Positions 1-64,000 of a stretch of 64,000 bases of DNA are shown in pieces. The first letter of the stretch is position 1. Every line of letters begins with the position of its first letter. Made by a program: the position numbers and the translations under genes. The notes under the pieces were generated by a model. The model was not told where the DNA came from. It saw only the letters and a list, made by a program, of their open reading frames with translations, and searched no databases. Location of the stretch: positions 68,891,383 to 68,955,382 of the forward strand of contig JARDVH010000059.1 of the NCBI GenBank assembly GCA_030324005.1. The letters run 5' to 3'. The DNA comes from Negaprion brevirostris (lineage: Eukaryota).

Positions 1-82
1 GCTTGATCTTGGGATTGGATATAGCTCAGCACAACATTGAGGGCTGAAGGGCCTGTATGTTGCTGTAATGTTCTATGTTTCT
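1..82 (+). mobile_element. CR1/HER1-type LINE 3' terminus
   Basis: gggctgaagggcctgtatgttgctgtaatgttctatg tail matches the LINE tails at 34010-34055 and 55320-55368. Confidence 0.75.
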
Positions 83-471
83 ACATTTTGGGAGAATCGC
101 TAATCTCTGTTTTTTTCACATTTCTCAGTGATTTCTCAGCAATGCCATAATGCCAAATCATTTTTAATGTGCATTTTTGTTACAGATCACTGTTGTTACA
201 GGAACAAGCTTTTAATGCCTGTGTTAAAGTGTCCAGTGTGTAAAATGACCATCATCATTCAGAAACTGGCTGTGAAGACAATCCTTATATTTTTATCAGA
301 ATGTTGACAACACTGCATTTATTGCCCTCTCTGAGTTGCACTTAGGGCTGGCATCTTTTACCACTGCAGTACTTGAGTTTTATTTACAATGGACAGGCTT
401 CAGATTCTGTGCAATTTAAAAATCGCAATTGGACCAGGTAAGGACAACATGGTCTCTGTGACATTTTAGTG

Positions 472-658
472 ACTAAGAAGTCTGACAACACCAGGTTTAA
501 GACCAACCGATTTATTTGATAGTAAACTCACAAGCTTTCGAGGTTCCCCTCTTCGNNNNNNNNNNNNNNNNNNNNNNNNNNNNNNNNNNNNNNNNNNNNN
601 NNNNNNNNNNNNNNNNNNNNNNNNNNNNNNNNNNNNNNNNNNNNNNNNNNNNNNNTCA
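472..658 (-). mobile_element. Penelope-like element 3' end with hammerhead-like motif, interrupted by a 100-N gap
   Basis: Reverse complement (cgaagaggggaacctcgaaagcttgtgag...cctggtgttgtcagacttcttagt) matches the 3' end of the 16.56-18.09 kb element. Flanked by a 13-bp direct repeat tgaca(t/g)tttagtg at 459-471 and 659-671. Confidence 0.8.
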
Positions 659-2376
659 TGACAGTTTAGTGAACCAGATTCTAATGGTAGAGCTTTCATA
701 GTTATAGCCCACATATTTTATACATTATTAAATATAATTTCACAACAGGATTTTGAACTAAAGAACTCCAGATTGCTAGTCTAGCATTGTAACTACTATC
801 CTATTAACAATAGTTAAATACTAAGAACAAGATCATAGATTTGTGTCACAGGTGTGCAAGAGAAGTCTTTGTTGTTGGTCTCTTTGTTGCAGTGCCACTA
901 TTTGATGTTGCATCATATGCCTGCAGAAAAATGTCTCCACATGCAAAACAGCTAAGAAATATGGAACAAGGGCTTAGTAATGACATGTCTCAAATTCCAA
1001 ACAACTGCACCTGGTGGAAAAACAGAAAGATGTATATTGGCAAATCTTCCACTAACGTTGGAAATAACACAAACAGATGGTTGCCAATGCTGAGGTATTG
1101 AAATGCTTAAAGGGCATGGTACATAATATTAGTGGCAGGTACAATGATGGAGTTGATCTAAAGTACAATGAGTTCTTACATTTTGCCTTGGCTGCTGATC
1201 ACAAGCGCTGAAGTTAAACAATCATTTTGCGCTAATAGGTAATGTTTACAGACAAGAATTTTAATTTTTTTACATATTTTCTCAATTTTTAGTTACTTGT
1301 CCCCTCATTAGGACCTGGCAGGAGTAACACTCAGCATCTCTGTTAGTTGTAGGAAACACATTGGACACATCCACAAATACACATCCTTATCCCCTATTTT
1401 TTCTGACGGAGTACCTTGCCTTCTTCCTGGCCATCTGCCATGGAGAATTAACAAACTAAAAAAATCTGTCAATCTGCTGGTGATGCCAAATTAATATAAT
1501 GTACGATTAGTACTGAAAAGCGGTATCATATCACTTTTTCACAAAATATTTCTATGATGGGATAAGCCATGAGACATTGTACCATGCTTCTACATTTCTA
1601 GAAATTTCTGCTGCTTCCCAAATGCTGACATAATGAAAATTCATGCAGATGCTTTAGGAATACCTTTACCAAGCCTGTGCTATCACAGCAAAAAAGCTGC
1701 AAAAACCTTCTAGAATGGTAATTATGATCCCTGTGTTTTGATGCATATCAGAATCAGAAAGTTATTCCATCACTTTCAGACTCATTATAATTGAAAACCA
1801 TTACCATTATTCATTTTATAAATGCAATAACTTATTGAAATCTGTCCCAGTAATTAGGATTAAATGATACATCTTACTTATTAAGCTGCATCTAATTGCA
1901 TGGGATGAAGTAGAATTTTATGGTAGCTGTTAATTTTCTGCTAGTAATAACTGATCACAGTGGCTATGGTAGGATAATGTCCTGGATAATCTAGCAAAGT
2001 AATTTTGATTGCAGTGACAAGGTGAATTCACTAAATACTTCCACTGATTTTTCTTAGCGTACAAAAACAATGCAAATAATCACCAGAATTCTTTTCTTCT
2101 CATTAAATGCACACAGCAAATTTAAAAATGAAGGGTATTTGCTAATTAGCCATGCAACATGATGAATACCATAGACATTGAAGATATAAGTTGACCTTTG
2201 AACCTCATAAAATCCCTCCAAATATGGGCCTAAACTTATATGCTGAGTATTAAAGTGAAACGTCAGCATGGTTACCATTTTGAACTGCCATTGGCATCCA
2301 ACGTGAAGCATGCACATGTCTTAAACTTCTGCGCATCTTTACAACACAGCCCTATCACCTGCTTGAATCTTTGCAC

Positions 2377-2414
2377 AGCAAGAAGTCTCACAACACCAGG
2401 TTAAATCCATACCA
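2377..2414 (-). mobile_element. Ultra-short (~38 bp) 5'-truncated Penelope-like insertion
   Basis: aagaagtctcacaacaccaggttaaatcca is the terminal sequence of the PLE family. Imperfect TSD tgaatctttgca / tgaacttttgca at 2364-2375 and 2415-2426. Confidence 0.65.
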
Positions 2415-3849
2415 TGAACTTTTGCATGCAGTTATAAGATGCTAAGTTAAATATGCATTGTGGGTGTGAAATGCAGGCTGATGACTAATGCAAGTAAAGC
2501 ATACCATGGCTGAAAAGGGGATGGGGGGGGTTGGTGTCAACTAATATACTGGGTATATGGAAAAGCATGATTTTGGGACTGTAAAAATTGAATTGCCTTA
2601 TAGACTGGATCAACTTACATATTACAATTTACAGTAATTTTCCTCGCAGGATGACCATAGATCATCATTTATAAGTTATCCTTTCAGCCTCACATATTTA
2701 CTGAAAATCATGGCGGGTGTTGACTTTTGCCCCATATAATGGATATTGGGCACAATGTTGTGTAAACATATTGGAATTCAGCGAGGAAGGAGTCTTTTGT
2801 GAATCAGCACAGATACAGCTACTTGCTTTAAAAGCCAAAATATGGAATATACTTTAGTTAATGTTAAGTTTTATCTTTAAAAGAGGCAAATATTTTGGTA
2901 TAAATCAGCCTTTGAAAACAGCTCACATTTTCTAGGTAAGAATCCGGGGGAGGAAGTCAGCTATTGTTGAATTTAACTTACAAATTGTGCAGCAAAAGCT
3001 CTTACCTGGCTGCTCAATGTCTCACTTTCATTTGGTACATAGCTTTTTAAATACTTTCTTCCAAACATTGTTGAAAACAACATAAATTGGAAAGCAACGT
3101 TGCTATTGTCGCATTTTCTAATTACCTTCTAAATAATGTTTCCTTCATCCAAGCTTTTAAATTGCTGACAGTGTGCAATGGATTCAAACTTGGGCAGTAT
3201 TAAGGATAGAATACATTTGAGTTTTCCCAGGAAGTTGTTGCAGAAAAAGAAAATGTTGAACATACAAAAGGTTTGAAAGATTGAGAAATGAAGAGAGAGA
3301 AGCGATGGAACATACAAAAAGGAGAGACCTTCAACACTAGACTAATAGGGGTTAGGTTACATATAGGTAACAGATAGACAGCAAATTATCTTGAGAGATC
3401 CTTAGGGTACATACCTTGGGTGACCCCTGACTTTGCCCACTCTTTATGATCAGGGGTATGAGCATAAGTCTGGAGGGGGCCATGCAATTAATACCACATT
3501 GCCTCAAAATTTTGCTACTAGACTTGTCATAATGCTACTGGCCTAAAGAACTGGTGGAAAAAAAAAATTGTTTAGTTTTTGTACTTCATTTGATCACATG
3601 CATCCTTGTGACTAGAGTTATGGGGGTTGCAGATGTGAGAATGATATTTTAATGCCACTCCTCCATTTGCAGGCATTGCTTCAGAGGGAGCTATAACATT
3701 GTCAGGAATTCTGGTGGGTGATGTTTTTCTTCCTGTTTTGTCTTCCTTTAATATCGTTTGGGAGGTGTCGGCTGTTTATCCTGTAGAATGTCTCCACACC
3801 CACTGCCCCACCACCCCCCACCCTCTCCACGTTTGCCACCCCACCAAGA

Positions 3850-4122
3850 CACCCCTAGCACAAAGCAGCAGATACATTGGAACACCTCCACCTGCAAGTT
3901 ACCCTCCAAGCCACCCACCATCCTGACTTGGAAATGTATTGCCGTTCCTTCGCAGTTGCTGGGTCAAAATCCTGGGATTCTCTTGCTAAAGGCATTGTGG
4001 ATCAACCCACAGCACATGGACTGCAACAATTCAAGAAGGCAGCTTGCCACCACCTTCTCAAGGGCAGCTAGGAATGGGCAATAAATGCTGGCCAGCCATG
4101 TCCCATGAATGAATAAAAAAAA
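3850..4122 (+). mobile_element. CR1-group LINE 3' end (A-tailed family)
   Basis: ORF2 C-terminal relic (SFAVAGSKSWDSL...QQFKKAACHHLLKG), then gggcaataaatgctggcc and tgaatgaataaaaaaa tail. Confidence 0.75.
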
Positions 4123-4724
4123 TTGAATGAGGTAGAAACCCAACATCAGGCACTCCTGAGTAGCTTCCACACCTGCCGAATGCAGGCCATACCTGGAAAT
4201 GCCCAAATAACTCCTTCTTCAACCCCAATAATGCAACATGATTTAAATTGATTCAATCGACTTCCTACTAATAGCTATTTTTAGCTTGCAAACTGATTTA
4301 AGCCCATTTTAAATAATGTATTATGGATTGATATTACTTAATGAACATTAACAGCTTTTGAATGACATTAAATCGATGAAAACACTCTAATAATATACTA
4401 TAATCAGCTCTGCCCTCCCCTTTATTCTGTTTCTGCAGGTTCACTAGATTTCTAGCATCTTAAAATGTGACTTGTCTATCTGTGCTCAGAATGTGATAGA
4501 TATAAGTAAATGGGGAACTATCAAAGCGATCACAAAATACATGAGGCAGATATTGCATTCACTCTGCCAATCACCTTCCTCCTATACAGTGGAGATGATG
4601 AGTAAATTATTGTCTTGACATATTTTGCCATTATTGAGGCCTATCCCTTCTCCTGCTGTGTCTTTTGATAAGATGTTATGATGTTTGAAAATCTTATTCC
4701 TTGGTTATTCTCATTCAATGACAA

Positions 4725-5140
4725 CTTTCTGGCAGCTGGTCTGGAGACTTGTGCATCTTTAGTCAATTTGTTCTTGTACAGCTACAACGTGGGCATCTAC
4801 CCAACAACGTGGAAAATTGCCTACAAAAAGCAGAACAAATCCAACCCGGCTAATTATCAGACTATTCTTAATCATCAGCAAAGTGATGGAAGGTGTTGCC
4901 GACAGTATTATTAAGTGGCACTTTCTCAGAAATTACCTGCTCAGCTTTAGTTCAAACATGGACAAAAGAGTCAACTCAAGAGGTGAGAATGTCTGCCAGA
5001 CAGCATTTGACCGAGTGTGGCAACAAGGAGACCCAGTAGAATTGAAGCCAATGGGAAATCAGATTGGCATCATATCTTACACAAAAGTTGTGATTGTTTG
5101 AGTTCAATTATTTCAGTCCCAGGCCATCACAGCAGGTGAT
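4725..5140 (+). mobile_element. CR1-group LINE reverse transcriptase fragment (decayed)
   Basis: Motifs GIYPTTWKIA, KSNPANY, IISKVMEG and AFDRVW across frameshifts. Confidence 0.75.
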
Positions 5141-5145
5141 TATAC

Positions 5146-5340
5146 AAAGAACAAAGAACAGCCCAGCACGGGAAACAGGCCCTTCGGCCCAACGAGCCCA
5201 TGCCGCCGCATCCTCCTACCTACCCTACCCTGTGTGTATGTGAGTGGATCCCCTAATTTAGCCAGATTCAGGGGAGAATAGTGTCAATTTGGTACACCAA
5301 TCAGNNNNNNNNNNNNNNNNNNNNNNNNNNNNNNNNCCCA
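5146..5340 (-). mobile_element. Young CR1-tail element 3' end, (TTCTTTG)n tail
   Basis: acaaagaacaaagaaca-cagcacgggaaacaggcccttcggcccaacgagcc, shared with copies at 23966 and 28110. Confidence 0.7.
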
Positions 5341-6202
5341 TTCAAATTTTCCCCATCCCTCCTATACAGTTGCCCTTCTCTCACAAATACTTCCCAGTGG
5401 TCTACAAAAGTAATACCTCCCAGTGGTCTACAAAAGTAAGATTATGTACCATTATGTGCCACTCAGAACCAGGAGTGCTCTTTGTTGAATAGAAAAGCCT
5501 CCATAGGTCTGAACCTAATCCTTAAAGTCAGCAAAGGCAATGAACAAGAAGAAGAAAACTTCCAAAACTCTTCAAATGCAGAAAGGGGCATGTGGACATG
5601 AGACTGCACCTGATTCAGACGTAAATTGAGTGAGGTGTTGTGTTTGGTTTTAATGGGAATCATGGTGCAGAGGGGAAAAAAGGTGCTTCTTTTTCTACTT
5701 TCTTTCAGTCGTCAGTGGCTGATAAGTTTCCTTCCTTGTCTCCAAGCTGAGTGCAATTTTTTATTATTTTATCTGTCAAGTAAATATTAACTAATTGTCC
5801 AATTAAATGAATAAGGTTAGAGAGAAATAATAGGCTGCTGGTGTGCCATGACTGCTGGACTTGGGAATGTGTGGGATACACTGCAATACCAGACAAACAT
5901 ATCTGGAGAACGTGTCTGCAGCTAAGGCAACTTCAGCTTCGAGTTGCTGAGCTGGAGTCTGAGTTGTGGACTTTGTGAAACAGAGTTACCGAGACACTTT
6001 TTTCTTGGAGGCAGTCACTGCCCTTAGGTTAGGCAGAACCCAGCTATGATCAGTGGTCAGTGGAGTCTTATTGTGAGTCAGGCAGGTAAGGGGAACCAGC
6101 AAGTAGTGGTGGCGGAGCCTCAGTCCCTGACTTTGTCCAACAAATACAAAGTACTTGCTTCCTGCATGGATGGGGAAGATTGACTGTGGTACTATGCTGA
6201 AA

Positions 6203-6552
6203 GGGGTGGCACAGTAGCACAGTGATTAGCACTGCTGCCTCACAGCTCCAGGGACCTGGGTTCGATTCCTGGCTTGGATCACTGTTTATGTGGAGTTCTC
6301 ACATTCTCCCTGTGTCTACATGGTACTCCAGTTTCCTCCCACAGTCCAAAGATGTGTCAGTTACGTGCATCGGCCATTCTAAATTGTCTGTTAGTGTCAC
6401 AGGATGTGTAGGTTAGAGGGATTAGTGGGGTAAATGTGTGGAATTATGGGGATAGGGCCTCGGTGGGATTGTGGTGGGTGCAGATGCGATGGGCTGAATG
6501 GCCGTCTTCTGCTCTGTATGGATTCTATGATTCTATGAATTCTATGATTCTA
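6203..6552 (+). mobile_element. tRNA-derived V-SINE (HE1-like)
   Basis: A-box-like tggcacagtagcacagtg, B box ggttcgattcc, V-domain tccagtttcctcccacagtccaaagatgtg, LINE-type tail with (gattctat)n. Confidence 0.9.
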
Positions 6553-6769
6553 AGTGGGGAAGCGAAGAGGAATATGCTAGTGATAGTATAGTGACAGTAT
6601 AGTCAGAAGGACAGGTACTGTTCTCAACGGTCACAAGCCCGATTCTAGATAGATTGGTGTGGGAGGAATGGGCTTCAGTTCAAGGGATACTGGCATTAGT
6701 ACTGGGGAGGGAAGGAACTGTATCGCTGGGATGGCCTGACCTGAACCATGCTGGGATCTGGCAAACCAT

Positions 6770-6895
6770 GGCTGGAATTTTACTGGCACGCCCACCCAAT
6801 TCCAGGGGCGGGTGAGGATCGGAGAATAGCGTTCTCCGTTGGCCTCGGGCGGGATCGTATGGAGCTTGGGTGGACATGCCAATAAAATTCCAACC
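6770..6895. mobile_element. PIF/Harbinger-type MITE (126 bp)
   Basis: ~29-bp TIRs ggctggaattttactggcacgcccaccca / tgggtggacatgccaataaaattccaacc. 3-bp TSD CAT at 6767-6769 and 6896-6898. Confidence 0.85.
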
Positions 6896-9367
6896 CATAT
6901 AACTAGTATGGTAGAGAAAGCTTTAAAGTAAGCATAGATGACTTGATAGGCATTATAGAGAATGGTTAAAAGATGAGCAATGCTGGGAACTGAACATTAC
7001 ATATCAGAATGAAGAGCACTAGGAAAAGGTGGCAGGATGACTCTGTTATGTAATAGTGACATTAGTTCAGTACTCGGAGACAACCTTAGCTTGAAAGATC
7101 AAAATGTAGAATCAGCTTGGGTTGAGATAAGACATAGTAAAGATAAGAGATCGCTTGTGGCAGTAGTTTATAGGTCTCCTAATAATAGTTGCACTAGAAA
7201 GAGCATACATGAGGAAATAAATGAAGTATGTAAAAAAGATACAGTGATAATCATAGGTGACTTTATTGTACATGTAGATTGGGAAATTCAGATTGGCATA
7301 CACAGGCTGGAAAATTAATACTTGGAGTGTTTTTGGGACAATTTTGTAGAGTGGTACATTCAAGAGATCAGACTATCGCCGACCTGGGAATGTGCAATGA
7401 GGTAGGATAAATTTATAACCTCATTGTAAAGGAGCCTCTCTGTGACAATGATTACAACATGATAGAATTTCATGTTCAGTTTGAAAATTGCGAAGTTGTG
7501 TGTCCATGACACATGTTTTAAACTAAAATAAAGGTATTTATGAGAGTGTGAAGGCAGAGTTGGTTAATGTGAATTGGGAAACTAGGTTAAAAGATAGCAT
7601 AGTAGAGTTGCAGTAGCAGACTTTTAAGGAAATACTTAATAAGCCTCAGAAAAAACAATTCCAATGAGGAAGAAAGGCTCTTCATTTGTCGCTAAATAAG
7701 GAAGATAAAGATAGTTTAATATTGAAAGAAGCACCGTTCGAAGTTCCAAAGATTAATGGTAAATCATAGGATTGGACAGATTTTCAGATCCAGCAAAAAG
7801 TGACTAAAAAGATAATAAAGAAGTAAAAAGTGGAGCATGAGGGAAAGTTAGCGAGTAATATAAAAACTGATAGCAAAAGTTTGTACAAGTATTTGAACAT
7901 GAAAGGGGTAACTAAAGCAAGCATTGGTCCTCCAGTGAGTGACCTTGGGGAATTGATAATGGAAAGCAAAGACATGGTGGAAGTTTTGAACAGGTATTTT
8001 ATGCCTATCTTCATGGTAGAGGACTTAGAAAACGCTCAAAGATTCTTGAAAATCAAGAAGCAATCGAGAGGAATGAAATTAATGTAATCACCATCACCAA
8101 GGATAAAGTGCCAGGAAAACTATTAGATCTAAATGGCATGAGGAATAGAAAGACAGTATACTATTTAAATGGCAAAAGATTATAGAACTCTGAGGTACAG
8201 AGGGATCTGGGTGTCCTGGTATATGAATCACAAAAGGTTAGTATGCAGGTACAGCAGATGATTAATGGAATGTTAGCATTTATTGCAAGAGAAATGGAAT
8301 ATAAAAGTAGGGAAGTTTCACTACACCCGTATAGGGCTTTGGTGAAACCACATCTGGAGTACATGTGCAGTTTTGGTCTTACTTAAAAAGATATATATTT
8401 GCTCTAGAAACAATTTAAAGAAGGTTAACTGACTCATTCCTGGGATGAAGAGATTGTCTTCTGAAGTTGAACAGGTTAGACCTACATCCATTGTTGGTTG
8501 TGTGGGAGGTGATCTTATTGAAGCATATAAGTTCCTGAGGGGACTTGACAGGGTGGATGGATGGAGGATGTTTCCTGAGTGTGCCCAGAGCACTTCTACT
8601 CACAACCAATGTTTCCTCCACATGCAGCATCACTCCCTGTAAACTTCAACATGTGTAACCAACTCCTACAAGCACTTACACAAACTCAAACAGAGCCAGA
8701 AGAAAGTAATAAGCAACTAACCTGTAAGCTGTTAATGAACTCTTTAAATAATGCTGGTGAGGGTCCTCCCTGAACTGTGCGCAAGAGTGTCTGTCTAATG
8801 AGAGCAGTGAGATCCAAAATGGAAATGATGGCATTGAATTAGCAATAGATATTGACTGATAATTTACCTACTCTATTCTTTGGGCACCAAAACTACTGAC
8901 TCCTCAGAGCTGAATTTTGCAGCTTTTGTGTCTTATACATTTGCTTAATCTCTTGGTTAAGTGATATTACAGAAAGAAAGATTTGCTCATTAAAAGTGAA
9001 AACAGACCAGCTGAAACACAAGACCAACCATTTTGAAGAATTCAAGCAGCAAAACATTTGGATTCTCTATAAGTCGAAGTTATCCATGCTGCCTCTATGA
9101 AATGATTCAAACAGGAGTAACTGTCTCTGGAATAACTCCAGCAAATGCAACTTGTAATAGAATTTAAATCAGGAGGAATCCTACTCTGTGAAAGATCAGC
9201 ACCATTTCTTGCTTGGTTGGATAGACAATGCTATTTAAATTGGCTGTCCTGCTTATGTGTACACTATTTCCTATCTGAAGCCTGAAGCAGTAACTATCTG
9301 AACATTAAACATGCTCATTGCACTTTGGAAATACAATGTGGCAAAATTTGGTATATAACTTGTTACA

Positions 9368-9390
9368 GTCTCTCTCTCTCTCTCTCTCTC
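9368..9390. repeat. (TC)n microsatellite
   Basis: Direct reading of the sequence. Confidence 0.95.
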
Positions 9391-9902
9391 AATTTGTATC
9401 ATGTGTTTATGTGGTTTAACATAGAATTTCAAATTATACATATGTAAGAACATGAAAATGTTTGGAATAAGAAGCACATTTGCGTCACCAAGCTTGCCCA
9501 TTCTAACAAATTTGGTATAATGTGTCAACCTGATGTTGTCAGACTTTTTACCCAGTTGTCAGTTAGCAGAACATTTATTTCTGTTGTGTTTTCCTGTTGC
9601 TAGAGGTTTGAACTAATTATACTTTTGTACTCAAGCATATAACTGAGCATCATCAAGTGTATTTCTTATAGCTCTCTATGTGGTCAGTGGACATGATACC
9701 TTATTGCTCAGCACCTGACTGCAGAAAAGCACTAGATAAGGCACACGACATGTACATTTTCACAACAATTAGTTCTTCTTTCTCAATGAATAATACAATA
9801 ATCAAACAGGTTCTGTATTATAAGTCTATGGAAGGGATTTTCCCACATACTTCAGGCACGAAAGAGTCTCTGAGATGGCTAAGATGTAGTCTTATGCTTA
9901 TT

Positions 9903-10208
9903 CAGAACCAGGGTCATAGTCTGAGGATTTAGGGTAGACCATTTAGGACAGAGATGAGGAGACATTTTTTCACCCAAAGAGTGGTGACCCTGTGGAATTC
10001 AATACCACAGGGAGTAGTTGATGCCAAAACATTGAATGTATTCAACAGGTGGCTGGATATAGCATTTGGAACGAATGGGATCAAAGATTATGGGGAGAAA
10101 ACAGGATTAGGCTATTGAGTTGGATGATCAGCCATGATTGTGATAAATGGCAGAGTAGGCTTGGAGGCCAAATGGCCCCCTCCTGCTCCTATCTCCTATG
10201 TTTCTATG
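9903..10208 (+). mobile_element. CR1 LINE 3' end
   Basis: RGHS...FRTEMRRHFFTQRVVTLWNS relic followed by ggccaaatggccccctcctgctcctat-ctatg tail. Confidence 0.85.
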
Positions 10209-10724
10209 CAAATGCAAGTTTAGCCTTTAGTTGGCACAAGACATCACTTTGGTGAAGGAGTTAAAGCTTGCACTAAGAACATTTGCCCAGTGGATCGCTA
10301 AAGGGATGATTGACATTTATATTGCCTTCCAGTGCTCATTAATGAGTTTGCGTGGCATTTTGATGAATAGTACTTGACTTAATGCCAATTACCAGCTGAC
10401 TGGGGACAAAATTAGTAATTGCACAGGATTTTGAAAATTACTTGAAGGTAAATCATCTTTTACTGTTCACTTGCTGCCGGAGGTTTGATGAAGACATTTG
10501 GAACTCATAAGGAGATTTTCTAGGACAACTTGTCAAGACTTTACCAGCACTTTTTCCCAACACTTCTTGAAACTAGCCTGCACTTCTAATAGTCGAGGTG
10601 GATTATAGCTACTAGTAAATCCACAATTTAATCTGACCTGGGAAAGACATCAGAATGGCACATCATGAAAGAGCATGGGACCTAAGTTGTTGTAATGTAC
10701 TGAGTGTAGTTTGATAGACCTTAT

Positions 10725-11163
10725 CATAGTATTCATAGTCTTGGGTAANNNNNNNNNNNNNNNNNNNNNNNNNNNNNNNNNNNNNNNNNNNNNNNNNNNN
10801 NNNNNNNNNNNNNNNNNNNNNNNNNNNNNNNNNNNNNNNNNNNNNNNNNNNNNNNNNNNNNNNNNNNNNNNNNNNNNNNNNNNNNNNNNNNNNNNNNNNN
10901 NNNNNNNNNNNNNNNNNNNNNNNNNNNNNNNNNNNGTGGCAATGAATTCCATAGATTCACCACCCTCTGGCTGAAGAAATTCCTCTGTATCTTGATTCTA
11001 AAGGTTGCCCCTTTACTCGGATCCTAGCCTCTCCTACTAATGGACACATCTTCCCCACGCCCACTCTATCCAGGCCTTTCAGTATTCTGTAAATTTCAAT
11101 GAGATCCCCTCTCCTCCTTCTAAACTCCATCGAGTACAGATCCAGAGTCCTCAAATGCTCCTA
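10725..11163 (-). mobile_element. CR1 LINE 3' end (gap inside)
   Basis: Minus-strand LYSMEFRRRRGDLIEIYRILKGLDRV and VVNLWNSLP. Confidence 0.85.
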
Positions 11164-11436
11164 CTAGAAACTATACACATAGCTAAGTAAAGGTCAAAGC
11201 TGGGAACTGTCTCCATGCAGTCTTCTACACATGTTTATGTCAATGCTACACTGAACCTTAGGTGCAGGTTATGTGTTCCTTTACATCACTGTGTGGACAT
11301 TACAATACTCAGTCCCACATTAACCCTTTGTGTGTGGTGAGCTGACCCATGACTTCCAGGATTGTTACAGAAATATTTATATTTTTTCATGAACACGGAT
11401 AAAAAATTGAAATGTGGAAGCCAAGTTTAAGCCTAG

Positions 11437-12210
11437 CCAGACTCTGCAATTTGTAAACCTGCAGAGTTGGAAGACAGTTTTCATGATAGTTTTCATGCAG
11501 CCAGGCCTTGGACAATCAACTTTCATTTGAAACCAGACACGCCGGAACTACCTGGCCAGGTGCTAACAGCCACAGAATGAACCACTGTTTACACCGCCAG
11601 TGAATTGGCTTTGTTGGAAGAACTCTACACAGACGTGGTGGCACCCAGTTCAGGAGGCAGCCAATAGCATAATATGACAAGGATTGGATACAGGACACAA
11701 AATCTTAGAGAAGGGTGTGAAGAGGGCAACCTGGAGCCCTATGTCTCTCTCCCTACCTTTTCACATTTTTTTCAATGGCATTTCCAGACAGCACCTTCGA
11801 CTGGCAGCCAAGCAGGACAGACTGTCCATCCCCTTGTACCTCGTAACGAGTATTATCAGATGGACCAGATTGAGAAGGCCACCCTGGTGAGAGGACTTGA
11901 AGATCAGAACCAGCCAACTAACTTGAAGTTGGTTTTCCAGTCAGTAATGTACCAGAATGTGCTCTCCATGGATGGGAGAAAAGTTGAGTTGATTCAGAGT
12001 GCAGATTCAGGAACAAGGAACTGAGATATTGGCGGATGAGAGCAAATACGGAACCCTCTGAAACAATCAGAGAGGAACTGCCTGGAAATGTGGAAGTGGA
12101 ATGACGCATTCACAAATAAAACATTTTTAATACATAGGAAGAATTGTCACCCTTATTTTAGAATATTATCTTTCCTTAACAGAGCTATAGGAAGGGTTGA
12201 TCATTGGGCA
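11437..12210 (+). pseudogene. Decayed coding-like frame with an atypical homeodomain-like pattern; origin unknown
   Basis: Frame +1 runs ~250 codons with only 4 stops (TGA/TAG). Contains (R)TTVYTASELALLEELYTDVVAPS...VSLPTFSHFF. No TE motifs recognised. Confidence 0.3.
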
Positions 12211-12559
12211 TAGTCTACATTCAGAGAAAATGTATCACTCTAACATAAGAGCTTTAGCTCACATGATGTCTGGTCCTGAATATTTGAGACTCTTTCAGAA
12301 TCACTGACATGGAAACATAGTCTGATCATGAGATGAATGTAAATCTACAATCTCAGTCTTGATATGACTCTGAATTGGCTGTAACTTATTTGACATAAAT
12401 AATTATTCAGGATGAATAATGTCTCACGCATGAACAATTTTCCTTCATGCTGATCTTCGAATTTAGCTCTCATCCTTATTGTAAACCTTCAAATCTTCAA
12501 AGGCCTGACAAGTATTATTGATGAGATCATCATGTGATCTACTGAAAAATAGCTCAGGG

Positions 12560-13095
12560 AATCATACAGTGTTGAAGCAGGCCACTTGGCTAAAAATACC
12601 TGTGCCAGCTGGTTAAAACGGCTATCCATTTTTTCTTCTCTCCTACTCTGCCCCAGAAAGCCCGGAAAATTATTTATTTTCAAGTATTAAATTCCCTTAT
12701 GGAAGTTACAATTTCTCCATCCTGTTAGGTAGTGCATTCCGACTCATAATAACTTGTGATGTTAAAAAAAAGCCCCCTCATCAACTACCTATTTTTGCTA
12801 AATAATTTAAATATTGGTGCTGTCTGGTCACCTACCCTTCTGCTGGGGCATATACTTGATGAAAATCAGTCATGAATATAAATATATCTATTAAGCTGTC
12901 CCTTAATTTCCTCTTCCCAAAAGAGAACAAACACAGATTCCCTAGCCTCTTCACACGACTGAAGTCCCCCATCTCTACTATCATTCTGGTGAATCTTCTC
13001 GACATCCTCTCCAAGGCCTTAACATCATTCACAGAGTGTGACTCAGCAGTGGTTTTTACAAGTTCAGCATAGCTTCATTTCTTTTGTACTCTGCA
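12560..13095 (-). mobile_element. Old CR1 LINE 3' fragment
   Basis: Minus-strand DVKALERMSRRFTRMI...RLGNLCLFSFGKRKLRDSLI. Confidence 0.8.
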
Positions 13096-13647
13096 GAAAT
13101 CCATGGAAACCAAAATTGGGATCAAAGCTTGTGTCAACTTGCAGGATGGAGGTCAACAGAGTGATCCATAGAAAGAAACATCAGTGTAACAGTTGACATA
13201 ATTCTCTGCAGATATTTCCCTTCAATGTGATCAAAGATCTTTTTGTCCTTGAAGGAACAAACTAATACATTGGATCCACTTTAATATTCAAAAGCTTCTG
13301 CATAATTTGAGCGCTGATTAAGGTTGATCTTTGTGGACCAATTTATAGGACATAAGATGTACATTTACATGTTTACATTTGTGTGCAGTGTTTTTGTTTG
13401 AATGAGCAAACACAAGAACATATCACTTTGTTATTAAGAATTTCCAAATTTTGATGAAAATATTCGGAAGTGGAATAGGTACATAGGAAATCCATTACAA
13501 GGCATCTTGTAAATTCATATGTTTTTGCTAAAATGGACAAGATAATTTTCACCTTCCAAATGTTCAGCATGGTTCAGCTTCGGAAAAAACCGATATCCAA
13601 CAGGAATAGTTTTGTCAATTAAGTAAGCATAAGGTCACACATCTTAC

Positions 13648-13758
13648 CAGTCAGTAGATTTTTATTTGTGCCAGAGTATTCTCCAAAGAGGCGGAGGAAG
13701 CTAGCAACCCATGTGTGGCTACTCCAATATAGGCGTGTGGCAGATAGGTTCTTTGTTG
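13648..13758 (-). CDS. Candidate internal coding exon (111 bp, phase 1-1) of an unidentified gene
   Basis: Minus-strand acceptor catatcttgctctttcag and donor ctg|gtaaga. Single open frame TKNLSATRLYWSSHTWVASFLRLFGEYSGTNKNLLT, in repeat-free sequence. Protein not recognised. Confidence 0.3.
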
Positions 13759-14899
13759 CTGAAAGAGCAAGATATGAATTCAGATTGATATAGTTTTAAC
13801 AAGAATTCCAAAAATCCAGAGGTGGTTGTCTGCTATGATTTATAGAAGAACAAGTCCTAAAGGCATGTCTCAGATAGCTTTCTCCACTTTGTTTTTTTCT
13901 GAATGGACTTGACCTGAGTTAAGAATGCATGTCAGTGAACTGATCATCTATTCCATCAGCACAGCAAGACAAAAGTCCAGATCCCTCTTGTCTGCATCAG
14001 TGCCTGCAAGGCATTAGATAAATTCTTGGGTGCGTTGGCACTCTCCCAAAGAATGGAAGGGGTGGGAGTCATTCTATTACAAGAAGAGCTCGAGTTCTTA
14101 CCCAATGTTTGAGAGGAATTTGGTTTCTCAATAATACAATCAATGTTCAACATTCAATGACAAATGTTGTGGGGGGTAGGTGGGGTGGGGAGATAATGAT
14201 TTAATATTTTCACTCAGAAGTTTAAAATGTTAGACCATCTCTTCACTTACTGACTGTTGGAACTGCTTATTATTTCACATGCGCCTGACTAAATGAATGA
14301 GCAATTTGTATTTTTAAAATGACATTGACTAAGGTTAAAAATTAACCTGAGATCCTATTAATTATTCAAAACTTATTCAAGTGGAACTTTTGACCAATGT
14401 ATCTCATTGATCTGGCTTTTTAAAATCTCTAATGATGAAATTAGACCCGGCTAGTCCAAGTTAGAAGACTTTAAAAGCAATAACAATCAGAATTTATTAC
14501 TTTATATTGTGAATTATCTTTACTTAACCCCTGACAATTTTGTCATCAGCATACATTGAATCAACACCTGCCCCGAATACATGATGTGGGCTTGCTCTTA
14601 GCTCACATTCTTTCATATCTTCCTGGATAACAACTGATACTTTAATGTCAATCTGACAGCAGAAATTTTAAACTCACCCTGTCCATCAACTCAATTCGGA
14701 ATCTGTGCAAATACAAAACTATGTTCTGTAATGCTGTTTGCAAAGTTTAACATTTCCAGGCTTATTATGAGTGCCCGCTGATTAAGTGACATTCAACCAG
14801 ATGATCTAAAATATTTGGTTAGAGTGGCAAGTTTTTTTCACGTTTGACCAGATGGAGAGTTGGCTGAATTGGATAGTGTTTGAAATTGAGCCTGGGAAT

Positions 14900-16500
14900 C
14901 ATAATGAACCAATTCAAACTGGTGCACAACCAGTCAGTGCACAACCTACATCTGCTCATTTGAATGAATGTAGTGTGCAGCCAATGTTTCTGAATGGCTG
15001 AACATTTCAGCAGGGGGCCCAGCGCATGCGAGCTAGCTTTCACCTGTGAAATGTGAAGTCTATTCTGGCTGCAACAGGGGAGACCTGAAGAAAGGAGCAG
15101 GAATGATGCAGCAGACCCCAGACTGTGCCCCCAGGTTCCTGGTTGCTGTCCTGAATTCATTAGTGTGGGAGGTGGCCAGAAGGAGAAATGTTCTCTTCCC
15201 TCAGCAGTCCCAGATTCTCCCCAGACAGGTGCCGAGAAGACAGTGGGAGCAGGTGCCTGTGTTAGTAGGTATCACCTATCTGGTGTCAAAGGCCTAGTGC
15301 TGCAAGATGCTTCATGACCTCACACAACTGGCAGGTCAAATCAATAAATGCACTCCTGGATACCATTCCCTACAGCTAGCTTCATGCACCATAGGCCCTT
15401 CACCCATTTACCAGCACTCAATGTCAACAATGACTCATCTGTTACACCTATATGCTGGAAGCTGGCATGATTGCATTTGCTCACTGCTAGGAAGGAGTTG
15501 GAGCTGGGAATAACTGGAGTGGCTGTCACTGAAACCTGGGTAAGTAGCAGGACCATTGCGGGCTTGAAGGCCTAGTGTGTGAACATACTGCATAGAAGAA
15601 AGCTCTGTCATACAATCTCACACTCACAGCCACCAGCCTAGAAACTGGCACTGCATGAAGCTTACAGAGTAGTTTAGAGACCGTATCTGCACATGAACAC
15701 CAGGCATGAATGAGCTGTAAACAGGTCAGGGGGAATGAATTACATGGTGCTAGTTCCCCAGAGGATGAAGTTGCTCATGGGTTCTGCTAAGGACTCAGAT
15801 GATGACTTCGATGGAGCAGCATATAGAAAAAGGCTGATCACCTTGCACCACCCAGAAAGCCGATTGCCACTGCCCTAGCAACAATTGGCACAGACTTTTG
15901 AGCAAAGCTTGGAGCCCATTCTTTTCAGTGTGGGAGTGGGTGCCAAATCCAGCAAACCTGTTGCAAGCACAACTATGATGCAGGATCCAATGGCTGATTT
16001 TGGGGTCACAAAATCTTAGATTTTTGCCAGTCAAGCTCAGACAGCTGTGGATACCAGTGTCTAAAAGGGCTTGTAGGCAGGTCCACACAGCAACTCAAGG
16101 ATCTAGGCTTCCTGAGGCAAAGCCCAGGAGGAATGACAGTGGTTCCAGGGTGTCTGAAGCTGCTGTTCTATCCCAGGATGACAATGCTGTATTCATGATC
16201 CTACCACTGATACTTAGGCAATGGCAAAGGCATTGACACTAAGTGAGCCTACCCACACTGCTGCCACCCATGCTGAGGTGGTACAGTCTGAAGACTTCCA
16301 GTCTGAGAGTTCAGGGTGTTCTCCAAGACTATCTGAAAATTGAGCAGCTTTCCACGATGAGACCACAATGATAACATTATGTATGAGCACTTTGGACTGG
16401 CAAAGGCACATGGAAGACAGGCACTAAGATGCAAGTGTGATTAGTTTAAATATGTTTTCAATATGGTGTGAATCTGTATTTTGTGTAGTTTTGATTTTAT
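14900..16500 (+). mobile_element. Harbinger transposon Myb/SANT-like gene relic
   Basis: CAPRFLVAVLNSLVWEVARRRNVLFP...RQWEQV at 15120-15260, followed by a CKMLHDL-like motif. Right boundary approximate. Confidence 0.7.
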
Positions 16501-16559
16501 CATTGCAACAATGCCATTTTCTGATATGCTTCTATCGAATCATCACTCAGTCTCTTTCC

Positions 16560-18088
16560 TCCTTCATACACTTCATCCTGGATCACAATGTCTTCACCCT
16601 CAACAGTTCTTCAGCCAGACACATGGAACAGCCATGGGGACTAAAATCGCACCTCAGTTTTCCAACATCTTCATGCACAAGAACAAAGACCACTTCACCG
16701 CTCAGGACCTTTAACCAATGCTATATACGAGATACATCGATGACATTTTCTTCCTTTGGACTCACAGCGAACAATCACTGAAGCAACTATATGGTGACAT
16801 CAACAAGTTCCAAACCACAATCAGACACACCATGGACTACTCTCCAGAATTGGTTGCATTATTGAATACACGCATCTCGATCAAGGACGACCACTTCAGC
16901 ACTTCACTGTACCGCAAGCCCACAGATAACCTCACAATGTTCCACTTCTCCAGCTTCCACCCTAAAAACGTTAAAGAAGCCATTCCCTATGGACAAGCCC
17001 TCCATATACACAGGATCTGCTCAGATGAGGAGGATAGCAACAGTTATCTACTGATGCTGAAAGATGCCCACATATGAACAGGATATGGCGCTTGACTCAT
17101 CAATCGACAGTTCTGACATGCCACAGCAAAAACCACACCAACCTCCTTAGAAGACAAACACGGGACATGGTGAACAGGTCATCCGGTACTCCGCTGGAGC
17201 AGAGAAGCTACAACATCTTCTCTGGAGCCTTCAACGTGTCATTGATGAAGATGAATATCTCGCCAAGGCCATCCCCACACCCCCACTACTTGCCTTCAAA
17301 CAACTGCACAACCTCAAACAGTCCACTGTCCGCGACAAACTACCCAGCCTTCAGGAGAACAGTGACCACGACATCACACAACCCTGCCACAGCAACCTCT
17401 GCAGGACGTGCCGGATCATTGACATGGATGCCATCATCTCACGTGAGAACACCATCCACCAGGTACATGGTACATACTCTTGTGACTCAGCCAACGTTGT
17501 CTACGCTGCAGGAAAGGATGTCCCGAGGCATGGTACATTGGGGAGACCATACAGATGTTACGACAATGGATGAATGGACACCGCTCGTCAATCATCAGGC
17601 AGAAGTGTTCTCTTTCTGTCAGGGAATGCTTCAGCAGTCACGGGCATTCAGCCTCTGATCTTTGGGTAAGCATTCTCCAAGGCAGCCTTCAAGACACACA
17701 ACAATGCAGAATCGCTGAGCAGAAACTGATAGCCAAGTTCTGCACACATGAAGACGGCCTCAACCGAGATCTTGGATTCATGTCACATTATCTGTAACCC
17801 CCACGACTTGCTTGGGCTTGCAAAATCTTACTAACTGTCCTGTCTTGAGACAATTCACACCTCGTTAACCTGAACTTAACCATACTCACATTGTTTATCC
17901 CTGTAAAGACTTGATTACTTGTTAAGACTTGCATTCCAATCATTATCTTGTAAATTGAGCCTGTGAGTGTATATGCCCTGTTTGTGAACCCAATCCTCTG
18001 CTCACTTGATGAAAGGACAGCGTTCTGAAAGCTTGTGCTAGCAAATAAACTTGTTGGACTTTAACCTGGTGTTGTGAGACATCTTACT
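16560..18088 (+). mobile_element. Penelope-like retroelement, 5'-truncated (RT + GIY-YIG endonuclease + 3' terminal region), frameshifted
   Basis: GTAMGTKIAPQFSNIFM, RYIDDIFFLW, TSLYRKPTD...SSFHP...AIPYGQALHIHRICS, CRKGCPEAWYIGET, RIAEQKLIAKF...GLN. Ends cctggtgttgtgagacatcttact. Confidence 0.92.
18001..18037 (+). ncRNA. Minimal type-I hammerhead ribozyme-like motif (C3>U variant)
   Basis: cac-TTGATGA-a-AGGAC(agc)GTTCT-GAAA-gcTT-gtg. Stem I cac/gtg, stem II paired, palindromic AGCT in place of stem III. Confidence 0.75.
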
Positions 18089-19790
18089 CCACTTCAAGGG
18101 GAACACCAACTTTTCTAACCTAATCTCCTGGAACTGTTCTGATAATTCTTCTCTGCGTCATGCAATAGTCCTCACCTCCTTCCCAAAGTGTGGTGACAAC
18201 AACTGGAACCCTGTGTTCTCATTGTATCCTAACCACAGCTTTATAAGTGTTCAACACAACTTTTTTGTTTTTGTACTCAATAAAGCCTAAAATCACATAT
18301 GTTTTGTTAAGCATTCTTTCACTATGTCCTTCAGCCATCAAAGATGGTTGCAGTACATGAGCCTCCAGGCTCCTCTGTCTGTGCACAATATTTAGAACTG
18401 TGCCATTAAGTCTATGTTACCTGTTCTCATCCCTCCAGCCATAAATGCATTGCTTCACCCTTCTATCTATTAATTTCCACTTTCCTGCCTGATCTGCTAG
18501 CCTATCTATGCCTTATTAAAGTTACTTTGCATCAAAATCACAGTATGCCACACCTATATGCTTGGTGACAATTTGAAATCTTATGCCGTATCCCAAAATC
18601 CAAGACATTTATATGTAAAAAAATTATTTCAAGCACTAAACCTTGGAGATGGACTTCTGCCTACCATCATCCAGTGTGCAAAGTAGCCGTTTACTGTGAC
18701 TCAATTTTTTTTAAACCTGAGGCCAATTTTTTATCCAGGGTGACACTGATCATCCTATGCCATGAGCCTCAATTTTATTAACAAGCCTTTTATGTAGTAC
18801 TTTGTCAAATATTTTCTTAAAATCTATCTAGACAACTTCCATTGAATTCCTTTCATCAACCTTCATTATAAAATTAAATTAGATTAGTGAAGCATAATTT
18901 GCTTTTTAGAAATCCATGCTGGCTCTCTTTAATCAACTCAATCTTCTTCAAATGCTTGTTGATTTTTTCCTTATTGCTTCTAAAACCTTACCCAGCACTG
19001 ATGTTAAACTAACTGGCCTGTAGTTGTTTGCACTGATCCTTTCTTGAATACGTGTGTCACTTTCCAAACCTCTAAAACAGCCCCTCTATCTTGGAAAATT
19101 ATGGCAAGTCCTTTCACTATCCTCATCTTCACTCTCTTTAGCAACCCAAGCCATCAAGACCAAGTGACTTATCCACTCAAAGCATAGCCAGCCTTACCAG
19201 TGCCTCCTGCCTCTTAATTTTCATTCCACCTATTGTCCCAGCCTTTGCCACTCCTAATAACATTTTGTCAGCATTCTCTTCATTAGTAAATACCAATAGG
19301 AAATACTTGTTAAATTTTCTATGCCTCTAAACACATAGCACCCTTGTTGTTTCAATTTGGACCACTCTGCTTCTTATTACCTACTTCCTATCAATCACAT
19401 TTCAACGGTAAGTTCTATTTTATGTTGACTGCCATTTTATTCTCATACTGACCAGGGTTTCACTTGAAGAATTTGCCTGATATTCATCACATAATCTCTT
19501 CTTTTGTTTCATCATGTTCTCTATCTCTCTGGTCATCCAAGAGCCATAGCTATGGTTTCTTTACCTTACACTCTTGTTGGAATGCACCCCAGTCTATATG
19601 TGAAGCATATCTGCCTACATGATTACTCATTGTTCTTTTTCAGGTCCTCTCACTCTTTGGTTTGATCCCGTCTTATTCCATTGAAATTAGCCCTCTTCCA
19701 ATAACTTAGATGTTCTACTTTAAATGATTCCTTATTTTTCACTGTTACTGATCAAACTTTATAATATGATCACTCTTATCCAAATATTCT
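18089..19790 (-). mobile_element. Old CR1 LINE ORF2 relic; continues at ~16525-16560 on the other side of the Penelope insertion
   Basis: Minus-strand RT motifs near 18780-18840 (VYxDF-K-FDKVLHKRL), GFLKSK-CFT near 18900, and YRPVSLTSV near 19000. Confidence 0.75.
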
Positions 19791-19804
19791 CCCACAGAGA
19801 CTTG

Positions 19805-20435
19805 GGATGGAATTTAAAGCTCCCCCAGTGTGGTTCTGAAGCAGGTGGGGTGGGGCAGTGTAAAATTAAATGCAATTACATACTCAGGTGGGCAGGACCG
19901 CATATGGGAATCCCTCCCTTTCACCTATTGAAGTCCTTAGGTGGCAACTTTTCTCCATCTTGAGTGGGAAGTGCAGGCTGCACGTTTCAATCTGAAGGCC
20001 CCTTCAGAGTTGTGGTGCCCTCCCATCCTGGATCTTGGAGGCTGGGCTATCCCTCCCCATCCCTGGCCTAATACCCGATGCTGTGATCGGTGACCATTGC
20101 AGGATGTTCCCTATCCTCCAGCTCCCGGGAACCTCAGGACTTACCTTTCCAATGGGCCTGGGACTTAGTTATAGGCAGAGTACTGCAGTACCACTTCTGG
20201 CCAGTGCAGCACTGTTCCTGGTCAAGTTGTAAAGTTGTCCGCCAATTAAATTGGCCAACAGTTCTCTCAGACAGGATTTCCTTCTAAGGACAGATGGAAA
20301 TCCTGCCCACTACCAATCAACGCTCAAGTGAACGTTAAATGACAATGGGCTTCTGAGAGTTGGCGGTAACCTGTTACGTGCCAATTCTCAAGATGGCGAG
20401 AACTGCTTGCTTGCCATCCATAAAATTTTATCTTT
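19805..20435. mobile_element. Harbinger-type non-autonomous DNA element (decayed)
   Basis: Starts gggatggaattt and ends ataaaattttatc. GC-rich body with a ccaatt-aattgg palindrome shared with neighbouring elements. Confidence 0.5.
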
Positions 20436-20665
20436 AGTTTCCTTGGCCAATCTCATTCCCCAGCAGCAGATCCAGCAGAGTGGAGAGAAAGACAGAATAC
20501 TTAAAATTAAGGAAGGTTCAGTTCAGGACTGGCACAAGAAGAACTCTAAAAGGTAGTGGAGAACAGAAAGAATTTGTAAGAAAAATAGAACGTGGGAGGA
20601 ACATAGAAGAAAACAGAAAGAACAATAAGAGAAAACATTCTTTAGATACGATGACCAAAGACATT

Positions 20666-21190
20666 GGGATGGATTTTAAACTCCTCTCCCCTGGCAGGAT
20701 TGAAGACAGGGGCCTGTGAAAACTTTAGTGACTAGCCTTTTCATCACCTATCCCTGACCTGTCTGAAATTGACTCACCTGATGAAGGGGAAAAGCCCCAA
20801 AAGATAGTCACTGTTGGACTTTAACCTGGTGTTGTCAGACTTGTTACTCTGTCTGAAATCGTACAGGGGACGGGGAAACATTGGGTGGTCTGCCTTTAAA
20901 ACTATTGATTAAGGGCCTCGTACCATCACCACTGATACTTTACACATGGCAGGGGGGAGGCCTATTCCCTGATCCCGGATTCCTCAATGTGGGACTACCT
21001 GGAAACCCACCAGTAAACAGAATCCTGGCTAGAGGTGGTGGGACTACAGAGTTGCCAGCTATCCAATTGGCCAACAATTCTTTAGGGTGGGACTTCTTCC
21101 TGAGAATGGGCAGAAGTTTCAACTTAAAACAATTAACATTGCTCCCAGCGCTAACCTGCGATGTAGCCATCACAATCATGGGAGGTTACC
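20666..21190. mobile_element. Harbinger-type non-autonomous DNA element carrying a mini-Penelope insertion
   Basis: Starts gggatggattttaaactcc. Similar to 19805-20435. Confidence 0.5.
20770..20848 (+). mobile_element. 79-bp Penelope-derived mini-element: hammerhead motif plus terminal sequence
   Basis: ctcac-CTGATGA-a-GGGG(aaaag)CCCC-aaaag, then gttggactttaacctggtgttgtcagacttgttact. Perfect 11-bp TSD ctgtctgaaat at 20759-20769 and 20849-20859. Confidence 0.88.
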
Positions 21191-21414
21191 CTCCCAGTCA
21201 ACTTCTTAACCAGGGTGGGAGAACAGCACCCCATAACATCCAGCACTTTGAATCATTTACGCGTGATACTCAGCTATCTGATAATAGTGGAGTGATGGAA
21301 TCGTTATGTTATGGTTATTTTTATCATTGAAAGAGGTCCAATTTCTTTGCTTTTGGAGAAAGTTCCGTAGAGTGCTGTGAAACTATTTCTTGATTGTATA
21401 CGAGGAAAAGAAAA

Positions 21415-21665
21415 TATGTGGGAACTTGACAGAGGTGCTTAAGGATTTCATCAGTATGGAGAAATCTGAAAGTTCTATTGGCTACAAGATTCAAAGTCTT
21501 GGGGATGTAGTTTAATGTTAAGAGCACTATAGTGAAAGAAAATAGGAAATGTAAGTCATTTCTTTAACTAAGACAGTAATAAACAGTGTGTTAAATAGAA
21601 AACCAAAGTAGCCTTTAAAAAGGATTGGATGAATTCCTATCGGAGCAGTGGATCGATTATTGGAA
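21415..21665 (+). mobile_element. Very old CR1 3' fragment
   Basis: GNLTEVLK...FKKGLDEF-like relics. Confidence 0.45.
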
Positions 21666-22559
21666 GGAAACCTGTGGCTGTATTGCAAGTGTTGGGTCAA
21701 TAGCTAAAATGTCTTGCAATATTACAATCTTGCTGTATAAAAAGGTCTTGGCAGATATCGTGGTGAATATATCGCACAACATAATGCATAATGCCACCAG
21801 TTTTTAAAAGTCATTTTTGGGATATGATTTAGTACACAGTTTGGAAAATGAATGCCTTATTTTTTTGGGTAGTGGTTAAATATTGGATTTGGAACTGATC
21901 TCAGCAAATACCCTGCTGGAAAGAATTCTATCCAATAATAAGCCAGCTCCACATCAAGAAGCATTAGTGCTATCCAGATTTTGTACTTTGCTCAAAAATA
22001 GATGTAAATAGCTGGGTTTTCTACATTATGTGTTAAGGCAAATGAAATTAGAGCACAACTTTAACTGAACCCATTAGTATTTTCACTGATAACCACCATC
22101 ACACAATGCTTGTGAAGGAAATAGAGTTGGATTGCTGATTGTGGCAATATGTATAAGTGGTTTGTGCAGACTATGATATGCAATGATGATTAGGCAGTGT
22201 AGTGGATTCAAATACTATTCTCCCTCGAGACTGCCAATCTAGTCCAAGCAGATGGATGAGGATCTTCTCCTTCTCTCTAATGGCTATTAAGGATCCCAAA
22301 TTAAATTAGTCTTAGCAGTTTCAGCATAATCACAATGCATATGAATCCACAGTAACTAAATTACTCCAAGAATCTGGCTCATAAAATTGCCATTAATTGA
22401 GAAATTGTAGGCAATGCGAAAAACACAAGATGCAATCAAGGCTCTCAAAGTTGTGCAGCCACACATCTCACATCAGTCTCTCAATCAGAGCTTCCCTTTC
22501 TGCACCTTTAACCATTGTTGTCTACAATATTTCATTTCAAAAGAACATCACGAGGACTA

Positions 22560-23730
22560 ATGGATCCAGGGCTTGACGCTGCTTTTCTTCCAGTCTTATT
22601 CAATGGATGTGGAAAAGGAGGGAGAGGCATTGGTCTGCATGTATAGTTTTAACAGGCTGGCGGATATGGTCAGGGGAATCTGAGCATGAACAGGAGTGTG
22701 TGGAAAAGACACTCAGACAGTGGAGGTGATCACTGTACTAAGGGTTTACCGTTGAAGACTCTCCTGCTTCCAGATGAATGAGAGGCAATGTTGAATACGG
22801 CTGTGATTGTCCAGAGGCCTCATAAATCACATTTGCCATATTCTTTGTGAATACCTGGCTCCATGTGCAGTTGGAGGCTTTCCCCCTGCTAGTGGCCTTG
22901 AAGGTGAAGGCAGCACTCAATTCATTTGCCTCTGTGTTTTTCAAGGGATCAACAGGGGACAAGTGTGGCATATCTCAGTCTGTAACAAACACATTGCTAC
23001 ATGAAGGAAGTCACTAAAGCACTTTACAGGAAGGCCCATTATTATGTCAGGTTTGTTCTGGATGAAAATAACCAGACTCAAACCATCTCAGGCTTCCCAA
23101 GACTGCAGGGGGCGATAGACTGCTCCCACATGGCTATACAGGCTCCATGGCAACAGCCTCTAAAGTTTATAAACAGTAAGGACTACCATTCCATCAATCA
23201 CGATTGGTGTGTGAGCATCACAAGCACACCCTGAATGTGTGTGCACATTACCCTGGGAGTTTCCATGACTCTGACCTCCTCACTCCCTCTAAGGGTGGAA
23301 TGTCTTGAGGGATGCTTGCTGAGGCCACTTAAACACTGGCTGATGACTTCAATGTGCCTCCCTCAAACTCATGTCTAGGAGAGATACAATGCTGCTCACA
23401 GCTCCCTGATGGAGCACAACCACTTGAATACTGGCTGAAGGTGTGCTCCAATGCCTGGTCCATTGGCTCTCTGCATTACACATCAGAGTGGGTTCCCACA
23501 TGATCACAGGTTGCTGTGCCCTTCACAATCTGCCATACAAAGAAGTGAGCTCTTGCCAGAGAATGAACTGGAGGAGGATGCGAGCTCAGTGGAAAATGGA
23601 GATGAGGAGGTACAGGAAGTCCAGGATCCTGCTGAGGGACAGGATGAACACGCTGATACTGTGAAGGAAGACATAAGAGATGTTCCTGTAAGACTTTAAT
23701 AGCTGACAGGATCCAGGAGGAGTAAAATTA
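22560..23730 (+). mobile_element. Harbinger/PIF DDE transposase (HARBI1-like) relic
   Basis: LVALKVKAALN, FQGSTGDKCGISQS, ISGFPRLQGAIDCSHMAIQAP...FINSKDYHSIN, YPGSFHDS, CCALHNL and an acidic tail. Many frameshifts. Confidence 0.9.
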
Positions 23731-23965
23731 AATGATTTCATTAGGACACATCTCCCCTAGCCCTCCAAACCACTCCCAGTCATCTCAGAGGAATAGTTGA
23801 ATTATTGCTGAGAGAACCACTTCTATATCTACCCCTGTGCATTCTGACCGCAGGACTGGCCAGGACATGGGTGCGGTATTATGAAACAAATTCCAAGTCC
23901 GGAACGAGCATGAAAATGGGAGAGTTTCTGTACTTTTTTTTGGGCAAGTCCAAATTTTCTATCTT

Positions 23966-24506
23966 AAGAACAAAGAACAAAGAACAAAGAACAACACAGC
24001 ACGGGAAACAGGCCCTTCGGCCCAACGAGCCTGCGCCGCCGTCCCATTGTCANNNNNNNNNNNNNNNNNNNNNNNNNNNNNNNNNNNNNNNNNNNNNNNN
24101 NNNNNNNNNNNNNNNNNNNNNNNNNNNNNNNNNNNNNNNNNNNNNNNNNNNNNNNNNNNNNNNNNNNNNNNNNNNNNNNNNNNNNNNNNNNNNNNNNNNN
24201 NNNNNNNNNNNNNNNNNNNNNNNNNNNNNNNNNNNNNNNNNNNNNNNNNNNNNNNNNNNNNNNNNNNNNNNNNNNNNNNNNNNNNNNNNNNNNNNNNNNN
24301 NNNNNNNNNNNNNNNNNNNNNNNNNNNNNNNNNNNNNNNNNNNNNNNNNNNNNNNNNNNNNNNNNNNNNNNNNNNNNNNNNNNNNNNNNNNNNNNNNNNN
24401 NNNNNNNNNNNNNNNNNNNNNNNNNNNNNNNNNNNNNNNNNNNNNNNNNNNNNNNNNNNNNNNNNNNNNNNNNNNNNNNNNNNNNNNNNNNNNNNNNNNN
24501 NNNNNN
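23966..24506 (-). mobile_element. Young CR1-tail element (mostly gap) inserted in a Harbinger-type element (~23810-24873)
   Basis: (aagaaca)n tail plus cagcacgggaaacaggcccttcggcccaacgagcc. Host element ends taagattgcccc. Confidence 0.7.
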
Positions 24507-27500
24507 TGCTTCTGACCTGCTGAGGGAGCCTCAATGGCCTCCGTGTCAACTGGCGAGGTATCATGTCTAATGGGGACCAGCTATGATTCTCACCGGACAG
24601 AAGCTCATCCAGCGAGGCCACAGAAGTAGGTGAGCCCAAATGATTGAGTCCCAGGCTAGCTAATGCCATTTAAATTAGCATTAAAATAAATTTAAATAAT
24701 TTATTCAGCCAGGCACTGGAAATGGACGCAAGGCTGATTGCGGCAGATATCTGGTACTGGTAAGATCACGAAAGGTGAGGAGTCAAGTGTGAACCTGACT
24801 TCTCGGCTCTCTCGCAATCTTACCAGCTCACCCCGCCCATCAGCTGATGGGGCGCGATAGTAAGATTGCCCCCATGATCTTTGCTTTGGTTAATGGTGAC
24901 CTGCTCACTCTGTGGGTGAGGTTTCCCAGCCCTTCCTGGCGGTGAGACAGGTGAACCAGCCAATGGTGAGCTACCCCTGCTGCTGCACTACACACTGTGG
25001 GGGAGGAGATGCTGAAAGATCCCACTCTGTGAACTTAAAGTCCACTGAGGAATAATAGCGATGTGGGGCGAAGCTTGATGCTTTTGACACCATCTCATGT
25101 TGCAAATACTGCTGCAAGTGAGATGCATTCTAAAATGCATGTTTTGGGCTCAGACACTAATACTAAGGAGACCCAAAATCCAGATGTTGCGAGAGTGTCA
25201 TAGCTGATAAGCTGCCCCCAACGATTACTGTACCATAAGGAACAAATATTGCCATCGTACACTCCTAATTTACACACATCTCCTTGACAACACACATAGG
25301 TTCAGAGAGTAATTGCACTGAGGCTGGCATCAAATGAATGGTATTTTTAAAATGGGTCACTCAGACTGAGCGTGCAAGTGGCTGGACCTCAGGTGATGGG
25401 GATTCCAAAGAGCAAAATCACCAGAACTTTCTCAGACACATCCAATGATATTTAGTGGATTTATTTACAGTGTAATTTATTTACAGAGATAGCATACCAC
25501 TGATCCAGAAATGAAATCAACATTTTAAAACTTTTTTAACCCTATCACTGCACCCTGGTGGAGCCTAGCCATCCATAGCAGAGGGGGAGGCAATCTGCTG
25601 ACTGCTACATCCCAGAGAGCCGACACCCATACCACAGATCACTGACAATGGACATAGTGAGCCAGCCCCCTGCCCCGCGAGTTAAGCCAGTGACCCCTGA
25701 CAGCTGCCAAACTCCTTCCCCTATCTCTATCACCTCCCCCAACTAACCGTACTCCCCCACCCCACATCCAGTTCTGCCCAGTTGTGTCCCTGGTGCTGAA
25801 TGGGGACAGTGGGGCTCACCTCCTCCCTCCCTCTCAGAGACTCTGGCACCTGGATCTCGAGTTGAGACAGCAGTAGTAATTAATGCCAGTGTGATATAAT
25901 GGCTGGTGGATGTGAAAATCCATTGAGAGTGGATGAGGCGACGTTTACGCCACCAAGTATATTATAATTGATGCAAATTCAAACAACTCAAACCCAGGAA
26001 GGATATGAAGATCATTTGATAGTAGAAGAGGAGGGGGCTGGAAGACTGCCATAGGAAATCATGCCAGCACAAATTAAATTTTGGCCTTACATGGGTTTTA
26101 ATGGGCATTATGAGACTTGCACCTGTGACTAACCTGGCTGCTGGATCATTGGCAAAGTAATTGAATAGAAATATATCTATGATGGGATTCAGACAATGTT
26201 TCAGAACTATGGNNNNNNNNNNCTCCAGTACTTATGGAGTGGTTTGTTTGGAGCAGAGGGGTTTGTGGATGGGAAATCTAAAAGTCCAGATTTCCCAGAT
26301 GTTCTACAGACGTTAGTGTGGACTGTCTTTGAAATTTCTCTGCAGGTTTCTCACTCAAGTCTCCTTGGCAGACCGTCTGCCTGTTTGGTGGTCGGCCACA
26401 CAGAGCAGATAAGGGGCAGGGAGAGAAGACAGAGAATGATGTGGGAGTGCTGTAGATCACGGCAGAGCCTGAGGAATACGGGCAGAAATTGCGGCTGAGA
26501 GATCACAGTCTCCGAGGGTTAGCTGGCTGTTAGGATTGAGAGCTGAAAGTTGAGGCTNNNNNNNNNNNNNNNNNNNNNNNNNNNNNNNNNNNNNNNNNNN
26601 NNNNNNNNNNNGGGGGGGGTGGGTGGTGGGTGCGTGGGGAGGAGATGGTGCCAGCACTGACTGTTGAGGGTTGGGGTGGGTGAGGATGGGGGATTGGAAC
26701 TCTGTGAAAGGAGTAGACCATCAGGGGTGTGACTGCGGTTGGGTGGTTCCTGCAGCAGGGTTGTTGAGTTGGACCTGTAGGGGTGGAATTCGTTTGGGTC
26801 AGGGGCAATCCCATTGGGAATGGAGGGGTTGAGGGGAAATACTGTGAGGGGAGTAGTTTGTGGATGAGAGGGTAGGAGGGGGTGGGGGACCCCAAGGGGG
26901 CAGGTGTTCAAGGACGTGGAGGAAGATGTGTGTGGAGGTTGGTCTGTGCCTTTACAAAGGTCATCCCAGAGGTTAGAAGAGGTTTTAATTCTTCTAACTT
27001 TTTCTGGGTAATTATTAATATAACACAGTTGAAAGTACCCAAAGCTTGCAATTTATATTACACCTTTAGAAAAGTTCCCTCCACAAAGCAATTGCACTGA
27101 GGAAGGTAGCACTTCTGGGCAATTGTTGTGCAAAGCCTTACCTTTGAGCTTCAGAGTGGAATTCCCCAGCACATGTTTGGAGTATCCACTAATTATGACA
27201 CTGGGGAGCTCGGAGGTTACGGCCCATGATAACAGGATTTATTACAACTGGAAGAGTTTTTAATTTACAATGGCACAGCATTAAAAGAATTGCAAGATGT
27301 TTTTCACAACTTAAGTAAGTAATAAATGACTGCCGAACACTCTTTACTATAAAGACAGTATATTTATTAAACTATTCTGTGGGTAACTACGTTGTGAGGT
27401 GTGCAGTATTTTCTGAAGACCCTCTTCACCATGATCTTTTATGCACACTGGTTCCAATTCATATTCTGGACTTACCAGTTTTAATTCCCTTTCAATGACC

Positions 27501-27838
27501 TTGTTGCGCTTTGGAATTGGCAGATCACATCATTTGCAAAGGTTAGGAGATTGGCACACTTCCCGTGTCCTTTCATTCAGGGTAGGTGGGGCAAAAATAA
27601 TAGACTGGATCAACTGCCATTAATCTAGAACATCATCCTTTGTAAGTCACGTATAATGTTCTGGATTATATTTCTTGGACTCACTTCCAACTTCAATCAT
27701 ATGGTACATAATGTTCAATACAAGATGAATGGTTATAATATGTTATTCTTAAAGGTGAGACACATAACATTATAAATCTTGATGTACAGTTCCTAACTCC
27801 TGCTGTTATTTATCAAGCAAAATCATTTCTCTCATCTT

Positions 27839-30195
27839 AGATGGGATTTTCTGCTCCAGAGACTGAGTATGGCAACAGGCAGGGAAAGCAGCACATTTCC
27901 TGAAGGTCGGAATGATGGGTTTATGCTCCAGATCTTCTGCTTTTCGGCCCATTAGCTATGCACGAGTAGGGAGAACATCAGTTCTCCTGGCAGAGCAGTC
28001 TGCGATTTGTCTGCCCCAATGTGACTTCATTGGATCACCTTTCCTGGCACCATATTTAAACAGCAGCTGCACACATCATTCACCGTCTGCAGCCCGGGAC
28101 TGGTCAAAGAACAAAGAACAAAGAACAACCCAGCACGGGAAACAGGCCCTTCGGCTCAACGAGCCCGCGCCGCCATCACCCTACACCTATTCTACCCTGC
28201 GTGTCTACTAATGGAACCCCTTCCTTAGCCAAANNNNNNNNNNNNNNNNNNNNNNNNNNNNNNNNNNNNNNNNNNNNNNNNNNNNNNNNNNNNNNNNNNN
28301 NNNNNNNNNNNNNNNNNNNNNNNNNNNNNNNNNCCCAGTACTGAGCCCTGCGGCACACCACTGGTCACTGGCCTCCAGCCCGAAAAGGTCCCCTCCACAA
28401 CTACCCTCTGTCAAAGTGACCGATGGCCCCAAGTGCCCCCAAGATCAGCAATAATGCACTGATGTGTGGGGGAGACACCACCAGCTCTGTCCTGTGCCTC
28501 AGTGGTGGGAGAATGAGATCCACTAACCTCACCACTTGGCCTTGGGAGGAGGTATCCAGCATGATCAGCGCTAATTCAGCATGGAAAAGGTCCGCCATCC
28601 AGTGTAGGCAAAGGATGAACGATCTCATCTGCTATGCCATGGTAAGTCAACCTTCTCCTCACTCTCAATTCTCAGTCTCACAATCCCATCAAACATTGAC
28701 AAGATTACATTCCATAGGAATCTCACATTATCCACACAAGGACACCATCAAGGATTCTCTCACACACACTTTGAAATATTCATCTCCCCTCACATCCTGT
28801 GTAGCTCAGGTCCTCAGCCCTAAAACAGGCACATTCAGATGGGAGGCATCCTTACTGTCTGCCTTGTTATCCGCCCTGTGCACGGTCTGTCTGTCCAACT
28901 GTCTTTATGCAGGAGAAGCTCACCCACAACAAAAGGGGAGATCTAAGACAGGACGGTAGCCTTACTGGTATCTGTTATATAGTTAAATAGTTACATGATT
29001 GCTTTCAGAGAAGAGCCTTGCTAAGTGGGGCATCAATGACCTCCTGTAGACATTTGTGAGCAGATGTTTGAAAAACTCCATGGTGCTCCCCAGTGGAACC
29101 CTGTAATGAACCACTCACAAAGAAGTTCAAAACTGCAGCCACTTTTAGAGCCATTGGTAAGGGGTGGCCTCTCAGTCCATCTGCCGTCAAATCCTCCTGG
29201 ACGATGTGACAAATGGGAGATACCACATCACCTGGCATATGAAGCTGTTGGTGACACTGTCTCTCACACATCTGGCGGTATGAGAAGCATTTTCTGTACG
29301 CCCTGTCTTGCCAAATGCCTCTGATCAGTGGCTCTGTCAGCCTCAGCTTTTGGGTGGTGAGGAGGCCCCGTAGACCCTTGTTCATCAGGGTGAGGCGACA
29401 GGCCCTTCTTCTCCTTTTTAGTTACCTAATTGCCAGGATGAAAGCAACATTGGCTGCTCCATTTATGTTTCTCTCGTGCTCATCCCTGCAGAAACATTGA
29501 ACAGAAAAATAATTGAGCATAAGCCTACAAAGGCTACCCTCCAATTGCTTTCTCGGAACTGACAATGGAGCCAAGGGCTTACTTTTATCCCCAGTGTAGG
29601 GCCTTCAGAATCACCTGAGGTGCACCCAGCACCCCAACACCCAGGCCCAACCCAGCGAAGGCCACTCCAATGACATGGGAGCTTGGATCTGTAGGAGTTC
29701 TGGTAGGCGCTAGAAGCCTCAGACAGGGCACATACTCAGATTGTATCCTTTGGTTTACACAGCAGCTCCTACTTGCAGTAATGGGTGGGATTTTGCTGGA
29801 GGCAGGTGGTTATGGTGATGCTGATGAGGGGGAGGTGGGGGGTGGGGGGAGGTAAGTGAGGACTCCAATATCCAAACCTGCCTGCTGCAAAGTTTAAAGG
29901 TCCCATGGGCATTAGGCATCTGCATTTTGGCCCCGGCTCCTCTCAGTTGGTTCCTCCGATGCTCGGGATTTCCCGTGAGAAGGGTGATGATTGTACAATG
30001 GGCCCAATTGGAATTATATTCCCACATCAATGCACGACATGCGTTAAGGCATCAAATTCCCTAAGTTGAGCATTGATTGCTCCTAAGCTGTGCCTTTCTC
30101 TCCATTAGGAAGATCAGAACTAAGTTGGGTGTATCTTCAGCCAGCCCGCAAGTGCAGTGATTGGTTTCTCACACAAACCCTGAGAACCTTGTCCT
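27839..30195. mobile_element. Internally deleted two-gene Harbinger transposon: Myb/SANT gene (+) convergent with a transposase (-)
   Basis: Plus strand 28423-28641 APKISNNAL...WEEVSSMISANSAWKRSAIQCRQRMNDL, with a GT-AG intron at 28642-28912 and exon 2 EKLTHNKR. Minus strand 29005-29385 SYRQMCERQC...GHPLPMALKVAAVLNFFVSGSLQGSTG. Outer limits approximate. Confidence 0.8.
28110..28409 (-). mobile_element. Young CR1 LINE, 5'-truncated in RT, with a gap
   Basis: 3' tail at the left, SGVPQGSVLG RT motif at the right. TSD gtcaaag at 28103-28109 and 28410-28416. Confidence 0.8.
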
Positions 30196-31108
30196 GGCAA
30201 TGTTCATTATACATTCGTTTTTAACTATGTAATTGGCTGGGTTGGAAAATGGTGGTGCTGTGGTTTTATTACTAAAGCAGCTGTGACTCTCCTCCTGTGA
30301 CTGTGGAAATGCCTCTCATTGTGTGAGGTTTCCCTCCTCCAATCACTCTCCTTCCCACTCTTGATTCCATCATTATAGTCATGGATATCCCTGTCCTACC
30401 CTCTGAACCACTTGATGGTGATGTTTCAGTGCCCACTATAGACCTGACTCCTCCCCGCCTATTTCACTGTGACCTACAGAGAGACTCCCCCATGAGACCA
30501 ATGAGTGCCCACCCCTACATTACCTCTTTCCCACATATACATATCTGAAGGGATAAAATATCAACAAAGAAATAAAGCAGTTTGCTAAATGACCTACTTA
30601 CTTCCAGATTGTGTTGCTATTCTGCTTCATTATTCCTGTTTTGATCCCCTTGTTTACTTAGTTTATTTCCAATGCTATTTGAAGTGGTTAACTGAAGCTT
30701 TCAAATGTCAGATTAGACTTCAGTCACACTCCTAATTTATTTATATTATTGTCAACTGCTCCAGCAAAAACATTCATTCCCTTTATGGCATTCTGTTTTT
30801 ACTTTCAAAGAATGCAAACAATTTATTTTACTTTTATTTCCTCTGTTTCTCTCCCTATGGGATTGTGTACCACCGTGGATTCTTGTTCACGATCCAGGCA
30901 GGATGGATTTGGATCAATATTTTACTGTCATTCACAGTAGCAAATGCTACTGGAATGCTGGCCACCATTTTGATAATATCCCTTGCAAAAGATAATAGAA
31001 TGAAGACCAAGTTTTGCATTTCTGGCCTATAACAGATTAAGTCAATGTGATAACTTCAGTCAGTTTAATATTTCACACAGCAGTTGTGGTGGAAAATCTA
31101 CAAACCAG

Positions 31109-31693
31109 AGGACATGATTTTCCCTGCCTGCTGTGCTGCTCGAGTTGCGCAGCAGGTTGGGAAATGGCAGCGGGAGGGAAAAAAATGGTATCCGTGACTG
31201 GTGTCTGGCCAGTTGTGATCTTCCTGGTCCATTTTTTTGACGTAATCAGCCTCACACTGGGAAACTGGGCAAGGCTGATTATAATATACAGAAGCTGCTC
31301 TGCATCTCTTTGGCAAGTCCTGGGCTTAATTGTCTGGGCTCACTAAAGTTTCCGGCCTTGCCATTGATGGGACCATATGTGATCCCCGCTGGTGGGACCA
31401 GAGGGGAGGGGGTGGGGGGGGTGGGGTTGGTGATCAGGACGCCAGCAATTGGGAGACTAGCAATGGGGGCGGAGGGAATGAGCTTGTTCTCCCAGTATAC
31501 TGGGAGATTGGCGCATACACACTAGCCCACTCTGCAGTCCGGTGTCAGCCTCTTGGGTGGGATTAGGCTGTGCTCCCTCTGCCACCTACCGGTGTAAATA
31601 CCCTGATGGCCTCTGTGATGCACAGAGTGCTGTAAATTCATTCATCTAAACTCACCCAAAAAACGGGCAGAAAAACTTTTGTATTCCTGCCCT
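31109..31693. mobile_element. Harbinger-type non-autonomous element
   Basis: ggacatgattttccc ... tattcctgccc termini. Confidence 0.5.
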
Positions 31694-32338
31694 TTGGACA
31701 TTTAGTTTATTTTTTGGGAAAATTGAGCCCTCTAGAAAGTCTGCAATTTTGCAATTCTAAATGGCAATATTTCAGTGAAATGTGAAACAATTGCTGCCAG
31801 AAATGTTTTCATCAGCTGCTCCTATCTTTTGCCATTTAAATCCCAAACCTGACCATTACCATCACAGTTAATAATTCCATTACACAAACAAAACTCATCA
31901 GCGTGTACTAAAATGATTGGATAGATTACAAACTTCATTGTGATGATATAAGATTAGGATCCTTCCTGAGATCTATGCAATAAGCATGATTCCCAGTTTA
32001 AATGTCTTCTGGTACAATGAAAAGACCAGAGAAACCTGGGTTCTTCAGTCTTGAAAAAAGGTGGCTGAGGGGGTCTGCTGTCTCCAAGAACCAAAGTTTA
32101 CCTTCTAATCAGCCCATTTCCACATTCACACTTCTGTTCCAGTCTGGAATTGGGGTTGTATTTTGGGAGTTGCACTTTGTGAGCTGGAGAGCTCAATCCA
32201 GGCCTGTTTCAAAACTTTAGAGTAGATTAGATATTTAGTTGAAGAAAAGGAGAATGAAGTGATACAGAAACAGAAGCAGACGCATAAGATTATGACCTGC
32301 ACCCAATTATTGGCCAGAACTTTCCAGTTCTTCATACT

Positions 32339-32521
32339 GGCAGGATTTTCTGGTCCCACCGTCGATGGTGCACCTCCGCCGTGGGTTTCCCAGTGGTGTA
32401 GGGTGGAGTTAATGGAATATCCCATTGACAGTGGCGGGACCAGAAGATCCTGCCACCGACCAATGGTTTGCCACCTCCTGCTGGGAGAAATGCACTCTGG
32501 GGAGGCTAGAGAATCCTACTC
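32339..32521. mobile_element. Harbinger-type MITE
   Basis: ggcaggattttctggtcccacc ... gagaatcctact, with an internal inverted copy gggaccagaagatcctgcc. Confidence 0.65.
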
Positions 32522-32958
32522 CTTATCTAAAGGCCTGTTCCATGTTGTAATTTCTATAGTACTCAATGTCTCATCCTAACAGTAGAAACAAATTAAGAAT
32601 CACTGTATGAGGAATTGTTAGCCTGATCACACAATCACTTGCGTCCCTGTTGTCTGCCTTTGAGTTCCACCACACAGTCTGAAGAAACAGGGATCTTTAA
32701 CTTTCTCAATATGAGAGAAAGATTATTTTTGAAGCAAGCAAACCCATATACCATAGTTAGTCTGTAGAAGTATAAATGTAATTCCTCGCACATTAGGCGT
32801 AGACTAAAATCATGAATAGGTCACTGACAATGGGACGGCGGCGCGGGCTCGTTGGGCCNNNNNNNNNNNNNNNNNNNNNNNNNNNNNNNNNNNNNNNNNN
32901 NNNNNNNNNNNNNNNNNNNNNNNNNNNNNNNNNNNNNNNNNNNNNNNNNNNNNNNNNN

Positions 32959-34271
32959 CGCAGTGCTGCCTCTCCAGCCACCCCCCACAGCCTAATCACA
33001 GCACCCACAACAATTCCCAGACCAGCCCTGACCCTGCCCCCCCCACACTGGCCCAGAGTGCCCCAATGCACAGCCCATCTCTCCAGCAGTGGCGATCCCC
33101 CCTCACCCTGGCAGCCCACCCCATGGAGGCAGACCGCCCTGGTAGACCACCCCCCCTTCCCCTGCCCACCTCAATCGCTGCCCTACCTCCATCCCAGATC
33201 GATCCTGTCTGCAGAGTGGCAGCGGATCTCCCCCCATCCCCACTGATCACCCCTAGGCTTTGCCCACAATAGGCCCTGCCCATTTGGCACTGTTCGTTGC
33301 ACAATAGGAAGTGCCAAGATGCCCCCTGGATATGGGCAGCTCTGGAGGCACAGGCTGGCACTGCCAGGGTGCCCATGCCCAGGGGCACCATCCCCTGCCA
33401 CTCAACACCCTGGAAAGTCCCGATTGCCTCCCCCTTTCATTTCAGCGGGATCTCTCTTTGGTTCCCCAAACGTGGGGAGCTGGTCTAAACCCCACTGGAA
33501 TGAAGTATTCCTGGCGGGATGGGAGATTGAATAGGGACCTGAAAGTTCCCAATAATCACACTTAAAACATATTAAAAATACATTTGAAACAGATTCAAAT
33601 TACTTACCTGCTTTCCCACCCGTTTCCAGCATGATCTGACCGATGACAACCTTATTTGTTCTCACTGGATGTTGAGGAGAGATGTGATAAAAGTCTACAA
33701 GATTATGAGGGGCATGGACAGAGGGGATAGTCAGAAGCTTTTTCCCAGGGTGGAAGAATCAATTACTAGGGGGCATAGGTTTAAGGTGTGAGGGGCAAGA
33801 TTTAAAGGAGATGCACAAGGCAGATTTTTTTTACAGAGGACGGTGGGTGCCTGGAACTCATTACCGGAGGAGGTAGTGGAAGCGGATATGGTAATGACTT
33901 TTAAGGGGTGTTTTGATAAGCATGTGAATAGGATGGGAATAGAGGAATATGGTCCCCGGAAGGGTTGGGTTCTTGTTAAGTCGGGCAGCATGGTCAGTGC
34001 AGGCTTGGAGGGCCAAAGGGCCTGTTCTTATGCTGTAATTTTCCTTGTTCTTTGATTGTTTGCCGGCTCTGCAAGATGCGCATGTGTTCCCAAGTGCTGT
34101 GTGCAAATATCGGCGGCGCACATCTCCCACTGAAACCCGTCTGAAAAATTGTGGGTTGCGATGGGAGAATCGCGGCCAAGGATTCAAGTGAGCACCAGGT
34201 TTAAATGTATATATTCTACATATTATTTGTAACTTTTTGGCGAAGTGAAAGCACTTCCAGGGAATCTCCCA
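32959..34271. mobile_element. GC-rich Harbinger-type non-autonomous element split by a CR1 insertion
   Basis: C-rich body with ggcactgcc motifs also seen at 43221-43900. Resumes after 34056 and ends gggaatctccc. Confidence 0.55.
33650..34055 (+). mobile_element. CR1 LINE 3' end
   Basis: LRRDVIKVYKIMRGMDR...TRGHRFKV...VGAWNSLPEEVVEA, then ggagggccaaagggcctgttc tail. Confidence 0.9.
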
Positions 34272-34297
34272 ACCTATTTTCCCAACTCCATTTTCAA

Positions 34298-34985
34298 ATT
34301 TGCTGATCTCAAACAATAGCAAGACAGAGTACAGGAAAGAGATAGAGAATAGGGTGAACTGGTGCGATGACTATAATCTCTCCCTCAATGTCAGCAAAAT
34401 GAAGGAGATAGTCATCAACTTCAGGAAGCATAGTGCAGGACATGCCCCTGTCTACGTCAATGGGGAGGAAGCAGAAATAGTTGAAAGCTTCAAGTTTCTC
34501 GGTGTCCAGATCACCAACACCCTGTCATGGTCCCTCCACAGTGACACTATAGTTAAGAAAGCCTACCAATGCCCCTACTATCTCAGGAATTTAAGGAAAT
34601 TTGGTACATCCGCTACGACTCTTACCAATTATTGCAAATGCAGCGTAGAAAACATCCTTTCTGGATGTATCACAGCTTGGTATGGTTCCTGCTCTGACCG
34701 AAACCGCAAGAAAATGCAAAGAGTTGTCTGTCATGCAAACCAGCCTCCCTTCCACTGATTCCACCTACACTTCTCGCTGTCTCAGAAAAGCACCCAACAC
34801 AATCAAGGACCCCATGCATCCCAGGCATTCCCTCTTCCACCAACTTTCATCGGGAAAAAGATACTATATTCTGAGACCAATCAACTCAAGAACAGCTTCT
34901 TCCTTGCTGCCGTCAGACTTTTGAACAGACCTACCTAACATTAAGTTGATCTTTCACTGCACCCTAAATATAACATTTTGCACCT
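34298..34985 (+). mobile_element. Rex1/Babar-clade LINE, 5'-truncated
   Basis: EYRKEIENRVNWCDDYNLSLNVSKMKEIVINFRK...FKFLGVQI...KKAYQ..YYLRNLRKF...GCITAWYG, IKDPMHPRHSLF. Confidence 0.9.
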
Positions 34986-34989
34986 TCTT

Positions 34990-35075
34990 CAAAGAGGGAG
35001 TCCCCTCAAAAGCTTGTGAGTTTACTAGCAAATAAATCGGTTGGACTAAAACCTGGTGTTGTCATACTTTTTACT
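34990..35075 (+). mobile_element. Penelope-like 3' terminal fragment with partial hammerhead (5' core truncated)
   Basis: GAGGG(agtc)CCCTC-aaaagcttgtgag...cctggtgttgtcatactttttact. Same subfamily as 472-658. Confidence 0.8.
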
Positions 35076-35199
35076 GTTGTTGCATCTCCAGCATTGTGTT
35101 GGTGGCCACTCACAGAGGCTCATTATCTAACCGGTATTCAGCATGTGGCTGGTCTTCAGCAACCCAACAAGTGCCGGAGACCTGAGCTGTCCCTGGCTC

Positions 35200-36410
35200 T
35201 TAATTGCTGTGGACGTATGTCAGAATGGTGTCCTCCAGTAGGTGCTACTAAGCCTAATCTAGATCTAAGGAATGAAGGTGTGTTTCTCTGGGCAGGTGAG
35301 TGGAGTAACAGTTCTTCCTTGGTAGCTTCCTGAAGGTAAGGCTTGTGCTGGCTCTCCTTGCCTACCTAGATCTGTTGGTGTCCATAAGAGAGAAAAGAGA
35401 GTTTTACTTCATGAGCAGATAGATTACAAGATTGTATGTCACTCACCATAAATGTCAGGATGCGGTGAACTCATGAAGGCGTCATTCATATAAGGTTACT
35501 GGGAAGAGCCAACTTGCCTTCCCCACAGGGAGTGATCTCTGTTCTCCCTTGCCAGTTCAGCGGCATCCTCCGTGAACCATGTGAAGAGTATGAGGCCAGT
35601 GTCCCTCCCTTGGACAGGGATGTTTCCCATCTATTGTGAGCCAGCTTGCCCTGGGTGAATGTGATGGGAAGGGATGCCCCCTGTGTGTGGTGAGCTCTCC
35701 CTAGAAAGAGCTAAGGAAGAAGTGTGATTAGCTTGAGAGATGGTGGTGATGTGAACTGGTGAACCAATCACTGGTGATATGTATCCCCCCCCAAATGGTT
35801 GTGTGAGATCCCTGAAGAGAGTAGCCTTTTGAGTACATGTTGCTATAATGAGAGTTTGATACTGGAAGGAGTTGAAGGATGGCTTACCCTGGTGGAGTGA
35901 TTGAGATTTTTCATCCTCTTCCTGCACTGGATTGTATTGCAGGTGTGCTCACCAGCCATGATGACCTCCTTTGCCCTGGCATCCCAAGCCATAGAGGTGA
36001 GGCTGGTTTGCTTCTTGGAGCCATCTATGAGGTATAGCTCATACTTATGCTGTCACACTTCACAAATCAAAGTCTTGAGGGTGTAGGGACAGAAGAAAGG
36101 TGCAGCCTTCTCCATCTGGTTACTAGCTGTCTTTGTGGGTGTCCTGGAAGCAACTGGGCCACATGATGTGTGCATGCTCTGGTGGTAATTAAATATGGTG
36201 TCTGGACCTTTGACCCTGTCAGGTAATGGTGGGATGGACAAATCAGTTCCCAACCCACCAGGTGATCCAGAGAGCTAGTCATTTGTGTATAATTAATGAG
36301 TTTCCAAGCACGGAAACAAGCGCAATTTCTCACCATTCGAATCAGCAGAAGATGTACTGCAAAACCCACATCCCATAGCGTTTAGCTTCAAAAACAGAAA
36401 ATACCGCACA
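35200..36410 (-). mobile_element. Harbinger Myb/SANT gene relic with putative introns
   Basis: Minus-strand MEKAAPFFCPYTLKTLICEV and TIQCRKRMKNL. GT donors (cttacc/ctcacc on +) near 35883 and 35442. Confidence 0.7.
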
Positions 36411-36757
36411 AAATGTGAATAAACTATACTCCTGATTTAACCCTAAAGAGAGTTTGCTGTGATATTGTTATAAAGTTTACCTCACACGTCTGCATAGAAA
36501 CCAACAGCGAGAAAACACAGATGCTCTGTTTTGTCTCCCTCCCCATTTCTATTTAATTTGTAGAGGGATGTTAGTTCACATTGCTCCACTTTGAGTATTT
36601 GACTCATCTACCCCTTCTAGTTTGCACAGTCTGTTCATGTAAAGAATGCAGCAGGTAACATGTTCTTTGATCTATGTTACTACTTCTTTAGTGTCAGCTT
36701 CAAGGATATTTGAAAGAGTAGCAAGGTAGCAGTATAACCCTGGACCTTTGCCTAACA

Positions 36758-37560
36758 TGTAGAGATGCCGGCATTGGACTGGGGTAAACACGGTAAGAAG
36801 TCTCACAACACCAGGTTAGGGTCCAACCAGTTTAAGCTTTCGGAAACGGTGTTCCTTTGTCAGGTGTGTGGAAAATTCTGATCAGAGAAGAGCATACAAA
36901 GTCACATACAGTTTACAGAATACTGATTAGAATGCAAGTCTTTACAGCTAACCTGCTATTCAAGTCTTAAATATGCATACAATGTGAGTGGAGATAGCAT
37001 TAGCATAGGTTAAAGAGATGTGTATTATCTCCAGACAGGACAGTAAGTGAGGTTTTACAAGCCCAGGCAAGTCATGGGGGTGCAACATGAACCCTAGATC
37101 TCAGTTGAGGCCATGTTCATGTGTGCGGAACTCGGCTATCAGTCTCTGCTCAGCGATACTGCGCTGTCGTGTGTCGTGAAGGCCACCTTGGAGAACACTT
37201 ACCCGAAGATCAGAGACCGAATGCCCGTGACCGCTGAAGTGTTCGCTAACAGGAAGGGAATCTTCAAACAACCGCACAATCTCAAACAGCAAACCCAGCC
37301 TTCAGGAGAACAGTGACCACAACACCACACAACCCTGCCACAGCAACCTCTACAAGACATGCCGGATCATCGACATGGATGACATCATCACATGTGAGAA
37401 TACCATCCACCAGGTACACAGTACATACTCTTGCAACTCGGCCAACGTTGTCTACCTAATACGCTGCAGGAAAGGATGTCCTGAGGCATGGTACATTGGG
37501 GAGACCATGAAGATGCTACGACAATGGATGAATGAACATCGCTCGATAATCACCAGGCAA
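36758..37560 (-). mobile_element. Penelope-like element with 5' inversion: 36758-37260 minus, 37261-37560 plus
   Basis: Minus part: SLPVSEHFSGHGH...IAEQRLIAEFRTHEHGLN plus the 3' terminus. Plus part: NVVYLIRCRKGCPEAWYIGET...RQWMNEHRSII. The two parts are adjacent in the 16.56-kb copy. Confidence 0.9.
36834..36868 (-). ncRNA. Degenerate minimal hammerhead-like motif
   Basis: Minus strand cacac-CTGACAA-a-GGAA(caccgt)TTCC-GAAAgctt. G8>A change and 3' strand of stem I deleted. Confidence 0.65.
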
Positions 37561-38177
37561 TACTGGAAGTGAGACCTACGCCCCTGACTCAGGCAGAAGG
37601 ATGGCAGCTCTAAGTCTCTGCAGCGCTAGTAGCTGCAATGGACAGGATTGGGACTGCAAGCAGTCCCCTCCTCGCTTATGTCCCAGGAGTTGGTAAGTGT
37701 TTGAGTCTCAGGGTAGGATGGGAATGTAAGGCCCAGGGAGTGGGAGAAGGAGGTAGGGGGGTGTTGGTGGAGGCCAACAGGGGCAGAGACAGTACCTGCA
37801 GCAACCAGACCTTTTTGGGGGAGTAGCACCAAATGTTAAAAAGAAGCTGCTGATGGAGGTTCCTCCCACTACCTTCACCGACCCCTATCCAGCCCAAGGC
37901 CTGAACAAGATTACAATTTAGGCTTCACCACTCCTGAACTCTTTCTGTCAGCCTGAAAATTGATGCTGGGTGGGAAATGGCCTTTAAGTGATACTAATTG
38001 GCTCTTTAAGTCCTTCAATTGGGCAGTGATGGACAGGCCGGCCTAGGCCTCACCATCACTGTATAAAGATGTAGTGAGGCCAGGGCGGGCAGGAGCCCAG
38101 AGGGTAGGCCATTTGAGACATTTTCTAGCCACACCTTACTTACAAATCTGCTGCTAGGGGAAAAAAATTCTATCCAA

Positions 38178-38280
38178 AGACTTGCCTTTATATATAGTAT
38201 CTTTCACTGCCTCAGGACATTCTAAACTCTAATTAAGTACTTGAACGGCAGTCACTGTTCTAATGTTGGTAAATCAGCCG
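38178..38280 (-). mobile_element. DeuSINE/SacSINE1-like 3' tail fragment
   Basis: acttgcctttatatatagtatctttcac..cctcaggacattc...cagtcactgtt, similar to 50700-50818. Confidence 0.55.
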
Positions 38281-40147
38281 ACCGTACACATACAGAGAAT
38301 TTAGGGGCTCCTCCAGTGTTGCTTAACCCACCTGACAGTGTTGAAAATTTCAGGATCATCTTGCAGCACTGTCAAACTGCAAGAGTTTCATCCCATTATT
38401 GTCAAATTCTAAAATCATGTTAATATTAATACCAAATCCCAGGGCATCTCTCTATATAGGCAAATGCCAAGATTCCAATTGTGATTGTGCCAAACCCCAG
38501 GATTATTTCTCTAATGCTGTCTCCCTTCATATGCTGTAAATGGCAGTACTACATTCCCCTAATGCTGCAATATCTAATGCAGGATCTTCACCCCAGACCT
38601 GCTAACTCCCAAGAGCACCTGCATGACACACCAATGGTCAGGTGTGTAAACACTGCTGCTAAACTCCAGAAAATTTCCGAAACAAGGCTACTGAATTCCA
38701 GTTGCCATTCTTTCAATGTGATTGTCTTTTCTTACTCTTGATTTATACAGCGGGCTGATAAAAAGATAAGTGGTAAAATTTGAGTACAGAGGTATGTAAG
38801 AGTTAAGGTCATGTATATCTGGGCCTGAATTTTCCAGCCCTTACCACCAGCAGGATCCTCCAGTTCCGCCAACGTGAATGGAGATTTCAATGACTAGCCG
38901 GCCCTCCCATTATAGGAAATGGGAGACAATTGCAGAATTTAATGTGCAGAACATTAGTTAAAAATACTAGGTTACCATAAAATAAAAACTCTGTTTGAAG
39001 TATTCAGTCACCACAAATCCATGATCTTGATTGTACATCCAATCCATAGCATCGCATTCCAGTTATTGTGAAACAACTTATTCTGCAAATCATATGAATA
39101 ACATGACAGGAACTTGGCTAATTTGTACAAATAAAATGTAAATTAATAATAACAAACTAGCATGTGGTTGACGCAGGTTCCAAAAGAAATACATGCAACC
39201 AAACAGAATTATTTACAGTATCATTCATTGGGTTCCAATGAAAGGTATTGACCTGAGATATGAGTGTTTCTTGTTGGAGGCAGGAGGTGAAAGCCAGGAT
39301 TAATCCCGATGTCATTATTCCACTTCTATTCTTGCAGTGTTGGCAGCCAGGATTGTCATCTCTCATAGGGCCAGACAACCTGGAGACAGGCCCTCTGTCC
39401 AGATGGAAACAGATGTTAAAGTAAAAGTTGGCCAAAGTTAGATCAATCACAGAGACATTGGCCTGGGTCTTCATTGTTATCAGTAGCTTTTCCAGATAAA
39501 GTTAAACTAGATTAGTGTAAAGCACCCCCTCACCTTCACCCCTATCAATCCACTCACTCCCTTACCCACCTCACCCTTCTTTACCTTCCCTATATCATCA
39601 GTGCCACATTTAGACTCTATCCTCTCACCCCTTCATTCCCACCTCCATCTCCACTAAACCATCATCCCCTCACCACCTATTAACTCAATACTCCACTTGC
39701 TATCCATTTTATAAACAGAACTCATGACTGGTAAACAAGAGACCATTGCTCCACCCCCTTTTCAGAGCGCCACTAAAATTGGCCAGGAATGGAAATGAAA
39801 ATAGGGCTTTCACTTTCCCATCTGGGCATCTCCTTTTACAAATCCTGCTCTCTTTGGTCCCATTTCAGGCCTACAAACTCCTGGTCATTAATCCTGTTTC
39901 TTTCTGCCAGACCTCATTATGGTCCCTATAGAGACGCATAACTTTAAAAAAAAATCAAACTTCCAGTTGATGAACAGATGACATGCCAAGATTTTATGTT
40001 TCAAGATGTTTATTGTAACAAACTAAAAACACTTGACTAAACATTATTTTTGTAGGCAACTTATACTTTCTGATATATAACCAAACTTTGAACATAATTG
40101 AATAAACAAAGTTCTCCTAGCATCAGTCCAAAATGCTCCTTAGCTCT

Positions 40148-41250
40148 TAACTCCAACTTATTGACCACTGTTCGGTCGTCAACAACATTATTCCTATAAA
40201 ACCCATCTCCAAACTCTGTGACCTAGGGTTCGGTTCCCCCCACTGCAGGAGGATCCTAGATTTCCTAACTCCCAGATTGAAATCAGTAAGGATAGACAGC
40301 AGCACTTCCTCCACGATCATCTTCAGCATCAATGCTCCACAAGGCTGTGTCCTCAGCCCCTTATTATACTCCTTATACATCTCTGACTGTGCGCCCAAAT
40401 TGTCTTCTAACTCGATTTCCAACTTTGTTGATGACAGCACCATTGTGGGTCAGATTTCAAGCAGTGACAAGACGGAGTACAGCAGACAGCTAGAGAATCT
40501 GGTGAACTAGTACGATGAAAATAATCTCACTCTCAGTGTCAGTAAAATGAAGACAATTGCCATTGACTTCAGGAAGCATAGTGGAGGACATGCTCCTGTT
40601 TGCATAATGGGGATGATGTGGAAATGGTCACCAACTTCAAGTTCAAGCTTCGAGATCACCAACAACCTGTCGTGGGCTCTGCACATCAATACTATAGTTA
40701 AAAAAGCCACCAATGCCTCCACTTTCTCAGAAGGCTTAGGAAATTTGACATGTCCACTACGACTCTCACCAAATTTACAGATACACCATAGTAAGCATTC
40801 TTTCTGGTTGTATCACTGCTTGGTATGGCTCCTGCTTTGGCCAATACTGCAAGAAACTACAAAGGGTCGTGAACGAAGGCCAGTGCATCATGCAAAGCAG
40901 CCTCCCACCCATTGACTCTGTCTACACTTCCCACTACCACAGAAAAGCAGCCAGCGTAATCAAGAACCCCATGCATCCCAGACATTCTCTCTTCCACCTT
41001 CTTCCATTGGGAAAAAGATACAAACGTCTGAGGTCATGTACCAATCTACTGAAGAATAACTTCTTCCCTGCTGCCATCAAACTTTTGAATGGATCTACCT
41101 CATATTAAGTTGATCTTTCTCTATACCCTAGCTACGACTGTAACACTACATTCTGCCTTCTCTATGTACGCATAGTGCACAAGAAACAATGCTTTGCATT
41201 GTTTGCATTGTTTACTGAAACATGTGACAATAATAAATCAAATCAAATCA
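40148..41250 (+). mobile_element. Rex1/Babar-clade LINE, 5'-truncated in RT, complete 3' end
   Basis: APQGCVLSPLLYSLY, FVDDSTIVG, IKNPMHPRHSLFHLLPLGKRYK. Tail aataaa(tcaaa)n. Confidence 0.92.
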
Positions 41251-43220
41251 AGTTCTGATAGTTTCCTTGCCCAACCTGGAAATGATTAATTGCCTTTCAC
41301 AGTGGCAATTTTCATAAAGATTTTTTTCTCTAGCTAAAGCTTTGTAAATCTTCCAGCCTCCCCTTAATTCCTCATGAATTTGATATTTCCAATCCCAGCA
41401 AAATATCTGACCCCCATTCCTGAGTGATGAATCACAGAGACTTTCAGCCTTTAGCTGTTCTTTCTCTCTTGGATTCTGCCAGATTAACTTTATTTGTGAG
41501 TCTTCAGGGATATGCTGGACCACACCCTCACAAAACCCTCCCATGTGTCAATGTGAATCAAATAGGCCTTGTATCCAGGTAGAAATGCTGATTGGCTAGC
41601 TTTGAGAACTGTTGAGTATTTCTAGCACTTTCTGTTTTTATTTCAGAGTTCCTGCATTTGTGCTTTTTTTTAAATTACATTCATCCAGTTGGCTTCAATC
41701 TTCCTTACTTGACACACAGTGCATATAACTTCCTTTCCTCAATGCTTTATCTTTGTTAATATTAGATCCATATTTATTTAAGTAAACTGTCTATGTGCTA
41801 ACCATGTATATCATAACTTGAATTGTAATTATATATACAATATATATACATAAAATATATATGCTGCCAATCTTAACTGAAGCACTTTATAAAGGGACCT
41901 AGAAATTAGTTTTGGCCCGTTTTTGGGTACATAACCAATATCACACAAACAGTACGTGTTCCATTGGGTCTCGGATCTCATTCACATTACTTGCTGAGGT
42001 TGCAGCAACAGCTTAAGAATTCTGAGTGGAGCAGGCCTGTTTCCTGCTCTGCTATATGGTATCCAATTTAACAGAGCAATCCAAAAACAGATGTTGAGGC
42101 TCTTATTGTCATATATAGGGGGCCTAACAGCTAGCTTAAGTCGCTGTCAGGGATGCCTGAAAAATTGTCCAATATTAGATTGGATGTCTTTCAGATATCC
42201 TTGGGGCTCAGAGTGTGGATTCCTGAAATTGGCCTTAATAACACTCATTTTGCACGGATGAAATGGATGTAACTAGATGTAATTTCCACTCTAGAATGTC
42301 TGGGCTATTTGGAACCTGGAATCCCTCCCTACAACATAGTTCAGAATGTGATGACTTTCGAAATGCTTTCATCAATGGAAATTGTAGAATTGCCAGTTTT
42401 CTGACCGAATGAGTCGATTTCAATTTTGTTTCTTTCACGGCAAGTCAATGGAATAAAGTATGCAAATAAAAATGTACCTTGACTTCTGGTGTACCTTGTC
42501 TTTTTGGTGAGAAATCCAGCCACTAGCCTCCTGATGCAGTCTGATTAGTGAGTCATACAGCACGAGTGATTATTCATCCTTAATGGGGAATGTTTGAAAT
42601 CTTGTTGGAAAAATAGCTTCAATACAAAAAAGGGTTAACAGAGGGAATTTTTTTTCAATTCAGTAGTTCATCATGAGCTCAGACTTAGGTAGCCAAGGGA
42701 CTTCACAAGTTGAAGCTTGCATCATGTGTATCATGATCAAGACATTGATTTAAGGTAACTTAATAGGTCGATTTCTGTTTTTGTACGCGAGATTCTGTTT
42801 CTTGTTCTTAACTAGCATTTGGGGAATTGCGTTCCATGATTCCATCCTTTATAATTAGGGCCACCAGTAACTGCTAAGTCAAATTTCACTTTTATTACAT
42901 GATATTATGCAATTTTTTTTACCAGAGTATTGGGATCATAATCTGTTATTCCATCCGAAACTGCAAAATGTTCTTGATTGGTGATTCAGTTCCAACTGAA
43001 AGTGAGACCAAAAAGGGATAAGAATCTGATCAAAGACAGAGAACAATTATCCAAAGATGATTCTACAAACCTTTGACTAACATTTATGTTTGATGATACT
43101 TGTTAGATTATCACACACTTCAGATTCTGATGGAATTGTAAATATTTTAATTGTAAATGTGCCAGTCTGTTTCATAAGATTGAAGTGTATACAATCTGTA
43201 CTTCTTGTNNNNNNNNNNNN

Positions 43221-43900
43221 GGGTGGACTTACGCCATTATTGTTTGCATATTAAGCACCACCTCCTTACAGGAAGGAAAATGTGGCAGAAGGATCACAGC
43301 CTGACAGTCAATGCTGACACCCTAAGACCCCTCCAAATAGCCATTTCTGCCATTCCCAACTCCCATTTCTGCATCCTCCCACCCACCACAAAATAATGAA
43401 AACCCCTCCCCCATGAGGCTGCCATTGGGGTCTGTTCTGGCACTGCCCCTTGGCACAGATTGACATTTCTAGGATGACACTGCCAGGTTGGCACTGCCAG
43501 ATTGACATGGTACCAACTTGTACCAAGGGCTAGGGCCAGGAGGCATTGCCAGGGTACTGCATAGCCATGTCCCTCACTCCTGGGGGTTGTACTTACCTTT
43601 ACATCCTGCTGGGGGCGGGAGGAGCCGCGTGACAGGTTTTCATTCTGGGTGAACCTGTTGTAAACTGCGCTGATATGAATACACAGCGCGAGGGGAGGAA
43701 TCAATTTAACTGAGGGAGTATTAATGACATGTAAATACATTAAGTATATTTAAATCACATTCACACCTTATGTCACTGGCGAGTCAGTGAAAATCGGAGG
43801 TTGCAATCTCACTGGTGAGATCCATGACTTCCAGGGTTTCACCAAATCTTGGGCCCCTGTCGCCATTCCCACGGATGGCAAGCGTGGGCTCAATTTCACC
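43221..43900. mobile_element. Harbinger-type non-autonomous element
   Basis: ggcactgcc motifs and an ends-like aatttcaccc. Similar to 32959-34271. Confidence 0.5.
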
Positions 43901-43904
43901 CGAT

Positions 43905-44007
43905 GTGTTCCTCTCCGCACAAATGATGCCAGACCTACTGAGTTTATCCAGCANNNNNNNNNNTTTCTGTTTTTATTTTAGATATCCAGAATCTGCAGTT
44001 TTTGCTT
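43905..44007 (+). repeat. Short interspersed repeat end (second copy at ~41612-41668); family uncertain
   Basis: ctgagtttatccagca...tttctgtttttattt(c)agatatccagaatctgcagtttttgct shared between the two loci. Confidence 0.55.
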
Positions 44008-44486
44008 AAATTTGTGTTCTGCCTGTCTCAACAGCAACAGGCACAAGCAAGTCATGAGACAAGAATCCTATACCCAGAAACAGGCTAGAATTCATTTCTA
44101 GCCCAGGAATGTTTGTCTGTCTTCTGTGAAATGCCAGAGTATAGAGATCCACGTACAACTTTTCTGCATGATTTAACTTAATTTGCAAACAATGGCTGAA
44201 GGAGAAGCCTAAAGCCATCCTGATCATTCCCTATTTTAAGTTGGAGTAGTGGCCCAAACTACTAGAGGGCAATTTATAAATGAATGTAACCATGTTAAAA
44301 TGACTTATAAACTAAACATTGTTGAAGGCAGAACTAGTTGTCGGGGAACTTTGCCTACAAACTTGATGTTAAATAGATTAACGCCCACACAGAATTGAAC
44401 AGTTTGAACAGGAATGCTGTGCTGGTGTATTTAGTCATTGCATGTCAATTGTTGGGAATTGTTACCTACTCATCCATTTAAACATA

Positions 44487-44796
44487 ACAGCTCCAGACAC
44501 CTGGGTTCAAATCCAACCTTGAGTTACTGTCTTGCATGGATTTTCTCCAGATGTTCCGGCTTTCTCCCACAGTTGAAAAAAGTGCAGGTTAGGTGGATTG
44601 GCCATGCTAAATTGCCCCTTAGTGTCCCAAGATGTATAGGTTGGATGGATTAGCCATGGGAAATACACAGGGTTATGGGGATAGGGTGAGGGAGAGGGCC
44701 TGGGTAAGATACTCTTTCAGAGAGGCAGTGCAGACACAATGGACCAAATGGCCTATTTTGCACTGTAGGGATTCTATGATTCTATTTTATGATTCT
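44487..44796 (+). mobile_element. HE1-like V-SINE, 5'-eroded
   Basis: B box ggttcaaatcc, ttctcccacag...gtgcaggttaggtggattggccatgctaaattgcccc, (gattctat)n tail. Confidence 0.88.
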
Positions 44797-46069
44797 TATT
44801 GGTAAACCTGGAATTTGTGCTACTGGATATGTGGGGATTATGTGCAATACAGAGTATGAATAACATAATATTGGTGAACAGGTAACACTTCCATAGGACT
44901 GAGATGGGTGACAGTTGCACAGGAAGTGTATGTTATTTGCATGGTTCCTGTATCCATTAAAAAGTAAAGCAAATAGGCAATGGTGGCTTCAATATAGCAA
45001 TAGATCTCCGCTTTGGCATTACCAGTTTCTCTGCACTGGGGAGCATGTGAGGTATCAAGATGCAAGACAACCTAAAATACATGCATGGCTGCATGACTCA
45101 TTCGGTACCAAATGCATTCAATAGTTTATTTGCAGCATCCTACAGGTTGAAAAGTGGCTCAACAGTTAAAAGAAAATGCTAATTCTAAATGTTCATGTGG
45201 GTACATTACATAACTGACTGAAACAAATGAAATAGCTCAGGTAATTAGATTAAGATGCTGCTTTTGTTGTTTGAGACATTAGATACTGCAGGCTTTCGCA
45301 GTTTGGGTAAGAGTTCATTTCATTTTGTGAGCACATTTCCTGGTTCTGCTACCATTACTATCAATCAGAAAATTCAGTAGCATTTCTGGTAATTGTCTGA
45401 CAGACTCCAAGTGCAACATATACCCTTGTCATGTCAAATAAATGGAGCTGACACTGGAATTAGGAAATGAGAACTTCCTGTCCGAAGGCAAAAACACTGC
45501 ACATGTGAAGTCATGTCATAACCAATATACACATAATCAAGAGGCTTTTGTTTCTTGATTTCAATGTATGAAAAGGACTTGCTGTTACATGCTTTTTCAC
45601 CTGTCCTGTGGCAGTAAATTCCCTGGTAGATGGATATCACACATCTCTGGACAAGTACATGGATTTGTATATTTTTAAAAACATTTTTATTGAATTTTGA
45701 TTAGTCTTTAAGGGTATGGGCACTTAAAAGTAGCCTGTCGTCTTAAATGGTACAAAAAGGATTTTTACGAAAGGTCTATAGAAAAAGATACTGGCACTGT
45801 TACAGTATCTCATTCACCTTTAGTTAACCTGTTGTTATCCTTTTGTTCAGAATTCACTTTTATATCATATCATGAATGGATAATGATGTGTGTAATGAAT
45901 TATCTCTGCTCACGATATCATTGAATTGAAATATCTTGATCCCGCATTGCAGCAGTGTACTCCTTTTCATTATTTAGGATGATATGATAGTTCACATGAA
46001 TTCTGTAATAGTAGCCCAATATTCATATGATAAGATTGGATTTTCCAGGACTGGAAAGGTAAAGATGTG

Positions 46070-46199
46070 GGGCAGGATTTTCCAGCTGCACACAACCCAA
46101 GACCAGAAATTCCCGCGTTAGGATCTTTACACAGCCTGCCGAATTTTCTGTCCTGTCCGCTATGATTCCTGCAGCAGGCGGGACGGGAAAATTCTGCCC
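46070..46199. mobile_element. Harbinger-type MITE (~130 bp)
   Basis: TIRs gggcaggattttcc / ggaaaattctgccc. Confidence 0.8.
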
Positions 46200-46255
46200 A
46201 TAATTTTAAAATAAATATTACTTTACCTTTTAGCAAACCCGAGGACATAGGCATG

Positions 46256-46930
46256 TGCAGTAGCAAATGGGTTGATGAACTTTCTAATACTTGGAGAATG
46301 AAAAAAAAATCGTGTGATTTACATGCAGCTTGTTTTCATGCATCTCAGATAGATGCAAAATTTGTTTTTGTGTGCCCAGACAGGGAGACTGCAGCTGCCC
46401 TTGCTGTGGTACACAAGTTTATGATAGTCCGTTCAGAAATGTAGCTGACCCAGCTCGTATCTATGTTTGTGTCTTTAATTTTATGGACCTTTGCCTAACA
46501 TAGTGAAGCTTGCATGCCCTAAATATATATTCATTATGTACTGCTTATGTGTCATGTACCAACATATTATGTATATTGTATGGTACATAACTTATGAACA
46601 TAGATGGTTATGTCGGCCCATTAATTTTAACTTGTCTTGTCGGCCTGTGTGTTAGCTAAGGGCTAATCACACACGTCAATTGCGGCCTTGAGATAACCAT
46701 GAAGAAATGCCGAGGCAGCCATGTTCCCANNNNNNNNNNNNNNNNNNNNNNNNNNNNNNNNNNNNNNNNNNNNNNNNNNNNNNNNNNNNNNNNNNNNNNN
46801 NNNNNNNNNNNNNNNNNNNNNNNNNNNNNNNNNNNNNNNNNNNNNNCCTGGTGTATCTCCCAAAAGCTTTTGAATAAACTTGCTGTACTTTGACTCATAA
46901 TTGGTCTCAGAGGTATCTTTACCTACAACA
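46256..46930 (+). mobile_element. Solo LTR (~675 bp including gap)
   Basis: TG...CA termini with short inverted repeats tgcagtag / ctacaaca. Exact 5-bp TSD GCATG at 46251-46255 and 46931-46935. AATAAA ~55 bp from the 3' end. Confidence 0.75.
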
Positions 46931-46957
46931 GCATGGCTTAATCTCTATTTATACTTT

Positions 46958-49900
46958 AAAAAAAACATGTTCACATTGAAGATTTTCCATTTTACCAAAT
47001 AACACAACAAATCCCCAAAATTCAGTACAGCACCGAACAATCATTCCACATATACACACAGAAAAGATCTGCAAATATCACTACAATTGGTTTGAATTAT
47101 CAGTTACTATTTGTTGTAATTGGCATCTCCCTTCATAGAGATAATGAAAGGATATTACAAGGAGTGGAGGAGATCAGGATAACAGGATAAAGCCATGAAC
47201 ACATGGCACAATGAAGCACACCCTTGCCCACAGAATAACAAGAACTGAGCTACACAAAGTAAGCCCCTGTGGAGTCAAATACAATTAATCGGGGCTTAAA
47301 ATAGCACCCCAAAACCTACAAATAATGAAAGGATACACCAGAAGGGGGAGCGTCAGGATACAATCCCAAACCCAAGACATGGCATGACAGTGTGCACTCT
47401 CATGTTTCAATAGAAACCATAGAAAACCACTGGACTGACCACAAAACCAGCCTCCCTCCTCTCCAGCGATACCACAGATGCCACTCAAGCATCACATCAG
47501 CCAAAACATTTAACCCATTTCCCCAGCAAGGAGATCCCATCAACCAGAAGGACATCCACAAATGGGATATCTCAGGGAGATGCAATCCTCTTCCCAACAA
47601 GATGAGGAAAACCCTGTAGGTTAAATACAACAAGCATGCACTGACCCAGATAATGAAAGAGAACCTTGGGGAGAGAGGGACACTAGGATAAGATCATAGA
47701 CGTAAGTTGTGGTCTGACAGTGCATACTTTCAAATGCAAGATATCAGGAACAGAGCAACACAGCCTCATAGGAGAAACTTGGATAAGTATCTGGGCTCAT
47801 ACTCAGGCCCTGCAGACAACAGGAATACCCCCACCAGGGCTACCTAAACCTCAAGAAGAAGAATTGTGCAGAAATCCCCAAAAGGAAAAATCTCCAGGAG
47901 GATACCCTCCTCCCTCATCTGGTATATTCTTCATAGGGTTTGGAATGGATGATCAAAGTAACTGCTGCCCTAACCTTTCCAGCCAAGATAAGCTAAGGAC
48001 AATGTCACATTTGAAACAAGGACCAACAAGCCAGGAATACTCCCACTACCTCTGGGCTTCAGCAAATTTCTCCTATCTTCAGTCACACCAAAGGTGTCAT
48101 TCAGACCCCTCCATCAACAGGATTCCAAACATTTTCTCCTCACTATGGAAACCCTAACAACATGAGGAGTTGTCATCCAGAGATCCATAGTTGGGATGTC
48201 TCAGAGAAAGACAAGAACGTTAATAATATGCCCATTATATATTCCAGGAGCTAAACATGTAGCATAACCCATGTAGCCAAGAAAAATATAGAAACCAAGC
48301 CATAAAAGGCTAGACAACCAAGGATTACCTGACCATGCTCGTGTACCAGTATTTCCCCAAAGTCAGCTATGCCAACAATAAAACCCAATCTTTTCCAGGA
48401 TACATGATTTGTCTGTACTTTCACAGGAGATCAACAAGGATTATTTAACTTCAAACTAACAAAAATAGAAAAAAAAATGCAACAACATTAGTCCTGAAGG
48501 GGTTTTTCCTCACCCACTACGAGGACATAAGGCCATACCAACCGCTTCTATACCAAACGATTTGCCCACCACCCTGATGTGGCGCTACTCATATGATCCA
48601 TTATGAAAGTAAAGGATACCATCTCATGTAATCCTCCATTACAAATGCCAAGATCACAACACAGAAAAAGGTTAAAAATCACATAATCATGATTCCATAC
48701 CATCATCCTAGCTTGCTCCCCAATAGAACAATGGAGATCCATCATCTGTTCACAAACAAAGGAAATATCTCCATTTAACAAACACCAGATCCTAAGGATT
48801 TCAATTTGATATAGGTCCAGAAGCAGGGTGACAGACCCCCTTACCCACCCCACTATCCTGGTACCACACAAAAAGACCAAGAAAACACATGTTAAANNNN
48901 NNNNNNNNNNNNNNNNNNNNNNNNNNNNNNNNNNNNNNNNNNNNNNNNNNNNNNNNNNNNNNNNNNNNNNNNNNNNNNNNNNNNNNNNNNNNNNNNAAAT
49001 GAAGGTGTCCGTCGTGCTACCACCAGAGCATACTGGTAGATGAATTCCATTATAAATAAATGGATATTTCTGGCTTTCAAAGAACAACAGGATAATGTGT
49101 AATCTATGCCTTAGTGCACATGTGTCAAACATCCTGGTCAGGGTAAAAGACAACATCACAAAACCAGGATTATAATGTCAAGGGATTAATCACATTAAGG
49201 ATCCATCTATTGTTTCGCTGTAGTCTCTACACTTCCGTTGCGTCATCACTTAAAGTTCCAGTAGAGAGAGATTTAGGCCCTAGCAGGCAACAAGGCCCCA
49301 TTGTGTCCAGCTGCCTCCAGCCCTTCTTGACAAACACTGAGGTCAAGATCGTGTAAAACCCCAGATCTCAAAGACCGGATATGTATGCCTCTTCAAACTT
49401 GCAACGTCCAGCCTTCAAACCAAGATTATAAAAGCATGGCAGTCCAGTTCTCAAATTTAGCTTTAAATTTACCCTCAGCACCCCTCAGAAGATCAGTTGC
49501 ACAGATACCCTTTTTCAACCTCACCTTCCCAAATTAACCAGGATGTCTGGCATACTATGCAGCAGTATTTCCAAAGACTGGAAGTGAGCGAGAAAACTGC
49601 CCACTCGACTAAAAGGATTCTTTCCTTTGCTTCATCCTTTTCTTTTTGGATATCTTGGAGTTCACCAACATGAGCACCAATGACTTGTGTTGGGGAGCCA
49701 AGACTATCATCCACAATTTTTACTCACAATGGCAGCCATCATCTCGATACTCATAATGTCATTGGAGTGTGAACTCGCTCACCAGTTAAACTGCCGCTGT
49801 GAACAAGACCCCACCTCACTGGTCTCTGATTGCCTGGGTCAAAAGAGAACCTTCTTGACTCCTGAAAGTCCAACTTAACCAGGCTCTTCCAGGAATATAC

Positions 49901-50028
49901 CGCAGAATTTACGCTCCAGGATAAGATGATTATGTGTTGTTCATTAGGATAAATAAAGGATTAAAAGATAAGTAGTGTTAGAACTTGTGGAAATGCAGCC
50001 ACTCATGTATATACATCATGTGACCCCC
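46958..50028 (-). mobile_element. L1-clade LINE with both termini but heavily internally deleted
   Basis: 17-bp TSD atctctatttata(c/t)ttt at 46941-46957 and 50029-50045. 5' end GGGGGTCACATGATG. ORF1 relics (EGAEG, EEAY, DL-SV-KK-like) at 49.3-49.8 kb and ORF2 relics (CPLSP-like near 47.67 kb). Confidence 0.8.
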
Positions 50029-50699
50029 ATCTCTATTTATATTTTTGAGAGTCAGAACCATGAGTTTTATTACTTTTATCAGAGTCCAATTTTCCATACT
50101 TTTGCTAATTGAATTGCAAAATAAAGCTTCCAACAATTCAAATCGATTCCAGATATGCCAATGCTACATCTCTCCTAGTCAGCAATTCCTTCTTTTTGTT
50201 ACTACTGACCAGCACCTAGTCCATACTTTCCCTTGTGGTAAATGATTTTGACTACATTTCAATTAAAACCATATTGTTGCATTTTTTCATCTGTGGCTCC
50301 TGGTCTTGAGTTGATTTTCTAAATCTATTTTGTATTTGCTGTTACTGAAATGGCTTTTAACTGGTGGGCATGAAAGGCGATAAAGATAATTGATAAAAAC
50401 AAGTTAGAATGCTTAAATAGTTTTTCAAAAGTTTGTGCACACAATTACTCATATATTGAAGTAATGACAAGTGATTGTCATACTTCTGATATCACACATT
50501 TATCACATATGCAAATGTATGTGCTAAAACTTCTTAAAACAAGAAAGAAAACCAATAATTTCCTCTTGGTTTCTTGAGAAGGAGCCAGGACTCATCTGCA
50601 CTAACCCAGCTACAGAGAGTTTTTTTCAGATCCAGAAGTTCATCTCTAACTGATTCCAGGTTGCACCTATTTACAGGAATTAGATTTTATGGCTTTACA

Positions 50700-50818
50700 G
50701 AAAGAAAAGAAAGAACTTGCTTTTATATAGTGCCTTTCAGCAGCTCAGAATATTCCAAAATATTTTCCAGACAACCAAGTATTATTTGAATTGTAGTCAC
50801 TGTTGTACTGTGGGCAAG
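50700..50818 (-). mobile_element. DeuSINE/SacSINE1-like 3' tail
   Basis: agaacttgcttttatatagtgcctttca...gtagtcactgttgta. Confidence 0.65.
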
Positions 50819-52907
50819 TTATGCAATGGATTAAATACAGCGGTAAACATCACTGCAAAATAATACATTGGACATTGTGATAATGCTATTGTCCTGATAA
50901 GATTCCCTGAGGTGGGTTGGGGCTCAAGGCGGGAGTCGGGGGAGGTGCAGAATCTGTTTGTATAGCACTGCCTCAGGTAGCTCGATACAGACTGTGTTGG
51001 TTACTCAGGGACATACAGCATTACGCGCTGCCCCTGAGCAGGCTGGGCCATGTTGTTCAGTGAAGTAAATGGAGGAACCTGCACAGGCTGTGCAGATATT
51101 AGCCCTCGGCGCTAGCCTGTCCCCAGGGAAGCAATGCTACACCAATGAACTTCTACTCACTTTCTTTCAATTTACATTTGCCATCTTCAGTAGTGCAAGA
51201 GGGAGTAGGATCGAGAGGAAGACAAAAAAATTGCAGAACAAATTAGTAATTACCTCCGCCCACATTCCATCCCAATCCTGCCCCAGGTTAACTTAGTTAT
51301 TCAGTTTCTAATGTGTAGTTCCGAACTTGTTTGTAGGATTGCAAATTTAACACACTAGTACTAATTTTGAATTTAAAACGTTTCCTTTTTTTGTGTTTCC
51401 TTTGACACAACAGTAGTTAGTTTGAGAATATCAAGGCAGTGAAGTTGGGCTTCAAGGGCAAGTTGAACTGGACTTGCAGAGAATCAACAGCGAATTTTTC
51501 ACCCTGTCACAGCTTCCTTCAACTGAAGTTCGCAGGATGGCAGTTCAATCTGTTTTTGGAGACTCATTTGCTAGAATTTCAATATCCCTGTTACTTGATT
51601 TGAAATTATAAATCTTGACAGTGGGAAATAAGAACTGACACTGAAAAATCAGCTGCTGATTTGCCTGGAGCCTGTTTCATGCCACTGGCGCAGACCAATT
51701 TAATCCTCCTAGGGTTCCAATAGGAGAGACAGATCACTGACTTTGCCTGGTGATCTTTCACATATTCATAAGTGTATAACGCTATTAGTTTAATTTTATT
51801 GCTCATCTTTAATTATACTAGGTAAAATATTTCAGCTAGCTGAATATTTAACAAATATAGTTAAATAGCCAGCTAACTGAAATGTTTTGCTCTCATTACT
51901 ATTGTCTCAAAAGAACAAGAGGTCATGTGACACAGGTTTATGACTCTTTAAAACCAACTTTAAAATTCTTTTCAATTAAATGTTAATTCGAACAGATGTT
52001 GCTGGCATTAGCGAGGGTCCATTCTGTCTACAACAACAAAAATTAAGATATTTCAGGAATTAACCTATAAATCATTATGCGTGTAATGGACTGTAGTATT
52101 TCAAATCAGAAAGTGGTAGCAGATGCAAATTCAGTCCATCTGTTTTATTGTCTCTGAGATGTATCAGTTTCATCACAGTGTCTGGGCAATCGAATTGCAT
52201 ATTAGCTATGAAATATGGCAAAAATTACAATTTAGTTGTTAGTCATTAACCATACCCCACCTTATATCACCGATGTAGATAATGCCCCACCTAAATATTT
52301 GACTAAACTTCTATATTGCAAAGAGTTAAGAATCATCTTTAAAAAGTAAATTTACTGAATGAATGGACAGCTTTTAAAAAACGCACCATGCGTGAATAAT
52401 TTATGCAGAAACTCTATCAAGATGTTGTATCAGTTTCCACCATAAAACCTGGCCCTGGAGGTGGGGAGCGTGGGGGTTCAGTTTGGTGGAGTATGTCTAC
52501 GCTGTGACAGGCAAGGGCCGACAGTTGCAATGCCATTCGGGCATCAGAGGAGGACAAAAGGATAATAAATTTACTAGGTATCAGATTTGTTCAAACTGAA
52601 TAATGGTATTGTGTGCATTCAGGGCTGTTTGTCACAAGTGAGTGCGTGAAAAAATGATCAAAACCCACTTTGTAATATTACCATTTTCCACCTTAAGTAG
52701 AGTCCACTAGCTTTGCAAACAGTGCACTATTAAATGCACTATTCATTTGTAGCTGGGATTGTCACAAATTACATTTTTTTAAAACCAAATGGTATTTAAC
52801 TCAAATGTTGATGCTGGAGCCATTTCATTTTAATGTATCTTGTTGGTGATTTGTAGGAAATGAAGGAAACTTACCTCAGGTTCTGAATTGCAGAGAAAAA
52901 TAATGTT

Positions 52908-53307
52908 GACCAGGAATTAGGAAAACTGCTTACTTTACCTCAAACAATGCCATGGGATTTTTTACATCAAGCTCCACTTGAGTGCTTGAGTACAAGGCTC
53001 GGTGAAGTACCGAGCGAGCACTGCACTGTTGGAGGTACAGGCTAATCTCACCAACAGCTGGGGTTCTCCAGTCCCGCTACTGTGAATGGAGATTTGGCTG
53101 AGCGCCACAGTTTCTGGCAGCAGTAGCAGGATGTGCGAGACCAGAGAATTCCAGTCACAGTCTTTGAGATGAGATGTTAAACCAAGGCTCCATTTGCCTG
53201 CTCGATTGGATATCAAAGATCCTCTGATACTATTTTGAAGAAGAATAAGGTAATTATTCCTGGTGTCCTTCCTGGCTAATATTTATCTTTCAATCATTAT
53301 CATAAAA
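52908..53307 (+). mobile_element. DeuSINE (SacSINE1/AmnSINE1-like) with Deu domain; inverted fragment at 52908-52980
   Basis: gatgagatgttaaaccaaggc...aaagatcctctgatactattttgaagaagaa...cctggctaatatttatc. The 52908-52980 segment is the reverse complement of part of this domain. Confidence 0.75.
53040..53156. mobile_element. Harbinger-type MITE nested in the DeuSINE
   Basis: TSD ACA at 53037-53039 and 53157-53159. Removing it restores ggaggt-aca-gtcttt-gatgag. Confidence 0.7.
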
Positions 53308-55106
53308 ANNNNNNNNNNNNNNNNNNNNNNNNNNNNNNNNNNNNNNNNNNNNNNNNNNNNNNNNNNNNNNNNNNNNNNNNNNNNNNNNNNNNNNNNNNNN
53401 NNNNNNNNNNNNNNNNNNNNNNNNNNNNNNNNNNNNNNNNNNNNNNNNNNNNNNNNNNNNNNNNCTTTCTCCTTTTTTAAATGCAATCAGCCAGACGGTC
53501 AGTTAACATCTTAACCAAAAGTTTGATCCTGAAGAATATAAATCATGTCTAATGGTACGAACAGTTCCTCATTTTCAGCCTCAGCGCAATTACTGTGAAC
53601 CAGCAATCTGTCCAGAGAGCATGAAGAAGTGGGAAAATGAGCTGAAACTGAGTCATGGTGGACATCTCCAGGAGAACTTTCAACAGCTAGAGTTGGTGAA
53701 AACTTTTTCACAACCTTTTTTTCTAATTGACTTTGGATTTTTGAGTTCGTTTTGATCTCTTGCAACATTGTGCTTCGTCGGGTGGACAATTTGCGTACCT
53801 TCACCAGCCTTGCAACATGACCAAACATTCGGTCTCATTGTTTCAGCCGGAAAGTCTAGCATTTATCAAATTCTATAAAAAAGATATTCTGAGAAAAGTA
53901 TTTTAACCCAGTATGAACTATTCCATAATTGCATGTTTTTACATATTGTGCTCAGTGTTTTACTTAGTTATATACACTATTCAAGCCCTAAGTCAGTTAG
54001 TAGTAGCCTGTATATGTTGGTCTAATAACGTGATGTTCTTGACCATTCAAGGCAGTCAGGAGATCAGAGTGAGCATTGTGCATGATCACCGGTTATAATG
54101 CAGAAATTCAGGGATAACTGCTGATCCTGAGCATGCAGATGTTCAAGTGATATACATCAGCCCTGTTCAAGGAGGTCGTCATTTTGTAGGGAATATAAGA
54201 CGAAGCAAGGTGAGAATGCTTCAACTGTAGTTCAAAGGCAAATATAGACATTTACAAAGCCACTCTTATTTACCCATTGGAGAAAACAGGCCTGAATATG
54301 CCAGCCTTCATTTGTCTGATAGTAAGAATCAAAGTTATAGAAAGTGGCTTGTTGTGCTCATTCACATTCCTCTCTCTTGCACTGTTCTGCTGACTGTACT
54401 GCTCCATTTTGGGAATGGCGCTGCAAAGACCCAGTGTAAAACAAAATGTGAATGTGGGGAGGATACATATTTCCGATCATTCTAATCTTTCATATCAGTG
54501 ACAGGGACAGATTTGATGGAGCAGAACAGATTCGGCAACAGGATATAAATTTCAATAGACAATGAAAAATACTAATCTAATTCTGTTAGGTTTAATCTAT
54601 AGTAATGTGTCTCAGGAGATATTTGATTGTTGCTGTCAGTTAACGTACTTATCACACTTCATTAATACTGAAGTCTGAATTTGTGAGTTCAGGGTGGAAT
54701 CCTGAACCATAGAAACCAGAGGTTCTCTGAATGGCATGTGCTGGCTTCCAGTCACTTACAACATGCTCCTTGGGGCACCTTATACTAGAAAGGGGGCTGG
54801 TGTAGACAAGACATGAATGCATGGAAGCTTTCAAAGTGGCAGATTGTGACAACAAACAGCTGTAAGGCTGATCTGATGCATATTCAGCAATAAGGTCTCG
54901 TGAACACATTGTGCTAACCACTCACAGCTGAACATACATCCAGCCAATATAGGATCTCCACCCACAACTGTTCGCCCCTTCCCCCAATCCCTCCGCCACC
55001 GACTCACCTCCCGCTTTCCATAACATCTTTATCCTCAACACATCTGGCAATGCAAAAGCAAATATGTATTATTTAGTTGTTCCTATCTTCCATGTGCTTT
55101 GCCTGG

Positions 55107-55368
55107 NNNNNNNNNNNNNNNNNNNNNNNNNNNNNNNNNNNNNNNNNNNNNNNNNNNNNNNNNNNNNNNNNNNNNNNNNNNNNNNNNNNNNNNNNNNNNN
55201 NNNNNNNNNNNNNNNNNNNNCTGGGATTGTTTAAGACTTATCTGGATAGCCACATGAACAGACTGGGAATGGAGGGATACAAACGAATAGTCTAGTTGGG
55301 CGCATGAGCAGCACAGGCTTGGAGGGCCGAAGGGCCTGTTCCTGTACTGTATTGTTCTTAGTTCTTTG
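55107..55368 (+). mobile_element. CR1 LINE 3' end (gap at the 5' side)
   Basis: LGLFKTYLDSHMNRLGMEGY plus ggagggccgaagggcctgttcc tail. Confidence 0.85.
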
Positions 55369-55369
55369 A

Positions 55370-57322
55370 TAGAATTGGATGATGTCTTGGGCTGGGCACT
55401 GACTGCACTACCTCAGCATGTGTGGCAGCAGTCTGGGCTGGCTGGCCAACAGGCCTCAGCAAGGAAATTGATTGAGTGATGGTGGGGGAGTATGAATGCT
55501 CTCACCCTCAGAGCAGGTTTGTTCTCCAAGGAATCAAAGCCACTCCCACAGAGTGGCATTTCACCAATCCTAATGACCTATTGCAGATATGTTGGGAATG
55601 GTCTGGACTAATGTGAGGCTGTATAAACCCCTTCAAACACTGACACTCACAGCAGTAATCTGAGCTTGAAAAACGGCAAGCCTGGATTTCATGACCTTAG
55701 GCTGAACTTGCACTGCAGCACTGAGATGTTGGCTGGCTGTCGCCTGTGCTGAAGTGGAAGCTGAGACAACAGCAACTAGATATTGAATCATGGTTGTTGG
55801 ATCCACAAACGCTGTCATGGGACAGGCCATTACTTTCACGCTGGAAGGAATTGGCTTCAAGCTCTGCATGATGCCGTCTGCCACATTGGACCCAGATTTC
55901 TCCATGCTCATTGACAGTTGCTGGAAGGTTCTGACAGACTTACCAATGCATTAAACATGTTGGCATGCATGCTCTGTCTGCTGCTGAGTTGTTGCAGAAC
56001 CTTTGTGTAACTTCACCTTCCAGTGAACTGGCCATTTCTCCTGGCCTGGCTGCAGCTCACTCATGCCTAGCCCCTCACCACATCCAGATATCAACTGTGC
56101 ATTAGCATCTATGCTAAATGCAGTGCCAATATCTGAGCTGGTAGCTGCAGGTGTTAGATCAAGTGATGGTGTTTTGTTCCTTGGAGGTTGTAGCAGCTTT
56201 TCACCTTCCTCATGAGGCTGAACGAGCTGATCATGTGGCAACTCTTGGGTATCTGATGGCAAGGAATACGAAAGGGAGGGTTGTATGAGGAAAGGGAGCT
56301 TGGGTTGGAAAATAAGAGATCCATGGTCCATGACTGTGACTTGTGGCTCAGGCCATATAGCAGGATGAAGGTGAAGTGGAGGTTTGAAAGGGCATGATGC
56401 AGGAACACACCTGGATGTGCTCAGCGACATCTGATGTGACAACATCTGTAACAGCTGGCCCCATGATGCTGAACATGGTCTTCTCCAGCTGGCTTATTCA
56501 TTACAGCCGTGTCTGCCCTCTTTTGGTTCTGCGCTGCAGGTAGGAGCCACCATGTGATATAGAGAGTGTAGGATGTCAGTGAGTGTATTGCATCTTGATT
56601 TTGTGAGATTTGTCGCAGCTGGATAGTTGGAGCAGTGAGAAATGGCTGTGAGACTGGCATCACTGGTGGGTTTGGCAGGGTGCATTGAAGCTTCAGAACC
56701 TTAGGTCTGGGTACTTTGCTGGGGACTGCTGCTGGGTGATTGATAGAGTTTTGGTGCAGTGGGCAGTGTGAGAGGTTGGCGCTATGGTGAATAGGTCATT
56801 TGAAGATGCTTTCACTGACCCCTTGACCACCACCCATGTGATATCATTGACCTGCTTGGGGCACTGATGCCAGGTCCTTGGGTGCAAACTGCAGAAACTG
56901 ACCTCCATGTCCACCTGTGCACATATACTGCTAAAGGCAGAAACATGGCCTCTCTCCTCCTACCAATTATCTGGATCAAAGTTCTCAGCGCCACATTCAG
57001 GAACTGTTTCTCTGTTTGGTTCCCTACTCCTTACAGCCAATTCATGCAGAAACAGCCAGCAGCAACTTCTTTATAATTCGTGCAGTTCCATTTCGAGAGA
57101 GATAGATTGCCTGTAAGAGCTGGGTGTTAGGTGGAATATGGCTCTCTGTCGAGTGTTCAGCCAGCTGTGCAGGTAGTGCTCAGATAAATGGGACAATCAT
57201 GGAAATGAAGAAGCAGCACAAAATCTGCATGCTGCCTGCCTCAACAGGACTGGGCAAGGGCTGATTGCAAGTTGCCGGAATTTTACTGCCTTGCCCGCTC
57301 AAGGCTCATAAGATCCCACCCG
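55370..57322 (-). mobile_element. Harbinger Myb/SANT gene relic
   Basis: Minus-strand FLNVALRTLIQIIGRRREAMFLP and RTWHQCPKQVNDIT. Terminus taagatcccaccc. Confidence 0.7.
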
Positions 57323-57534
57323 AGGCCAACAGAGAATTCCGGCAACTGTGTCCAAACGTGAGATCAAACCAATTTTTAGCCCTCTGTCTCTTAAAGGGCA
57401 ATTTCCTGAAGATAGTCAGTGGGCAGGGTGGGGGAGGGGATGGAGTGGGTGTAGGCGAGGTGGGTGGGGGGGGGGGCGTTGTGTGCTAGCAAACTTATCA
57501 GCCCCATTGGCTGTTCCTCAGTACTTGATTTTAA

Positions 57535-58104
57535 NNNNNNNNNNNNNNNNNNNNNNNNNNNNNNNNNNNNNNNNNNNNNNNNNNNNNNNNNNNNNNNNNN
57601 NNNNNNNNNNNNNNNNNNNNNNNNNNNNNNNNNNNNNNNNNNNNNNNNNNNNNNNNNNNNNNNNNNNNNNNNNNNNNNNNNNNNNNNNNNNNNNNNNNNN
57701 NNNNNNNNNNNNNNNNNNNNNNNNNNNNNNNNNNNNNNNNNNNNNNNNNNNNNNNNNNNNNNNNNNNNNNNNNNNNNNNNNNNNNNNNNNNNNNNNNNNN
57801 NNNNNNNNNNNNNNNNNNNNNNNNNNNNNNNNNNNNNNNNNNNNNNNNNNNNNNNNNNNNNNNNNNNNNNNNNNNNNNNNNNNNNNNNNNNNNNNNNNNN
57901 NNNNNNNNNNNNNNNNNNNNNNNNNNNNNNNNNNNNNNNNNNNNNNNNNNNNNNNNNNNNNNNNNNNNNNNNNNNNNNNNNNNNNNNNNNNNNNNNNNNN
58001 NNNNNNNNNNNNNNNNNNNNNNNNNNNNNNTGAATGGCGGGGCAGGCTCGAAGGGCTGGATGGCCTACTCCTGCTCCTATTTCTTATGTTCTTATGTTCT
58101 TATG
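57535..58104 (+). mobile_element. CR1 LINE 3' end (mostly gap)
   Basis: tgaatggcggggcaggctcgaagggc...ggcctactcctgctcctat with (ttcttatg)n tail. Confidence 0.8.
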
Positions 58105-58109
58105 TTATG

Positions 58110-59781
58110 ATGTGTTTGTGATAAGATGGTCACCTGATCTACCATTAGGTTTTCAGACTGAGCAGCAACCATGAGTTTGAACTGACTTGGCAATAAAAGC
58201 AAATTGTGATCATTGCAAAGCCATGTTCTTTGGGAACTGGGATGATTGATCATTTGTTCTGTTCGCCAACAGGCAGACTGTGCTGGGTTGGGTACATTAA
58301 AATCTGGAAGGAGCATGTAGCCGTGGTGAAACAGAAACTGGGTGTGTGAGAGTAATGCTCTCTCTCCTTTACAGGTAAGAACCTGGTCATCTGATATGAA
58401 ATGTATTACCCATGGTGTTCATCCAAGCCATTTCCCACTTTGCCTGAAAATCGCAAATGGACTGTGTTCCTTGGGACACAATGTACAAATCTCTAATCAA
58501 AGACATAACATACATACCCAACATCACCTTCATTCTGATGGCTAACTACGTGTGTGGCTGCAACAAGTTGTGTATAGAATCCCCAGTGTGCAAACACTAA
58601 ATGTCACTACATACTGAGGCTGTATTTATCCCCTGGTGTTGTGAAGGATGGGGCTGGTCACTTATTGTGGAATACACCAGTCAGTTGAACTGTATCATGC
58701 CACTATCCATTGTGGAAATATTTATGCAGAAAAGCACCTTTGGCCACAAGTCCATCAGGCAGTGGTCTATACTGTTCCTTGAGGCCCTGTGGACAAAGGA
58801 GAAGGTGAATCTTGTCAGATATCTTGTCAGATCTGAATCTTGTGATCTTGTGATTCTTGTCAGATCTGAGCAGACTGTCAAAGTCATTTGGCAGAATGCC
58901 TCATCACCAGAACAGTATACAAGTCCAAAATGTAGCCTGCCTTGTGGTGAGAAGGGCACTCTGTGTCAGATTCTTCCTGCGTGCCTGGTGTGCCACTGTG
59001 ATTGCACGCTGCTCTTGAGGGACTGGGGTGAGGAACAGACCATTATTACTCACCTCCTTCTGGAATATTCCTTTCTGGAAAGGGATGGAATGGTTTTTGA
59101 GGTGTTTTAACCTGAGCAGCTATATATTGAAGGACTCTGTGTTTCACATAGGGACATACACTGAGATAAGCATCAACTGTTGCTGGAGGAGCAACAATTT
59201 GGCAAAGGACGCTCTTTGGTCTGTCCAAAGCTTGCTCTGTTGATCAGATGTTATAGACTGTACATTCCGGAGTCCAGGACTTAGGTGCACAGTAAAGCTG
59301 ATGTAACCATTGCAAAGGCTTAACGGGGATAGGCCAGAGTCAAAGAACCTGCCAGCATAATACACTGAAAAACTGGAAACTGGGTAAAATAACCTTGCGT
59401 TGTATATTTGACATGAAATGTAGGGTGGTATTTTCCATGCGTCCCCGTGGTGTTTCACAGAGGCGGAGGTGACCTGCCATTGACTGATGGCGAGATATTC
59501 TGGTCTCACCACTGTCAGTGGGGTTTCCCCCACCCCTGCTGCTGGGAAATCCACCGTGGGGGTTTCACCATCAGCAGGTCTGGAAGATCCTATGGGTGAG
59601 AATGGCCAGGAAATTCTGGCTGTATAATGTAAAATTAAGCTGCAATTTTAAGTGAATTGGGGCACCTCAGAGTGTCATATATGGTATTTATAGATTTTGC
59701 ACTTTGTGATGTCAACTTTGAACTGTCATGGAATGTACTTCTATAGATTTTATGAATGAAGTGTATTTTTTGAGAAAAAAA
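58110..59781 (+). mobile_element. Tx1-clade LINE ORF2 C-terminal relic
   Basis: AMFFGNW, VKQKLG, GKNLVI, CGCNKLCI...NTKCHYILRLYLSP, VKVIWQNASSPE, ITHLLLE, INCCW...KDALWS. Ends tgaatgaagtgtattttttgagaaaaaa. Confidence 0.85.
59423..59621. mobile_element. Harbinger-type MITE nested in the Tx1 3' UTR
   Basis: gggtggtattttcc / ggaaattctggct termini. TSD GTA at 59420-59422 and 59622-59624. Confidence 0.75.
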
Positions 59782-60747
59782 GTTGGTTATATGACAGTAT
59801 TTGGGATATATATTTTATTTCACTTTATAATTTTAGTTGATTAAAATGGTAATTTACAGTGGGAGCACTATTTTATATTTCCATTTTTTTTTGCTGAGGT
59901 TATCCAATGCAGGGAAGTATGCGAACAAGCTTTTCTATAGGAGCCGAGAGTCATTGTGTTACACAGAATGTGTGGTGGTTCTGGTAAAAGCAATCTAGGA
60001 TAAGATTAATGAATTCCATCTGTGGTTTTATATGTCACAGCTGCTGCCTAAACTAAATAAAGTATGTTTTTATTTTAAAAATCTAAGGGGCGAAGTAGCT
60101 TGCTTGGGGCCAGAAAGACACTCCGCACTAATATGCGCATAAAAAGTAGATAGTTATCCACATACCCATACAATAAATCACTGCCAGTGGGATCCTGAGC
60201 TACGGGTGTCCAAGCTTTCTGTCTTTGTGAGCTACATAGGTGCAACTCCATGGAGCCTTAGGGGTCACACATAAAGCTTAGGTTCACGCTGCTATTACTT
60301 CGCATACATCAAAAGTTGTTGATAGTTTCAGATCTTGGTGGTCTAAGGATTTATCCACCAGTGAGGCAACTGCACTAAAAATTTCATTTCCAAATCTCCA
60401 GGCCCATAAAATTCAAACAGGACAAACCAACAAATGAAAAAATACCTCGCCACAAATAGGACTGAGACGACGAGGCTCTTAGGACTGGATTGGCAGGACT
60501 GTGACACTGCTTGTGACCTGATAAACCAGATGAAATCAAATGAATTGACTGAGTGATCACTAAAAATAAAGTATTGGACACTCATTATGTTTGTTTAAGA
60601 TTCTGCAGACAGCAGACCTCCAAACTCACGTGTAAAATTCAGATGTGCAAAAGATAATAACAAAATCCAGAGATGAACAAAGACCATTTGCTTCACTCTT
60701 TTTACATTTCCGTGGTAGGGTCTGAGTTTATTTTGAACAGCTCCATT

Positions 60748-60873
60748 GGTCAGAATTTTACTGCCGTGTCCACCTCAAAATCATGCCAGGCGCGGCTCAC
60801 AGAATGGAATTCTCTGTTGTCTTCGGGTGGGATTTTATGAGCCTCACCCGAGTGAAGTCATTAAAAACCGACC
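60748..60873. mobile_element. MITE, same family as 6770-6895
   Basis: ggtcagaattttactgcc ... gtcattaaaaaccgacc. Internal similarity (agaat-g-ttctc-gttg-ct-cggg-gggat). Confidence 0.7.
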
Positions 60874-61089
60874 ACTGTCTCTGCCTCTGCTACCCTATAT
60901 TGTCCCAAACACTGTTACTGAATAGAAACTCTTTCTTACATTTGTTTCAAATTTAGTTTTCGTATTAGATCCTCTGGTCCTATTTCCCTACGAAAACATG
61001 AGTACTAATGGAATATTATTGTATTTATGCAGCTTTATATTTTATATGCATAAAATTTAGCTCTGTAGCACATGCTATTTCAGCATCAA

Positions 61090-61555
61090 ATGTACCGTTT
61101 GTGTCTGGACTGCAGGATGTGGGAGTTTATGGATAGTGAGACTATCCCGAGCAAACATGTCTGTGGGAGATGTCGCCAATTTGAATCTCTCTAGCTCAGA
61201 GTCATTCAACTGGTGTAGTAGTTGGAGAGGTTCTGACTCATAAAGTGGAGGGGGTTGGGAGGGGTGGTTGTGGGAGTAAGGAATTCCCAGACAGTTTTAT
61301 CCATAATACAGTCACAGCTCAGATGAAAACAGGGTCTGAAAAGGAATGCCGGGTAGCAGGAATTTAGAAGACGTTCACAATGCAGAACGCGGTGGCTCAG
61401 AACTCTGTCCAGAGAGGGGAGAGCCGAACAGAAGTGTGATAGTAAAAGGCACTCTTGAATTGTGGNNNNNNNNNNGGTGCGTTGTCTACCTGGTGCTCGG
61501 GTCAGTGATATCTCACAGCAGCTGCAGAGGAGCTTGGAAAAGGGAGGGGGTAAAT
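61090..61555 (+). mobile_element. CR1 ORF1 relic
   Basis: CLDCRMWEF...KHVCGRCRQ zinc finger and VRCLPGARVSDISQQL esterase motif. Confidence 0.8.
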
Positions 61556-61557
61556 CC

Positions 61558-61712
61558 ATATACGCTCAATCCTTTGAGTGAAAAAAACTTTGCTTTATCT
61601 CCATTTTAAATGGGTGATCATTTATTTTTAAACAGTAGCCCCCTAGTTCTAGACTCTTCCACAAGAGGAAACATCCACCCCATATCCACCCTGTCAACAC
61701 CCCACAGGATCT
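61558..61712 (-). mobile_element. CR1 ORF2 3' fragment
   Basis: Minus-strand KILWGVDRVDMGWMFPLVEESRTRG. Confidence 0.8.
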
Positions 61713-61714
61713 TG

Positions 61715-63630
61715 GATCTTAGAAGACACTTTATGGAACAAAAGTGCAGGAGACCGTCAAACCATTTATGCTGTGATGGCATAAAACCCCATAGGTGTCC
61801 TGCAAGCAATGCAAAATGCTTTCACTGCAAAATATTTGGACACTTTGGGAAGATGTGGAGAACTAAAACCTCTAGATCTGCAGGAAAATGAGCGGCTCTT
61901 TGGACACATGGACATAAATGAAGTTGACGAATTTCAACAAGAGGAACAGGAGTATTTCTGAGGTGAGATCAAAGAACTTAGGTATAAATTTTGGATGCAG
62001 ATATTAGTTCCAATGGACACCTCACTAATTTCAAATTGGATACGGGAGCATGTCTGACAAGGAACCTTGGCTAGTAGTACAATCCCTGAAGCCAACAGCA
62101 AACTAGTTATATGGCCCAGCAGGGATCAAGCTACAGGTCAAAGGTACATTGCAAGCAATGCTCCAATACAATAACAAACAGATATGGGAAACATAATACA
62201 TCCTTCACAGTCAGGAATTCTCCCTTCCAGGTTGAAAAGCTCGTGTCAACCTCATCCAAAGGATTGACGAAATCAACAAACAAGGACCTGGGTTTAACTA
62301 CAAAAAGGACTTCCCAAAACTATTCACTGGACTAAATATGGTGTAATGTTGAGAAAAGATGCTAGATCCATGTGTCTTTTCACACTGAGAAAGAAACTGC
62401 ATCCACTCATGAAACAGGTCCAAATGTAACTTGATTAAATTAACAAATGAGAGTCATTTCTGCTGTCACTCAGCCTACAGAATGGTCCTCCAGAATGGTT
62501 CCAGTTCCTAAACCAAATTGGTCCCTTCACAAGTGTGTATACTTGACTCAACTTAATAAGGGAAATTCATCCAATATCCTTGGTGGATGATGGCTTGACT
62601 AAGTTGTCCAAGACTGTTCTTGAAGCTGGGTGCCAATAGTATCTTTGACAGGTGGTGTTCATTATTTTTATTACTCATTTCACCAGATTTTGCTATAATT
62701 GTTCACTATTTGGCAGAAATGTCTACCATATTGCAGAACCTTAAAGTTTTGATATGTCATATGGATGACGTCCTTGTCCACAAAGCAACACCGATGAACA
62801 CGACTGGAGACTTAAAACAGTTTTGAGCTGTCTGCTGGAAGATGATGATAATTGTGAATTCCTCAAATCATTCATTCACATTGTAAGTAGTACAATCATA
62901 ATGACGGACCCAAAAAAACAAGGGCCATCTGTAAATTTTTGACCCCTTCATCCATTCTGGATCTTCAACAATTCCTGGGCATGGTAAATCAGCTGGCAAA
63001 ATTCCAGCTGAACTGAGCACAAGTCACAAATCCCTTGAGACACTTATTGAAGAAGGTTCAAATCTGGTGATGGCATGCATATCAAGAGCTGGCATTCTGC
63101 CAGATTAAAAGCATGCTGCCCCCATCAGATAACGTAACTTACTACAATCCATCCTACTGACCACAGTCACAGCTGATGCCACATTTACAGGACTGGGGAC
63201 AGTCCTGTTTCAAGCACAACTGAATGGATGCCGTGGGCCAGTCTATTACACATCTCAGGCGTTACCCCACACAGAAATGAGTTATGTGGTTATATTGAAA
63301 AAGCAGCTCTCGCAGTTATGTGGGCTGGTGAGAAATTCTTTGCCCATGTGATCAGACCACAAACCATTAGTCTAATTACTGGATGAAAAGGGACTCAGCA
63401 GAATGTGATCCCCCTACCCCCCTCAACAAAACACACAGAATCTAGAGATTTTGTTGAAGACGAAAGCATCTCTTTTACAAAATGCTATATGCCCAGGGAA
63501 AGCTACAAATGGCAGTGGACACATTTTCCAGGGCCACAGCTGACCAGCTAACCTGCACCACAGGATCCCTTCCTAGTCAATGACATTGAGATCTATTCTC
63601 AGTTCATGGTCGAACAATTGCCACATTTCT
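61715..63630 (+). mobile_element. Gypsy/Ty3 LTR-retrotransposon gag-pol relic
   Basis: CPASNAKCFHCKIFGHF knuckle, FKLDTGA protease, MVPVPKP...VYLTQLNK and ICHMDDVLV RT, TADATFTGLGTVLFQ RNase H, in Gypsy order. Integrase and LTRs not seen. Confidence 0.9.
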
Positions 63631-63926
63631 ATCGACAGCCTCCTTTTAACATTGGCTGCCTCCTCCCAAGCTGGACTGTCCCCTGCAGATCCCCCCTAGC
63701 CTCACAATCTCCCCCCTGGTAGCCACCTCCCTCTGTCCACCAGCCTGGGCCTCACCTCCCCTCACCACCCTGAGACACCCTTAAGCTGACCTGTTTCAAA
63801 AGTCCCGAGACTTAGCCTCTGGGGACTACTTGTAGATTTGTAGAAGAACTGCCGACTAATCAGATAATCAGATTAGTTGGCAGCTCTCTGATGCAAGACT
63901 AAGTGGGAGGGTCCAGCCAATTAATG

Positions 63927-63928
<2 letters not shown>

Positions 63929-63979
<51 letters not shown>
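63929..63979. repeat. (GT)n microsatellite
   Basis: Direct reading of the sequence. Confidence 0.98.
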
Positions 63980-63980
<1 letters not shown>

Positions 63981-64000
63981 TTAAGTCTGTGTGTATGTGT

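What the first reader, a model, noticed from the sequence alone, without database searches (positions are those of the whole stretch)
472..36868. Minimal hammerhead ribozyme with co-varying stem II at the 3' end of a shark Penelope-like family (5 copies)
Seen: five loci (527-555 -, 18001-18037 +, 20773-20810 +, 34990-35020 +, 36834-36868 -) share the layout (ct)cac-CUGANGA-A-stem II-GAAA-GCUU-gug(ag). Stem II differs in every copy yet always pairs: GAGG/CCTC, AGGAC/GTTCT, GGGG/CCCC, GAGGG/CCCTC, GGAA/TTCC. Stem III is reduced to the palindrome AGCU. Established: Penelope-like elements carry minimal type-I hammerheads thought to cleave as dimers. Inference: the structure was selected in at least two active subfamilies. 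Every visible copy has a core lesion or a truncated/hidden core, and several lesions fit CpG decay (GAAA>AAAA, CUGACGA>CUGACAA). The class is known; these shark subfamilies may be undescribed.
Basis: partly seen in the sequence, partly recalled or inferred. Interest (0 to 1): 0.7.

Follow-up and report, generated by a model that had tools for sequence, protein, structure and literature searches.

The report
Decayed Penelope hammerheads, known kind
These five motifs are broken copies of a small hammerhead RNA motif that sits near the end of a very abundant Penelope-type jumping gene; the kind was described in 2014, the motif was likely kept working only in the active parent elements, and most copies were likely made from RNA that had not been cut.

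Summary
Real, and a new member of a known class. The five loci are 3' ends (pseudo-LTRs) of a Penelope-like retrotransposon with a Neptune-type CX4CX2C linker. The genome holds 24,480 matches to the strict core pattern (controls 0 and 2). Stem II covaries between parent subfamilies: pair 2 is A-U 52, G-C 42, G·U 5, A·C 1 of 100 listed. G at position 17, which blocks cleavage, occurs in 525 of 24,480. The anatomy matches the minimal hammerheads of Cervera and De la Peña 2014. Extra lead: 5' ends of short copies avoid the cut site (6 of 169, p=0.5) and pile up 0-9 nt upstream of the core, 31-32 nt behind a TATA-like box. Templates were therefore likely uncut RNAs starting just before the ribozyme. 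The scan noted this lead before in other genomes, and the family elsewhere in this one. Cleavage itself was not testable.

The parts
472..555 (-). 3' pLTR stub: second half of the hammerhead (stem II GAGG/CCTC, GAAA, AGCU, GUG), AATAAA and terminal motif; CUGA box hidden by the N run from 556
2377..2409 (-).
9527..9551 (+).
16715..17077 (+). Broken reverse-transcriptase fragment of the element (YIDD at 16733-16744); homologous RT probably starts about 150 nt earlier, 5' edge not mapped
   Evidence: relatives L164 and L166 hit Pfam RVT_1; the window fragment itself had no Pfam hit
17385..17411 (+). CX4CX2C linker between RT and endonuclease (Neptune/Nematis mark)
   Evidence: PMC8557442 introduction
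17490..17760 (+). Frameshifted GIY-YIG endonuclease remnant (VVY...YIGE), approximate limits
17968..17975 (+). TATA-like box, 32 nt upstream of the inferred start site at 18000 (promoter role inferred)
18000..18037 (+). Minimal hammerhead, C3>U lesion at 18006; stem II 18014-18026; GAAA 18027-18030; predicted cut between 18034 and 18035
18044..18088 (+). AATAAA (18044-18049) and GU-rich terminal motif (18063-18088), the main 3' end of the family
20772..20848 (+). Complete 77-nt stub starting exactly at the inferred start-site A; stem II GGGG/CCCC; G12>A; internal deletion after the core; 11-bp target-site duplication at 20759-20769 and 20849-20859
34990..35075 (+). Stub cut inside the first core box; stem II GAGGG/CCCTC; G8>A and G12>A; lies behind a LINE-like RT remnant
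36756..37260 (-). Endonuclease end, 3' UTR, hammerhead (C3 at 36863; G8>A; deletion after GCUU), terminal motif and the ~38-nt tail ending at the ORF start codon
37262..37559 (+). Inverted 5' part of the same insertion (linker CX4CX2C and GIY-YIG start)

Best explanation
The five motifs are decayed copies of a minimal type-I hammerhead in the pseudo-LTR of a very abundant Penelope-like retrotransposon family, likely of the Neptune clade, whose fold was likely kept by selection in the active parent elements but not in these insertions. Shown: the pLTR reads TATA-like box, 31-32 nt, initiator-like A, hammerhead, AATAAA, GU-rich terminal motif, ~38-nt tail, start codon; copies end at the terminal motif or at the tail; 5' ends avoid the cut site and pile up just upstream of the core. 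Inferred: transcription starts about 6 nt before C3 and ends behind the second pLTR, so one mRNA carries a hammerhead at each end. The reverse transcriptase starts internally at the terminal motif or tail end (as shown in vitro for the anole element) and mostly copies uncut RNA to its 5' end, giving 100-140-nt stubs that often fold back. The ribozyme has no stem III of its own and is predicted to cut only when two AGCU palindromes pair, probably with help from the element's protein, as a slow processing step that insertion does not require.
For: 24,480 strict core matches, controls 0 and 2. Pair 2: A-U 52, G-C 42, G·U 5, A·C 1 of the first 100 of 2,991 (hand count; about 23 A·C expected if independent). 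Pair 4: G-C 67, A-U 21, A·C 8, G·U 4 of the first 100 of 7,070 (hand count; about 22 A·C expected). Pair 3: A-U 94, G·U 34, G-C 25, A·C 4 of 163. G17 in 525 of 24,480. Extra A after A9 in 134, G10.1 in 136, palindrome letters in 131-138 of 142. RT, CX4CX2C linker and GIY-YIG upstream. Tail runs into the ORF start. 3' ends: 149 of 283 within 9 nt of the terminal motif, 108 at tail nt 33-40. CpG decay: all 33 G12>A copies keep C11.1, none of 49 with U11.1 has it; G8>A in 15 of 41 with C7 against 3 of 78 with U7. 5' ends: 0.065 per nt at 0-9 nt upstream of C3 against 0.013 inside the motif (p about 1e-13; blind sample alone p=5e-6). Box-to-A spacing 31-32 nt in 75 of 82 long copies. Same anatomy in PMC4209133; tail and uncut template in PMC11167929.
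Against: No cleavage or RNA-end data were obtainable. Covariation rests on few independent events (at least three, all A/G with U/C transitions); shuffles ignore kinship, and the tree of 57 long copies did not resolve stem types into clades (8 of 54 branches well supported). A GGGA/CCCC subfamily has an A·C fourth pair. The terminal motif and AATAAA are as constant as the core, so constancy alone proves nothing. The commonest box is TTTATATG (32 of 82), not a canonical TATA (14 of 82). The 0-9 nt zone was chosen after seeing the first sample; in the blind sample it is not significantly above the zone further upstream (p=0.15), and both arms of fold-backs were counted. Two internal jumps among 12 ORF-start copies join within 1-2 nt of the cut site, so some cut templates may exist. 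Folding of 58 core-intact copies gives only weak stems (median pair probability 0.20 and 0.29).
Confidence: 0.82

Rival explanations
1. The ribozyme is essential: the two hammerheads of one mRNA cut as a cis dimer, the ends are joined, and the circle is the template for all long copies; stubs are by-products of uncut RNA.
For: Proposed in PMC4209133. Copies run across the cut site without a break, as a circle would allow. Only 20 of 208 copies reach 38 nt or more upstream of C3, and these need a circle, a read-through tandem or a template jump. Same-strand pairs exist (342 nt apart in L169; 152 nt apart in L291, with an N run between).
Against: Hammerhead mutants did not reduce insertion in vitro for the anole element, and no reads ended at its cut site (PMC11167929). 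Read-through tandems or jumps explain long copies equally well. No circle junction can be told from contigs, since the joined sequence equals the pLTR.
Confidence: 0.2
2. The pile-up of 5' ends is a reverse-transcriptase roadblock or fold-back hotspot at the hammerhead's front edge, not a transcription start.
For: Most of the ends listed there belong to fold-back insertions. The peak is broad (0-16 nt). The box is often non-canonical. No RNA 5'-end data.
Against: A roadblock should act on entering the structure, yet the rate inside the motif equals the rate before it (0.0126 against 0.0111 per nt). The mode, 6 nt upstream of C3, falls on the initiator-like A. Spacer sequence differs between subfamilies while its length holds.
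Confidence: 0.25
3. The motif is a protein-binding or vestigial hairpin; stem II pairing arose by DNA-level palindrome correction or template switching, without catalysis.
For: The family makes fold-backs readily. Published minimal hammerheads cleave poorly, and the authors do not exclude other functions.
Against: G·U is tolerated far more than A·C at pair 3 (34 against 4), which fits RNA pairing. Positions 7 and 17 vary as the hammerhead rules allow while no subfamily carries G17. The anole motif cleaves, with C3/G8 rescue.
Confidence: 0.08
4. One of the five window copies is a host-co-opted, working ribozyme.
For: The 18-kb insertion may be shared with two related organisms: single contigs run from 28 nt inside the element into the flank at about 97% identity, just under the tool's 31-nt bridging rule.
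Against: Four of five cores carry lesions at invariant positions and the fifth is half hidden. Copies sit on long terminal branches (median 0.081 changes per site), and at most 55 of 142 keep an intact core.
Confidence: 0.02

Closest known systems
Minimal hammerheads (min-HHR) in pLTRs of metazoan Penelope-like elements (Cervera and De la Peña 2014, PMC4209133)
   Same: CUGANGA plus one extra base, G10.1-C11.1, GAAA, palindromic 15.2/16.2, short stem I, no stem III, many sequence families per genome, mostly solitary truncated copies. Its alignment lists a turtle motif with the same GAAA-GCUU and a coral Neptune motif with a similar stem II.
   Different: Stem II is 4-5 bp rather than 7-8 bp as in Schistosoma. 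At least 24,480 strict matches against about 4,000 in coelacanth and 9,000 in Xenopus (different descriptors). No cartilaginous fish in its Table S1 or Figure S3.
Poseidon element PAc of Anolis (Frangieh et al. 2024, PMC11167929)
   Same: Two fixed 3' ends separated by a 30-40-nt tail, read as internal RT start sites; hammerhead in the pLTR; uncut RNA as the main template.
   Different: In PAc the ORF starts inside the hammerhead and RT starts 111-118 nt into the ORF. Here the hammerhead lies about 110-120 nt before the start codon, the tail ends at the start codon, and the protein has the Cys linker.
Neptune clade of endonuclease-bearing PLEs (PMC8557442; PMC3846280)
   Same: RT, CX2-5CxxC linker, C-terminal GIY-YIG with two Cys between the motifs, inverted pLTRs, tail. 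A TATA box plus TCACT initiator in a pLTR was already noted for a rotifer Penelope (PMC3846280, passage).
   Different: Clade placement here rests on the linker only, not on a tree with reference elements. D. virilis Penelope has a TATA-less internal promoter and a 75-bp intron (PMC2377424, passages); no intron was found here.
Non-LTR retrozymes (bioRxiv 10.64898/2026.07.22.740005)
   Same: PLE-derived, type-I hammerheads, reported from one chondrichthyan genome.
   Different: Retrozymes are tandem arrays; the window copies are solitary stubs or truncated coding copies, and Tandem Repeats Finder shows no array at them.

Membership tests
PLE minimal hammerhead | Core boxes CUGANGA and GAAA with U16.1 and H17 | tested here: met
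   Family level: 24,480 matches, G17 2.1%. Not met in four window copies; half hidden in the fifth.
PLE minimal hammerhead | One extra base between A9 and 10.1 | tested here: met
   A in 134 of 142
PLE minimal hammerhead | Conserved G10.1-C11.1 pair | tested here: met
   G-C 102 and G·U 53 (CpG decay) of 163
PLE minimal hammerhead | Stem II with compensatory changes between families | tested here: met
   Pairs 2, 3 and 4; few independent events; one subfamily with A·C at pair 4
PLE minimal hammerhead | Short stem I and palindrome in place of stem III | tested here: met
   CAC/GUG pairs C-G 125, A-U 148, C-G 144 of 163; AGCU in the great majority
PLE minimal hammerhead | Located in the pLTR of a PLE | tested here: met
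   Downstream of RT and GIY-YIG, upstream of tail and start codon
PLE minimal hammerhead | Self-cleavage as dimer or with protein help | not testable with these tools
   No raw RNA reads were offered
Endonuclease-bearing PLE | RT followed by GIY-YIG endonuclease with Cys pair between the motifs | tested here: met
   RVT_1 E=5e-10 and 7e-8 in two relatives; NVVYLIRCRKxCPEAWYIGE-type motif; atlas neighbours with GIY-YIG on 18% of members
Endonuclease-bearing PLE | Direct or inverted pLTRs and optional 30-40-nt tail | tested here: met
Neptune clade | CX2-5CxxC linker between RT and EN | tested here: met
   CX4CX2C, 34 matches in the fetched loci and window; shared with Nematis per PMC8557442
Neptune clade | RT phylogeny grouping with reference Neptune elements | not tested
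   No reference Neptune proteins were on hand
Non-LTR retrozyme | Tandem array with a hammerhead in each unit | tested here: not met
   No array at the five loci; only isolated same-strand pairs in other loci
Canonical type-I hammerhead (Rfam families) | Match to an Rfam hammerhead model | tested here: not met
   No hammerhead hit at E<=5 in the window; the window copies are broken and minimal

The most novel reading that the evidence does not exclude
The pLTR is a retrovirus-like U3-R-U5 unit in which the hammerhead fills the R region: capped RNA starts six bases before the core, the stubs that litter this genome are integrated strong-stop cDNAs, and the two hammerheads at the ends of one mRNA pair through AGCU to cut and circularise it, which switches copying from stubs to long insertions. 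This would give PLE hammerheads a defined role and make it testable from RNA ends.
Probability: 0.25. Interest if true: 0.62.

Novelty: new member of a known kind. Interest (0 to 1): 0.3.

Why it matters
The class is known, so the five copies are ordinary. The family is still useful: tens of thousands of core-intact copies in about ten subfamilies give unusually clean natural covariation for a minimal hammerhead, and the copy ends record which RNA was reverse-transcribed. They agree with the in vitro anole result that uncut RNA is the main template and point to one base as the likely transcription start. The function of PLE hammerheads is stated to be unclear in PMC8557442, and this family offers a direct test by RNA-end mapping.

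Tried and rejected
Rfam scan: no hammerhead. Pfam on six window fragments: nothing significant for the PLE pieces. Pile-up of 5' ends at the cut site as a footprint of cleavage: not found (6 of 169 within 1 nt; p=0.50). Intron from the GU after the cut site to the CAG in the tail (67-75 nt, like the D. virilis intron): none of 25 genomic copies shortened there shows the precise joint, and no such joint among the 15 listed of 21 in four possibly-RNA contig sets; contigs cannot show absence and PLEs retain introns, so this is unsupported, not refuted. RNA runs: no RNA holder listed, only contigs. Tree of long copies to count compensatory events: unresolved, and my filter dropped the GAGG/CCTC subfamily (57 of 70 kept). 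Intact full-length element: none seen among 20 stretches fetched around RT hits with longer open frames; many are interrupted by N runs. Target-site duplications: found for 20772-20848 only, not for the 18-kb, 35-kb or 36.8-kb copies. Orthology of the 18-kb insertion: below the bridging rule. Repbase and Dfam could not be searched, so the family may already be catalogued there.
Full report
Observation. All five motifs are present at the stated places with the stated stem II arms. Each is followed by AATAAA (lost by deletion at 20.8 and 36.8 kb) and a shared ~25-nt terminal motif; two more terminal-only stubs lie at 2377-2409 and 9527-9551. None of the five shows a whole core: C3>U at 18006; G12>A plus loss of the 3' stem I strand at 20.8 kb; no CUGA, G8>A and G12>A at 35.0 kb; G8>A plus a deletion at 36.8 kb; and an N run over the first box at 556. 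Rfam finds no hammerhead in the window.

The element. Upstream of the 18-kb motif lie a broken RT (YIDD), a CX4CX2C linker and a frameshifted GIY-YIG domain; the 36.8-kb copy shares the 3' 800 nt with a 5' inversion. Relatives elsewhere in the genome hit Pfam RVT_1 (2 of 4 proteins) and show the linker and endonuclease motifs; the atlas places one among eukaryotic clusters with HTH_animal and GIY-YIG. The linker marks Neptune and Nematis (PMC8557442, introduction). Copies end at two places: 149 of 283 within 9 nt of the terminal motif and 108 at nt 33-40 of a tail. The tail ends at the start codon of the ORF. Many insertions are head-to-head fold-backs. These are the known marks of endonuclease-bearing PLEs (PMC3846280 passages; PMC11167929 parts 1-2 of 4).

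Abundance. The strict core pattern matches 11,399 times with U17 and 13,081 times with A, C or G17; reversed controls give 0 and 2. An exact 34-nt terminal pattern matches 14,794 times. Sixty evenly spaced 10-kb stretches held 34 termini in 494,758 readable bases (control 0), which scales to roughly 150,000-180,000 termini.

Covariation. From 307 termini in the loci then fetched, 186 had a parsable core; after removing 1 duplicate and 22 poor parses, 163 were counted. Pair 1 is G-C 102, G·U 53, A-U 2; pair 2 G-C 123, A-U 10; pair 3 A-U 94, G·U 34, G-C 25, A·C 4; pair 4 G-C 110, A-U 26, A·C 9, G·U 4. Two genome-wide patterns left one pair free. For pair 2, the first 100 of 2,991 matches were A-U 52, G-C 42, G·U 5, A·C 1 (counted by hand). 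For pair 4, the first 100 of 7,070 were G-C 67, A-U 21, A·C 8, G·U 4 (by hand). G17 occurs in 525 of 24,480, about the level of single mutation. Against: these counts reflect a few inherited events, all transitions; a GGGA/CCCC subfamily leaves pair 4 open; and a tree of 57 long copies did not resolve them.

Decay. Among 255 copies from sets not built on the core pattern (some also occur in those sets), 142 could be parsed and 113 were too short or too worn. Of the 142, 55 keep an intact core, an upper bound because the parse favours intact ones. G12>A occurs only when C11.1 is kept (33 of 33; 0 of 49 with U11.1), and G8>A in 15 of 41 copies with C7 against 3 of 78 with U7. Terminal branches have a median of 0.081 changes per site. 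The insertions decay neutrally; selection acted on the parents.

Where copies start. I mapped the 5' edge of 208 termini: 174 from the window and stretches around exact terminal matches, and 34 from the blind sample. Nineteen were cut off by N or locus ends, 20 ran 38 nt or more past C3, and 169 ends were placed. Six lie within 1 nt of the cut site against 37 in the 20 neighbouring positions (p=0.50). Forty-seven lie 0-9 nt upstream of C3: 0.065 ends per nt at risk, against 0.013 inside the motif and 0.017 at 17-37 nt. The blind sample repeats the contrast with the motif body (p=5e-6) but not significantly with the upstream zone (p=0.15); fold-back arms were counted separately. The mode, 6 nt before C3, is an A in an initiator-like context, 31-32 nt behind a TATA-like box in 75 of 82 long copies; the box is TTTATATG in 32 and TATATATG in 14. 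The window stub 20772-20848 starts on that A and has an 11-bp target-site duplication.

How it likely works. Shown: order of parts, two 3' ends, continuity across the cut site, pile-up before the core. From the literature: internal RT initiation at the tail, protein-assisted cleavage and uncut RNA as main template in the anole element; weak dimer cleavage of minimal motifs (PMC4209133 parts 1-2 of 4). Inferred: transcription starts at that A and ends behind the second pLTR; RT starting in the 5' pLTR runs to the RNA's 5' end and yields stubs; long copies need a tandem read-through, a jump or a circle; two AGCU palindromes supply stem III (duplex only -2.5 kcal/mol), so proximity or protein is needed. 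The promoter part I put at about 60%, an essential circle at about 20%.

Known or new. The supplement of PMC4209133 (file 2, parts 1-2 of 3; term search; file 1 not searchable) lists motifs of this anatomy from 40 animals, none a cartilaginous fish. A 2026 preprint reports retrozymes in one chondrichthyan (part 1 of 5 and passages; its supplements were not seen and may list this family). Searches for shark + Penelope + ribozyme (2 papers, one checked by passages) and hammerhead ribozyme + elasmobranch (0 papers) found no description; some searches were seen as listings and showed no title on 5' ends piling at a start site. A TATA box with a TCACT initiator in a pLTR is already in PMC3846280; D. 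virilis uses a TATA-less promoter (PMC2377424 passages). Hammerhead numbering, the H17 rule and the TATA/initiator spacing are recalled textbook knowledge. The scan's own notes record the same family and the same start-site lead in other genomes and fold-back copies in this one; I had reached the reading before seeing them, and they are not independent support.

Verdict. A real, well-supported new member of a known kind; the window copies are dead. Interest 0.3, with a testable lead on where the RNA starts.

Noticed in passing
L297-L308 (12 copies that run from the tail into the ORF): Measured against L300, 10 of the other 11 leave the ORF at nt 58-92, six of them at nt 73-81: a possible third, minor RT start region. 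In L297 and L307 the next piece begins within 1-2 nt of the hammerhead cut site; in L299 it begins at the inferred start site.
   Followed up: partly
L169:4040-4600 (-): Mini partial tandem: pLTR, tail, first ~43 codons of the ORF, jump to the 3' UTR, second pLTR; two hammerheads 342 nt apart.
   Followed up: partly
L291:2335-2487 (-): Two identical intact hammerheads 152 nt apart with an N run between them: a short tandem or an assembly duplication.
   Followed up: no
window 18035 and the other pLTRs: The bases after the cut site read GTGAGT in one subfamily (splice-donor-like) and the tail holds a CCCCAG acceptor-like site 67-75 nt later; no spliced copy was found.
   Followed up: yes
window 34249-34966 and 40453-41130: Two copies, about 80% alike, of a LINE-like RT remnant (weak RVT_1, E=0.024, in the first); the 35-kb stub sits behind the first.
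   Followed up: no
window 5138-5210, 23971-24043, 28105-28177; inverted arm 32825-32858: Another short repeat family with an (AAGAACA)n end, several next to N runs.
   Followed up: no
window 18062-18330: Single contigs of two other coded organisms carry 28 nt of the element end plus this flank at about 97% identity, a weak hint that the insertion is older than their split.
   Followed up: partly
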